Assembly: GCA_051362555.1 (NCBI GenBank)
Contig: CM120647.1
Span: 4,774,001-4,838,000, forward strand
Reading direction: 5' to 3'
From: Lingula anatina
Taxonomy: Eukaryota > Animalia > Brachiopoda
DNA length: 64,000 nucleotides
Position numbers and translations under genes: made by a program
Shown here: piece after piece, positions 1 to 64,000 of the stretch
How the letters are laid out: each line of letters opens with the position of its first letter
Numbering within the stretch: the first letter of the stretch is position 1
Notes under the pieces: generated by a model
Seen by the model: the letters and a program-made list of their open reading frames with translations, nothing else
Database searches by the model: none
What the model was told of the DNA's origin: nothing

Positions 1-93
1 AAATATTGATTAATATTTATTAGATCAGTAACAAAAACTGACGCTGCATTCATTGGTGACACGCTTATTTTTTCAGCTGAAAATTGCGACAAC

Positions 94-282
94 ATGCCGC
101 CAACTAAGAAGCGCCGTACTGATTCACCAGCAGATTACGTCAGTTACCCGAAAGACAAGTTGGCCTTCGAGAAAGAACGCTTTGAATTAGTAAAGAAAGA
201 GCTAGAAGCTCAAATTGAGAGACAAGCAAATGATGGATATGGTTGTCTTTGGTTAAAAAGAAAAACTGAATTGACATACTAG
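94..282 (+). pseudogene. Possible C-terminal relic of the Harbinger partner (Myb/SANT-type ORF2) gene
   Basis: Short charged coiled-coil-like ORF (EKERFELVKKELEAQIERQ) converging on the Harbinger transposase relic. The assignment is inferred from the layout only. Confidence 0.3.
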
Positions 283-436
283 GCTCTTGCTGCCTGCAAG
301 ATACACATGGGCTGAATCTTTGTTAAAACATTAGTTTTTTTATTCAAGATTTCATTTAAATAAATGTTTGCTTGCGGTATGAATTTAACATTTTACTCTT
401 AAACTTTCTCATACGCACAATGTACACGTGTACAGT

Positions 437-810
437 TCATGCTAAATAGTCCTCCAAGGTGGGAGGATCTAGTTAAAAGTACCTACTCATCTGATTGACA
501 TACACACAGGTATGGCAGTTGACCAGAAGACCACCAACTAAGTAGTACGTGGCTACAGGAGACAACAGAACTTTTTTAATTCTTTCGAAAGTCCAGGAAG
601 GCAAAGTGTAACAATAAGTTTCCGAACTCCCACTCGACGCATTCCCGCACAGAGGACATTCTCCTGTTGAATTCTTCGTCTTCAGCACTCAAATTTGCTC
701 CTCTGAAGGGACTCAACAAATACCTTCTAACGGGGTAAGCCGGATCTCCATAAATTGCGTATGGAAGACCATTCCAAAATTACCTAACCTGTCCAATGAC
801 GTCTCTGCAT
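437..810 (-). pseudogene. PIF/Harbinger (HARBI1-type DDE) transposase C-terminal relic
   Basis: The minus strand reads PYAIYGDPAYPVRRYLLSPFRG...FNRRMSSVRECVEWEFG...FAFLDFRKN, then after a frameshift LLSPVATYYLVGGLLVNCHTCVY...YF*LDPPTLEDYLA*. These are hallmark Harbinger transposase motifs. Confidence 0.8.
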
Positions 811-1324
811 AAGCCTCGGTCACAACCGACCGTACGGGCTCTTACGGGCTGTTTGCGGCGTCCAAATTTTGCGCAGAATCTCACGCAAGGCCTTCTTACG
901 CAATTTCGAGTTCGCAGACAGCCCGTAAGCACGTACGGAGGATGTTGGACATGTCCAAAATTTTCTACGAATAGCCTGCGAAGAGCGAAGCCGCAAACGT
1001 AACTTGCTCCCCTCGCACGGAGAGACGCGCGTTGTGCAAGACACACGTCGCAAGCAATGAAGGAGCAAGTGCCCTTTGCGTGTTGTGTAAGGCGCACGCC
1101 CTCACAACTAACGGACAAAGTCGAGAGCACACCGGGAATGCGTCTCACGTGCGTCACCCCACGCCTGGTGTATAAAAGGCGTGCTCACGACGAACGCTCG
1201 TTTATTTACAATGAACATCGACTATGTAACGTGTACAACAATTTTCAAAATTTTCAAATTTTTGCTCAATTTAGTTTCTAATGTGCCTCCAAAACTCCAA
1301 AAGGCAAGAGAAAAAAACTTACGT

Positions 1325-3727
1325 CCCAGCGGGCACTCAACGTTGATTCAACATTGAGGATAGGTTGAGATGATGTTGATCCATCAATATTGATAGATCA
1401 ACAAGATCTCAACATTGAATCAACCTTTTCTTGTCAACCAATTGTCAATGTTGATAGATCAACAGGGTCTCAACATTGATTTAACCTTTCTTTGTCAATC
1501 AATTTTCAATGTTGATAGATCAACAGGTTTTCAACATTGAATCAACCTTTTCTTGTCAACCAATTGTCAATGTTGATAGATCAACAGGGTCTCAACATTG
1601 ATTTTACCTTTCTTTGTCAATCAGTTTTCAATGTTGATAGATCAACAGGATTTCAACATTGAAACAACCTGTGTTTGTTAACCCTTTGTCAATGTTGACA
1701 TATCAACTGGATCTCAACATTGGGCCAACCTTAACTTTATAACCTTAATCATAACCTTGATAATAGTTTTAAATGATTATCTCACTAGAGAGGTATGCAT
1801 AGGGGTAATTACCCCTCATAAAACGCTTGTTTTACCCCTTTTTCGTTAAAATTAATTTTGTGAAAAAAGCGGTCGTCCCTTTTTTTTTAAACTTTCCACA
1901 GGTTATCTTTAAGAAAAAGAAAAAAAAAACATAGGGTCACCAGCCTTACTTTATGGCAAATTAACAAAATTTTACTCAAGGTTGAAGAAAAAGCTTGAAA
2001 AAGCCAAAAATGCCTGTTTTTCTGGAAATTTAAGTTAGCTGTGAGAAAAAAATTAGACTGGTGACCCTTTTGTTTTTGTATTCTTAAAATTATCTTAACT
2101 AACTGATGTGACGTTATAATTATTTTAGTAAAGCTAATTTGTTGTTTAATTTTTATGAGTAATTACCGTATGTACCTGCATACTTGTATAATGTAAATGA
2201 AGTGCGGGACTGTTATTAAGTGCGAGAATCCGGATAACATGAGCTGATGCAACACGTGAGTGTGGACAGTGTGTAACACTTTTACAGTACAAAAACTGTA
2301 CTTTATTAACAGTACTTTGTGAGTCCACACTATCAGGAGGATCGTTCAACAGATAAGGACATGGAAAACGGTGACATTGCGTCTTCAAAACTCCACACTA
2401 TCAGGAGGATCGTTCAACAGATAAGGACATGGAAAACGGTGACAATTGCGTCTTCAAAACCCCACACTATCAGGAGGAACGTTTAACAGAAAAGGACTCG
2501 TAAAACTTTGACATTGCGTCTTCAAAACTTAACTGTCTACGAATCTGTTAGAATTTAACTGTATTTGACAAATGTTAAAGTTTATGCAACATGATAGTAT
2601 TACATGTAGTTAGTTTATGAAGTGTATGTTCATTGTTTGTAATATATTATATTCATAGTTAAGTTAGTTGTTGTTTGTGTTTTTTATGTTCGGGCTGTTT
2701 TGGTCCGTAACACTGAGCATCAAACTGGAAAGTTTAAAAAGAACGACCCATAGGTGGATACAGGGGCCGGTCCCGGGGTCTGCCCCCCCCCTTTTCTTCC
2801 GAAATTACCTTTTTTTTTGTAGGTAATTTTCCTAATTTCCCCCCTTTTCAGATCTGAGTCTTTTTATTTCAAGAAATGCTTGATATCTTGGAGAACACCT
2901 TCAGCCATCAGGCAAATTTCAATCAAATATCCTGATAGCCTAATTGATATGTCGACGTTAATTTAATTTTCAAATTCAACTTTATTTCAACATTGATTCA
3001 ACATTGAGGTATCAATGTTGATTCAACATTGATACCTCAAGGTTGTTTAACCTTGATGGTTCAAGGTTGATTCAACCTTGATGGTTCAACGTTGAGTCAA
3101 CTTTTATAGTCAATGTCATATCAACATAGTTTCAATGTTGACTGTCAATGTTGATTCAACATTGATACCTCAAGGTTGATTCAACCTTGATGGTTCAACG
3201 TTGATTCAACTTTCATAGTCAACGTCATATCAACATAGTTTCAACGTTGACCGTCAACGTTGATTCAACATTGAGACTTCAAGGTTGATTCAACCTTGAT
3301 GGTTCAACGTTGAGTCAACTTTCATAGTCAATGTTATATCAACATAGTTTCAACATTGACCGTTAACGTTGATTCAACATTGATACCTCAAGGTTGATTC
3401 AACCTTGGTGGTTCAACGTTGAGTCAACTTTCATAGTCAACGTCATATCAACATAGTTTCAACATTGACCATCAACGTTGATTCAACATTGATACCTCAA
3501 GGTTGATTCAACCTTGATCGTTGATTCAACTTTCATAGTTAACGTCATATCAACATAGTTTCAACGTTGACCGTCAACGTTGATTCAACATTGAGATTTC
3601 AAGGTTGATTCAACCTTGATGGTTCAACGTTGAGTCAACTTTCATAGTCAACGTCATATCAACATAGTTTCAACGTTGACCATCAACGTTGATTCAACAT
3701 TGATTCAATGTTGATTTGCCCGCTGGG
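1325..3727. mobile_element. CMC/EnSpm-like non-autonomous element with subterminal tandem arrays
   Basis: TIR CCCAGCGGGCA ... TGCCCGCTGGG, 2-bp TSD GT. Left ~60-bp array (~1340-1740) and right ~109-bp array (~2985-3715), both built from GTTGA/TCAAC motifs. Confidence 0.75.
2325..2530. repeat. ~68-bp tandem repeat x3
   Basis: CCACACTATCAGGAGGATCGTTCAACAG...CATTGCGTCTTCAAAAC repeated three times. Confidence 0.85.
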
Positions 3728-4546
3728 GTAGTAGAAAAAAGGGAGGAGGAAGAAAAAAGAAGAGGAGAACAGGAAGCAAAACTGACGTACGCCGTCAGTA
3801 CGTCATCACAAACGTGTGAGGCAAGTGTGAAGCAAAACTGACGCAAAAGGGCACTACTTTCGCCGCGCGTTGCATTCCCTTCGTAAGTGGTGAGTGTGTG
3901 CCACGTACACAGGAAGCAAGACAAACTCAAAAAATGAGTGCAATTTCCACGACCATCGCTCCTTGCAATTAGCGTCCCTGCCTGAAAGGACATCACATGT
4001 GGCCCTTGCGACTCACAAGGCAGACCTCCACGGCTTCCGCAACACCCAAAAATCGCAGGGGACGTACGGTCCTGAAATTCGTGCGTCCGGTTGTGACCGT
4101 GCCTTTACAGCATGTGTAACATGTATCAGCCTACTGTACAATTCGACTATCCGTAAAGACTAACCGGGTCTTTCTGTGAAATCACGGAAAAATAAACGTC
4201 GGTCATTTTACGGTTACGGATAGCTAAATGTAGTCGTTCGCCTAAACGTGCAGGTGCGAAAGCTCTCTAATGATTGCGGGTGACTGGGAACTAGGAAATA
4301 AAGCCAAACAGATGATATGGTGGTGTGGGTTCCGGTGTAACGTGACAGACAGACCCCCGTGGCAGAGAGTTTGCTTCCCATTTATCTATACAGGAAAGTC
4401 TCGTCCTCGATTTTGACCCACCTAGATCAGGTTAACCCTAACCATTATAACTCATTTGAGGGAGGATTTTCTGTTACACGGACTCCTAGTGTCGTTACAA
4501 CGGCGTCCCGCATGTTAGGGTCAGTCTGAAATAACGGGTTGAGTTA

Positions 4547-5063
4547 AGCCTGGGTCACATTGCGCTTTCAACCTTTTGGCAACCTCCTTGAAACCTCAGT
4601 CGCAAGGAGGTTGCCATAGGTTTTAAAGTGGTCGCATAAGGTTGCTAACAGGTCGCCTGCGATCGTTGACACATGAAGGCCATTTTCTGTGCATCGATAA
4701 CCAGTGCGACTAAAGATGAAAAATATCGGCATCCGAAAAGTTGCCTATCGGTCTCTTTATGGTTGTCAGTAGGTGCTATAACCAGTAGCGAAGGGACCAC
4801 AGGTTTTTTGCCGATCGCAGGCATTCGAAAATATGTCACAGGAAGGCTGCAAGTGACTGAAATAAAATAGGCATAGGATGGTGGTCTATTTGTCCAAAGA
4901 CTTTTTTCATATTTCATAATTTGTCATGTATGCCTTCTAAATATTAAGATCATAAATTACAATATTTTAGAAAAAGAAAACATAAATTGCATTTGTTGGC
5001 AAGTTTTTATACTATTTGCCAAGGCTTTCATATACCTGGTATTTCAAACTTACGCAATACAAA

Positions 5064-5103
<40 letters not shown>

Positions 5104-5568
5104 TGAAGCTAAAAGCAATGTACGGTTTTTTGACTCAACCGCGGTGACATTTGCAAGTCACAAAGAGGTTTTTTATTCAGTGTTACCGTTACCGCACAGG
5201 CCTCGCGACCTCAAAGGGACCAAGTAATTGAACAAGAAAATATTAAAGGGTATTATAAGATTAATAAAGATCAAAGCGTACGCAAATTTATGTTTTCATT
5301 ACAGCACTGATTTCGTTAGGTGAGGGTGTAGTCTTTTCAAAAGTTCACAAAACATTGCTGGTTTTATTTTCGGAAGGAAATGAAAACGCTCAAATTTTCA
5401 GGTCCAAATTCTTTCATCAAATGTTTGTAATCGCCTTACAAGGAGCGTCTTGGAATCCACGGTCTCACCCACTATTTCCGAGTTTTTTTTCTTTTCTTTT
5501 TTCCGCTTAGGTAAACAAAGCCAATTATTATAGCAGTCCCGTCTTTTTGAGAATGCAGCTACTGTCAC

Positions 5569-5667
<99 letters not shown>

Positions 5668-5748
5668 TTAGCTTGTGAGGTGATCGCAAGCGACTGCCAG
5701 ATTTTACAAAAGTTGCCAAAAGGTTGCAAGCGCAGTGTGACCCATCCT
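4547..5748. mobile_element. Harbinger-like MITE, copy-A specific
   Basis: TIR AG(C/G)(C/A)TGGGTCACA(T/C)TGCGCTT..CAACCTTTTGGCAAC, TTA TSD. Copy B has an empty site with a single TTA at ~30362. Confidence 0.85.
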
Positions 5749-6328
5749 TTAGGGGGCGAGTATCACATGAACAAAGTATAATTGAACGGGCTACGATTCC
5801 TTTACTCGGAGTCAACTACCAATGTTCATGCCCCAGTATGATCATGTCCAAATGAGCCAACAGTTATGATCCGATCAAAATACCACATTTTATTATTTAT
5901 CAATATAATGATCATGATCCTACTTAGACATACACTTTCACTTCCAAATAATATCCTGTCCCAGGCGATGTGTACAAGAATTCATTTTGCAAAAATGAAT
6001 CTACCAATATTTTGGAAATTAGCAAACATGTCATAAAATGTTAACTATCCTGTCAGCAAGAAAAAAAAAAGCATCGAAATCCTGGTAACATGAACTAATA
6101 GCTGTGCCTGAGCATCGAGTTAATCCTTCAGTCCCTTTGACTGTCTAAAATGTTCGGTGGTTGTTGTGATATTTGTCTTTTATTAAGCCACGAACTACCC
6201 TAGGTTCTAGACTTCCGTATTGCCAGCTGGATCTTGATTTCATATAAAGCCCATATCAGCAATGCGAAAGTAAAAGCGATCGCATCACAAGATTTTTTAA
6301 CAAGCTAGCTTTTACTGTGCTCTGACAC

Positions 6329-8264
6329 TCAGGGTACCACGAACGGGCTACAGACGTACTCAAACGTACTTGTCTGGCTTCCCAGGGTGAAAAAGCCAAA
6401 TATAATGCCAAATACTTGGATAGCAGGTGTGCACGCCACTGTTGGCGTCCAGCGTTTTTGCCTCGATTTGGGGTCACCGATGGAAGAGATCTCTGGCCCA
6501 AGAGCAGTCTTTGTTTCGCTTCTTGTTTTCCTAGATACAGACGCAGTCACCGGGGCACCATGTTGTCCTTGTATTGCTTCAGATGGAATGGAAACTGCAA
6601 AATAGGAAAAACAAAACAAATGTTGAACATAATGCTGCATAGAAGTTATCTCGCGTGGCTGAGGAGGAAAATCGCCTTTTTGTTGATGTAGGATATCAAC
6701 AAGAGGTGGAAATAGTTTGAATCCTCCACAAACACACACACGCATGCTCACGAACACGTCGCCCCCATCATGGTATAATAATCTTTCTGTGGCATGACAT
6801 ACATGTTCACTGTATAGACCTCACTTTATGGATGTGCCTGTGCCATGTGCCATGAGAGTGTTTCCATTCATTTTTTTTTTTTAGAAATAAAAAAAAAAAA
6901 AAAAAAAAATTTAAAAGGGGCAATTGTCATCCATTTATTTATTTTATTATTATCATCAGTGAACCTGAGTGTCTTCATGCGTACCTTCCCGTTTGCGTCT
7001 TCCAGGGAACCCTACAGAAAATATCGATGGTGTTCCGGTTCCCACAACGGCGCAAGTGTCTTCCGAACATGCCCAAACCGGAACTTGAAAGCTGAATTCA
7101 ACCGTCAGCTGACACACGAACACAACGACAGGCTAGAAAAGAAACGCATGCGCAGTAGCTAAATAGAAATCGGTAATTAAATGTATGCATTGGTTTTTAA
7201 ATCCCCTTTACAATGGACGGCGTCCTTTCTGCGTCCTTGCTACGACCATGAAACTGACATCGCTGTGGAGGAGGCACAAGCATTGCTTTGGCTGCATAAT
7301 GAAGGTTCAATGATAGATCAGTTGTGGGAACGTTAAGCAATACTGGTATTTTTTACTTTCAAACGCGTCCGTAAGTTACGGGACGCAGAAAGGACGCCGT
7401 CCAGTGTAAAGGGGGCTTAAAAAGATGTGTTGATAATAGACTGCATGATTCTACTATGAAGAGCTGCTGTAATTCCATCAGTGTTTATTTCTTTTACGTC
7501 TTATTGCTGAGCTTGCCGTTTATTAGACTGCATGAACAATAATTGCCCCATCCCCTCATTGCATGGGACGATGGCAGTTTGTGATTGAAAATAAGACCCC
7601 TAGAAATCGAGATATATATAGAAAAATCAAGGATACGAATAAAATAGATTTTTCTCTCCATTTTATTAAAAAATGCCCTACGGCCGTTTCGGCCCTGTGG
7701 CCTCGTCAGGGGTGCAAACAAAACAAAATACAAAAAAGACTCTGATTAAGTCTGATTATAATCCGAGTCTTTTTTATATTTTGTTTTGTTTGCGCCCCTG
7801 ACGAGGCCTCAGGGCCGAAACGGCTGTAGGGCATTTTTTAATGGAGAGAAAAGTCTAATTTATTCGTATCCTTGATTTTCTATACCAGCTCCCCACAGTC
7901 CGCTACCATGGGTGGAGCACTTTTTCATGGTGTATTGACTTTATTCTCCGATATATATGTATATATATATATATATCATGTTCTGAAATAAAGGCGCTTT
8001 AAGAAAGGTTGTGCACCTTGCAAGGCAAACTAAAACGGGTTCGAGTGTATAATTGCACAAATATCAAACCGAGCAACGGTTTTGTGTTTGTGATTCTGTG
8101 TGCATTGTGTTGATAACTGTGCTAACATACCAACAGAAATTCAACTAAGGAAGTTTCCAAGCCGAAACCGCTCAAACCAACGCAGTCGGCTGACCTGTTA
8201 CTGCAGTCTTGGTCGGTCGTGCAGGATGTTCCGGCAACTACAACAACAACAACAACAACAATTA

Positions 8265-8300
<36 letters not shown>

Positions 8301-8338
8301 TTATTGAGCACAGAAATGTTTAACATTTACATGTAAAG

Positions 8339-8408
<70 letters not shown>

Positions 8409-9697
8409 ATGATATTAAATAACGAAAATAAATATAGTGTTATGCAATATATTAGCAAGAAACCTGATAAATTCTGTGAAATGCTTATGTGCAGAGAAGA
8501 ATGAACAATAAGTGTAATTATGTCATGCTTTTCTTTAGCTAAACGATAGATGTCCCCACGTTAACATTTTAAATAACCAAAAAAGTTCACATTAAATTTT
8601 AACCCATTTAAATTAAAGACTCCACTCTGGTGTTGGACTTAGCTTTTTTCACATTTTAGTCCATATTTCTTGTTATAAGGAATGAGAACATAAGATTTCA
8701 ACAGCAAGACCACTCCAAGACAGAGTATACGACAGGGCCTAGCCAAAGTAACCAAATGACAAAATGCCTATCGATTTTTAGAACAAGTCATTGTCATATT
8801 TTCCGGCTTAATCACCAAGATACATAGATCCACACACAATTCGGGCTACTAAGTCCCCTGTTCCACGGCGACTTCGCATTCCAAGAGCCTTGGAATATTT
8901 TCAGTAAACAGTTACATATAGCAAGAATGACTTTGAAATATTTTACATTTTCTACCCTTTGAGGCACTCTAGAAATAAATACAGGGGACTTCCACTCATA
9001 ACAATAAATTTTACTGTTTAAAAAAATGCCAAAAATCACTCACTGGTCTGACACGTTCCATTCACCAAGGGGTAAGCTGTCAAAGGGCAGAGGCACACCT
9101 GGTTGGAGCCGGTGAAGATCGAGAACAGCGGGTTACGTGTGCACAGCGTGTTGTCCCCACAAGCCAGTGGTGGGTAAATAGCGGCAGTCGCCCCCGATGA
9201 ACATGCACTGAAGAGCCTTGTGCTGTTATCGCTTGTATAGCCTGGGAAGACAATGATGTACCTTTATTTGCAGTGACTATAACGACATTCAATTATATGC
9301 ACAGTAGGTACTTCGAAAAATAAACGTAACTGGGAATTGCGATGCTCTTTATATTTGGTAAAAAAAAAAAGGTTTATTTCACCCAAACCAGCAACATTTT
9401 TAAACTGCATAATGGATTTGCGATTGTCGTTATTAACATCTGAAACGTGGTGCATGAGATATGCTCAGATCAAAGTCAACATCATGAGCTGTAACCCCAA
9501 AATTAAATAACACTCTTAAAAACAGGCTTTGGTCACTGTAGAAACACAGCTTTCAGTTTGGTCATTACGCGACACAATTTGAATATCAGATTTTTTTCTT
9601 TTCTGTATCGTGGTGCTTATGAGTAATGATGGTGAAAGCGAAAGCGTGTGGATATTCCGCTGATCTTACCAGTAATAGGAGGTATAGTGACAGACAT
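6329..9697 (-). CDS. Uncharacterised Cys-rich precursor-like protein with three furin-type sites, copy A (248 aa)
   Basis: Exons 9670-9697(ATG), 9044-9241, 8131-8237, 6985-7132, 6329-6594, with the same splice sites and phases as copy B. All 14 Cys and RRKR/RKTR/RQKR are conserved. Coding indels are multiples of 3, and exon-3 substitutions are mostly synonymous in this frame. C-terminal peptide: WTPTVACTPAIQVFGIIFGFFTLGSQTSTFEYVCSPFVVP. Confidence 0.75.
7200..7417. mobile_element. ~220-bp MITE (CCCCTTTACACTGGACGGCGTCC family)
   Basis: Long TIRs. Other copies at 20132-20354, ~32657-32840 (decayed), and a left end at ~63295. Confidence 0.8.
7675..7715 (-). ncRNA. Minimal type-I hammerhead ribozyme (Penelope-type)
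   Basis: gcaccc-CUGACGA-GGCC-acag-GGCC-GAA-ACGGCCGU-A-gggc: complete catalytic core, stem II, palindromic stem/loop III, GUA cleavage triplet. Confidence 0.8.
7792..7832 (+). ncRNA. Minimal type-I hammerhead ribozyme (Penelope-type), inverted twin
   Basis: gcgccc-CUGACGA-GGCC-ucag-GGCC-GAA-ACGGCUGU-A-gggc. Confidence 0.78.
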
Positions 9698-9868
9698 GGC
9701 TCACCGCAAATTGTTGATCTGAAAAAAAAACGAAATAAAAACACGCTGCATATTAGCAATAAAAAACATTCAACAATGAAACGAAAAGAATGACAGTTTT
9801 AGTGTTATCATTATCTTTCAAAAACCCGGTGTGTACCGTGATGTATTGTCAAAAAATCTTCAACTTAC

Positions 9869-9953
9869 TTGTTAGCAGCCCTGCTGGTGAGTATATCCCT
9901 TTGTTTTGTTTGCTTCCTGAAGTCGTTTTTCCAGAGACACGCTAGCTTAAATA
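9869..9953 (-). promoter_or_regulatory. Putative TATA-like box and non-coding first exon of Cys-rich gene copy A
   Basis: TATTTAAG at 9946-9953 (minus strand), ~30 nt upstream of an Inr-like TTCAG, followed by a strong donor AA|gtaagt at 9869. Same arrangement in copy B. Confidence 0.45.
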
Positions 9954-10718
9954 CTGTAGAAGACGACTTAGCCGGTAAGCTTTTTTCATCTGATAGCATA
10001 CGTCGCGTACCGTGCAAGTTTATCAATTGTAAATCTGAGGTTTTGACTACGTTAATTGTAGTGGAGAAAACCCTTTAATCCTCGTCTGCCAAGTGCATCC
10101 TCTACAGTTATCACAATTCAGTCTGCATATACCAGTAATAAATAATCATTTTCGTTTCCGACAATAACTCTTGGACGTGGTAATGTTAGTAATAAACTGT
10201 AAACGATTCGTCTGACCCATTCGTGACTAGCATTTTCTGTCTTTTGTATTCTAATCAGAACATAACATCTGCCTAATATTAGGAGGAAATCGTGATAATC
10301 CCTGTGTCAATAAAAAATAACATACATATAATTTTAAAATGAGTGCCTTTTTCTCCTTTTATCAAAATCATAATAAATATATGTAAATAGATAAATAAAC
10401 GGCGAACTGATCTAAGAAAAGCACGGCAAATTTCCTTAACTTAGGTGCACATTTTGTTCCCCTTCAAAAGTGTTCTTTACGAGTTTCATTTTGGTCATAA
10501 ACGAAAAGTATCGACGTTCTTCGATATATTTATCCCAACTGCCGAACTCGAATACAGTTTTCCTTGTTTTTATTTAATTTTATTTGTTTTAAGACGGGTC
10601 CTGAGATATTCCACGTGGATCCGCAAACTTATGTAAACTATTCGCACGGTTCCCGACTAAAGATACGTGCAATTTACCGAAAAATGTTTTTTATCCATTA
10701 TCGCAGATTCATTTTTAA

Positions 10719-11557
10719 GAGCTTGTCCACGAGAGAAGCCCAGGGTGGCAATGTGGGGGTCAGCGGATTTCAACCAAATTTGTTGTATGGAGGCATATTA
10801 GGAAGTTATTCATGAGTTAGGAAGGAATCCCAAAAATATCTTTTCTTCAGAGAATTACAGCCTATTATAAGTCATGGCTTATGTGGCCTCTTTGAGACTC
10901 CATTTTTACCTTGGAAAAATAATGATAAATTTTGTGTAAATTAAACAAAAATGGAGAAGACTAAAAATATTAGACCTTACAAACATTGAAAACAATCATT
11001 TGGCTTGCCACAGATATATGTAGAGTTCAGATAAGACCCTGCTTGGGCGAGCCACACCCATTTATAACACCTCTCCCCCCAAAGTCCAATTTTGACACTA
11101 CCATCTTTAATTGCAGATATCTCCAAATTCACAGGGTTTACAGCTATAAAACTGCATGAATATTTTAGGCAGATATGGATCACTCCAAATCAAGTTTCAA
11201 AAGTTACTGCTGTATTAAAACAGGTACTGAAAAATGCCCCCAAAGTTGGCCATTTTTAAGGCAAAAAAATCGTGGTGGATTCATTCAAGTCTATGTAGAC
11301 AATGGGTTTGATTAATTTATTAAACCATTTTGCTCTACAATGATGTTACCAAATTAATAGGGCTGGTGAGCACGGAAAGTGGATGTGTACTAATGAATAT
11401 CAGGTCAGTGGGTCATAGGTCAAGGTCACTGGGCTTCATTTTTGTAAATTGTCATATATGTTCTTTTTCACTTGTATGAACAAAAAGTTAAGAGGAAATA
11501 AATCTTAGATTTTATTACTTTGGATAAGCACTTGCAATTAACTTGAGAGTTTACATG

Positions 11558-11616
<59 letters not shown>

Positions 11617-14600
11617 TCAATTCGGTGAATACAAATATCTTTGTTTAGTAAAGATTTCTTTTTGGTGCAATATTTATCATTAAGAGATCAGGATATGCCA
11701 TATGGTATTTATGAGATCAAAGCAGAACAAATCTTTTTTAAATTTTCAAAAGTTTTTTTTTCATCATCCACACCACTTTTTGGTGACTATTTATGAGCAA
11801 ACAGTAACTAAAAAATATTCAAATTAGTTTATTTTTGTCTCAGATGAATAATTACGAATAATAAAAAAATCACAAAATTATAATACAGCAATACATGCAA
11901 AGCAGTGCAACATTAGTTGTGATCATTACAACCTATATCATAATGTAGCAAAACAAGATAAATTTCTATTCAAAAAGCAAAACTAACACAACTGCAAAAT
12001 ATATCCTGGTGTTATGAAACATCTTAACAGTTTTATATCAAACATTAAAGCTCATAACATCAAAGTTTATAATACTGCCGATTTTTTCTTCCTGAATAGT
12101 CTGTAACCCTCCTTACTGACATTTCAATCTCATCTTCATGCTCACAAATGCTAGGTTCTGCTGGCCTGTTTCTTGTGCCCTTCTAAACTCCTTCAGTAAA
12201 AACTCCTTTACTTTATTTGAATATAGTTTCAAAGGTTTATATGACTTTAAAGCTCATCCATTGTGTAACTCAGTGGGATATTCAAGAGGGTGGAGTTCTC
12301 TCGGTATAGTCCCAGTTGGCACATTTACCTCAGAAAAACCCAAATTAACTTTAACATCAGTATCACTCATATTAAAACTGCTCAAGGAAAAGAGACACCT
12401 TTTCTCATGTTGTAGGAATCAAGAAAGCCAAATTGTTGTAATTGGACACTCCAGTCCACGCAGGTTTGGAAGATGTCTGTCTAGCTGGATGTAGAAAATG
12501 GCAGCAAAAGAGCACCCCTCCACTCCATCTGCAGAAACTAAGGCCTCATGCATCTCCTCAGCATTTGTTATATTGTGGCTTTCATTTACATACATGCCTT
12601 TCTACCACATCCGTCATTTCCACACTAGTTTCAGTTTCTGCAAGGCTTTGGACTCTTTTGCTGACCATAAGATCACTGTGTGTCAAATAACACCTCTCAA
12701 ATGTGCCTGAAATATAAATATAGCTTACTATAGACACATGAAAACACTTATCTCAAAGTTAATTGATACGTTGATGAAAAATAAATTATTATCCCATGTG
12801 TCGATGTTTTATAAGACATGGTTTCGAATTAGATTATGATGAGACTAGCAATTTTGCCAAGATCAGCCCTAGCTTCAATCTAATTCCAATTGTTACCCTT
12901 AGGCTCTGTTCTCACAACTTTTAGATCGATCTATCACCGCGGGGAGTCTCACTAGATTACTGTCAGATAATCCCCCTTAAGTGTCCGTCCCCGCCTACTA
13001 CAAGCTTTAAGGGGTATTTAACTTTCGTGTCCGCCCGGCTGACAGCTATTTAGCGTGAACCCCCAGGGAGTTAGGTCGATCCAATGTAGGTCGATCTAAT
13101 CTATGAGAATGGGATGATAGATTAGATCGACCTACATTGGATCGACCTAACTCCCTGGGGGTTCACGCTAAATAGCTGTCAGCCGGGCGGACACGAAAGT
13201 TAATTACCCCTTAGAGCTTGTAGTAGGCGGGGACGGTCACTTAAGGGGAATTATCTGACAGTAATCTAGTGAGACTCCCCGCGGTGATAGATCGATCTAA
13301 AAGTTGTGAGAACAGAGCCTATGAGAATGGGGTGTTAAATTTATTTTACCCAAATACCCTTAAACAAACCTAAATACATACACAATTATAGCTTAAAAGA
13401 TTATCACAGGTCCTTAGGCTGAAATTTCATTATTTGAAAGGGGGCATTTTTCTTTTAAAAAAGGAAAAAAATGGACCGTTTACCATTAAAAAATTGCACC
13501 TAGATCATTTTTCTGAATGACCTTTTTTCTGGCTTTTAGCCTGTATTAAAATACAAACAAACCCGTTTCTTACCTGAACCAAGTGGCACCAGTAGGCCTA
13601 TATTCAAATGGCTTTTTGTCTACACTGACATCTGCAAGTGAATCCCATGACATATTTCGTTATAGGCTCGTTTTTCCCTGTGTGGATGATTTCCAGCACA
13701 AACCAAGCCCATATCCCTATGCTGGACACATGGTGTAACCCATTCATTCTCCCAAAGATACTTGAAAATGTCCAATTGTGGTCATCGGAGACAAGAGTCC
13801 ACACCCGACAAGAATCAGTTTGCTTTCGTAACTCACGCTGTTTTGCTTCACGTAAACGCGACAAAGATGGCTGTTAATATCTCTGTTGCAATTTTTCAAT
13901 ACACTACATGTTTTTTCATATCTGTAGACAGAGTATAAACCACATGATATACGACTTCGGTGAGGAAGATTTGCAAAGGAACAGTCTGCGCTTTCCGCCA
14001 TGTTGGTTAATCGCGCTGTATTGTTCTGTCGTTAGTACATTAGTTTCACATGATTTTAAAATGTGTTAGATGCTTGTTTTAACCAGAAAAAAAATAGAAT
14101 AGGTAAAATGAAGATATAAAGCTCAACTAACAGTGTTTTAAACCATTTGTTGACTTGAAAGAGATAGCTGAAGTTTAGAGCACCGATAAATGTGTCCAGA
14201 TATATTTACGAAAAATGAAGAAATTAGGTCATGTTCTATCTCTTACAACGGACAAGTTGTAGAACAGCAGTAAGTTTTGATTTCATGTATAAATGGATTA
14301 ATGAGTTATCTGTTAGTCCTGAACACGCTTTTCCCCAAAGACCTGTGAAGATGAAGATATTGTCAAAAATAGAAGGGGGGTGTTCAAAGCATTTGGTTCG
14401 TAGCCCTGAGAAAAACGTTTAGTTTGTTACCATGGAATCAAAGAGGGTGAAAAAAGTGTATATCATTTTAATCCCCTATCTTTAGGTTATAACATATCAC
14501 CAAACTAAAGCATTAAGTGACACCTGTATAAACTGTAAAGCCAATCAATATAACCCTGTTTTTCAGATGAATTTTTGGTTGATTAACCCCCCAAATTGTG

Positions 14601-14760
14601 ACTGCCCATATCTCTGTAGGTAGGGATTTTTTTCAGGAAATATTGCAGCCTCAGATATTATTCATATAAAAGTTCAAACACACCAAATATGGTGTATATC
14701 CGTTCACCCCCGCCTTGCCGCATTTTCTACATTTGGTCTGGTTTTCTCGTGGACACACAC
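10719..14760. mobile_element. TTAA-target DNA transposon relic (Sola3- or Kolobok-like), copy-A specific
   Basis: TTAA TSD, with a single TTAA at the empty site ~37281. Imperfect TIRs GAGCTTGTCCACGAGA / TCTCGTGGACACACAC. Decayed spliced Cys-rich coding remnant on the minus strand (~14001-13574 and ~12707-12140). Superfamily is uncertain. Confidence 0.75.
12900..13321. repeat. Near-perfect ~420-bp palindrome (foldback)
   Basis: Arms ~12900-13104 and ~13117-13321 are reverse complements with only a few mismatches; spacer ~12 bp. Confidence 0.92.
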
Positions 14761-16083
14761 TTAAGTAAAGAAGGAAATGGATGTTGGTTATTTCATTGAT
14801 TCTGGTTTCTACTTTGCACGGTTATAATAATTTCCGACAAAAAAGATCAGCGAAATTACTTCTAAAACGTCGACGTTAACCAGTGACCCACGGCGGACGC
14901 AGTGTATCCATAGTAACAGCGCTTAATTTATTTCAATGGATCCATTTATCTGCGAACATTTTATGAATCAGGTTGTTGATTGGATAAAGCTAATAAAACT
15001 GTGCATTGTGAATTGTATCCACTTCCTGATCAGTAAATGAATAAACATTGTATTTTTGACAGATGCGTAACGTATATATAGCTCCATTCTGCTTGCAGGC
15101 ACATCAGAGGCTATACATTTGTGTGTGACTTAAAACTTATGTGATTTAATATCCACAGGTTGCTTCTGTGGTAACTACCCTCGTGACATTGAAGGAGAGG
15201 AAGTGTGTGCTGGTTTTCTATGTCAAAAATAGCTTGGCTCAATCCCAATCTAAAACTTCTCCCTCTCACGACCCCTCTCTGTTTCTCTGTCTCTCTCTCT
15301 CTATTCTATTCTATTCTAATTAGGTTATTGTAACATCTGTGTACAAACTAAAAATATTATATTCTGCCTTATTGTGTCTTTCATTTTTGAATATTTTGGG
15401 AAGCAACATACCTAAGACATTCATAGAACAATTACATAAGATGTGTACGTCATAAGTACTCTTAGATTTTTCATGAAGATACACTGTAATATTCCACATC
15501 AGCCCCCTTAGTCATCCTTAAAAAGCAAGGAACGCCTAGCCACCGTTTTTGTTTCCGCCACGCCTCCATCACGCTTCGCTTGCTTTGATGAAATCTCAAT
15601 CCTGTCGGTAACTACACTATGCCCCCCCCCACCCCCCGAAAAAAAAGTGCAAGCAGAATGGTGCACCCGGAATCTTATTGAGAAATACAGACAGGCCAGT
15701 AAAAACAGTGCCAGCAACCTTCCTCTTATCTCCATCATTAATTTATTTTCTCCATCATCAATGGATATATATTAATTAATTGGTTATATTTTTAGGTCCT
15801 TTGAAGATGAGTATACAATGCTTAAAGCGATTTACCATCAGATTCTTTATATGTTTATATTCATATACAATATTCATGAACTAATAAATATGTTAAAAAG
15901 GTGTTGTTATCACGATCGATCAACAGATATGCCTGGGGCATCCGAAAACTAAAGAAACTTGTACGCAGAATTAAAAAAAAAGTGTCTTTTATCCCCGTTT
16001 TCATTTATTTCTTACCGAAATGACGTGCACAATTATTTTCATCAGTAATGATTTCGACGACTACAACTGCAGATAATAATAAC

Positions 16084-16117
<34 letters not shown>

Positions 16118-17295
16118 TGTTTATTAGCATTTTTCATTATTTAATGTCTTGATTCCATGTTCAGTAGACAAATCTAACCAAGGCTTAAACATAAGACTGA
16201 TTATATGTACAATTAAAGTTTGACGTCTGAAATAATAATTTAACGTAAAATGTTAAAAAAAAAGTATTTAAAGTAAAACATTAAAAGTAATACAGTTACA
16301 AAAATCCAATATTTCTTTCATACAGTGCATTTTAAACATAAATAAATTATGCATAAAACATCTTAATTTTTGTTATCATTGTTGTACTGGGTTATGATGT
16401 TTGACCGATGCAGTTATACCTATCAGATTATAAAATGCAGTATGCGTTAAACTTAAATTTTAAATAAAATCCTAGCCAAAACTGGTAACCAGTGCAGCTG
16501 CTAGAAAATTGAAGTAATGTGTTAATTTTAAGGTGGAAAGACTGGAAGTCAGGGCTATATACTCTGCATGCGTTGTAATATTTAATCTTAACATGTGGAC
16601 ATCCATATAATACACAATTAAAAATTAAAGTTAACCAGCTTATAACTGCTGCTTGCATAAGTTGTATAAGTTGTAACGTATATATAGCTCCATTGATTCA
16701 CGTATTTCCTCACAATTTATTCCGAATATTGATTGATTGATTCACGTATTTCCTCACAATTTATTCCGAATATTGAATAAACGAGACTACCGGTAAATAA
16801 TGTTCGAGATCTGTTTTCAATTGAAAGTGAAGAATCAAAATAAAGCCCTGTTGTTTTCCTAAATAATAATAATAATAAATAAATAATAAATAATAAATAA
16901 TAGTAATAAAACCCTGTCACTCAGCGTTTTAAATGCCCCCTCTTTTAATCTAATTGTTTTATTTTAAAATAATTGAGAACGCCTCAGTATCAAACGCACT
17001 ATTTAAAAAAATATTTCAAGTATTACATTCAATAATCGGAAAAAGGTGTAAAATGTGATACTTTGATATTTCACAGTTGTCATTTCACGTCCGTAGAATA
17101 ATCCTTTATTTATTTTTTTTTTTTCATTTGTAGGTCGTTATTATATTTCTGACGCTACGGCCATCAGTCATGTACCCGCCAAGAAGCTGTAAAAAATTAC
17201 AATTCGGAAGTCACACGTTAGGAAGTGTCTTTCAAAGACCCTCTTCATCCTCAAAATGTACTTCCTTATCTGACTCGTCTGAGCGTTGTCTTTCT

Positions 17296-17482
17296 TAATA
17301 ATAATAATAATAATAATGATAATAATAATAAGATTCTTATATGGCGCCTTACATTCTATCTCAAGGCGCATTACAATAATGGCTAATATACTAAAATCAT
17401 TAAAATGACTACAATATTTAAATCATAAACTCTCATTGGAAACCATTTAAAATTTACACTACTAAAAATCAATCTTATTAAA

Positions 17483-17568
<86 letters not shown>

Positions 17569-18525
17569 AATAAAACTAAGAGATATACATGTAGACAGAA
17601 TTAAAAATGTGGGTCTTTAAAAGAGATTTAAAATTGTCAAAGTCTTCTGTTTTTCTAATAAAATTTGGTAGACCATTCCACTCTTTTGGGGCGTAGATTG
17701 TAAAAGCACGATCTCCATAACTTTTGAGGCACCCCTTCTCTAAAACAGAATGTTCTAAAATAAAATCATTTTCAGCATTAAAACGAGTGGACCGCCGTGG
17801 TAAGTTAAAACAGATAAGATCAGATAAATATAATGGTCCTTGTGAATGGATCGCCTTAAAAATAATACAAAGTACTTTAAAATCAATCCTCTGCTTCAAA
17901 GGCAGCCAGTGTAATTCTCTCAGAATGGGAGTGATATGGTGTGTACTATTGTACTTAATTTGACAAACCAGTCTTGCAGCTGAGTTTTGAATAACTTGTA
18001 ACTTTTTAATCTAATAGTCACAAATACCAAAGAGGAGACTATTGCAGTAATCTAATCTTGATGATATAAATGCATGTACTAATTTTTCAGTGGTTTTGTT
18101 ATCTAACACTTTCCTTATTTTTCCAATGCGCCATAGTGCATAAGATGCTGATTTACACACTTCAGATAGATTTTTTTATAAGAACATCTCCTATGCAAAT
18201 GTTGGCATTTGCTACATTTTTTCTATTTGCCTTGAACCTTGATGTAAACCATATCAACTCAGTCTTACTATCATTTAAAGCCAACATGTTCACTTTCATC
18301 CATTGTCGAATCTCTGCAAGACAAGTCTCCATAGAAGTGATTGTTGCAGACTGGCTGCTCTTGCATGTAATATATACTTGTGTGTCATCTGCAAAAATAA
18401 CAGTGTTCAGGCCATGCTTTAGTATGATATCTTCTACAGGTAACATGTATAATGAGAATAGGATCGGACCTAACACAGACCCTTGTGGGACACCATACTC
18501 CAAGTTAACTGGCTGAGATAAAAGC
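17296..18525 (-). mobile_element. 5'-truncated L2/CR1-group LINE, copy-A specific
   Basis: RT motifs GVPQGSVLGPILF and FADDTQ, plus ITPILRELHWLP, YGDRAF..APKEWNGLP and FKSLLKTH. Internal stop near 18012, (TTA)n tail. Absent at ~40080 in copy B. Confidence 0.9.
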
Positions 18526-18848
18526 TTCCTGATAATAATACTCCCCAGCATCAAGCTTCCTTTGCAATCTCGGAGGCAATTTCTTGTAAAATGGTGTTCC
18601 TAAAGTATAAAGTTTAACACGTTACATTATATGAATACGGGTCGTAGGTAGGTAATTTAAAATCATATTACCACAAAATGCGGCTTTTGAAGCAATAGAC
18701 TCAAATACCCATTTGCATAATTTGTTAAAGGGGGTTTATATTTGTTCCTGAAAAAATACTTTGGAGGCTCGCAGTAGAGGAGTTAATGCTTTAAGATTAA
18801 TATTATCTCCACTGCAATCAAATACACAAATACATATAACAATATCAA

Positions 18849-18970
18849 TTATTTAATACCTTTTATGCCCGTTGGAAGAAACTCGCCAGCATCTTTGACT
18901 CTCCCGTTTTCTTCAAAATGTGATTTCAGCTTTTTTAACGTGGTATTACATCTAAGTAGCTTCTTATTTC
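18849..18970 (-). pseudogene. Duplicated terminal exon of the HELZ2-like gene (frame intact)
   Basis: Encodes (G)[39 protein letters not shown]. Same 122-nt length and atttcag acceptor as 40521-40642. Confidence 0.85.
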
Positions 18971-20131
18971 CTGAAATTGAAATAAGTTACGACGTCATGG
19001 GAATCCTCATCTTTACGGCATATAAATATCCCTTCACGATGTTTTTCTTCAATGGAAGCGCTTTATGTGAAGCTACGTCTAGCTTCGATTTTGTTACAGT
19101 GTATTTTGAATCTGGCTTACTTCTACTTTACAATGTTATCCAACATTACAGTGAAAAAAAAGTGTTAAAATGATATTTTTTTTGCCAAATTGTCATAAAA
19201 CTATATTAAAAGAAAATTCATATCGCAGATAAAATAAAATTGTATAGCTTACTTTGTTTACATATTTTTTAATTTTTTTTTATTTTACTATTTTTATTTA
19301 TTTTTTTTATAAGCTAATCACAATCCGATTACCAAAATGCACTGCAGAAACATTTTCTCCCATTATTTCAATTTATTTCATCTCATCATACATGTATCTA
19401 TCTCCAAGAAAAATCTTGCTCAATTGCAATCAACTTAAGTGGCTTAGATGTTTGACACGCCTATACTGGGATGGGATCTGATGCCACAAGCGGATTCCAA
19501 TTGTTAAAATATTGCTGTTGCAGAAACACAACCAATTTATTGGAAAACATCGTGGCAGAATCAGGTCATTTGTTTACCCCTTGGCCAGACTAATAGAAAT
19601 GGGATTTATTTACCGATCATAATAAACATTTGGTTTTAACCCTAAAGTTTTGTCATGTAAGTCTGAAAATGATGAAAGAAAGCTGTGTGATCAGGACCCG
19701 GTTTCACACAAAAAAAGGTTCCCTGGATAAGAACCTTATTGCCAAGGTAACATGGTCACAGAAACACATCTTACCGTATCAGGAGTAGTTTTACAACACA
19801 CTCATGGAAATCCTAGCCAACTAAGCCAGGAACCTGACCATTCTACCAGGAGGTCAATACAGGAGAAAGACTCTCTAATAAAGAAACACAGTTGGTCTTT
19901 GGTATGCAATATTGCTTCTGCAAAGTTAATTTATTAATATCAGTATTTATACATGCCCACGCTAAACCCATCGTTTCTTAGCCGCTCGCTTGCCATGTAA
20001 TGTGTATTGCCATGTGTATTGTAGGTATACTTTTAAATCATGTAAATCTAATACAACATTGATTAATAGTTAATCGCAGGCCTCTGATTGGTCACGTCTC
20101 ACTGGACTCTATTCTTTTTTGAGTCCCCATA

Positions 20132-20354
20132 TACCCCCTTTACACTGGACGGCGTCCTTTCTGCGTCCTTTCTGCGACCATGAAATTTGGCAACGCTGTG
20201 GTATTAAAAAGGAGGCGCAAGCATTGATTTTGTATCAGAATGAATGCTCAATGATCGGCCAGTTGTCGGCACGTAAAGTATTATAATTTTTTAACTCTCA
20301 AATGGGGCCGTACTGCTGGACGCAGAAAGGACGCCGTCCAGTGTAAAGGGGGCT
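20132..20354. mobile_element. ~220-bp MITE (same family as 7200-7417)
   Basis: TIRs CCCCCTTTACACTGGACGGCGTCCTTTCTGCGTCC and its reverse complement. Absent from the duplicate segment at ~23690. Confidence 0.85.
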
Positions 20355-20450
20355 TAAGTCCTGTACACCGTTTGTTGCATATCGCACCTGAATGTACATG
20401 TTTACAATGTATCATGTTGATTCAATACAGCCTCGATTATTATACATATA

Positions 20451-21343
20451 CACTCTTGCCCAAAATGGTTGGTACACGGAAAGTTTGGGATGCACATCGC
20501 CCTGTTTCTTTCATTTTTATTGATATTATCAAATCAATACTGTTTATATTGTTAAATATGTGAAGCTGGATGATTGGTAAAGTCAAGGAGAAACAAACAA
20601 TGCACATGTGAAAAAAGCGTTAATTTATTTAGGTTTTTTTTTCTTATGCCCCCAAAAGAGTACTTTTTTTTACATAACAGTACCAAGTGAAAAATTAAAC
20701 ATAAATTTATACTGTGATTTACAATTAATACGAAATTAGGGGAAATTGACAAGAAACATCTTCAGAGTTCATTATTAATCTAAATAGCGGGTATGCCCAC
20801 CCCGAGCTTGGATAATGGCCGCCAGACGGCGTGACATAATGTGAACTAGAGTTACACCTTTTTGGAAAGGAATTCTGGTCCATTCATCTTCAAGGGCATC
20901 TCGCAGTTCATCTAGATTTGCAGGGGAAGGGTTTCTCCTCTGAATAGCACGACCAAGTTCGTCCCACATGTGCTCAATTGGGTTTGCATCTCGGCTTCTT
21001 GCTGGCTGTGGCATCAGCTGAATGTTGTTTTGTCGCATATAGTCTGCAATTAAGCGGGCTTTGTGGGGAGTTGGGTTGTCATGTTGCAATCTAAAATTGT
21101 CTCTGTATATCCCTCTTCCGAACGGCTCCAGGTTCTACTGGAGAATGTCTCTGTATCTGGCAGCGTTAAGGTTTTCATCCAAAGGAGGCATTGGGCAAAT
21201 ACCGTTGCTGCAAATGGCACCCCAAACATGTACAGAACCACCTCCTCCAGCTATTGTTTCCTGAATATTTTCAGTTAATAGCCTCTCCCCAGGGTGCCTA
21301 CGCACTCTCATAGCTGGAGGAGGTGGTTCTGTACATGTTTGGG
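20451..21343 (-). mobile_element. Tc1/mariner transposon 3' fragment
   Basis: QHDNPTPH...PARSRDANPIEHMWDEL...ARGGHTRY (DD34E-type C-terminus). Terminus TA|CACTCTTGCCCAAAA at 20451. Frameshifted upstream. Confidence 0.88.
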
Positions 21344-21810
21344 TGAAATTAAAATAAGTTACGACGTCACGGGAATCTTCATCTTTACGGCATATTAATC
21401 TCCCTTCACGATGTTTGTCTTCAATGGAAGCGCTTTATGTGAAGCTACGTCTAGCTTCGATTTTGTTACAGTGTATTTTGAATCTGGGTTACTTCTACTT
21501 TACAATGTTATCCAACATTACAGTGAAAAAAAGGGTTAAAATGATATTTTTTTGCCAAATTGTCATAAAACTATATTAAAAGAAAATTTATATCGCAGAT
21601 AAAATAAAATTGTATAGCTTACTTTGTTTTCATATTTTTTTAATTTTTTTTTTTATTATTTTTATTTATCTTTTTTTATAAGCTAATCACAATCCGATTA
21701 CCAAAATGCACTGCAGATACATTTTCTCCCATTATTTCAATTTATTTCATCTCATCATATTTCCAAATGTAATTCTATTTTGGTTAAGAGAATATGGTAC
21801 TTGTAATTAC

Positions 21811-21969
21811 CATTGATAATCAGGAATCTTCTTGGGCGAGTAAGTGCCACGTTAATCTGATGGTCATCTGTTATAAAGCCAAGGTTGACTTTACACCAGC
21901 CCTTAGTCGGCCTTTGCACAATCTGGTACTATGGGATAGAGCGGACGGTGCTGATGTCCTATTCCCCAC
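21811..21969 (-). pseudogene. Duplicated penultimate HELZ2-like exon, inactivated
   Basis: Copy of 41088-41255 with TGG->TAG (GE*D) and a 9-bp deletion; it still encodes [17 protein letters not shown]. Confidence 0.85.
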
Positions 21970-22864
21970 CTGGTGGAATTAAAAAAAATACGAACGCATT
22001 GTACATGAATCAAGGGATTTCAAAAAGCCAGTGATCGCGTTTGTAGTCAGCTAATGTAACAGACGATTCACATTGCTTTTACCGGCGCACTAAGACTGGG
22101 CTAACAGGATCGATCCATCTCCGGAGGGTTTCTCGCTAAATTGCTTTCAGTTTAAGTGGCCTAGATGTCTGACACGCCTATTGAATCTGCTAAACGATAA
22201 TTAATTACCCCCTAGCAGCTTCAGTATAGGCGTGTCAAACATCTAAGCCACTTAAGTTGATTGCAATTGAGCAAGATTTTTCTTGGAGATAGATAGATCC
22301 ATAGTTAGTGCGATAGGGTGTCTGAAGTGGTCGATAATATGGGTGACGGAGTGCTTGTTCTGGAGTCGGTGGCGGTGGTATTTGTTTTCTTAATCTTTGC
22401 CGTTGACATTTACAAAAACTGAATCTACATGAAGCTAGAAGTCTTCAGAGGCCACAGACCGCATCAGCAATAAGATAATGTTGTTCGCAACCTTTAACAT
22501 ACTGCCTATTAAAGCGCACTGATGTCTAATGTAAGTCTGGTGGAGTGTTTGACCTGTGTCAATGCTATTGTGACAGGAACGGTAGTCCGCTAGGGAAAGT
22601 ACTTAATCTGCCGCCCATTACCTTTTACGGGTGGCATAAGCCCTATATGTTAACCCTACTAAATGTTTGCAACAACGAGTTTAAGGGAAAAATCTGTTGC
22701 TGCTGATTTGCAGCCAAATTGTGTCACACTTACTGCAAATTTGCAAGAAATAATTGCAGTTTACAGCAATATTGCAGCCTATGTTACTAAAGAAAGAGGT
22801 GTGTATTTGACAATGTTATGTTGGTAATGAAATGGTTGAGATAACTACAACTTTATTATTATTA

Positions 22865-22922
<58 letters not shown>

Positions 22923-24179
22923 CCTGTTTTGTTTTGTAGTTGGGGATTTTGTTCCTTGGGATAAGCTGCACAAGGTCTGACATTTACAAGAATAAGATAA
23001 CAGCCAGGGAATACTTCAAAAGAAAACTGTCCGTTATATGTAGACGATGGGATCTGATGCCACAAGCGGATTCCAATTGTTAAAATATTGCTGTTGCAGA
23101 AACACAACCAATTTATTGGAAAACATTGTGGCAGAATCAGGTCATTTGTTTACCCCTTGGCCAGACTAATAGAAATGGGATTTATTTACCGATCATTATA
23201 AACATTTGGTTTTAACCCTAAGGCTTTGTCATGTAAGTCTGAAAATGATGAAAGATAGCTGTGTGATCAGGACCCGGTTTCACACAAAAAAAGGTTCCCT
23301 GGATAAGAACCTTATTGCCAAGGTAACATGGTCACAGAAACACATCTTACCGTATCAGGAGTAGTTTTACAACACACTCATGGAAATCCTAGCCAACTAA
23401 GCCAGGAACCTGACCATTCTACCAGGAGGTCAATACAGGAGAAAGACTCTCTAATAAAGAAACACAGTTGGTCTTTGGTATGCAATATTGCTTCTGCAAA
23501 GTTAATTTATTAATATCAGTATTTATACATGCCCACGCTAAACCCATCGTTTCTTAGCCGCTCGCTTGCCATGTAATGTGTATTGTAGGTATACTTTTAA
23601 ATCATGTAAATCTAATACAACATTGATTAATAGTTAATCGCAGGCATCTGATTGGTCACGTCTCACTGGACTCTATTCTTTTTTGAGTCCCCTAAGTCCT
23701 GTACACCGTTTGTTGCATATCGCACATGAATGTACATGTTTACAATGTATCATGTTGATTCATTACAACCTCGATTATTATACATATATATATTTGTAGT
23801 TGTGTTGCATTTCGGTATATGATATAGCCTTTACTGCTTGTATAGTCCTTTATAATGTGATAAATCATACCTCTTCACTATAATATATTGTCTGCTTAGA
23901 GCAAATTATGCAATTTTGAAGATTCAGTTTTGAAACTTTGATACAATTTTGAAACTGTGAATCAACCACTAGTATGGCAGTTGCCATCAATGATGGCGGG
24001 CGATTAGAAAAAAAAAATGATACTGCGATGTATGGTGACAGAGAGTCCGTTTCCCATTCATCTGTACAGGTAAGCCTCGTTCTAGATTTTGACCCACTTA
24101 GGTCAGGCTAAGTATAACCATTATAACTCATTGGAGGATGGACTTTCTGTTACACGGACCCTCAGTTTCGTTAAACCGA

Positions 24180-27100
24180 TGTGAAAGGAATGTATGTCCC
24201 CCAGGAACGAAGGTCCTACGGAAAACATGTCCTATGGACGTGCGTTCCCTAGGATGTGCTGTTCTACCCGGACCTAGATTCCCAGCTGTATTTATACGCA
24301 GCTAGGACACATGTATTCCTGTCGGAAATAATTTCCTTTCACATATACACAGAAACGCAAGTCCTACATAATAAATACCCCTACAATACTTATAAACGCG
24401 AGGCCATAAGTATCGGTAATTTTCAGTTGACTGCTTCCACACAGGTTCATGAGTAAACGGCTTGATACAATAACCAATAGCGAAAAGAAACGTTAGTGAG
24501 TTCGAATCCCCAGCAGCGATGTTACTCTCTTTATGCAAATGTTATCCCAATTTATTCCCCTCTTCAACGAACTAAAAGCACTTTATGTTGTTATACAATT
24601 TAGATTATTTTGATGAGGTGAAATTTTGAATCATTTAAATGTTTGATATAAATATCATTTTTTTAAAGTTGAGCTATTTTAGATTTCTTTCATAAACTCG
24701 AGGTAGACTATACAAGGCCGTGGCCGAATTTTATTGGATAAGTGGACATATAAGAGCCGATGCTTCCTACTTTCACCTGAAAATACAAAGAAATAAAATT
24801 TATGTCATCGAGAAGTGTTCAACACGTACTTCTAAGTGTATATATCGCGAGAGGGTGGCAGTGTATTATTTCACACACTCGTATTTCATCGAAAAAAAAA
24901 AACTGTAAGACGTGAAGTGTGATGTGTATAAAGGACAAAATACATTGGTTAGAAATGGGCACCAGTCAAACTCTAAATCTGTGTACCCCCAGACAATTGT
25001 ATGTGGATGGCCGATTAATAACAATTAAAGTCATAATAACTCTTCGTTTTGGCCAAAAATTGGATTTTCCTGGAAAAAAAAGGCAATTTTCCCGTACTTA
25101 CCAATGGTCAACGACCCCAATCCTGCATTCAAAGTTAATCCAGGGTTTTTTCCTAAACGTACGGTTCTTTGTTAAAATCTCTTAAGAGATTTTAACTGAC
25201 TGAGCTCTCTCTGACATTGCATAGTCACTGGTGACCTACTTAAAACCGCGGGAAAAGCAGACAACAATAACACTATATAACAATAATATAAGATTCATGA
25301 GATATATTCGTCTTTTCGTTAAAAATGCATTTATATCCACAATGCGTGCCATTCTGGGATTTTCGCTATGCTATCCGACGCACTGTACAAAAACTCGCAA
25401 CTTACGTCTGCGTCTGTAAAGCCTCTCTTCTGGTCCTAAAATCAAGTTCGGTCCCTTGGTTCTAAACTGTTTACCAGAGGCTCTGTTCTGGTCCTACACC
25501 TGCTAATGTCCATCATGACGTGTTCTAACGTGTTCCCCAAACGTGTCCTTGGCTGACTCTATTATGGTCTCCAATATTTGAGGTTTAAAACTTTGAGAGG
25601 CTACCAAAAAACGTACGTAGACTGAATGTTGGAAAGAAATGCATTTCAATTATTTAAATTGTATTATATTTGCTATAATATATTCTCAGATTTTTTAAAG
25701 AACACTTATGTTTTGCTGCGTGACTACCTTTAGGATGCCTAATACTTCTGAAATGTTTATGGCGTTCTCTGCTTCTTGTTTTCAAGACAGTTACATTCGT
25801 GGGTGATTGTGTGCATGTGTGTGTGTGTGGAGTGGGGGTGTACTCACTCACTCACTCGTTCTTTATTCCGTTTCAAGTTAGTATAAGCTCTTATTTTCAT
25901 ATGGACGCGTTTATTCCTGTGAATTTCCTAAATGTCCACTGGACTGTCAAGAACTATAGTGATTCAGAGCTTATATAGGCACAGTATAATGGTTTTTTAC
26001 TACATACGTTTTATAAATCTATTAATACTGCAATTTATGTAAAGAGCTCCCTATGAAGGATAGTCTAGCTACTTTATTCATTCACGCATTTTGTTTCAGA
26101 ATTTTTTTTTTTTTTTTCAATTTTCAGGATTTAGGGTATAGGTATGGTCACTATAAAAATACCAAAATGTAGGCGTTTTGTGCAAGTAGTAGAAATGGAT
26201 TATATTATTTTCGAATCAGCGGATCTAAAATAAACGCGCAATATATTCGTATTTATAGCCTGTTCGACTGCATTTAAACTAAGACGCAAGTGAAGATAAT
26301 GTGCGTTTGATTGACGGGTCTGGTTTAGAGATGAGCTGTATACCTTGTTGGTATTTATACCTAGGCTTTCACAAGCTATATATCCCATATCATTCGGATA
26401 ATGTTCAAGTGATGTTTTGCTACTGGATGACAACTTACATGTAGCATCCCAATTGTATTGCTTTAGGAGCGTACAGTTAAGGGAATATCATGAAATCCCA
26501 GTGATCTGACCAAAGTAAATTTGAGGGACTAATGGTAGAGGAAAGATCCAGTATAACTACGTAGTATAAGTATGCATACCAATGCAATTTACTGTTACAC
26601 AACGCCGTTCTCCCTTGGACAAAATTAAAGGCTAACATCCCCGTTTCAATTTACCACTTCAAGGGAAAGATTCAAAAGAGCGCCAATACTAATTAGAGCT
26701 TTTAAGCAGATTGTTGGAAGATTGTGTTAATTCGTTACATCTAAGCTTTGTCAGGGATTAATTTTTGGTTGGGGTATGGTTTATGTTTAGTTTAGTTTAG
26801 TTTATTTCACTGTAACATATGCATCCACTTGTGTGGATGAAAATGACAATATGAATACAATTTATGTGTCAATTATAATTGGAATGCCTTTGATAATTTT
26901 ATAACCAAGACTTATGGAATAAAATACTGTAATTTGCTATGTTTTATAATTATGTTTGAGGACTCGCACCAGACACGGGCATTTAATTATATATTATTTT
27001 CAGTTTATATAAAAGTTACCTAAGTCACCAGTGTATGAAATTCAAGGAAATTACTAGCCAGACCGCCGGGCAGGTAACTCTGAAAAGTTACCAGCCCGGC

Positions 27101-30100
27101 CATGTAGTTACCTGCCCTATTTATGATAACCCCTAGAGTTAAGAGAGGTATGCTGAGGGGGTCTAGAATGCATTCTTGGGAGAGTAATTTGGAAATGAAA
27201 GGGCAATATCATGCCTTATGCATGGAAATTTAGAGATTGTTTGGAATTTCTACTGAATGATACCTTGTCAGGGGTTCAAGGGGCTCCTGACGCCCCCCTT
27301 TTAATTTCTGTAAAAAAAAACTCACCTCTTGAAATAAGATTTTCACCAGTTGAACCATAGTTCTAAACCATACCAAATGGCACCATTCACCATCTAAAAT
27401 ACCAAAAATTTTCAGGGCCCTTTAGCAGTCGGGGGAGGGCGGGGGTAGTCAATTCAGTTTATGTTCACCTTGCAGGCTGTCTCATTTCTTTGTCAATAAT
27501 TTATTCATAACTTTTATTCCGATTTCGTGAGATAATTTGATAATAATTTTTGCTTTTTTATGTAGCAACAAGTATGACCAAAAATATATATATTGTTGTC
27601 AAATAAATCGATCTCTGTGCTAACAATAAAGAAGAAAAAATTTAGCACGTAGGGTCCCTTTGATGAATATAGCTTTTAAGCTTTAAAAAGCGGTCGGGAA
27701 CGGTCCTGCACGCTAATGGCCCATAGACAGTCCTGCAGGGCCCCGTATCTCGAAAGCATTGCTTATTGAGAATAGCTATATATATCACATAGAGGCTACA
27801 ATATCATTTTTATATGGGGCGAGTATGGACGAGTTATTGGATGGAGATGCTTGCGCTCGGTCGCAATGCGTGATACTTTCGAGTTACGGTTTTACGAAAA
27901 AAAATGTTGCCGCTCGACTAATTGCAAATCGAAGTCACCTTTCCATTGGTCCCAATTTGTTCTCTTTCGTTTGGTTCTGTCGTTATCTTTGTAAGTTTTA
28001 TTTCTTTCCTCAATTGTTTTTCTTTTGTGAACTTCTCTATCGGACTTGATAGAATTTTTTCTTTTTTGACAGCCCAAGATGAAAGCACGTGGGAAAAGAA
28101 CTACATCTGACGCACGGCGTAAACTCGTACGTTCACTCATAATTTTGGGATTCAAATTTTTTGTAAAATTCTCCTTTTATTTGCCTCCATTGCCTTTATT
28201 ACTGTTGATTATAAGCACTTCATGTACCTATAAGTCGATTCAATCAATATCATAACTTTTTATACTTTCACATTTTTATTACTCTCAACCTACAAATTGC
28301 TACTCGCGGTATCTCCTCTACACAAAACAATGACGTAACGTTATCTGCTGTGCACTGAAGCTGGTTAAGAACATTGTGCCTCGTTTCAAATTGTCTTTCA
28401 ACTTCATATCACACAGACAGAACTTCGAAAACGAGGCCACTGAGAGGGAGACTGTTGGTTACATTTCGATACATTTACGAACACTGTAAAATACCCTTTC
28501 TCAAATTAATATAATGTTCACACATTTCTGTAAATATCCTGAATTGAAATACTAATTTTAAATGTCAGATTTATGACGAGGGAGAGAGAGGTCAAGACAT
28601 TCTGTAAATGTCCCGAACTAGGGGAGAGTGTTATAAACTAAACACATCTTGGCAATAATCCGTAGCCAATTAGACTGCTGAGTGGTTTACTTATTATGAT
28701 CAACATTATTGTTTATATTTTTATTAATATCAAACAATTTTACTGTTTGCAGGTATACCTGTTTGGAACCTGTACTCTGCGCAATGGTGCAAAGTAGTGA
28801 TATTGTAAAATCCTGCAATAAAATTTTCTTCAAATATTAAATTTTTTTAAATGGTTGAATACAACATTAGTAATAGAACAGTAATAGAATTCAGTATAAT
28901 GATACTGAATTGTTGTAAAGACATATAGGAAGCAGGGTTACCATATATGCTCGGAATTTTGTCGGAGAGGGGAATTTCTCGAGTTTGTTCACTGTCTTGT
29001 GAAGCCATATTTTGTAGCCTGAGATGCCGTATCCGTTACTTCGTGACCTGACCTGTCAAAAGCACGTCTGGGCGCTCTTTTCATCTTTCAATTCTTCCAC
29101 ATCAATCAGGATACGGAGTATCAATTACAAGTGCCCGGGGAGGGGGGGGGAGGAAGAGGGAGCATGAAGGGAATATATAACTATAAGTAGTATCCTTGCG
29201 ACACTAGGTTACTCTGCAATTTATATCTTTCCATTTATGCTGTGAAATAATAGCCAGATAGTCCGTTGATCTCGCGAATCAACCAAATGTCCGTTAGTTG
29301 AGTTGCTTAACTGCAAGTAATTAATCCCCTCCCCTCCCCCGAAAGTCATACTGGCAGGTTTCCAAATGAAGACTATACCGCAGAAAAAGTTTGGGGCCCA
29401 AAAGAGAGTCAGCCAAGGACACGTTTGGGGAACACGTTAGAATACGTCATGATGGACATTAACAGGTGTAGGACCAGAACAGAGCCTCTGGTAAACAGTT
29501 TAGAACCAAGGGACCGAACTTGATTTGAAGACCAGAAGAGAGGCTTTACATGCGTCTGCATTAATGCGTTTCGCGCCATGTTATTTTGGTCTCGAATGAA
29601 CGCGAGAATCCGCGTGACACCCTTACGTCATTAGCAACGGATGCCTTGACGACCGGGAAGAAAGGCATCGAAAGCCCTATTGACAAGCACAGATTTTAGT
29701 TTTACTACAATAACGGCCGTTTTAGTGGTAAAATACAATATAATATATTCCCATGCTTTGTTTACAATGTATTTCTTGCCGAATTTTGAATCTCAAGGAA
29801 GAGTTATTATTGCTTTAAGGCATTTATGTTACACGAAGAGGCCGACATATTTCAGAAGGTGCATTGACTGGCGCGAATCTCATATTTTTCATATTTTGAT
29901 ATTTCATTTGAATTGAAATATGAAATAAAATGGAAAAAAATTATATTATATTATAAATCTAATATTAATTTGTAGTCATTTTTTGTTTATTTAAAATATC
30001 TTAAGTTAGGCGAATAAATTGTGTTTAGGGACACATGTATACAAATAATTTAAAAAACGTATTACATAATTAAACATCACGTTTGAAATTTCTAAAATTA

Positions 30101-30317
30101 GCACCTCGTCCATATGAAAATATCAGAGGACGTCTATTACTAGTCTAGCCGGGAATATATGTCCGACTAGGACATCGATACCTGTCTGCAGGACTTAAAA
30201 TACTAAGTAATGGGTGTCCACTGGACTTTAAATCCCAGGAAATTATGCCCTAGGACATGTGTTCCTAGGAATGGAAGACCCAGGACATGCATTCCCAGGA
30301 CTTCCGTTCCCTTCACA
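24180..30317. mobile_element. Ginger-like non-autonomous DNA transposon (6.1 kb), copy-B specific
   Basis: Termini TGTGAAAGGAA ... TTCCCTTCACA. 4-bp flanks CCGA/CCGG versus a single ACGG at the empty site ~4500. Subterminal CCTAGGA/CCCAGGA repeats at both ends. Confidence 0.7.
25415..29550. mobile_element. Nested TGT..ACA element with ~150-bp TIRs and 6-bp TSD
   Basis: 25415-~25560 is the reverse complement of ~29405-29550. Exact TSD TGCGTC on both sides. Confidence 0.85.
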
Positions 30318-30793
30318 CCGGCGTCCCACATGCTAGGGTCAGTCTGAAGTAACGGGTTGAGTTAGAGGGCGAATATCACAGGTATAAAGTAACATTGAAC
30401 GGGCTACTATTCCTTTACTCGGAGTCAGCTACCGCTGTTCCTGTCACATTATGTATGAATGTGTTCAAATAAGCCAACCGTACGATCCGATCAAAATGCC
30501 ACATTTTATTATTTACCAATGTATGATCATAACCCTTCACACATCGACAGAAATTTGCGTTTTGAAATAATACACTGTCCAAAGCAATGTGCCCAATAAT
30601 TTCTTCTGAAAATTGAATCTACCAACATTTATGAAATCATCAAATGTTAACTATCCTGTCAGCAAGAAAAAAAAAAAAAAAAAACGCATCGAAGTCCTGG
30701 TAACATGCGCCAATAGCTGTGGCTGAGCATCGAGTTGATCCTATGTCCTTTTGACTGTCTTAAATGATTGACGGGTATTGTGATATCTGGCTT

Positions 30794-31199
30794 TTAAGAA
30801 GGTGCGAACGAACTACAGACGTACGTATTTGTCTGGCTTGTAAAAAAGCTTACTATAAAGCCCCATACTTGGACAGCAGGTGTGCACGCCACTGTTGGCG
30901 TCCAGCGTTTTTGCCTCGATTTGGAGTCACCGACGGAAGAGATCTCCGGCCCAAGAGCAGTCTCTGATTCGCTTCTTGTTTTCCTGGATACAGACGCAGT
31001 TATCGGGGCACCATGATCTTCTTTTATCGCTTCAGATGGGATAGAAACTGCAGAAAAGGAAAACAAAACAAAGAGTGAAAATAATGCTGCATGGAGGAGA
31101 TCTCGTGTGGCTGATGAGATCTCGCGTGGTTGAGGAGGTAAACCGACGTTTTGTTGATACAGGATATCAACAATAGGTGAAAATAGTTTGAAATCTCCA

Positions 31200-31242
<43 letters not shown>

Positions 31243-33393
31243 TTCGTCCCCGTCATGGTGAAATAAACTTTTCGCTATGACATACACTGTATAGGCTTTA
31301 ACCTTGTGAATGTGCCATGGATTCGCTGAAAGTGTTTCCAATCATTTTTTGAAAAAAAAAAAACAAACAAACTGATTAAAAAAAAAAAGAACAATCAGGG
31401 GAAGAAAAGTATGCTGTATTTTGAAATACTACCATTTTACCTACAGCATGCAAAGAACATCTCACACGTAATTGTCATCCAATCCCCATTGTTATATATA
31501 GGTAGTCTTATTATGAGTGAACCTGGGCTCGGAATCTCGAAAGGTTCGCTATGTTGCGCACGCGCTATAGCATAGCTAGCGTGCGCTATTTGCTAGTGCG
31601 ATTGCACCCACCTGCTATCTCGAAGCCTTAGCAGACGCAACGCAATTATAACCTCAAACTCTACTAATATTCGATTGCCGCATTAAGTGAAGACGTCATA
31701 ACACAATTACACAAAATGCAATTTTTTTCACCATGACGCAAATCAAGAGGTTGTTTTTATTTATAGGAATTACAAATACTGATATTTGAAGTATTTGACA
31801 CCAATAAAATGTCAAAAAACAATTCAATAAGCGAAGCTTGGACTGACACAATTACTGACACAATGGTGAGTAGTGTTCAGTCTCACAATAATAGACATTG
31901 AGGAAGGTCACGGTGCGGCCGAATGCTTTGTTTCTGCTTTTTCATTTTGTGTGGAAAATGACACTTTTAAATTTATTATTATTATCAATAGACTACACAG
32001 ATGAATGAAATTCACCAGAAAATATAAAATGATGTATGAAATGTTTAATTTTGAAATTTTTCTGCATAATAAAATATGACTTTGGCATTCTTCACGTGAA
32101 TATTTACCGCAAGTTTTTCTATCAGAGGTACCAGTGATTCAATCAATTAAAAGCTTCCATGTTTTTGTTATATGTTTTATTATATGCTATTATGACTAGC
32201 AACCCAAACTTGCCACCATGTTTAATTACATGAAAGACACATTAAAATGACGAATTTTGCATACGCAGAGGCCTTTGCGATCAGTTTGATACGCCGCAAA
32301 TAATAGCCTCGAAACTAATGGCGATTTGGACATTAGCGCACGGCCGGGATTTGCGAAGCTACGGGATAGCGCACGCTGGCCATGCTAGAGCGTGTGCGCA
32401 ACATAGCGAACCTTTCGAGATTCCGAGCCCTGAGTGTCTTCATGCGTACCTTCCCGTTTGCGTCTTCCAGGGAACCCTCCAGAAAATATCGACGGTGCCC
32501 CGATTCCCACGACGGCGCAAGTGTTTCCCGTGCAGGTCCACACCGGGACTTGAAAGCTGAATTCAACAGTAAGCTGACACACAAACACAACAACGGGCTG
32601 GAAAAGAAACGCATGAACTAAATAGCGATCAAATCAAATTTATGCATTGGTCTTAAAACCCCTTTATAATGGACGGCGTTCTTTTTGCGCGCTTTGTGCG
32701 TATTGCCTTGGTTGCAACATAAATGCTTAATGATGGCACAACTGTCGGCACGTAATTAAGAAATTATTAGTATTTTTTTTTACTCTCAAACCGGGCTGTA
32801 CTACGATACGCAGAAAGGGCGCCGCCCAGCGTGAAGAGGAATGGGGGGGGGGGGTAATAAAATATTATGTGTTGATAATGCATGAGCTGAGAGGAGCTGC
32901 TGTAATTCCATTAGTGTTTATTTATTTTATGGTTTACTGCCGATCTTGCCGTTGATAAGACTGAACAATATTTGCTCAATCCAGACGTGGGAAATCGATA
33001 AGGTGGTGAGTGAGTTCCATCGACTTTCACTCTTCTTCTACAATAAAAGTTATTTTTTAAGTTCTGAAAAAAAAGGCGCTTAAAAAAGGTTGCGCACCTT
33101 GTAAGGCAAACGAAAACGGGTTCGAGTGTACAGTTGCATGAATACATGTAGCAAACCGTGTGCAACAGTTTTGTGATTGTGATTCTGTGTGCATGATGTT
33201 GATAACTGTGCTAACATACCAACAGAAATTCAACTAAGGAAGTTTCCAATCCGAAACCGCTCAAACCAACGCAGTCGGCTGACCTGTTACTGCAGTCTTG
33301 GTCGGTCGTGCAGGATGTTCCGGCAACTATAATACAAATAATAGTAATAAATAATCGAGCACAGAAAAGTTTTACATTAAAATGCTCTCTAAG

Positions 33394-33473
<80 letters not shown>

Positions 33474-36241
33474 AAAGAAAAAGAAGAACAGCAACTTTCT
33501 TGCCCCGACCGGTTTCTTTCTTTCTTCAGGGGGTTTTGTTTATTTGTTACTAGGTGATGTCATAAAGGCTTAAATGTGACGTCTTTAACAATGAGTGTTT
33601 AATTGTTACTTTTACCAATGCTTTTATCTATTCAATGTAGGTTTATACTTATTAATGAATAGATTTTCTTTTATTTCCCTTTCTGTTTGGGTTGTTTCCC
33701 TGGTGAATTTATAAAATGAGAATACCGTAAAATCCTTGTTTTTGTTCATAGGGCATTCCCTAATGTGCCCACTCACAGACGTGCACTGATATTTAGGTTG
33801 TCTTATTTGTTGTCTGTGAACGGTCATTCTATGTCGGAGAGTGTCTCCAGTTTGTCCTATATAGTTCTCACCGCATCCACTGCAAGTTAATACATAGATT
33901 AAATTTGAGCTGGTGCAGGTGAATGGGTGTTTGATTCTGAATGTAAGTCCATTTTTAAATGTTATATGGCCCCCCTCTTTAATTAGTGGACAGGTGCCAC
34001 ACCTGGGTACCTCACATTTCTGTACTCGTATTGTTGAGGTTTCCACATATGTCCTGGAATTGTTTTCAAATTTTGCTTTTGTTAAAATTTGCTTTAGTGA
34101 TGGACTTTGTCTCTTACTCTTTATAATCTGCATTTCGGTTAGTATCTCATTCATTTTGTCATCTTGTTTTACCAAAGGTAAGTTTCCAGTTATGACCTTA
34201 TGTATTTCCGGATTTTTTGGATTATATGTTGATATGTACGGTATGGCTTCCTTTTTAATTTGAATTTTGTCTTTGGTGGTCCTCAGGTCGTTCTTCGGTA
34301 TCTGTTTTGCCTTTTTAATCCCAGTTTGTATCAGTTGTCCTGGGTATTGTCTCCTTAATAGGAATCCTTCCAGCTCTTTGAGCCTTTGTTTTAATGTGGT
34401 TTCATTTGAGACAATTGTGCATAGTCTTCGAGCTAGATTGTATGGTATGTTGTGCTTAATGTGCCTGGGATGACACGAGTTAAAAGGGAGATATTGTTTT
34501 GTGTCTGTTGTTTTGTAATACACATCTGTCTCAATTTTTCCTTTTACACTCATTACCATAACATCGAGGAATGGGAGTTGTGTTGAACTTGAATCCATCG
34601 TAAAATGTAAAGAGGGATGTAGGTTGTTGAGGATCAGGTTGAAATCTTCCAATTCATTTTCTGTTTTGTCCCAAATTATAAAACAGTCATCAAGGAAACG
34701 TTTCCATGTGTTTTCTAATTGATTCCTAAATTCGACTCCAAACCGTTCTTCGCATCTTTTGTAAAGGCCTTTTTCGATGTATCCTAAGACAAGTGTAGTG
34801 TAAGTGGGGGCTACTTTTGTACCCATTGCATTATATATATATATTAAATCAACAATGTAGTGCTATACAATATACATTAGCAAGAAAATAATAAAATACA
34901 AGTAAAATCCTGTGAAACGTTTGTTATGTGCAGAGAAGAATGAACGTTAGGTGTAACTTATGTTATGTTTATCTTGAGCCCCCGCGTAAACCTTTTAATT
35001 TACACGCAATTTCACAATTTAGTTTAACCCATTTAAATTAAATTAAAATAAGAGATTTGTTTATCTCCACTCTGGTGTTGGACGTATCTTTTTTTTTTTT
35101 TTACATCAGTCTATATTTCGTGTCATAAGGAATGAGAACATGAAACAAGATTTCAACTCCAAGATATACCAGGGTATGCGAAAGGGTCTCCCCCAAGTAA
35201 CCAAATTACGAAATGCCTGTTAATTTTTAGAAAAAACATCACTGTCATATTTTCCGGCCTTAATCAGCAAGTTACATGGAAACCATAGTTCTACGCATAA
35301 TTCGGACTACTTAGCCCCCTAATTCCCAGTGTCTATGCATTCCAAGAACCCCATAAGAATTTACAAAAATAGAAGTAGAAAAATAAAAACAGATATTGTG
35401 GAATTTGCACATTCTTCTTGAACAGTACGAATGTTTTCAAGAAACATCTACAATTTAAAACTAATGACTTAGGAATATTTACATTTCCCAACCTTTGAGG
35501 CACTCTCGAAATAAATACAGTAGCGATTGCGACTTCCACTCATAACAGTGTAAAGTAAATATAACTATAAAAATGCCAAAAATCACTCACTAGTTTGACA
35601 TGTTCCATTCACCAAGGGGTAAGCTGTCAAAGGACAGAGACACAACTGGTTGGAGCCGGTGAAGATCGAGAACAGCGGGTTTCGTGTGCACAGCGTATTG
35701 TCCCCACAAGCCAGTGGCGGGAAAATAGCGGCCGATGAACAAGCACTGAAGAGACTTGTGCTGTTATCGCTTGTATAACCTGGAAATATAATGATGTACC
35801 TTTATCTGCAGTAATTATAACGGCATTCAATTATCTGCACAGTAGGTACTTCGAAATATAAACGTAACTGGGAATTGCGATGTTCTTTATATTTGGTTTT
35901 AAAAAATCGGTTTATTTCACCCAAACCACGAACATTTTTAAACCGGATAATGGATTTGCGATTGTCGTTATTAACATCTGAAACGTGGTGCATGAGATAT
36001 GCTCAGACCAAAGTCAACATCATGAGCTGTATCCCCAAAAATAAATAACACTCTTAAAAACAGGCTCTGGTCACTGTAGAAACACAGCTTTCAGTTTCGT
36101 CATTACGCGACACAATTTGAGTATCAGATTTTTTATTTTCTGTATCGTGGTGCTTATGAGTAATGGTGGTGAAAGCGAATAGCGTGTGGGTATTCCACTG
36201 ATCTTACCAGCAATAGGAGGTATAGTGACAGCCATGGCCAT
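30794..36241 (-). CDS. Uncharacterised Cys-rich precursor-like protein with three furin-type sites, copy B (243 aa)
   Basis: Exons 36208-36241(ATG), 35591-35779, 33220-33326, 32450-32597, 30794-31047, all GT-AG and phase-matched (1,1,0,1). Translation: MAMAVTIPPIAGYTSDNSTSLFSACSSAAIFPPLACGDNTLCTRNPLFSIFTGSNQLCLCPLTAYPLVNGTCQTIAGTSCTTDQDCSNRSADCVGLSGFGLETSLVEFLLPVVVFVCQLTVEFSFQVPVWTCTGNTCAVVGIGAPSIFSGGFPGRRKREVSIPSEAIKEDHGAPITASVSRKTRSESETALGPEISSVGDSKSRQKRWTPTVACTPAVQVWGFIVSFFTSQTNTYVCSSFAPS. A putative non-coding first exon ends at donor 36427. Confidence 0.75.
31526..32429. mobile_element. ~900-bp MITE with CTG target duplication, copy-B specific (intron of the Cys-rich gene)
   Basis: TIR GGCTCGGAATCTCGAAAGGTTCGCTATGTTGCGCAC and its reverse complement. 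CTG on both sides; single CTG at the empty site ~6965. Confidence 0.85.
33471..34830 (-). mobile_element. 5'-truncated Penelope-like retroelement (RT C-terminal half + GIY-YIG endonuclease)
   Basis: 400-aa ORF 33624-34826: AMGTKVAP, WKRFLDDCF, LPFLDV, SCHPRH, NLIYVLTC..CGENYIGQTG..LRHRMTVHR, YKPTLN. Inserted in a (TA)n tract that is uninterrupted in copy A (8341-8404). Confidence 0.93.
33503..33533 (-). ncRNA. Degenerate/minimal hammerhead motif at the Penelope 3' end
   Basis: cccc-CUGAAGA-aagaaa-GAA-ACCGGU-C-gggg: core and stems I/III are present, stem II is unpaired. Confidence 0.55.
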
Positions 36242-36426
36242 TGTTGATCTGAAAAAAAAAAAAAAAAAAAAAACCAAAAAAAATTACGCTGCATATAAAC
36301 AATACAAACATTCAACAATAAAACGAAAACGATGACAATTTTAGTGTTATCATTATCTTTCAAAAACCCGGTGTGTTTTTAACTGTACTTGTACCGTGAT
36401 GTATTGTCAAAAAATCTTCCACTTAC

Positions 36427-36511
36427 TTGTTAGCAGCCCTGCTGGCGAGTATATCCCTTTGTTTTGTTTGCTTCCTGAAGTCGTTTTTCCAGAGACACGC
36501 TAGCTTAAATA
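36427..36511 (-). promoter_or_regulatory. Putative TATA-like box and non-coding first exon of Cys-rich gene copy B
   Basis: TATTTAAG at 36504-36511 and donor gtaagt at 36427; near-identical to copy A. Confidence 0.45.
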
Positions 36512-37799
36512 CTGTAGAAGACGACTTAGCCGGTAAGCTTTTTTCATCTGATAGCATACGTCGGGTACCGTGCTAGTTTATCAATTGTAAATCTGAGGTT
36601 TTGGCTACGTTAATTGTAGTGGAGAAAACCCTTTAATCCTCGTCTGCCAAGTGCATCCTCTACAGTTATCACAATTCAGTCTGCATATACCAGTAATAAA
36701 AAATCCTTTTCGTTTCCGACAATAACTCTTGGACGTGGTAATGTTAGTAATAAACTGTAAACGATTCGTCTGACCAATTCGTGACTAGCATTTTCTGCCT
36801 TTTGTATTCTAATCAGAACATTACATCTGCCTAATATTAGGAGGAAATCGTGATAATCCCTGTGTCAATAAAAAAATAACATACGTATAATTTTAAAATG
36901 AGTGCCTTTTTCTCCTTTTATCAAAATCATAATAAATATATGTAAATAGATAAATAAACGGCGAACTGATCTAAGAAAAGCACGGCAAATTTCTTTAACT
37001 TAGGTGCACATTTTGCTCCCCTTCAAAAGTGTTCTTTACGAGTTTCATTTTGGTCCTAATACATAATCGAAAAGTATCGACGTTCTTCGGTATATTTATC
37101 CCAACTGCCGAACTCGAATACAGTTTTCCTTGTTTTTATTTAATTTTATTTGTTTTAAGACGGGTCCTGAGATATTCCACGTGGATCCGCAAACTTATGT
37201 AAACTATTCGCACGGTTCCCGACTAAAGATACGTGCAATTTACCGAAAAATGTTTTTTATCCATTATCGCAGATTCATTTTTAAGTAAAGAAGGAAATGG
37301 ATGTTGGTTATTTCATTGATTCTGGTTTCTACTTTGCACGGTTATAATAATTTCCGACAAAAAAGATCAGCGAAATTACTTCTAAAACGTCGACGTTAAC
37401 CAGTGACCCACGGCGGACGCGGTGTATCCATAGTAACAGCGCTAAATTTATTTCAATGGATCCATTTATCTGCGAACATTTTATGAATCAGGTTGTTGAT
37501 TGGATAAAGCTTATAAAACTGTGCATTGTGGATTGTATCCACTTCCTGATCAATAAATGAATAAACATTGTATTTTTGACAGATGCGTAACGTATACAGG
37601 GTATATAGCGCCATTCTGATTGCAAGCGCATCAGAGGCTATACATTTGTGTATGATTTAAACGTAAGTGGTTTAATATCCACAGGTGGCTTCTGTGGTAA
37701 CTATTCTCGTGACATTGAAGGAGAGGAAGTGTGTGCTGGTTTTCAATGTCAAAAATAGCTTGGCTCAATCCCAATCTCAAATTTCTCCCTCTCATGACC

Positions 37800-37834
<35 letters not shown>

Positions 37835-38501
37835 ATTCTATTCTAATTAGGTTATTGCACCATCTGTATACAAACTAAAAAAAAAAAAAATTATATTCTG
37901 CCTTATTGCCTTTCATTTCTGAATATTTTAGGAACTAACATACCTAAGACATTCATAGAACAATTACGTAAGATGTGTACGTAATAAGTGCTCTTAGATT
38001 TTTCATGAAGATACACTGTAATATTCCACATCAGCCCCCTTAGTCATCCTTAAAAAGCAAGGAACGCCTAGCCACCGTTTTTGTTTCCGCCACGCCTCCA
38101 TCACGCTTCGCTTGCTTTGATGAAATCTCAATCCTGTCGGTAACTACACTATGCCCCCCCCCCCACCCCCCGAAAAAAAGTGCAAGCAGAATGGTGCACC
38201 CGGAATCTTATTGAGAAATACAGACAGGCCAGTAAAAGCAGTGCCAGCAACATTTTTCTTTTCTCCATCATAAATTTCTTTTCTCCATCATCAATGGATA
38301 TATATTAGTTAATTGGTTATATTCTTAGGTCCTTTGAAGATGAGTATACAATGCTTAAAGCGATTTACCATCAGATTCTTTATATGTTTATATTCATATA
38401 CAATATTCATGAACTAATAAATATATTAAAAAGGTGTTGTTATCACGATCGATCAACAGATATGCCTGGGGCATCCGAAAACTAAAGAAACTTGTACGCA
38501 G

Positions 38502-38543
<42 letters not shown>

Positions 38544-39638
38544 TTTATCCCCGTTTTCATTTATTTCTTACCGAAATGACATGTACAATTATTTTCATCA
38601 GTAATGATTTCGACGACTACAACTGCAGATAATAATAATAATAATACTACTAATAATAATAATGTATTTATTCGCATTTTTTCATTATTTAATGTCTTGA
38701 TTCCATGTTCAGTAGACAAATCTAATGAAGGCTTATACATAAGAATGATTATATATACAATTAAAGTTTGACGTCTGAAATAATAATTTAAAGTAAAATG
38801 TTTAAAAAGTACTTAAAGTAAAACATTAAAAGTAATACAGTTACAAAAATCCAATATTTCTTTCATACAGTCTATTTCAAACATAAATAAATTATGCATA
38901 AAACATCTTAACATTTGTTCTAACCTGCTTTTAAAATGATTCTCATGGTTGTACTGGGTTATAATGTGTAATTCATTAAGTCCAAACCTAACACAAACTG
39001 CAACAGAAATTGCACAAGTAAGAACAAGAAGAAGATAAAATCTATGACTTAAAAAGCTCCTTGGCTGGGCCACAGGCGGAAAATACAATACATGGAGTTC
39101 TGTGCTAATGTTATAAAGGGATGACATGACATTTTGGCATTTATTTCAACCGTGTTGCTCCATTAAAGAGTAGTTATACATTAGATTAGAGTTATATTAT
39201 TAGATTATAAAATGCAGTATGCGTTTAACTTAAATTTTAAATAAAATCCTAGCCCAAACTGGTAACCAGTGCAGCTGCTAGCAAACTGAAGTATTGTGGT
39301 AATTTTAAGGTGGAAAGAATGGAAGTCAGGGCTATATACTCTGCATGCGTTGTAATATTTAATCTTACCATGTGGACATCCATATAATACAAAATTAAAA
39401 ATCAAAGTTAACCAGCTTATAACTGCTGCTTGTATAAGTTGTATAAGTTGTAACGTATATGTAGCTCCATTGATTCACGTATTTCCTCACAATTTATTCC
39501 GAATATTGATTGATTGATTCACGTATTTCCTCACAATTTATTCCGAATATTGAATAAACGAGACTACCGGTAAATAATGTTCGAGATCTGTTTTCCATTG
39601 AAAGTGAAGAATCAAAATAAAGCCCTGTTGTTTACCTA

Positions 39639-39687
<49 letters not shown>

Positions 39688-39776
39688 CCTTGTCACTCAG
39701 CGTTTTAAATGCCCCCTCTTTTAATCAAATTGTTTTATTTATAAATAATTGAGAATGCATCAGTTTAAATGCACTG

Positions 39777-39840
<64 letters not shown>

Positions 39841-40520
39841 AGGTGTAAAATGTGATACTTTGATATTTTACAGTTGTTGTTTCACGTCTGTAGAATAATC
39901 CTTTATTTTTTACTTGTAGGTCGTTATTACATTTCTGACGCTACGGCCATCAGTCATGTACCCGCCCAGAAGCTGTAAAAAATTACAATTCGGAAGTCAC
40001 ACGTTAGGAAGTGTCTTTCAAAGACCCTCTTCATCCTCAAAATGTACTTCGTTATCTGACTCGTCTGAGCGTTGTCTTTCTTCCTGATAATACTCCCCAG
40101 CATCAAGCTTCCTTTGCAATCTCGGAGGCAATTTCTTGTAAAATGGTGTTCCTAACGTATAAAGTTTAACACGCTACATTATATGAATATACGGGTCGTA
40201 GTTAGATTTAATTTAAAATCATATTACCACAAAATTCGGCTTTTGAAGCAATAGCCTCAAATACCCATTTGCATAATTTGTTAAAGGGGGAAATATATTT
40301 GTTCCTGAAAAAAAAAAACATTTTGGGGGCTAACAGTAGAGGAGTTAATGCTTTAAGATTATTATTAACTCCACAGTCATCAAACAAAGATAAAAACGGT
40401 TCAATGCATGCAATATCGAACATGCATATGAAAGGAAATTGACCAGAAAGAAAAAAATGTCACAAATACAGTCAATATAGATCAACCTTTTACATACACA
40501 AACACATATAACAATATCAA

Positions 40521-43500
40521 TTATTTAATACCTTTTATGCCCATTGGAAGAAACTCGCCAGCATCTTTGACTCTCCCGTTTTCTTCATAATGTGATATCA
40601 GCTTTTTTAACGTGGTATTACATCTAAGTAGCTTCTTATTTCCTGAAATTAAAATAAGTTACGACGTCACGGGAATCCTCATCTTTACGGCATATATAAA
40701 TATCCCTTCACGATGTTTCTCTTCAGTGGAAGCGCTTTATGTGAAGCTACGTCTAGCTTCGATTTTGTTACAGTGTACTTTGACGGTGGCTTACTTTTAT
40801 TTTACAATTATATCCAACAATACAGTCAAAATAGGTTAAAGATAAAATATTTTGACAAAATTGTCATAAAGCTATATTCAAACAGAAATCATATCGCAGA
40901 TAACAGAAAGCTGTATATTACACATTGTTCACATAAATAGTTGTTTTTTTACAAGCTTAATTATCACAATCCGATTTCTCAAAAGCACTTCAGTAACACT
41001 TTCGTCCATTATTTCAATTTGTTTCATCTCATCACATTTCCAAACGGAATTCTATTTTGCTTAAGAGCATATGGTCCTTGCAGTTACCAATAATAATCAG
41101 GAATGTTCTTGGGCGAGTAAGTGCCACGTTAATCTGATTGTCATCTGTTATAAAGCCAAGGTTGACCTTACACCAGCCCTTGGTTGGCCTTTGAACAATC
41201 TGGTACTCTGGGATGGAACGGACAGTGCTGAAGATGACGATGTCCCATTCTCCACCTGGTGGAATGAAAAAATATGAATGCATTGTACATGAATCAAGGG
41301 ATTTCAAAAAACCAATGGTCGAGTCTGCAGTCAGCTAATGCTGCAGAGGACCAGTACTGCTTTTAACAGCGCACTGATACCTAAGACTGGGTTCCCATAC
41401 CCAGATCGATCTAACAAGGGTTTCTAGGTAAATTGCTTTTACCTTAAGCGGTCTAGATGTCTGACACGCCTATTGAAACTAATAAACGATAATTAATTAC
41501 CCCTAGCAGCTTCAGTATAGGCGTGTCAAATAACTAAGCCGCTTAAGTTGATTGTAATTTAGCAAGGAATATCTCGGAGATAGATCGATCTGTAGTTAGT
41601 ACGATAGGGTCTGGTAATAGTCCCTTATATGGGTGACGGAGTTTTTGTTCTGGAGTCGGTGGCGGTCGTATTTGTAATCTAAGGCTTTGCCGTTGACAAT
41701 TGCAAAAACTGAATCTACATGAAGCTAGAAATTTGCCTCCCATTACTTTTATTAGGTTAACCCCTACTAAAACTTTGCAGCAACGAGTTTACAAGAAAAA
41801 ATATATTGCTGCTGATTTGCAGCCATTTTACAGCATACTTACTGCAAGTTTGCAAAAAAGAATTGCAGTTTGCAGCAATATTGCAGCCTGATAAATTGCT
41901 AAGGGAAGAGGTGTGTATGTGACAATGTTACATTGGTAATGAAGTTCTTAGCCAGGGCTTTGTTGTTGTTGTTGTTGTTGTTGTTTGCTTGTGCGTGTGT
42001 GTGTGTGTGTGTGAAACCTGGTCTTACCCTGACTAGCCACCACCGTGCTCACTTGAACACCCTCGCCATGCCGTGCTTTTAGCGCCTTCTCGATCCCGTT
42101 GACTTGCGCCCTATATTGAGACAGTACCATGATGTTCGCTTTGGGTAAGTTCAGGGATGTCTTGCTCACCAAGATGCTGTAGATGCGTTCCTTGTGAAGT
42201 ATAGAGAGGGATGTATTCAAACTTGAAAGCATTTAAATGTCTTCAGCCAAGATGGGCCAATATTATACAGTGCAGTTAATCTCAACGACCCGACTGGTTA
42301 CGATTACCATTGCAAATGGGGTTATTCCAATCTCCCTGCTGCCCCACTCACAAATGCACCGAGGGAACATTACCGTGTACTTTCTTTTTGTAAGGTTAAA
42401 ATAACCATGTGTCAATTACTGAGGCGAGCTGCACCAGAATACTTGCACAGCGAATTGAGTAGAAATATGAAGACAGCAAACCGAACGCAAAGTTATAGAA
42501 AAAATGTAGGCCTTTATCGAAATTATTGAAAATGGCATATATTGTATTGCCCTTCTCCTCAAAGAAAGTTCTTCTCATGAAATTAATTTTGAATGGAGAA
42601 TGTATACTTTTGGCGACAAATATATACTAATATGTATCAGACATACTGTATAATGAAATGGCGTTAATTAGAATAATGGAAAAAATACTAACCACTTCCT
42701 GTATCTCATCCTGGTTTTTCTTGGACATTTCTCCGCCCTCTGGTGTCGAAATAACCATGCTCTCCTCCTCGCCCTCTACGTGGCACATCACGAAGCGTTT
42801 GTCTTCTATCAGCATTCGACCTTGTCTTATTCTAGGCCAAAGTACCTCGGCTGCTGGGGTGAAATCCCTGAACATTGGATCACTGGCAAATCTCAGAACA
42901 GGCGGACTATACAGTTGACCACGGTAAAATTCAGTCGACGGAAAGTAGCATATATCTGGATGCTAAATGAATAAATGTATACGACAATAATTCACCTATA
43001 CACTTTTTTTTACTAAATAAAATTTTTGAGTCTGAGGATCGTAAGCTGTCAACCAGAAGACTGGTAAATAAATAAATGAAAATCGAGAGCAACATAACTA
43101 TGAATGTATATCTTAATGATGGGGGACTGATAAGGTATACTCCCTGCAAAAATTTATCATGGCTTTGCATGCTCTTTGAAAAGATGGCAAAAAAAGTCAC
43201 GACAATTGCGTACGTACCATTCTGTACTGCTTGTTCAGCATGATCGTTTGCGTAGGAAACTGCGTAGCATATCTCTCAAACAAAGACCTTTCCAATCCCA
43301 TGTCCCGCGCAAGCTGATTTAATACTATCGGTCTTAGTTGCATGTGGTCTCCAATAAGCACGATTTGCTTAGCTTTTGAGTGCACGATTGGCACGAGACA
43401 ATCAGGCTCGACACACATGCCACTTTCGTCCACAATGCATTGCTCTATAATCCCCGATCTTAGAACAGCATTACTTCCGGCCGTGGTGCACGTGCAGAGG

Positions 43501-43903
43501 ATGACATCATGTTGCTTTATTTCATCCTCTTCCGCTTGCGCCACGAGCCATTTGTAGCGGTTTATTATTGCAAGAGAGACGTCATTCTTGACAGGGTCTT
43601 CGAAAAAAGATTTAAATTTGGCATCCAGTTCTAAAATGTCTTTAGATATTTTAGTTCCCTTGGAACGAATTAAATGGTGAAGGGCGATATCCTTGTGTCG
43701 TTCAGTAGAAACGGCATCCTTTGCTCGCGGCAGATCCGGTTCTTTGGGAATAGGAAAGTCACGGGTCACCAAACTCTTCCCGTACACGCGAAGGATCTTT
43801 GGGCAGATGCTGGGTCGTTCGTCGTTTGAGTCGTATTGCTGTGGGGAAAATTTCCTTTTGAAGAAATCTATAAAAGAGCATTGACATCAGTGTTATTTTC
43901 CTG

Positions 43904-43959
<56 letters not shown>

Positions 43960-44055
43960 CAATAAAATAATAATATTTGATATCAAATATCAATTTATAC
44001 TTTGGAAGGAGTCGTTGTATTCTGCCTGCATACCGACAGTACAGTATTACACACA

Positions 44056-44090
<35 letters not shown>

Positions 44091-47000
44091 ACTTTGCCCA
44101 ATAACCAGCCATGAGAGTGAGAGCTCCCACATAGCAAAATTCCAATTCCGATCCTGGTACAGTTCTTACTTATATACAGTTGCGTTCAGAAAGAATGTCA
44201 CAATACCAAAAATAACACTTTTTAACAAAGCAACTGGTTACTTTTTATAACGCCGCCCCTCTTTTATGAATCGTGTTATTTGAACACAATTCATGTTTGC
44301 TCATTGCGTTATCAACACACAATAGTATGGTGTTTCATTGCAGCATGGGGTGTTATCCCCTGTCTAAGCAGACTGAGGTGTCAGCCCTAATACCCTTATC
44401 GCTATTAGCTAGATAGTTACTTTTGGTAACAAAAGGTAACAGACAGATAACAATCTGGAGCGTTCTTTACTGTAGTTTACTGTACATTTGATAATTTTAC
44501 AACACATAAGAAAATGTCTTTATACAATACCAGTGTGACAGGACGGGTAGTCGGCTAGGGACAGATATAACTCTGCCCCCCCCATTACTTTTTATGAGTG
44601 ACATTAGCCCCAATTGCTAACCCATACATTTATATATATATATAAGGAATAAAGTGCTGATCGACCTCCAATGATAGTTTTCTTTTCTCACGTGATGTGT
44701 TCACCGTTTGAATACAACGTCACCTGAATAACTCCCAAATGACCTTCCTCATAAGACACGTCATCATTGACCCGTTAAACGACAAGAGATACATTTATTA
44801 TTTTACCACCATTGGTAATGAGATAAAGAAATTGTGTATTTCATATTTTACCATCACTGAGGGGGATTTACATTAAGATGATGGGAAGGACTTTTACCAT
44901 AATCAGCGAGCTATTGTTGGTTGTTTATTTTCCGCTGAAAACAAATGATGGCAAATGATAATGCCACAGAAGGAAAGATTTTGAATGAGACAAAGTAGTT
45001 TCCAATATTGAAACCTTTCTATCAAAGAAACACATCGTCTGTATCAGACTGTGGCTAAAATGCAACCTTAAACCAACACTGCGGCTGCTGCGCATGCTGG
45101 GTCCTCATTTAACGGACGGCATGGATACCAAACACCTTGTCGCCATTCATGCAATTCTCATCCTTCTTTATTTGCGTTTTCCCTACCTGCAACCACATCA
45201 ACTGATTTGTTAGACGGTCCACAATACAGCACATGTTTTCTTTCTCCTGGGGAGTTTCTGCGATTCCATTCTACGAATAAGTAGGCCAGACGGATACCTG
45301 TAAGCGTTTTGCCTGTGCCTGGATACGAGAAATGGCATTGGTTAGTGAGGGGAATTTAAAATTAATTTAAGCAGACATTGCATGACATATTTTAAAACTA
45401 AAACAAACAGATTGATCATAAAAGACCAAGTGTTGGTAGGGAAGAATCCGCTCCAATCAATGAAATGCTTTTGTTAAAACATACTATGCCCTACTGTTTT
45501 GCTTCTGTTAAATACATACTTTGACTGTTAGTTGATCAATCTACCAAAAAGATAGAGGTAAAAATTAAAAAAGAGAGATATGCATATAGATACATTATAC
45601 ATCTAATTACCAATGTTAAAGCTTATCCAAAGCTTGACCTTTAAAGCAGAACTGCAGATTGGATATTTTGTCTTAAATAAAAAGTCTTCAATTTTTCATT
45701 CCTACTGCAGTCATTTAATGTATCTTCAAAACAACTAATTGTGTTTTTAAAAAATCTTCTAGTCAACCGTGTGACGTAACATTGGGATTTTTGAGACAAA
45801 AGCATCATTTTCGGCTTCCTGATTTCCTCAGGCACCTGAACAGCGATAAATATACTTTTAAACACGTGAATAAAGTACAAAGAACGGGTTGGGGGGGGGG
45901 GGGGGGGTTCTGTATAGACTTGCTGTTGATTTTATACATAAAACGTTATTTTAGCCCCATGTGAATATATCCCTACCTTAAATCATTTATAACTACATTA
46001 AAATTTCTTACAATACAAATACCTATTACAAAATATATAACAATTTGAATCAGACATAAAAGATCTTGCTTATATACCTGGTGGTCCCTGAATCAATGAG
46101 AATGGCTTCATTATGGCAGATATCACCGCTTCCCTTTGTTTCTCGTTGGCTCTCGGAAGATAATTCTCCAAGTAACGCCCTTTGGAATATTTAGTTTTTC
46201 TGTCAAGAAGATCTTCGGGTTTCACGCGAGATGATTCTCTTCCTTTTTTCATTTCCCTCTCTATCCTCTTTTTTGGGTCTTCCTCGTGGAGGTAGAAAAA
46301 TGCCTCTACATCTTTAAAGTCTGTGAAAAAATAATATACAGCAATGTAAGTATCGCATTTCAGCCAAACACCTGCGTTAACAATTTAACGCTAAAAATAC
46401 ACATAAATCGCCAGCGTTAAAAATCAACAAAAGCACCCACTTCTCAACGTCTGACAACAATTCTAACCGTACTGAACATCTTTCGTTTTATTTATATATC
46501 ACTTATTGATATTAATGTACTTCTTTGGAATTCCCCCAGATTTGAAAAACTTTGTCCTATATTTCAGTTTTGAAAGTTTGAGTTCTATCTAGACAGAGTG
46601 ATGACGGCAGCTGACAACAATACTGTAATGACTCGATCTTTTCAGTGGGTACAATTTACCTTTTTTCAGAAACATGTTTTTAGAATCATTACAGCGTAAA
46701 TTTAAATGTAGCATCTGTGGCGCTTTTTCTTTGCAGAAAATAGTTTGAATAACTCCTTTTTTTGTTTTATTGCACCCAAATAATAAGGACGTTCGAATTT
46801 TAAGTATAAATGAGTAAAGCAAATGTAAATTTTACATTTTCCCCATTGTAAAGATAAAGAGATTACTTTAAGCCATACAATTTGGGCATATAAAGGCACT
46901 GGTATAATAAGGCGGTAAACCTTTGCTTACCTCTATCGTTCATCACATCTCTGAGATTGGCTTTACCCAAAGCGATATTTCTAGCCAAAATGGTTGCTTC

Positions 47001-50000
47001 ACCAAGACTTCGCACCGCATTTTCCATTCGTCTTAAAATGATAGAATTACACAGACACAATTGTAAATGTAAGTTTGTATGTATGTATTTATGTATGTAT
47101 GTGTGTATGTAGGCCTATGTATGCAAGTACTTTTATGTGTGTATGTGTGCGCGTGCGTGTATACGTGGGTGTGTATGTGTGTGCGAGTTTTTGTTGCAAA
47201 AACTCAACAAGAATGTTCGGATTTTAGAAATTAATGCTATTGAATTTACTGTATCTGTAAATTGTGTGTGTGTGTGTGCAGAGAAGCTTTGTACCATCTG
47301 CTTTTTCACAGATCAAATGCTAATCCTTTACATACGGCAAACAACACAAAAAATAAACTAATTGTTATTTCAACTGAGGATTCAAAAGGACTGTTCAGAT
47401 CCTTTCCCAACTACAGAGTCATTTTGCAAATAATGTTTAGCTACATGGTTAAACACCAGGCACTGATGAAGTGCCACTATATGCAACACTGCACACAATT
47501 CATTGAAATTTCCCTTCTATGAAAAAAGATGAAATTCTTTAATGATGGCAATACATACACGGACGGCATTATTCTGTCAAGAAATTCCACTGTGGCTAAT
47601 TTCGGATTGGATTTGGACTTGATCGTCTCCGGAATGATACCATCATGGAGTTTAAAAACCACCCTCTTGTCCCTGCGTCTAACATGCACAATCAGACCAT
47701 GTCCCAACCACGTGGACTCTGCGTCTGAGTTGTACTGCGGCAAACAGATGCTTCTAGATGACGGCTTGTTATGAGAGGACTGATGGTCAACGGGGCAATC
47801 GCCAGTAGCACCACTGTCACTGACGCATTGGGAGTCAGGCTGAATGTTGCGGTATACAATGCACACATACCCTCTGTACTCGCCGGTGTCTACTATTCTA
47901 TCAGGGTTAGCGGCTGCATCGCCGTCATCTTCCTGGCTGGAGGAAAGCCTGATACCCCGGTCTTCGCAGAAGGTGTCTCCTAGCACTACGCTCCCATACC
48001 AGTTCCTATTTTTCTTCATCCACGATACTCTCACGTTTTGGACGGTCAAAGAAACTTCGTCTATGACAGCCGCTTGTGCGCCCTCTATCTGCAGTAGAGG
48101 GATTAGTGTTGACTGATAGGTCTTCTCGTCTGTATATTTCATTTGTAGAGGTTTTACTGGGGAAATGTCACAAAAACAGGCCACAGGGTCGTCGTGGTGT
48201 TTTAAGCAGATGTGCACATTGGGCGACAGGCTCATTAGAGACAGCCTGGGACATAGAGATCCTCTATGGAACTTTACCTGAGCTAGAACTCGGACAACTG
48301 TCCCAAGGCTCATTTTTAGCTGAAACTTAGATTCCTTATTTGCGATAGTCCCGTCTCTGTTGCGATAGGCATCGGTGTTTATGTTGACAATGAATTTTTT
48401 TTCTCTTTGAGCCTCGCTAGCTATATTTTTCTGTTTCTTTTGGATCAATGTCGAAAGAGCCTGGGAATTTTGTTGGCTAACAGCCTCAATGATGTCGTCC
48501 CACACACGTATAGGCAACGGAGTCAGAAACTGATTTGGGTTAACATCGTGCCAATCCTGGGCGTGTTGTTTTTGCCCTTCCCCGTCCGGGGGTTTTGGAA
48601 ATGCCACCCTGTCATATAACTTCTTCTTCCATCTTAGAGGACAAAACTGGACATGCGCACCTGTGTCTTGCTCTAAATTGGGTCTCTTGTTCAGGCCCAT
48701 AGACCCAAAGCGCAGTCTGAGATGCCTCGAGGGGATGTCTTTACAACACGGTAAGCGTAGCTGGATAAAGGAATCGTCAAATGCAGTCACTATTGGAAGT
48801 ATGGTGCTCGTCGTGTTCTCTTTCAACTGGAGGCAGAATTGCATGAGTTCACATGCACCATGGAACTTCTTCGCTTTCTTGTGGAGCGCATTCATCTCCT
48901 TGCAAATTTCTTCCAATTCTTCTTGGGTATAAGGCGGAGTGTCATCTGCCTTGTCAAGCATGGCGTGAACAAAACGGTGAACTACGATGTCCACGTATCT
49001 TCGTATCGGAGACGTAAACCAAGTGTAGTCCGTCTTGTTCAGTCCGTGGTGCCTTTTATACTGGGATGGGATGGCAGCGGAACTGTAAGCCGCCATTCGG
49101 GTCGGTCGTTGGAGTTCGATAAGGTTCCAGTGTGCACTGTATATTAAGGGAGCATGCTGTTCTCTGGAAAATATATCCAAAAGTTCCTGCCCACCACCCT
49201 TCCTGGAAACCTCAAGTGCTTTCTTCCACACTGCTTCCCTCACATGCAGTGTACCCAACTGCCCCTGCTATTGGACCTGCTTTAACCCTGTGTCATATTT
49301 TCGTCGGTAATTTTTCAATGTAGTGGAGTGCTTGGCTACTTGGTTGAACTCCTTTTGCCACATTTGCAAAGCTGAATCCATAGGAGGGTCTTGTACCAGT
49401 AGAAGAACATGTTGAAATGATTCGCCAAGGGATTGCCCTATGGTCACGTTAGCCAAGATCATGAATTCCTCCACAGTCACGTGAGCCATAGGGGCACCGC
49501 TGTCCTGAAATTGGTTAAAAGCAGACCCCTCTTTCAATCGATGGGCGCGACATTTACTTGCGATGTGATGTAATTTTTTCAAAGCGTTGCTTATTTCATT
49601 TTCAAGTCCTGTCCCGCACAGTATCACCTCTGCTTCTTCATAGGATAATTTCTGTTTCGATTTCACCACCGTTCTCTTAATGGTAGGTTTGAAATTGTAG
49701 GTTTTATCAAAATCGAAGAATACTGAAAGTGCCAGCCTGTCCTCACCCTCGACGAGACTACACATGGATGTTGTGAGTTCATCCGGTAGCATATATATGC
49801 GTGGTTGATCACTGGGAGGATAAAAGCTGACACCTCGTGCTCGAGCCACTTTGTCGATCAGGTCATCCTTCTTAACAAAATACGTGACGTCAGCAATGTG
49901 AACCCCAATGCGTGTACAGTCGACCCCTATATCTTCAATACTCAATGCGTCGTCCATATCTCGTGTATCTGCGGAGTCAATTGTCAGGGTCACCACGCCC

Positions 50001-53000
50001 CTGTAGTCCAAGCGTTTTTCAATCTCATGCGCGGGGATTTTTTTGTGTTTTCTGGACAAAGCTTTTATTCCATCAGCAACATGTGTTGGGAACGTTTTGA
50101 CAAGTTCGTGTTGAATCATGAGTAGCCTCATTTCTCGCTCCAGTGATGCGCTACCCTTCAAGACACCAACAGCAACCCCAAGAGGAAAAACATGGAAGGG
50201 CTTCCATTTTAGGTATCTTACCAAGAGTATGATTTCATCTTTGTATTTGGCCTCTATTTTCATCTTCTTTTTGTATTTCAATTGGCCGTTATATTCTACA
50301 GAGTATATAGGGACATCTGCTTCATCTTTTCCCTGGATGTTGTCAGGGAATCCAAGGAGCTTAATCTTAGGAACTGTCTGGCATATTGGCTTTGCAAGGT
50401 TACTGCTGTAGTCGTCAATGGTGCATGCAAATCGAGAGAACTTTTTGACACGGGGTTCAAACCATACACCAATTACTTTGCCTCTGTATATATGGTTTGG
50501 TACTGGATCATTTTTAGGTGGGTTAAACACTTCAACGACAACATCCGATTCATTAAAAGCAAGCCCAGAACGTGTTCTGCCGTAGAGTTCAATACGCGGT
50601 ATCTGTTCATTTGTGCCTATCGGAATCGCATGAGCCTTCTGGTTGGTTTCTATGTAAAGGGTGCAGAGTTTATATTTTGAAGGATTCTCCCGTAATATTT
50701 TCTCCAGCATGAACTTTGAGTGAAAATCATACACATTGTCGCCAAAATAATCATCTTCAAAAGATTCTAAAAATGGGTCTTCGTATAGAGCATCATGGAA
50801 GTCCTTTTCCATGAATTCTTCATGTAGCATGTTTTCTTCCTCTTCTTCAACTGAGTTTGAATTCGGGAACACAGGTTGCGCCACATGAATCATCGACTCT
50901 TCCAAAGGCTCGTCCTCAACCGCCGCAATGGATGGCGTACAAACAGCCTCTTCATCTTGGGATGCTCCAGACGAATGGACAGCCGCAAAGCCGGGAGCTT
51001 TTGATGGAAGCCGTTTGCCTGGAATATAATAAAATGTATTGCTCAATTAGGTGTAAATTTCAATTGTGATTGCTATATACTGGACAAGAAAAGGGTTATA
51101 TCGTGTCTAATGAACCTGCAAAATATTTGATGATAATACCTTGTCTGTTCATGTTATACCAATTATGAATTAAATATCTTCATTGCCATGTTAGTTACAA
51201 TTGAAAAAAATGCCCAGCGTAGAATAGTTAATTTAGGAACCAACTTTATATATCATATTTAACAGTATGATGTTACGTACATTACTAGTTCCCCAAAAAG
51301 GGAACGATGACTTAATTGTTAATCAGATAAGTGTCAACCGAAGTTTGCAAAAGTCATTCCTGTAATGGTACCCTAATATCCAATTCAATGTGGGTTTTTT
51401 TGTTTCAAACGCCCACGTTTGTCAAATGACGAATAGCGTTAACGCACGTGTTTTTTCATTAAAAAGTCGCTCTAAATCAGCCTGATCCTCCTGATCCTCT
51501 TCTGTCATTGGCTGACCAAGATCCGTTTCCATTGATGCTATAGTTTCTGGGGGTCTTCGACTAGTTTTAGTGGCATCCTGGAAAGAATTCCTCACTCTTT
51601 AATCATGTAACAATAAACCGTATTAGTAAGAGTGGGGATTTTCTGCATAGCTTAAAGTGATAATAACTCTTCGTATGAGATCTTTATTTCACAATAAATA
51701 CCTTGTGAATAACTCATAGAAATAAAATATATTCTGTTTTACCACAAAAACAGCAGTTATAGCTATTATTCTGATATCTGAGCTTTGTAGACCACGTGAC
51801 CTCCATTGATGGCTATACTCTGTTAAAATCTCTTAAGGTTACTGCTGTAGTCGTTAAGATATTTTAACAAAAAACCAAACTTTTTAGAAAAAAAGCAGGG
51901 ACTAACTTTGAATGTAAAAATGGATCCATTAACTATAGGTAAGTATGGGAAAATTGTTGTTTACTCCAGGAAATTTAATTTTTTGGCCGAAACGAAGAGT
52001 TATTATTGCTCTAAGTGTTGCAGAACGGGCACTCAGAACTCCATAACCCTTAAGCCTCGGTCACAACCGGCCGTACGGGGTTACAGGCTGTTTGCGTCTG
52101 AATTTTGGAAGAAGAAAAAGGGGAGAACAGGAATCAATACTGACGTGCGCCGTCAGTACGTCATCACAAACGTGTGAGGCAAGTGTAAAGCAAAACTGAC
52201 ATACAGGGGCACTACTTGCGCCTGCGTTGCATTCCCTTCGTAAGTGGCGAGTATGTGCCACGTACGCAGGAAGCAAGACAAACTCAAGAAACGATTGCAA
52301 TTTTCACAGTCATCGTTCCTTGCAATAAGCGTCACCACTTGAAAGGACAACTGATGTGGCCCTTGCGACTCGCAAGACAGACTTTCCTCCACCTCTACGA
52401 ACCCCACAACCTCCACTACACCCAAAATTCGTGGGAGAAGTACGGTCTTATAATCCGTTCGTCCGGTTGTGACCGAAGCTTAAGTAATCCAACTTTTCAC
52501 ATTTACTGGGCCCATGGGAGGTTTCTAGGTCAGCAATGTATGGTCTCTACGAGATTAAGCTGTGAGCATTTTGAAAAAAAGAGAACGCTTTCATACTCCA
52601 TGTTAAATGTCGAGTATGTAAATCAATGTAGGGGTCTTACCCTGCTGTCACTAGAAGTGTTCACCTGCCTATTTCTTCTATAATGTCTAGGCACTATCTT
52701 ATCTGATTTCGTCGATTTTTCTGAAACAGTAGCTGAACCGAACATCTTCAATCAAAAGCGCGGATGACGGTAAATATCATAAACGGAAACGGAAACTATT
52801 TGACAAACATTTTAAGCGCATGTAGATACCGTATTATATTTAGAATAATGTACAGTGGTCCGCTAAAGTGAGGCAAAAGTTTGACTGATCAGGAAGCAAT
52901 TTATTGATAGCCTGTTATGTGATAAACAATTGCTTTATTTTCTGTGACATTAAATGTGGTATATCTTTTGTACAGTCACATACGTTATATTGTGTTTCAA

Positions 53001-54839
53001 ATCGCCAAATATTTGTCTTGTTAAAATCGATAGATATTTTGAAAGGAGTGTAACATTTACCAACATCTCAACAGCAATATTACAAACAATAAGCTAATCA
53101 GACTAGGCAATCTATTATAAACTAAATCACAACTGGTAAGTAAAACGCTGAACGTTAAACAGCATACTAAAATTTAAAAAATCCATCTGCTTGTTATTTA
53201 TGTAACTTAAAGCCAATTCAGCGCATATTCGACATGCTCATGGTGTTTAAATACGTAGCTGCATGCGTTTATTTAACTGTTCGATTATTGTGAATCATAT
53301 CCCAACATCCAACACTTACTGGTTTTGGTCACTCTTCGGCTTGAAGCCTGTAAAGCAGGATAATTATTTGAAAAAAATAAGCACTGCTAGAAATAGTATG
53401 TGTCGTTTTACAACATGTGAAAGAACGGATGGTCTATTCTTAAATGTAAAATCAGGCATGTTTGTTAAGATAGAATCCAAGTCATTTTACAGTGAAATAT
53501 TTTGATACAAACCGGCAGAAGTCCCACAATCCAATCCGGATCGTACTTGGGTGACGCCCGTCTCTCTATGGCCTCGATTTCATCTTGCGTCCTTTTCAAT
53601 CTTCGAATCTCGTGTTCTCTAGATTCCTGCAAATTACGTAAAACATGCACACGCCACAACCAATACTTAAGTTATTACATACATATATCAAAAGAAAATA
53701 TTAATGGTACCGTCACCTTGTTTGTTTGAACAAAAAAATCATTGATGGTCATTAATCAGGAAGTATATTGGACACAGTGCACATATAAAACTAAGTTGGG
53801 TTCCACTCCAAATATCGTTTTTTTATCTATCCCGAATAAATCCATTAAACAGACATATCATCAAACAAATTTAATCGTCCACAAGCTTAATGTCGTTTCC
53901 AAATTGGCTTTAAAGGAGATTAATGTCCCAATATTTTAATATATAGTCTGCATGTACGATTTGTTGACGATACTGAATACCTTTAAGGTGACCAGATTGT
54001 TTTATAACATTGTTTTAATCAACAAAGATTCATCATATGTGGACGTACACTGGGCAGAATGCTATGCGCCTCCTCTGCCATTTCGATGGCTTTTTTAATG
54101 TCCCCCTGATTATGGAACGCCCTCGACTTTAAATCGTACGCCTTTGCACACAGCGCGCGACATTCGTCTTCTTCCTGTTCACTTTCTATCAGATCAAGAG
54201 CTGAAAACGGAGCGTATTAATGAATGCTAAATGCCAAATAAACGCAAAAAAGATTATCACGGTTTCAATGGTACTTTTCATTTAGAAATATTAATCAGTT
54301 TGCAGAATAAAGAAAGGGGAATCAAATATACTACCCATTTTAATGAAGAACCCGTGGTCCCTTAATTCAATAAAGGTAATAACTTACCTTTTATGCAATG
54401 GTCTCCACATAGTTTTGTAAATGTCTGCATCAAAGAAAAATATACAAGGATTTAATCTCGTTATTTAAGATTTCGTTATTAAATGAATATGCAAAAAGTA
54501 AAAGGAATCGTTTAACCAAAGACAACGGTGTACAATTCAGTCATATCTAAATATAAATGATTTTGAACGTCCTTGTCAGTTTTTGCTATTTCTAAACAGC
54601 ATTCAGAATACCCAAGAAGCAGGCGAGCAGTAGTTTGTTTATTCATTATCTGACACTCACGGACGCCGCCAGATAGTATAAGGACGTCACGGTAGCACAG
54701 CAAAGCATGCACAAACTCTTTTTGCTCCAGACTCTCGTCTCCATAGGTATGCAGTTTCTTTATTAAGTCAGGAATACGCTGTAAGATTGCACATAATTTT
54801 CCATTTTATTTCATTTGTTTACTGATATATTTATATGCC

Positions 54840-54882
<43 letters not shown>

Positions 54883-57800
54883 TCTGCAATAGCAGTAGCA
54901 AGTCTCGATATGAGGCTGTCCATCATCAATAATCTTAAACCATAATATTTATAGAAGGCATTAGAGGCCTAGCTACAGAATGAGTCGATCATGCCATTTC
55001 TAACCAATGAGCATGCTACTTATCAATTCCACTTATCCCAAGGGAATTGTGATCAAATCATGACTACGCTGAACCCATGCAGTCACACCGATACCCCTGT
55101 CACGGCGGGTGCAATTTTAGCTATAAGTATTGTGTTTGTCTTGATACATCCCCCTCAAACATTGACCCAGACTCAGACACAAGTAAACGCAGACACTTTT
55201 TTTTAATATGTCACATCTGTTTCATGCATCGCTCTGTCAATCTTGTGTACCTTCATGTTCTTATGTTGAAGCAATTAACATACCAGTATCCAATGCGGCA
55301 GTTGTTCTAGTAATCTTTTTATGGTGGCATCCCGAACAAGAGGAATTTGAGGAGGTAAAGATAATATCCTAGCTGGTTTTTCCCATCTTAGTGCTAAGGG
55401 GATAAATACATGGTTTCAATGAATAAATATGAATATATGTATATATAAATATACAGACTTGACATTTAATATGGAATACTTCAGTTTCGAAGGTATACCT
55501 AGGTAAAAATACGTTCTTTTTTCAAAAAACTCCAAACTCATATAAGATTTGTGAATGTAAAAGTGTGCAGTCAGGTGTGTCACTACCAATTAACTGACTT
55601 TCATGCCTGTTGCGCTGCTACATTATGTAATTTGCAGTGATTTAATTGGGTAGTGTTCCTTTGGGCTGATCAAAGCTTGGCTTAGGCAAAGCTTGGTTCT
55701 GTCAAAAAAGTATCCATATTTCTGCAACTACTGCATAGAATAATTTGAAACTTTGCATGCAAGCGGTCAGTTTCGCAGTGCGTAAGATGAGTCAAGTAGT
55801 GCATTACAAATTTGTTAATCTAAGGCAGAATGGCGCGAAAAAGACAGACATAACCAGACAGATCATAGCGCCAAACGGAACGGTCCCCACAGTTTTATAG
55901 AGTAATGCCCAGACTGATGTACCTACACAGAGATGACCCCCAATGTATCAAAATTTTACCTACAGGGTACAGGACCCACTGTCTTTCGGGATACGCTGCT
56001 GCAACTAAACATAAAACACTTAGTCCGTTCAGAACGAGGGGTAAATTGCCACTAAAATGCGTTTTTCAAAGCCCTTAGCGAACACCAAACTGGTTTTCGC
56101 AGGTAAGAACACCAAATGACCTCCGAGGTACCCATTGTATACAGCAAAACATCGTCGTCTGTTTCTCTAATGAATTGGGGGCCATGAACGAATCTGGGTA
56201 GAACACTGAAACTGCGTGGCTTTATTTACTGAGGTCAGATTTCACCTGTACCGCCCAATTAGTCAAAACAGAGTTTACAGATATCCAGAAGAGGCCTACG
56301 ACGAAGCATATGCCACCAAAATAACAAAACGACCACCAAAACGGTACGGAAAAGGCAGGTAAAACGATGGTAAATTATGTTTTTTTTTTTTTTTCACTGA
56401 AAAAGATTTAAAACGAATGAAATCTACATATACATTGTATGTCAGTAAAATTATACGCTTGGAAGGCAACGTAATAAAGCAAAAAGGAAAGGAGGTATGT
56501 TAATCAAGTTTCTTCTTCGATTAAGCAGTCAGTCATCTCTAATATGTCAGCAGTAACCCCTTTATGTTTGAAAAATAAGGCTAAAGACATTTCCAACTAA
56601 GGTTAGATTTTTGATTAGGCTTTTTTTCAGCGAATCGCCCAGCCGCCATTTGGACGGCTGCCTGAAAAGTAAAACCTATCAGACCTTCAAGCATCACTTG
56701 ACAGCGCTGACAGAGGAAAAGTCGATTTTCATATTCGTTCAGTAGGGGCTACGTTTGCGGGAGATTGTCAGTGGTAGATTATTCGCAAGACGCGAAGGCA
56801 ATTTACATATATACAGAGGGAGATTGTTTGCGATCTGAGCGAGACGAGAAAGCAATTTTCCTATTCGTTCAAGGGATTTTGTCCGCAGATGATTGGAAGC
56901 GGACGATTGATACCGATCCGACTGAGACACTAAGGCAGTTTTCATACCTTCCGCGGGATGTTGTTTTCGATCCGAGAGAGACGAGAAAGCAATTTTCATA
57001 TTCACGCAAAGGAGTTCGTTAGCGGCATATCGTCAGCGTGAGATAGCTTCTTTTTCTTCTACCTTTGGTGGGCTAAGGGGGCATAACAATAGCAGAGGTC
57101 TTTAAAATATTGTAATTCACATGCACAGATTTGAAGTTGTGTGTTTTTCCTCTTTTGACCACGTGGATGCTAAAAATCCTAGGAATATGCGCCAACATCG
57201 TCTATCTTCAAGAAAGCCACACGGAAGGCGTGCAGCAACTGCACTGAGACTGAACGGACTCGGTATGATCAGTTTCAGTCGACAAACCGAATTTTCCCTT
57301 CATATCCGTAAGCTCATATTAATTAGCGCAAGGCACGGCACAACCATGTAATGTAAATGTACCTGCCGTAGCCCGTAGCCACTTACGATGCCATAAAAAT
57401 CGCACGGAAAACCGTATATGATTTCGTTGTACGGCATATGTAGCAAATGGCATTTAGCAATCCAAACGAGATGAAGAGGCAATTTTAACATTGTCAGCCG
57501 AATATCGTTTGTGATCCGAGCGAGACGAGAAGGTAAATTTCATATTCGTTTTAGGGACTTCGTCAGCTGAAAAATCATCGGCGGGAGATAGTTATGAATC
57601 CGAGCAAAACAAGAAGGCAATATTAATAAGGTCGGAGGGATATCGTCAGCGATTCGAGGGAGACAAGAAGGCAATTTCCACATTTGTTCAAGGGCTGCAT
57701 TAGTGGAAGATCGTCAGTGGGAAACAAGGTGGTTTGGTTGCGTTCATCAGCAACTGAGTGAAATATGTATATAATTTATGTTAATGTCACATGGCTGAGA

Positions 57801-57894
57801 TGGTAACAACTGATTGCTGAATGATAATTTTTCATTAAAATCCACGTGCTTTAGCAGTTCAGACTGCAAAAAAAAAAAAAAAATAAAAAAAAAA

Positions 57895-57925
<31 letters not shown>

Positions 57926-59130
57926 AACTACCAAAATAAGTCCGTTATTGAATTTTTAATGTACATGTATTTTTATATTATTTTAAATTATTTTTTATAC
58001 CCCTCTTTCTTTGAAAATTATTCTTTCTCTTTTTCATTTACATTTTTATTTTATTTTTGAATGTCAAACAAGCTATTAATGATAGGTAAGGATAGTGGCC
58101 AATGAAAAATCCAAATGAACAGAAAAAGCGAAAGCGTTAAAAGTTTTAATAAGACTAATTGTACCAGTAATAGACTGATTTTACTTCTATACTTCATCCT
58201 CTGCTGTATGCGTTGGCGGCCATTTTGGTTTATCCATACCAGAAACGTGCCAGTACGCAGTCAATTATCCTACTATGTTTTTCTGACAGGAAATAGGTTC
58301 ACAAGAGCCACAAATAAAGTATATCTGTCGACTTTTGGTTGTTTTTCTATTTTCCCTCAAAAATTGACGGCCATATTGAAAATGCTCAAAGTCTTGGAAG
58401 TAGACACCAAGCTACTGAACCTTTCTAGCCCTAAAGGATGGATTTCTGTAATGGATGTTTACAGGAAAGATCGTTGCAGGGTTCGACTATTTAGTATATG
58501 GGAGTCAGTAGATATTCGCATGTATTGTGCAATATCACCCAGTGACATCATCATGACGTCATTATAACTGTTATAGATGTGCACAGTAAGTGTATGTTTC
58601 TCAAATTTATTCATATTATCGTAATTAACGCCGGTAGTGCTCGTTTAAGGGAATTTTGGATGTACGTAAAAATGCTGAATCAGCATATTTTAAGAAAGCC
58701 GCTCATCCGGGTGCTTGTGAATTTTGGAATTGCCCCCCGATCCAAAATTGACAAATACCCAATGGTCTTTCATCGTGGAAAGTTTCATGCTTTTATCAAC
58801 TTTTGCACAATTTTTGGGCTTAGCCGCCTAACTATAAACCTAAAATACATGTTTGAATCCGTTAATATGCCACATTGTAGTAATCAGTATTGGCACTTTC
58901 AAAAACCGGGGCGACCCCCTAATCAAGTGTGTAGCCCCAAAAGTCTACTTGTAACTTTAAGATGCATAGTTGCACCCCTCTCATTCTTTATTATCTGTGC
59001 ATTGTATAAAACCGAGTCAGAGTCACGTACGTTAGGTAAGCAACATGATCTTACACTTGTACAATAGAGAACATGTATCATATACACATTTTAGTAATCT
59101 CGTTGATCGTATACACATTATGGTAATCTC

Positions 59131-59174
<44 letters not shown>

Positions 59175-59985
59175 GTTTACCTTCGTGCAGATCTTCCAAA
59201 ACTTCAATAAGTAAATCCTGAAAAATAAACACTGAATACAAGTCAATGGAAACACCTTAAGGGTGGCACCTCCCTGCTTGCCAGAAACAAAACATGCTCT
59301 GGCAACTAAGGTTTATGTATACTTTACGGTGATTCAAGTTCATATAAAGTTCATGGGAAAGTGACAGAGCATACCTACATGTGTTTTGTAGCTAATGTTG
59401 CACGTAATTAGCGAGGTAAGAAAAAAAAAAACAGACATACAGACGTGATTTTACTTGTAAATTCACGCAAACGACCGATTTGATCCATGGTTTAAAATCC
59501 TGATATAGAGATATAGACGCCTGTCTGTTCGAATGTTTTTATTACTTTATGCTTTATAATGCGTTTATTATATCTGATTACAAATGCAACTTTATTCCTA
59601 CCAAATGTCTTAGTTCAATATCATCAAAAAATATGAATATGTATGTGTGAATATTATAAGGTTTACTCAAATAATAAATCAATGAACTGTCCAAACCTTG
59701 TACAATTGAATATTGTGAACATATATTAAAAAGACGTTACTAATGGCATCCTTAAGAATACACAAAACTTACCAATTCCAATCTACATTGGGCTCGACCA
59801 TAGTAAAATTCGACCATTAAACTTTTGGGGATTGGTATTCCAGTTTCAGCCACTGTAAGAATATTCCCTAAAAGTGCACTGAAGCATTCGTTGGCCTCTT
59901 TAAAAGACTGGCACTTAACAAGCTGACGTGCTTCTTCACGACGGTAGAGACCCTCTGGCACATATATGCCAAGAAACTGAAACAT
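40521..59985 (-). CDS. HELZ2: HELZ2-like RNB exoribonuclease / UPF1-like SF1 helicase with N-terminal TPR-like repeats (~2150 aa, ~19 exons; one in-frame TAG at 49268-49270, so possibly a pseudogene or null allele)
   Basis: Phase-compatible GT-AG exon chain on the minus strand: 59773-59976 (possible ATG at 59985), 59181-59217, 55284-55393, ~54572-54778, 54388-54424, 54049-54200, 53513-53626, 53320-53347, 52641-52720, 51448-51577, 47559-51018, 46931-47031, 46078-46320, 45187-45318, 43218-43867, 42693-42962, 42028-42190, 41088-41255, 40521-40642 (TAA). RNB motifs: [47 protein letters not shown]1B helicase motifs: QGPPG|[31 protein letters not shown]|HP, SQG|GEWD, NVALTR. The start codon is unresolved. 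Confidence 0.85.
43218..43867 (-). CDS. HELZ2: HELZ2-like helicase exon (Walker B / motif III region)
   Basis: Encodes ILRVYG...[10 protein letters not shown]...[12 protein letters not shown]...[12 protein letters not shown]...SLFERY...LNKQYRM. Acceptor tatag, donor gtacgt. Confidence 0.9.
47559..51018 (-). CDS. HELZ2: Giant 3.46-kb internal exon of the HELZ2-like gene (cold-shock-like region + RNB domain + linker), split by an in-frame TAG
   Basis: ORFs 49268-51046 and 47477-49258 are in the same frame, separated only by CAA TAG CAG. Acceptor ttccag|GC at 51018, donor GT|gtatgt at 47559. All four RNase II catalytic Asp residues (DxxxxxDxDD) are present. Confidence 0.9.
52053..52480. mobile_element. 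Harbinger-like MITE in a HELZ2-like intron
   Basis: TIR AGCCTCGGTCACAACCGG ... CCGGTTGTGACCGAAGCT. The body is homologous to 812-880 plus 3750-4104. Confidence 0.85.
56690..57720. repeat. Degenerate dispersed/tandem repeat cluster
   Basis: Several copies of GATCCGAGCGAGACGAGAA(A/G)GCAATTTTCATATTCGTT in 56690-57020 and 57500-57720. Confidence 0.6.
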
Positions 59986-60040
59986 ACGATGTTGTGTTAT
60001 CTGGGTAAATATAAGCAATCTGTGGAGCATCATTCTATTG

Positions 60041-60041
60041 T

Positions 60042-60136
<95 letters not shown>
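60041..60136. repeat. poly(A)+(TA)n microsatellite (representative; others at ~5573-5664, 8341-8404, 11561-11614, 17487-17561, 33397-33470, 43906-43957; (GA)n at 59133-59170)
   Basis: Directly visible simple repeats. Confidence 0.95.
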
Positions 60137-60140
<4 letters not shown>

Positions 60141-60883
60141 AAATGGACACCAAGCAGCTAATTAAGGACAAGAAAGCAATTGAAAATCATTGCACCCAGT
60201 TTAAAGTACATGTACAAGATATCATGTTCTGGAAATAAGGGTAGGTGTCTATCAGTATTCTCAACAGAGAGTATATCACTCCTGGGTTTTAACTAGGTTT
60301 TCTTTTTTCCCAAATCTTATAAAAATTTTAATCAAAGCCATGAGTACTTTTGAGATGAGGTTTTGGACCAAGGCATTTACCTGGTAAACAAGGAAGGAAA
60401 TAAACTGTATATCTTCAGCCTTGTTACCCTATATTTGGTTTTTAGACACCTAATACATGCACATCAGTAAATGGAGGGTACTGTTACAACCTTGCTAATC
60501 GTAACATATTCAAACAGCGGGCTTAAAATATATTAAATGGCATACCATTTGAATTACAGTCAGGCCGATAATTATATGAAAAAATCATTAAAAACAAATT
60601 AAAATAGAATAAAATTGTGAAAATGTGTTTGGTAATGTCAATAATTAAAATCTGCTACACGTTTATTTAAGGAATCTCGTCTTTCATAAGCACAAACAAG
60701 GAATTTTGATTTACAGATGGCCTAAACACCTTTCAAAAAAAAAAAAAAATCCGAGCATGGAGTTATACCAGCATTTAACGAAAAAAATGGAAAGAAAATA
60801 TACCGAAAGAGAAAGTGAGAAAAGAAAACACAAACAGCTTAAAAATAATGTGTTTACCTGCACCATTGGGTCATACCTGCAAC

Positions 60884-60926
<43 letters not shown>

Positions 60927-61197
60927 TAAAGGCCGACGAGAATACAAATATATATTCGAACTGCTGTATAAATATTTAATTTGTCGTATATTAAGCCATT
61001 TCACCTACGTAAAATATCTTAAATAACATGTTTGCAAAGGAAGGGGACCATTATACAAAACTGAATCAACTCTGTCGGACTTTGATACCCAAACATACCA
61101 CTTTTTTTCACCTGTTTGTGGGGACCGTGTTCTTACCCAAGCCATTCATTTTTTAGCTTGTTGAGGGAAAAGGATTCATGGAAATCAGTTCATCGAT

Positions 61198-61228
<31 letters not shown>

Positions 61229-62115
61229 TTACTGCCCTCCATTGTCGTTGCCCAATTCGTTCCTATCCATATCTAGAAAACACATAAATAAATATATCAA
61301 GCATGCATTTGTAAGCTGTAATGTTAGTATAAACCTATAATACTTATTGCGATTGCATTCACGTTCATATAGTATTATTACAACAGCAACCTTAATTAAA
61401 TTGATTGAAACAAGTTAATTTATCCGTAGACCATCTTCCTTCAAAATGGTCATTAAAAAAGAAGATCTTTGTTTCTCAGGGAATAACACATAAAATACAG
61501 TTGTGGTTAATTTGTGAGAGTATATTCCTTATAATAAGTTTCTAATTTATAAATTTAATCTTATTCTAAAATAATTAAAAGAAACGGCATATCGTATTTA
61601 ATTTCCCTGGGAATACAACAGAAATTCCAGTTGTGGTAAAATACATGAGCACATATTATTTATAATTAATTGATTTAATCTGATTTTAAATAAAATCAAA
61701 TTTGTGTGTTACTACATTTGTGTTTTGACACTAAGCACAACAGAACAATTACGTATTTATTTAGACATACTGGCGGGTACAGTACTCTATACCGTTATAT
61801 AGAACAGTAAAAAAAAACTAAAATATCAGCTGATCGAGATTGTAAAAGACAATGGGAGTCCTGAATGCTACCTCATTCCCTTTTTTAACTTCCGCTAAGC
61901 AAATCATATAAGTGGCTTAACATATCACATCCCCATGCTTTTCACCACTGCCTATAATTTGAAGCGAAAAGCCTGAGTGTATGCAAAGGGACTATATCCC
62001 ACAAACACGATCCCGATTATAACGTTCCTTCCTACATTAAATCATCAAGCCATCTTTTAACTTAAACCAGTACGACACCGGACTAAAATAGACACATACC
62101 CACAATGCAATAGGC

Positions 62116-62126
62116 GGGGATTCCCC
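62116..62126. promoter_or_regulatory. Perfect NF-kB (kB) site
   Basis: GGGGATTCCCC, next to ZNF143/SBS-like CCCACAATGC and ~2 kb upstream of the first identified HELZ2-like coding exon. Confidence 0.5.
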
Positions 62127-63294
62127 TTAACAGGTGTTATCATGGCGTCCTCAAAAAAGGTCGAACTTGGCGGGTAAACATGGTGTCTAAACGCTTGTTA
62201 ACATATTAAACTTGGGAGAAATACGTTTTTTGTAGGTGAACGAGAAAAGACCCCTTGTTGCTAGAGAGAGAGAGAGAGAGAGAGGGAAAGAGAGAGGGAG
62301 CTAGAGAGAGAAGGGGTTGATATTGCCCTAATTCCTTATTGATCATAAAGGCATTAATGCTGAAAAAGCAGTCCTTTGTCAACAGCGAGAGTAAATGTGG
62401 TGTTGAATAAGAAAATAGTCACCGTTTGGAACGATTTCTGGAGCTCATTAAGCATATATCCCATAACCAACTCACTCTGGCCTACCTGTATTTCGAGGAG
62501 TTCAAAACATTCCCGTTCAGTCGCCTGGTCGCCAAAAGATCCGCCGTGAAAATGCTACTGTTTGATTTGAAAGGCCTTCACTTTGATCACCTGACTTTCT
62601 GCGAATCGGTCAAATTCGCCGTACGCCAATTTCTCTCTAAAGTAATCATACTGTATAATTGACCCTTGCTGCACTGAAGTAAACCCGCACGAAAACGAAG
62701 TAGATACTCCAACGCAGTAGACTAGTGCAATCATACTGCAAACATGCCTCAAATCTGCTTCGATTTGGGAGCTAATTAGCATATTTGAAACATGCTTCTA
62801 TCATATGTTGCTAATCTACTAATGCTCCTCTCTTTATAAACCTATGTAATTTTTTGCTGTGGAATTGCAGTATGCTATACTGTATTTCTACTGCAAATAT
62901 GGCCCATACCACTACTGCGTTAATGTTCTTTGCTACTTCGATACTACTGCACGTTCATGCGGGAATGCACGTCGATTTTAATCAATGATTAACTAAGAGA
63001 TAAAAACCAAGCCAGCTGTCCTGCTTACCTACATGTATAGTGTTTTCGTTCTTCAAGATTGTGTCTGCTTATCTATAATAGTTGCTAATTTGCTAGATTC
63101 AGAGTTAAATGTTTAGTAGATAAAATACAAAGTACCTCCACTTTATTACCTTAATTCAATGCGCAATGTACTGAACTTGTCACTCCTATTTTCTTTTTCA
63201 CTTCCGCGAAAATTCCACAGTTGTTTCGATACTTGTCTGCCATCTAGCGGTAATGAAAAGGAGTATGGTTGGTTGTGAGTCACATCCTAGAATA

Positions 63295-64000
63295 AGGGCC
63301 CCTTTACACTGGACGGCGTCCTTTCTGCGTTCAAAAATGTGGCCAGGACGCTCAACGGTCGCCAAAGCAATTAAATCGAGCCTCAGTGTAAAGGCGTCTG
63401 CGTCTGCGTCCCTTGTGCGTCCTTTGAACGACCGAATCTTGATTTTACCTGTAAAACTGAGAGCAACCTGCCTGCCTCCACTGTACGTCCCCTGTGCAAC
63501 CCAAGGCGTCCATTGCGATGTTTGAGCGATCATTGAAGGCTCAGTCACAATGTCGGCGATCTGTCGGGGATTAGTTTTGGCCGGGGGTCGTCGTAGAAAA
63601 TAAAGAATCCTTGGACAATCCTAGCAATAATCCTAATAAAAGTGGAGCAGTCACATTGTCTGAGATTTTTTCAAGGATTTTCAACCGGTTTTGTCGAAAA
63701 ATCGTGGGATTAGCCTCATGCAATCGGAGGCGATCGGAGACGATATCTGCGAGCGTCTTTTCTTGTAATTCCCCCCCCCCCCCTTTTCTCAAACTTTTAG
63801 CGATCCGGTCGGAGGCGCCCTTATATACACGGCGATTTACTACGATTCCACCCTATGATTCGTCGGAGACGATCTCATAAAGCGTACCAATCGTCGCAGG
63901 GCGCCTCCGATTCAGTCGGAGGGCACCGGAGACTACTCGCAGATATTGAAGCTCAACCTGATTTTCCAATCCCACACAGAATCTTACGACTAGTCTCAGA
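63295..64000. mobile_element. Left ends of nested MITEs running off the window
   Basis: The TIR of the 7200-family starts at ~63295. A second TIR-like GGCTCAGTCACAATGTCGGCGATC starts at ~63538, followed by GATCGGAG/TCGGAG repeats. Confidence 0.55.

What the first reader, a model, noticed from the sequence alone, without database searches (positions are those of the whole stretch)
6329..36241. Hidden tandem gene pair encoding a Cys-rich, furin-processable precursor that would release a diverging hydrophobic disulfide-loop peptide
Seen: two paralogous five-coding-exon genes (A 9697->6329, B 36241->30794) that the ORF track misses. Both keep identical splice sites and phases, 14 conserved Cys, N-glycosylation sequons (NST, NGT, NRS) and frame-preserving indels. 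Layout: 6-Cys EB/EGF-like module, second 6-Cys module with a hydrophobic insert, FPG-RRKR, spacer, RKTR, spacer, RQKR, then a 36-40 aa almost uncharged peptide with one Cys pair. Established: R-X-K/R-R is the furin consensus (RKTR fits only the minimal R-X-X-R), and Gly before a basic site is an amidation signal. Inference: a polyprotein precursor for defence, toxin, adhesive or gamete-recognition peptides. I do not recognise the family.
Basis: partly seen in the sequence, partly recalled or inferred. Interest (0 to 1): 0.85.

Follow-up and report, generated by a model that had tools for sequence, protein, structure and literature searches.

The report
Signal-less convertase-site protein family in Lingula
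Two real, duplicated genes of the lamp shell Lingula belong to an unstudied family of cysteine-rich proteins that carry enzyme cutting motifs typical of secreted precursors yet have no standard secretion signal, and they are likely cut into a conserved water-repelling core and a small, faster-changing tail.

Summary
The two genes are real. Both models splice GT-AG in the same phases, encode 248 and 243 residues with 14 Cys each, and evolve under purifying selection (dN/dS 0.28). They are not wholly hidden: gene B matches RefSeq Lingula anatina XP_013408241.1 at 242 of 243 residues; A was not found in the collection. They belong to an uncharacterized family of 23 RefSeq loci, seen only in Lingula, with no Pfam, PDB or fold match. 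R-x-[KR]-R sites occur in 11 of 18 representatives, 9 of 11 after Gly, so convertase cleavage is likely. The conserved product is the 12-Cys core (dN/dS 0.15, in every member); the tail is neutral or acidic, faster-evolving, not shown to be positively selected, and absent from a six-member clade. And no member shows an N-terminal signal peptide, so the route into the secretory pathway is unexplained. Best reading: an internally targeted extracellular proprotein whose cleavage frees a core with disulfide-pinned hydrophobic helices. No junction reads were found in 8 RNA runs. Role untested.

The parts
6329..9953 (-). Gene A, whole span from TATA-like box to stop (248 aa; not found in the protein collection)
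   Evidence: only P0001 returned for A exon 3; A is 85% identical to P0001 and P0002
9869..9953 (-). Gene A TATA-like box (9953-9946) and non-coding exon 1 ending at donor 9869; 5' end inferred
   Evidence: no ATG between the box and the start codon
9670..9718 (-). Gene A exon 2: 21 nt of leader with an in-frame stop two codons before ATG 9697, then 9 codons; no signal peptide
9044..9241 (-). Gene A exon 3: module 1, six Cys with EB/EGF-like spacing and a hydrophobic 15-residue loop between Cys3 and Cys4
   Evidence: EB likeness is a lead only (scores 0.80-0.81)
8131..8237 (-). Gene A exon 4: first half of module 2 and start of the hydrophobic helix; 1 difference in 107 nt from B
6985..7132 (-). 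Gene A exon 5: rest of module 2, then Gly-RRKR at 7003-6989
6329..6594 (-). Gene A exon 6: spacer with RKTR, RQKR at 6463-6452, 40-residue hydrophobic Cys-loop tail 6451-6332, stop
30794..36511 (-). Gene B, whole span from TATA-like box to stop (243 aa; RefSeq LOC106172170 with one substitution)
36427..36511 (-). Gene B TATA-like box and non-coding exon 1 ending at donor 36427; 5' end inferred
36208..36248 (-). Gene B exon 2 (ATG 36241); no signal peptide
35591..35779 (-). Gene B exon 3: module 1
33220..33326 (-). Gene B exon 4
32450..32597 (-). Gene B exon 5, Gly-RRKR at 32468-32454
30794..31047 (-). Gene B exon 6: spacer, RQKR at 30916-30905, 36-residue Cys-loop tail 30904-30797, stop
5749..22831 (.). 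Segmental duplicate of 30362-41943: gene plus upstream intergenic DNA plus part of the 3' end of the neighbouring HELZ2-like gene

Best explanation
These are two tandem copies of a Lingula gene family encoding a 12-cysteine core followed by two basic cleavage motifs and a hydrophobic cysteine-looped tail, and they likely act as extracellular proproteins whose main product is the core, predicted to be cut free by a furin-type convertase. Shown: gene structure, purifying selection, family, conserved motifs, no N-terminal signal peptide. Inferred step 1 (about 0.5): the protein enters the ER through an uncleaved internal hydrophobic segment, most likely the helix at residues 103-123. Inferred step 2 (about 0.75 if step 1 or another route holds): cleavage at G-RRKR and RQKR removes a polar 45-residue spacer and may amidate the core. 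Inferred step 3 (about 0.4): the freed core uses two disulfide-pinned hydrophobic segments to bind lipid or assemble on a hydrophobic surface such as a cuticle, coat or membrane, and the tail is an accessory piece that shields those segments until cleavage, as the external hydrophobic patch does in ZP proteins.
For: Core: 11 of 12 Cys invariant in 25 of 25 aligned proteins, the 12th in 90% or more; dN/dS 0.15; the only part AlphaFold2 models with pLDDT about 60-90, with helices at 48-52 and 103-118, repeated in a second model. Both hydrophobic loops are in 18 of 18 rows (best 11-residue Kyte-Doolittle 0.7-2.1 and 1.2-2.6). R-x-[KR]-R in 11 of 17 rows against 0.43 expected, 0 of 2000 shuffles (rows are kin, so this is one inherited trait, not 11 tests). 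P0004 sits inside the clade with sites, lacks the whole site-spacer-site block and keeps the tail (27.7 bits, 0 of 300 shuffles), which marks the spacer as the dispensable piece. An internal signal 109 codons from the start moved both flanks into microsomes in an engineered protein, the N-terminal flank only in part (PMC2113988, abstract). EHP/IHP locking released by furin-site cleavage is described for ZP proteins (PMC8391237, passages).
Against: No signal peptide in 27 of 27 rows by a hydrophobicity heuristic (best 8-residue window in the first 30 residues 0.8-2.0; first Cys at residue 9-28); SignalP was not available. The proposed internal signal is short or broken by charges in several paralogs (19-residue maximum 1.34-2.03). 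Sequons are not enriched. The tail stays under pLDDT 50 even when directly tethered in the P0004 model, so packing on the core is not shown. A six-member clade has no convertase motif at all. No exon junction of either gene was listed in 8 RNA runs. No tissue, proteome or functional data were found.
Confidence: 0.4

Rival explanations
1. The released tail peptide is the effector (defence, toxin or signalling), and the core is its chaperone, as BRICHOS domains are for polychaete antimicrobial peptides.
For: A second site lies directly before the tail in 9 of 11 rows with sites. Non-synonymous divergence is higher in the tail than the core (0.168 against 0.036, Fisher p 0.0005). The tail is a predicted helix inside a Cys loop. 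Nicomicin is a 33-residue hydrophobic one-disulfide peptide cut from a 239-residue precursor with an acidic proregion (PMC6265681, passages).
Against: Tail loops have charge 0 to -4 in 12 of 12 rows, whereas nicomicin is cationic and has a signal sequence. dN/dS 0.53 (CI 0.2-1.5) does not show positive selection. P0005 and P0007 lack the second site, P0004 lacks both, and 6 of 18 rows have no tail loop. Gly before the first site would amidate the core, which fits a product rather than a discarded prodomain.
Confidence: 0.22
2. The protein is membrane-anchored by the 103-123 helix (signal-anchor), with the C-terminal part in the lumen, where convertase sheds the tail as in ITM2B/BRI2 (recalled).
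For: This explains ER entry without a signal peptide. The 19-residue Kyte-Doolittle maximum is 2.03 in A and B. Both sites lie C-terminal of the helix.
Against: It would split the 12 conserved Cys across the membrane, while both models fold the residues before and after the helix into one unit. There are no flanking basic residues, and paralogs put Arg, Gln or Asp in or beside the segment.
Confidence: 0.15
3. The proteins leave the cell by a non-classical route (holocrine or apocrine release), oxidise outside and are cut by an extracellular protease; or they stay cytosolic and bind metal, the basic motifs having another use.
For: No signal peptide in 27 of 27 rows and no sequon enrichment; 6 of 18 rows lack the motifs.
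Against: Cys spacing in module 1 resembles extracellular EB/EGF modules (lead only); G-R[RK]KR is the amidation-plus-cleavage motif of the secretory pathway (established knowledge); even Cys counts in 26 of 27 rows.
Confidence: 0.15
4. The gene models miss a 5' signal-peptide exon, and these are ordinary secreted precursors.
For: No junction reads were seen here; only A and B could be checked at DNA level.
Against: A has an in-frame stop two codons before its ATG in the same exon; the leaders of A and B differ by a non-triplet length; there is no ATG between the TATA-like box and the start in either copy; the open frame upstream in B is polar. RefSeq models of 23 loci all start without a signal sequence.
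Confidence: 0.08

Closest known systems
RefSeq Lingula anatina uncharacterized proteins LOC106172170 (XP_013408241.1/2), LOC106154477 and 21 further loci
   Same: Gene B is LOC106172170 at 242 of 243 residues; all share the 12-Cys core.
ZP-domain proteins (furin site, external and internal hydrophobic patch)
   Same: Cys-rich core with a hydrophobic patch, then a furin site, then a C-terminal hydrophobic element (PMC8391237, passages).
   Different: No ZP domain hit, no signal sequence, no C-terminal transmembrane helix; analogy of logic only.
BRICHOS-type peptide precursors (nicomicin, arenicin)
   Same: About 240 residues, acidic proregion, convertase site, C-terminal hydrophobic peptide of 33-40 residues with one disulfide (PMC6265681, passages).
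   Different: No BRICHOS hit in 25 of 25 proteins; 12 core Cys; no signal sequence; the tail is neutral or acidic and its disulfide spans 22-26 residues rather than 6.
EB domain (PF01683) / EGF-like / Dumpy DPY modules
   Same: Module 1 has six Cys with C-x-C and an 11-residue last loop; Atlas features rank EB clusters first (0.80-0.81); weak structural likeness to Pfs25 EGF domains (Z 2.7, rmsd 3.6, 51 aligned).
   Different: No Pfam EB hit at E up to 1 in 25 of 25; EGF in 2 of 25 at E 0.26; a 15-residue hydrophobic loop lies between Cys3 and Cys4; module 2 has a different spacing.

Membership tests
Convertase-processed secretory proprotein | R-x-[KR]-R sites at conserved positions between domains | tested here: met
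   11 of 18 rows; 9 of 11 with two sites bounding a polar spacer
Convertase-processed secretory proprotein | Cleavable N-terminal signal peptide | tested here: not met
   27 of 27 rows lack an N-terminal hydrophobic stretch by heuristic; upstream extension excluded for A; SignalP not available
Convertase-processed secretory proprotein | Cleavage and secretion shown on protein | not testable with these tools
   needs proteomics or expression
EB domain (PF01683) proteins | Match to the Pfam EB model | tested here: not met
   0 of 25 at E up to 1; also 0 of 2 at E up to 10
EB domain (PF01683) proteins | EB/EGF-type fold and disulfide pattern | tested here: inconclusive
   best Z 3.5 and 2.7, no Foldseek E under 0.001; disulfides not reported by the tool
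BRICHOS-related antimicrobial peptide precursors | BRICHOS domain in the proregion | tested here: not met
   no BRICHOS hit in 25 of 25
BRICHOS-related antimicrobial peptide precursors | Cationic mature peptide | tested here: not met
   loop charge 0 to -4 in 12 of 12; whole tails -7 to +4, A -1, B 0
ZP-domain proteins | ZP domain of about 270 residues and C-terminal transmembrane helix | tested here: not met
   core about 150 residues, no ZP hit
Inhibitor cystine knot toxins | Knottin fold | tested here: inconclusive
   module 1 aligns to small knotted peptides at Z 2.0-3.5 only (2mw7 Z 3.5, rmsd 1.7, 37 aligned), below the level the tool calls meaningful
Rapidly evolving gamete-recognition proteins | dN/dS above 1 in the mature product | tested here: inconclusive
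   core 0.15 (not met); tail 0.53, CI 0.2-1.5, one paralog pair only
Lingula shell matrix proteins | Listed in a shell proteome | tested here: inconclusive
   6 RefSeq accessions absent from the supplement of PMC13425148, which may use other ids; PMC4595640 tables use other gene ids and give no sequences in the passages seen

The most novel reading that the evidence does not exclude
A whole gene family that is secreted without a signal peptide: one disulfide-pinned hydrophobic helix serves first as an uncleaved internal ER signal that brings both flanks into the lumen and then as the membrane- or surface-binding element of a new fold, kept capped by a convertase-released hydrophobic loop.
Probability: 0.2. 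Interest if true: 0.75.

Novelty: new variant of a known kind. Interest (0 to 1): 0.45.

Why it matters
Secretome screens filter on signal peptides, so a family of 23 loci with amidation and furin motifs but no leader would be missed systematically. If secreted, it gives a natural, multi-member test of internal signal sequences, and a candidate new hydrophobic surface or membrane protein from a phylum with almost no characterised secreted peptides. If not, it is one more lineage-restricted uncharacterized family. It has no known link to a major open question yet.

Tried and rejected
Expression: 8 of 9 listed RNA runs were laid, 6-30% of each read. Gene A at 90% likeness: no depth on its exons in 4 of 4 runs, only repeat-derived partial reads. 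Gene B at 82%: no junction of the gene listed in 4 of 4 runs (threshold 3 reads); trace depth of 0.1-0.8 in exon-holding bins in X18 and X19, the two runs that did show HELZ2-like junctions. Tissues are unknown, so this is inconclusive. No RNA holder was listed in the index. Core-plus-tail complex prediction gave no answer (score 0.00; alignments not used). Pfam, PDB sequence, Foldseek and VIA-align on two models and Atlas gave no significant family; a missing match does not show a new fold. No longer or fused relatives at 535-2000 residues (weak evidence). Internal repeat between modules or loops: not found by hhalign, 6 of 6 comparisons under 1% probability. Homology of the tail to the C-terminal ends of the six-member clade: not supported (160-300 of 300 shuffles as high); between close and distant tails only weak. 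Sequon enrichment rejected. P0012 (repetitive, E 7e-5) dropped as unrelated; P0025 (short isoform) left out of alignments. The bacterial promoter scan is not applicable. No genome was held, so paralog exon structure, including that of P0004, is unchecked. Earlier findings of this scan: none in 3 look-ups.
Full report
Observation. I rebuilt both genes from the window. A has coding exons 9697-9670, 9241-9044, 8237-8131, 7132-6985, 6594-6329 (248 aa); B has 36241-36208, 35779-35591, 33326-33220, 32597-32450, 31047-30794 (243 aa). All introns are GT-AG with phases 1,1,0,1, each protein has 14 Cys, and 211 of 241 aligned codons give the same residue. dN/dS is 0.28 (bootstrap CI 0.17-0.46), so the frames are under purifying selection. 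The pair lies in a segmental duplication, 5749-22831 against 30362-41943. No third copy is in the window. Each gene has a non-coding first exon 85 nt below a TATA-like box.

Identity. Exon 3 of A found one protein, RefSeq Lingula anatina LOC106154477. Its cluster mate XP_013408241.1/2 equals gene B at 242 of 243 residues, so an independent annotation gives the same splice model. Gene A is 85% identical to both and was not returned. A full phmmer scan of 1.84 billion representatives gave 10 hits, 9 of them Lingula proteins of this family and 1 repetitive protein that I dropped. A profile search added more. In all there are 23 RefSeq loci in 16 clusters at 90% identity; several close pairs on different scaffolds may be alleles. 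All are named uncharacterized. No other species appeared, but other brachiopods and phoronids may be poorly represented, and only a single sequence, not a profile, was run on the full library.

Anatomy. The core of about 150 residues has 12 Cys, 11 invariant in 25 of 25 aligned proteins. It holds two hydrophobic loops closed by Cys, present in 18 of 18 representatives. AlphaFold2 models only this core with moderate confidence (mean pLDDT 53.8, pTM 0.46; core blocks about 60-90), with helices at 48-52 and 103-118 and a terminal hairpin; a second model led by P0004 agrees (60.4, 0.55). Neither model, nor Pfam, PDB sequence search or the Atlas, gave a significant family. EB/EGF likeness of module 1 rests on spacing and sub-threshold leads.

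Processing motifs. R-x-[KR]-R follows the core in 11 of 18 representatives; 9 of 11 have Gly before it and 9 of 11 have a second site just before the tail. By established knowledge this is the convertase motif, and Gly before it allows amidation; here that would amidate the core. The middle R-x-x-R is kept in 6 of 7 close paralogs. The tree splits a 12-row clade with tails from a 6-row clade with neither sites nor tail loop (support 100/99). P0004 lies in the first clade, lacks sites and spacer, and keeps the tail (27.7 bits, 0 of 300 shuffles); its gene model could not be checked.

Which piece matters. dN/dS is 0.15 in the core, 0.56 in the spacer and 0.53 in the tail (CI 0.2-1.5); the tail has more replacements than the core (p 0.0005) but no shown positive selection. 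Tail loops carry charge 0 to -4 in 12 of 12 rows. The core is therefore the likely main product. Gene conversion may affect these values: the 800 nt upstream differ by only 1.7% while 3' introns differ by 14-20%.

The paradox. None of 27 rows shows an N-terminal signal peptide by a hydrophobicity heuristic; the first Cys lies at residue 9-28. A missed 5' exon is unlikely for these two genes: A has an in-frame stop two codons before the ATG, the leaders differ by a non-triplet length, and no ATG lies between the TATA-like box and the start. Sequons are not enriched (36 against 32.3). The strongest hydrophobic stretch is the helix at 103-123. An engineered internal signal 109 codons from the start translocated both flanks, the N-terminal one in part (PMC2113988, abstract), so internal targeting is possible but untested here.

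Mechanism. I commit, at 0.4, to an internally targeted extracellular proprotein: convertase cleavage removes the spacer and frees a core whose hydrophobic segments bind lipid or assemble on a surface, with the tail as shield, by analogy with the hydrophobic-patch lock of ZP proteins (PMC8391237, passages). Against it, the tail does not fold onto the core even in the tethered P0004 model. The rivals are a released effector tail as in nicomicin (PMC6265681, passages; 0.22), a signal-anchored form (0.15), non-classical export or a cytosolic role (0.15) and a missed exon (0.08).

Expression. No junction of either gene was listed in 8 of 9 RNA runs laid; trace depth fell in exon bins of B in two runs.

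Literature. Ten searches were made; five of them aimed at Lingula or the loci listed no paper on this family, judged from listings only. From PMC4595640 I read the abstract, section 11 and supplement passages: its shell-protein tables use other ids, so membership is undecided. In PMC13425148 I searched only the supplement for 6 accessions, with 0 hits. Subscription papers and bioRxiv supplements were not searchable and may bear on this.

Verdict. A real, partly annotated, undescribed Lingula family with convertase-type architecture and an unexplained lack of a signal peptide: a new variant of a known kind, interest 0.45.

Noticed in passing
window about 39850 to at least 51046, minus strand: HELZ2-like gene (OB_HELZ2, RNB, AAA_11/AAA_12 hits); three introns seen as RNA joints at 40150/40531, 42189/42692, 42962/43218 in X18 and X19.
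   Followed up: partly
window 16412-22831: Partial duplicate of the 3' end of the HELZ2-like gene, 81-90% identical, broken up by insertions.
   Followed up: partly
window 33624-34862, minus strand: 412-codon open frame with a GIY-YIG domain inside intron 3 of gene B, absent from A; Penelope-like retroelement is a recalled label.
   Followed up: partly
window 31525-32430: Insertion of about 900 nt in the last intron of gene B, 20 nt from the donor, bounded by 65-nt inverted repeats at 94% identity; looks like a non-autonomous DNA transposon.
   Followed up: no
window 9870-10700 against 36428-37266: Upstream DNA of A and B differs by 1.7%, and exon 4 by 1 of 107 nt, against 14-20% in the 3' introns: possible gene conversion or strong promoter constraint.
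   Followed up: partly
P0004 (LOC106155957): The only family member lacking the whole site-spacer-site block while keeping the tail; also the most basic (+6 against mostly -1 to -14).
   Followed up: partly
P0005, P0006, P0007; P0010, P0020: Three paralogs share one scaffold length (279432), suggesting another tandem cluster; two 'isoforms' of LOC106175117 differ throughout and may be two merged genes.
   Followed up: no
window 2943-3716: Tandem and partly inverted repeat array of about 100-nt units.
   Followed up: no
window 17576-18599 and 20775-21434, minus strand: Open frames resembling a LINE reverse transcriptase end and a Tc1/mariner transposase fragment (labels recalled, not scanned).
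   Followed up: no
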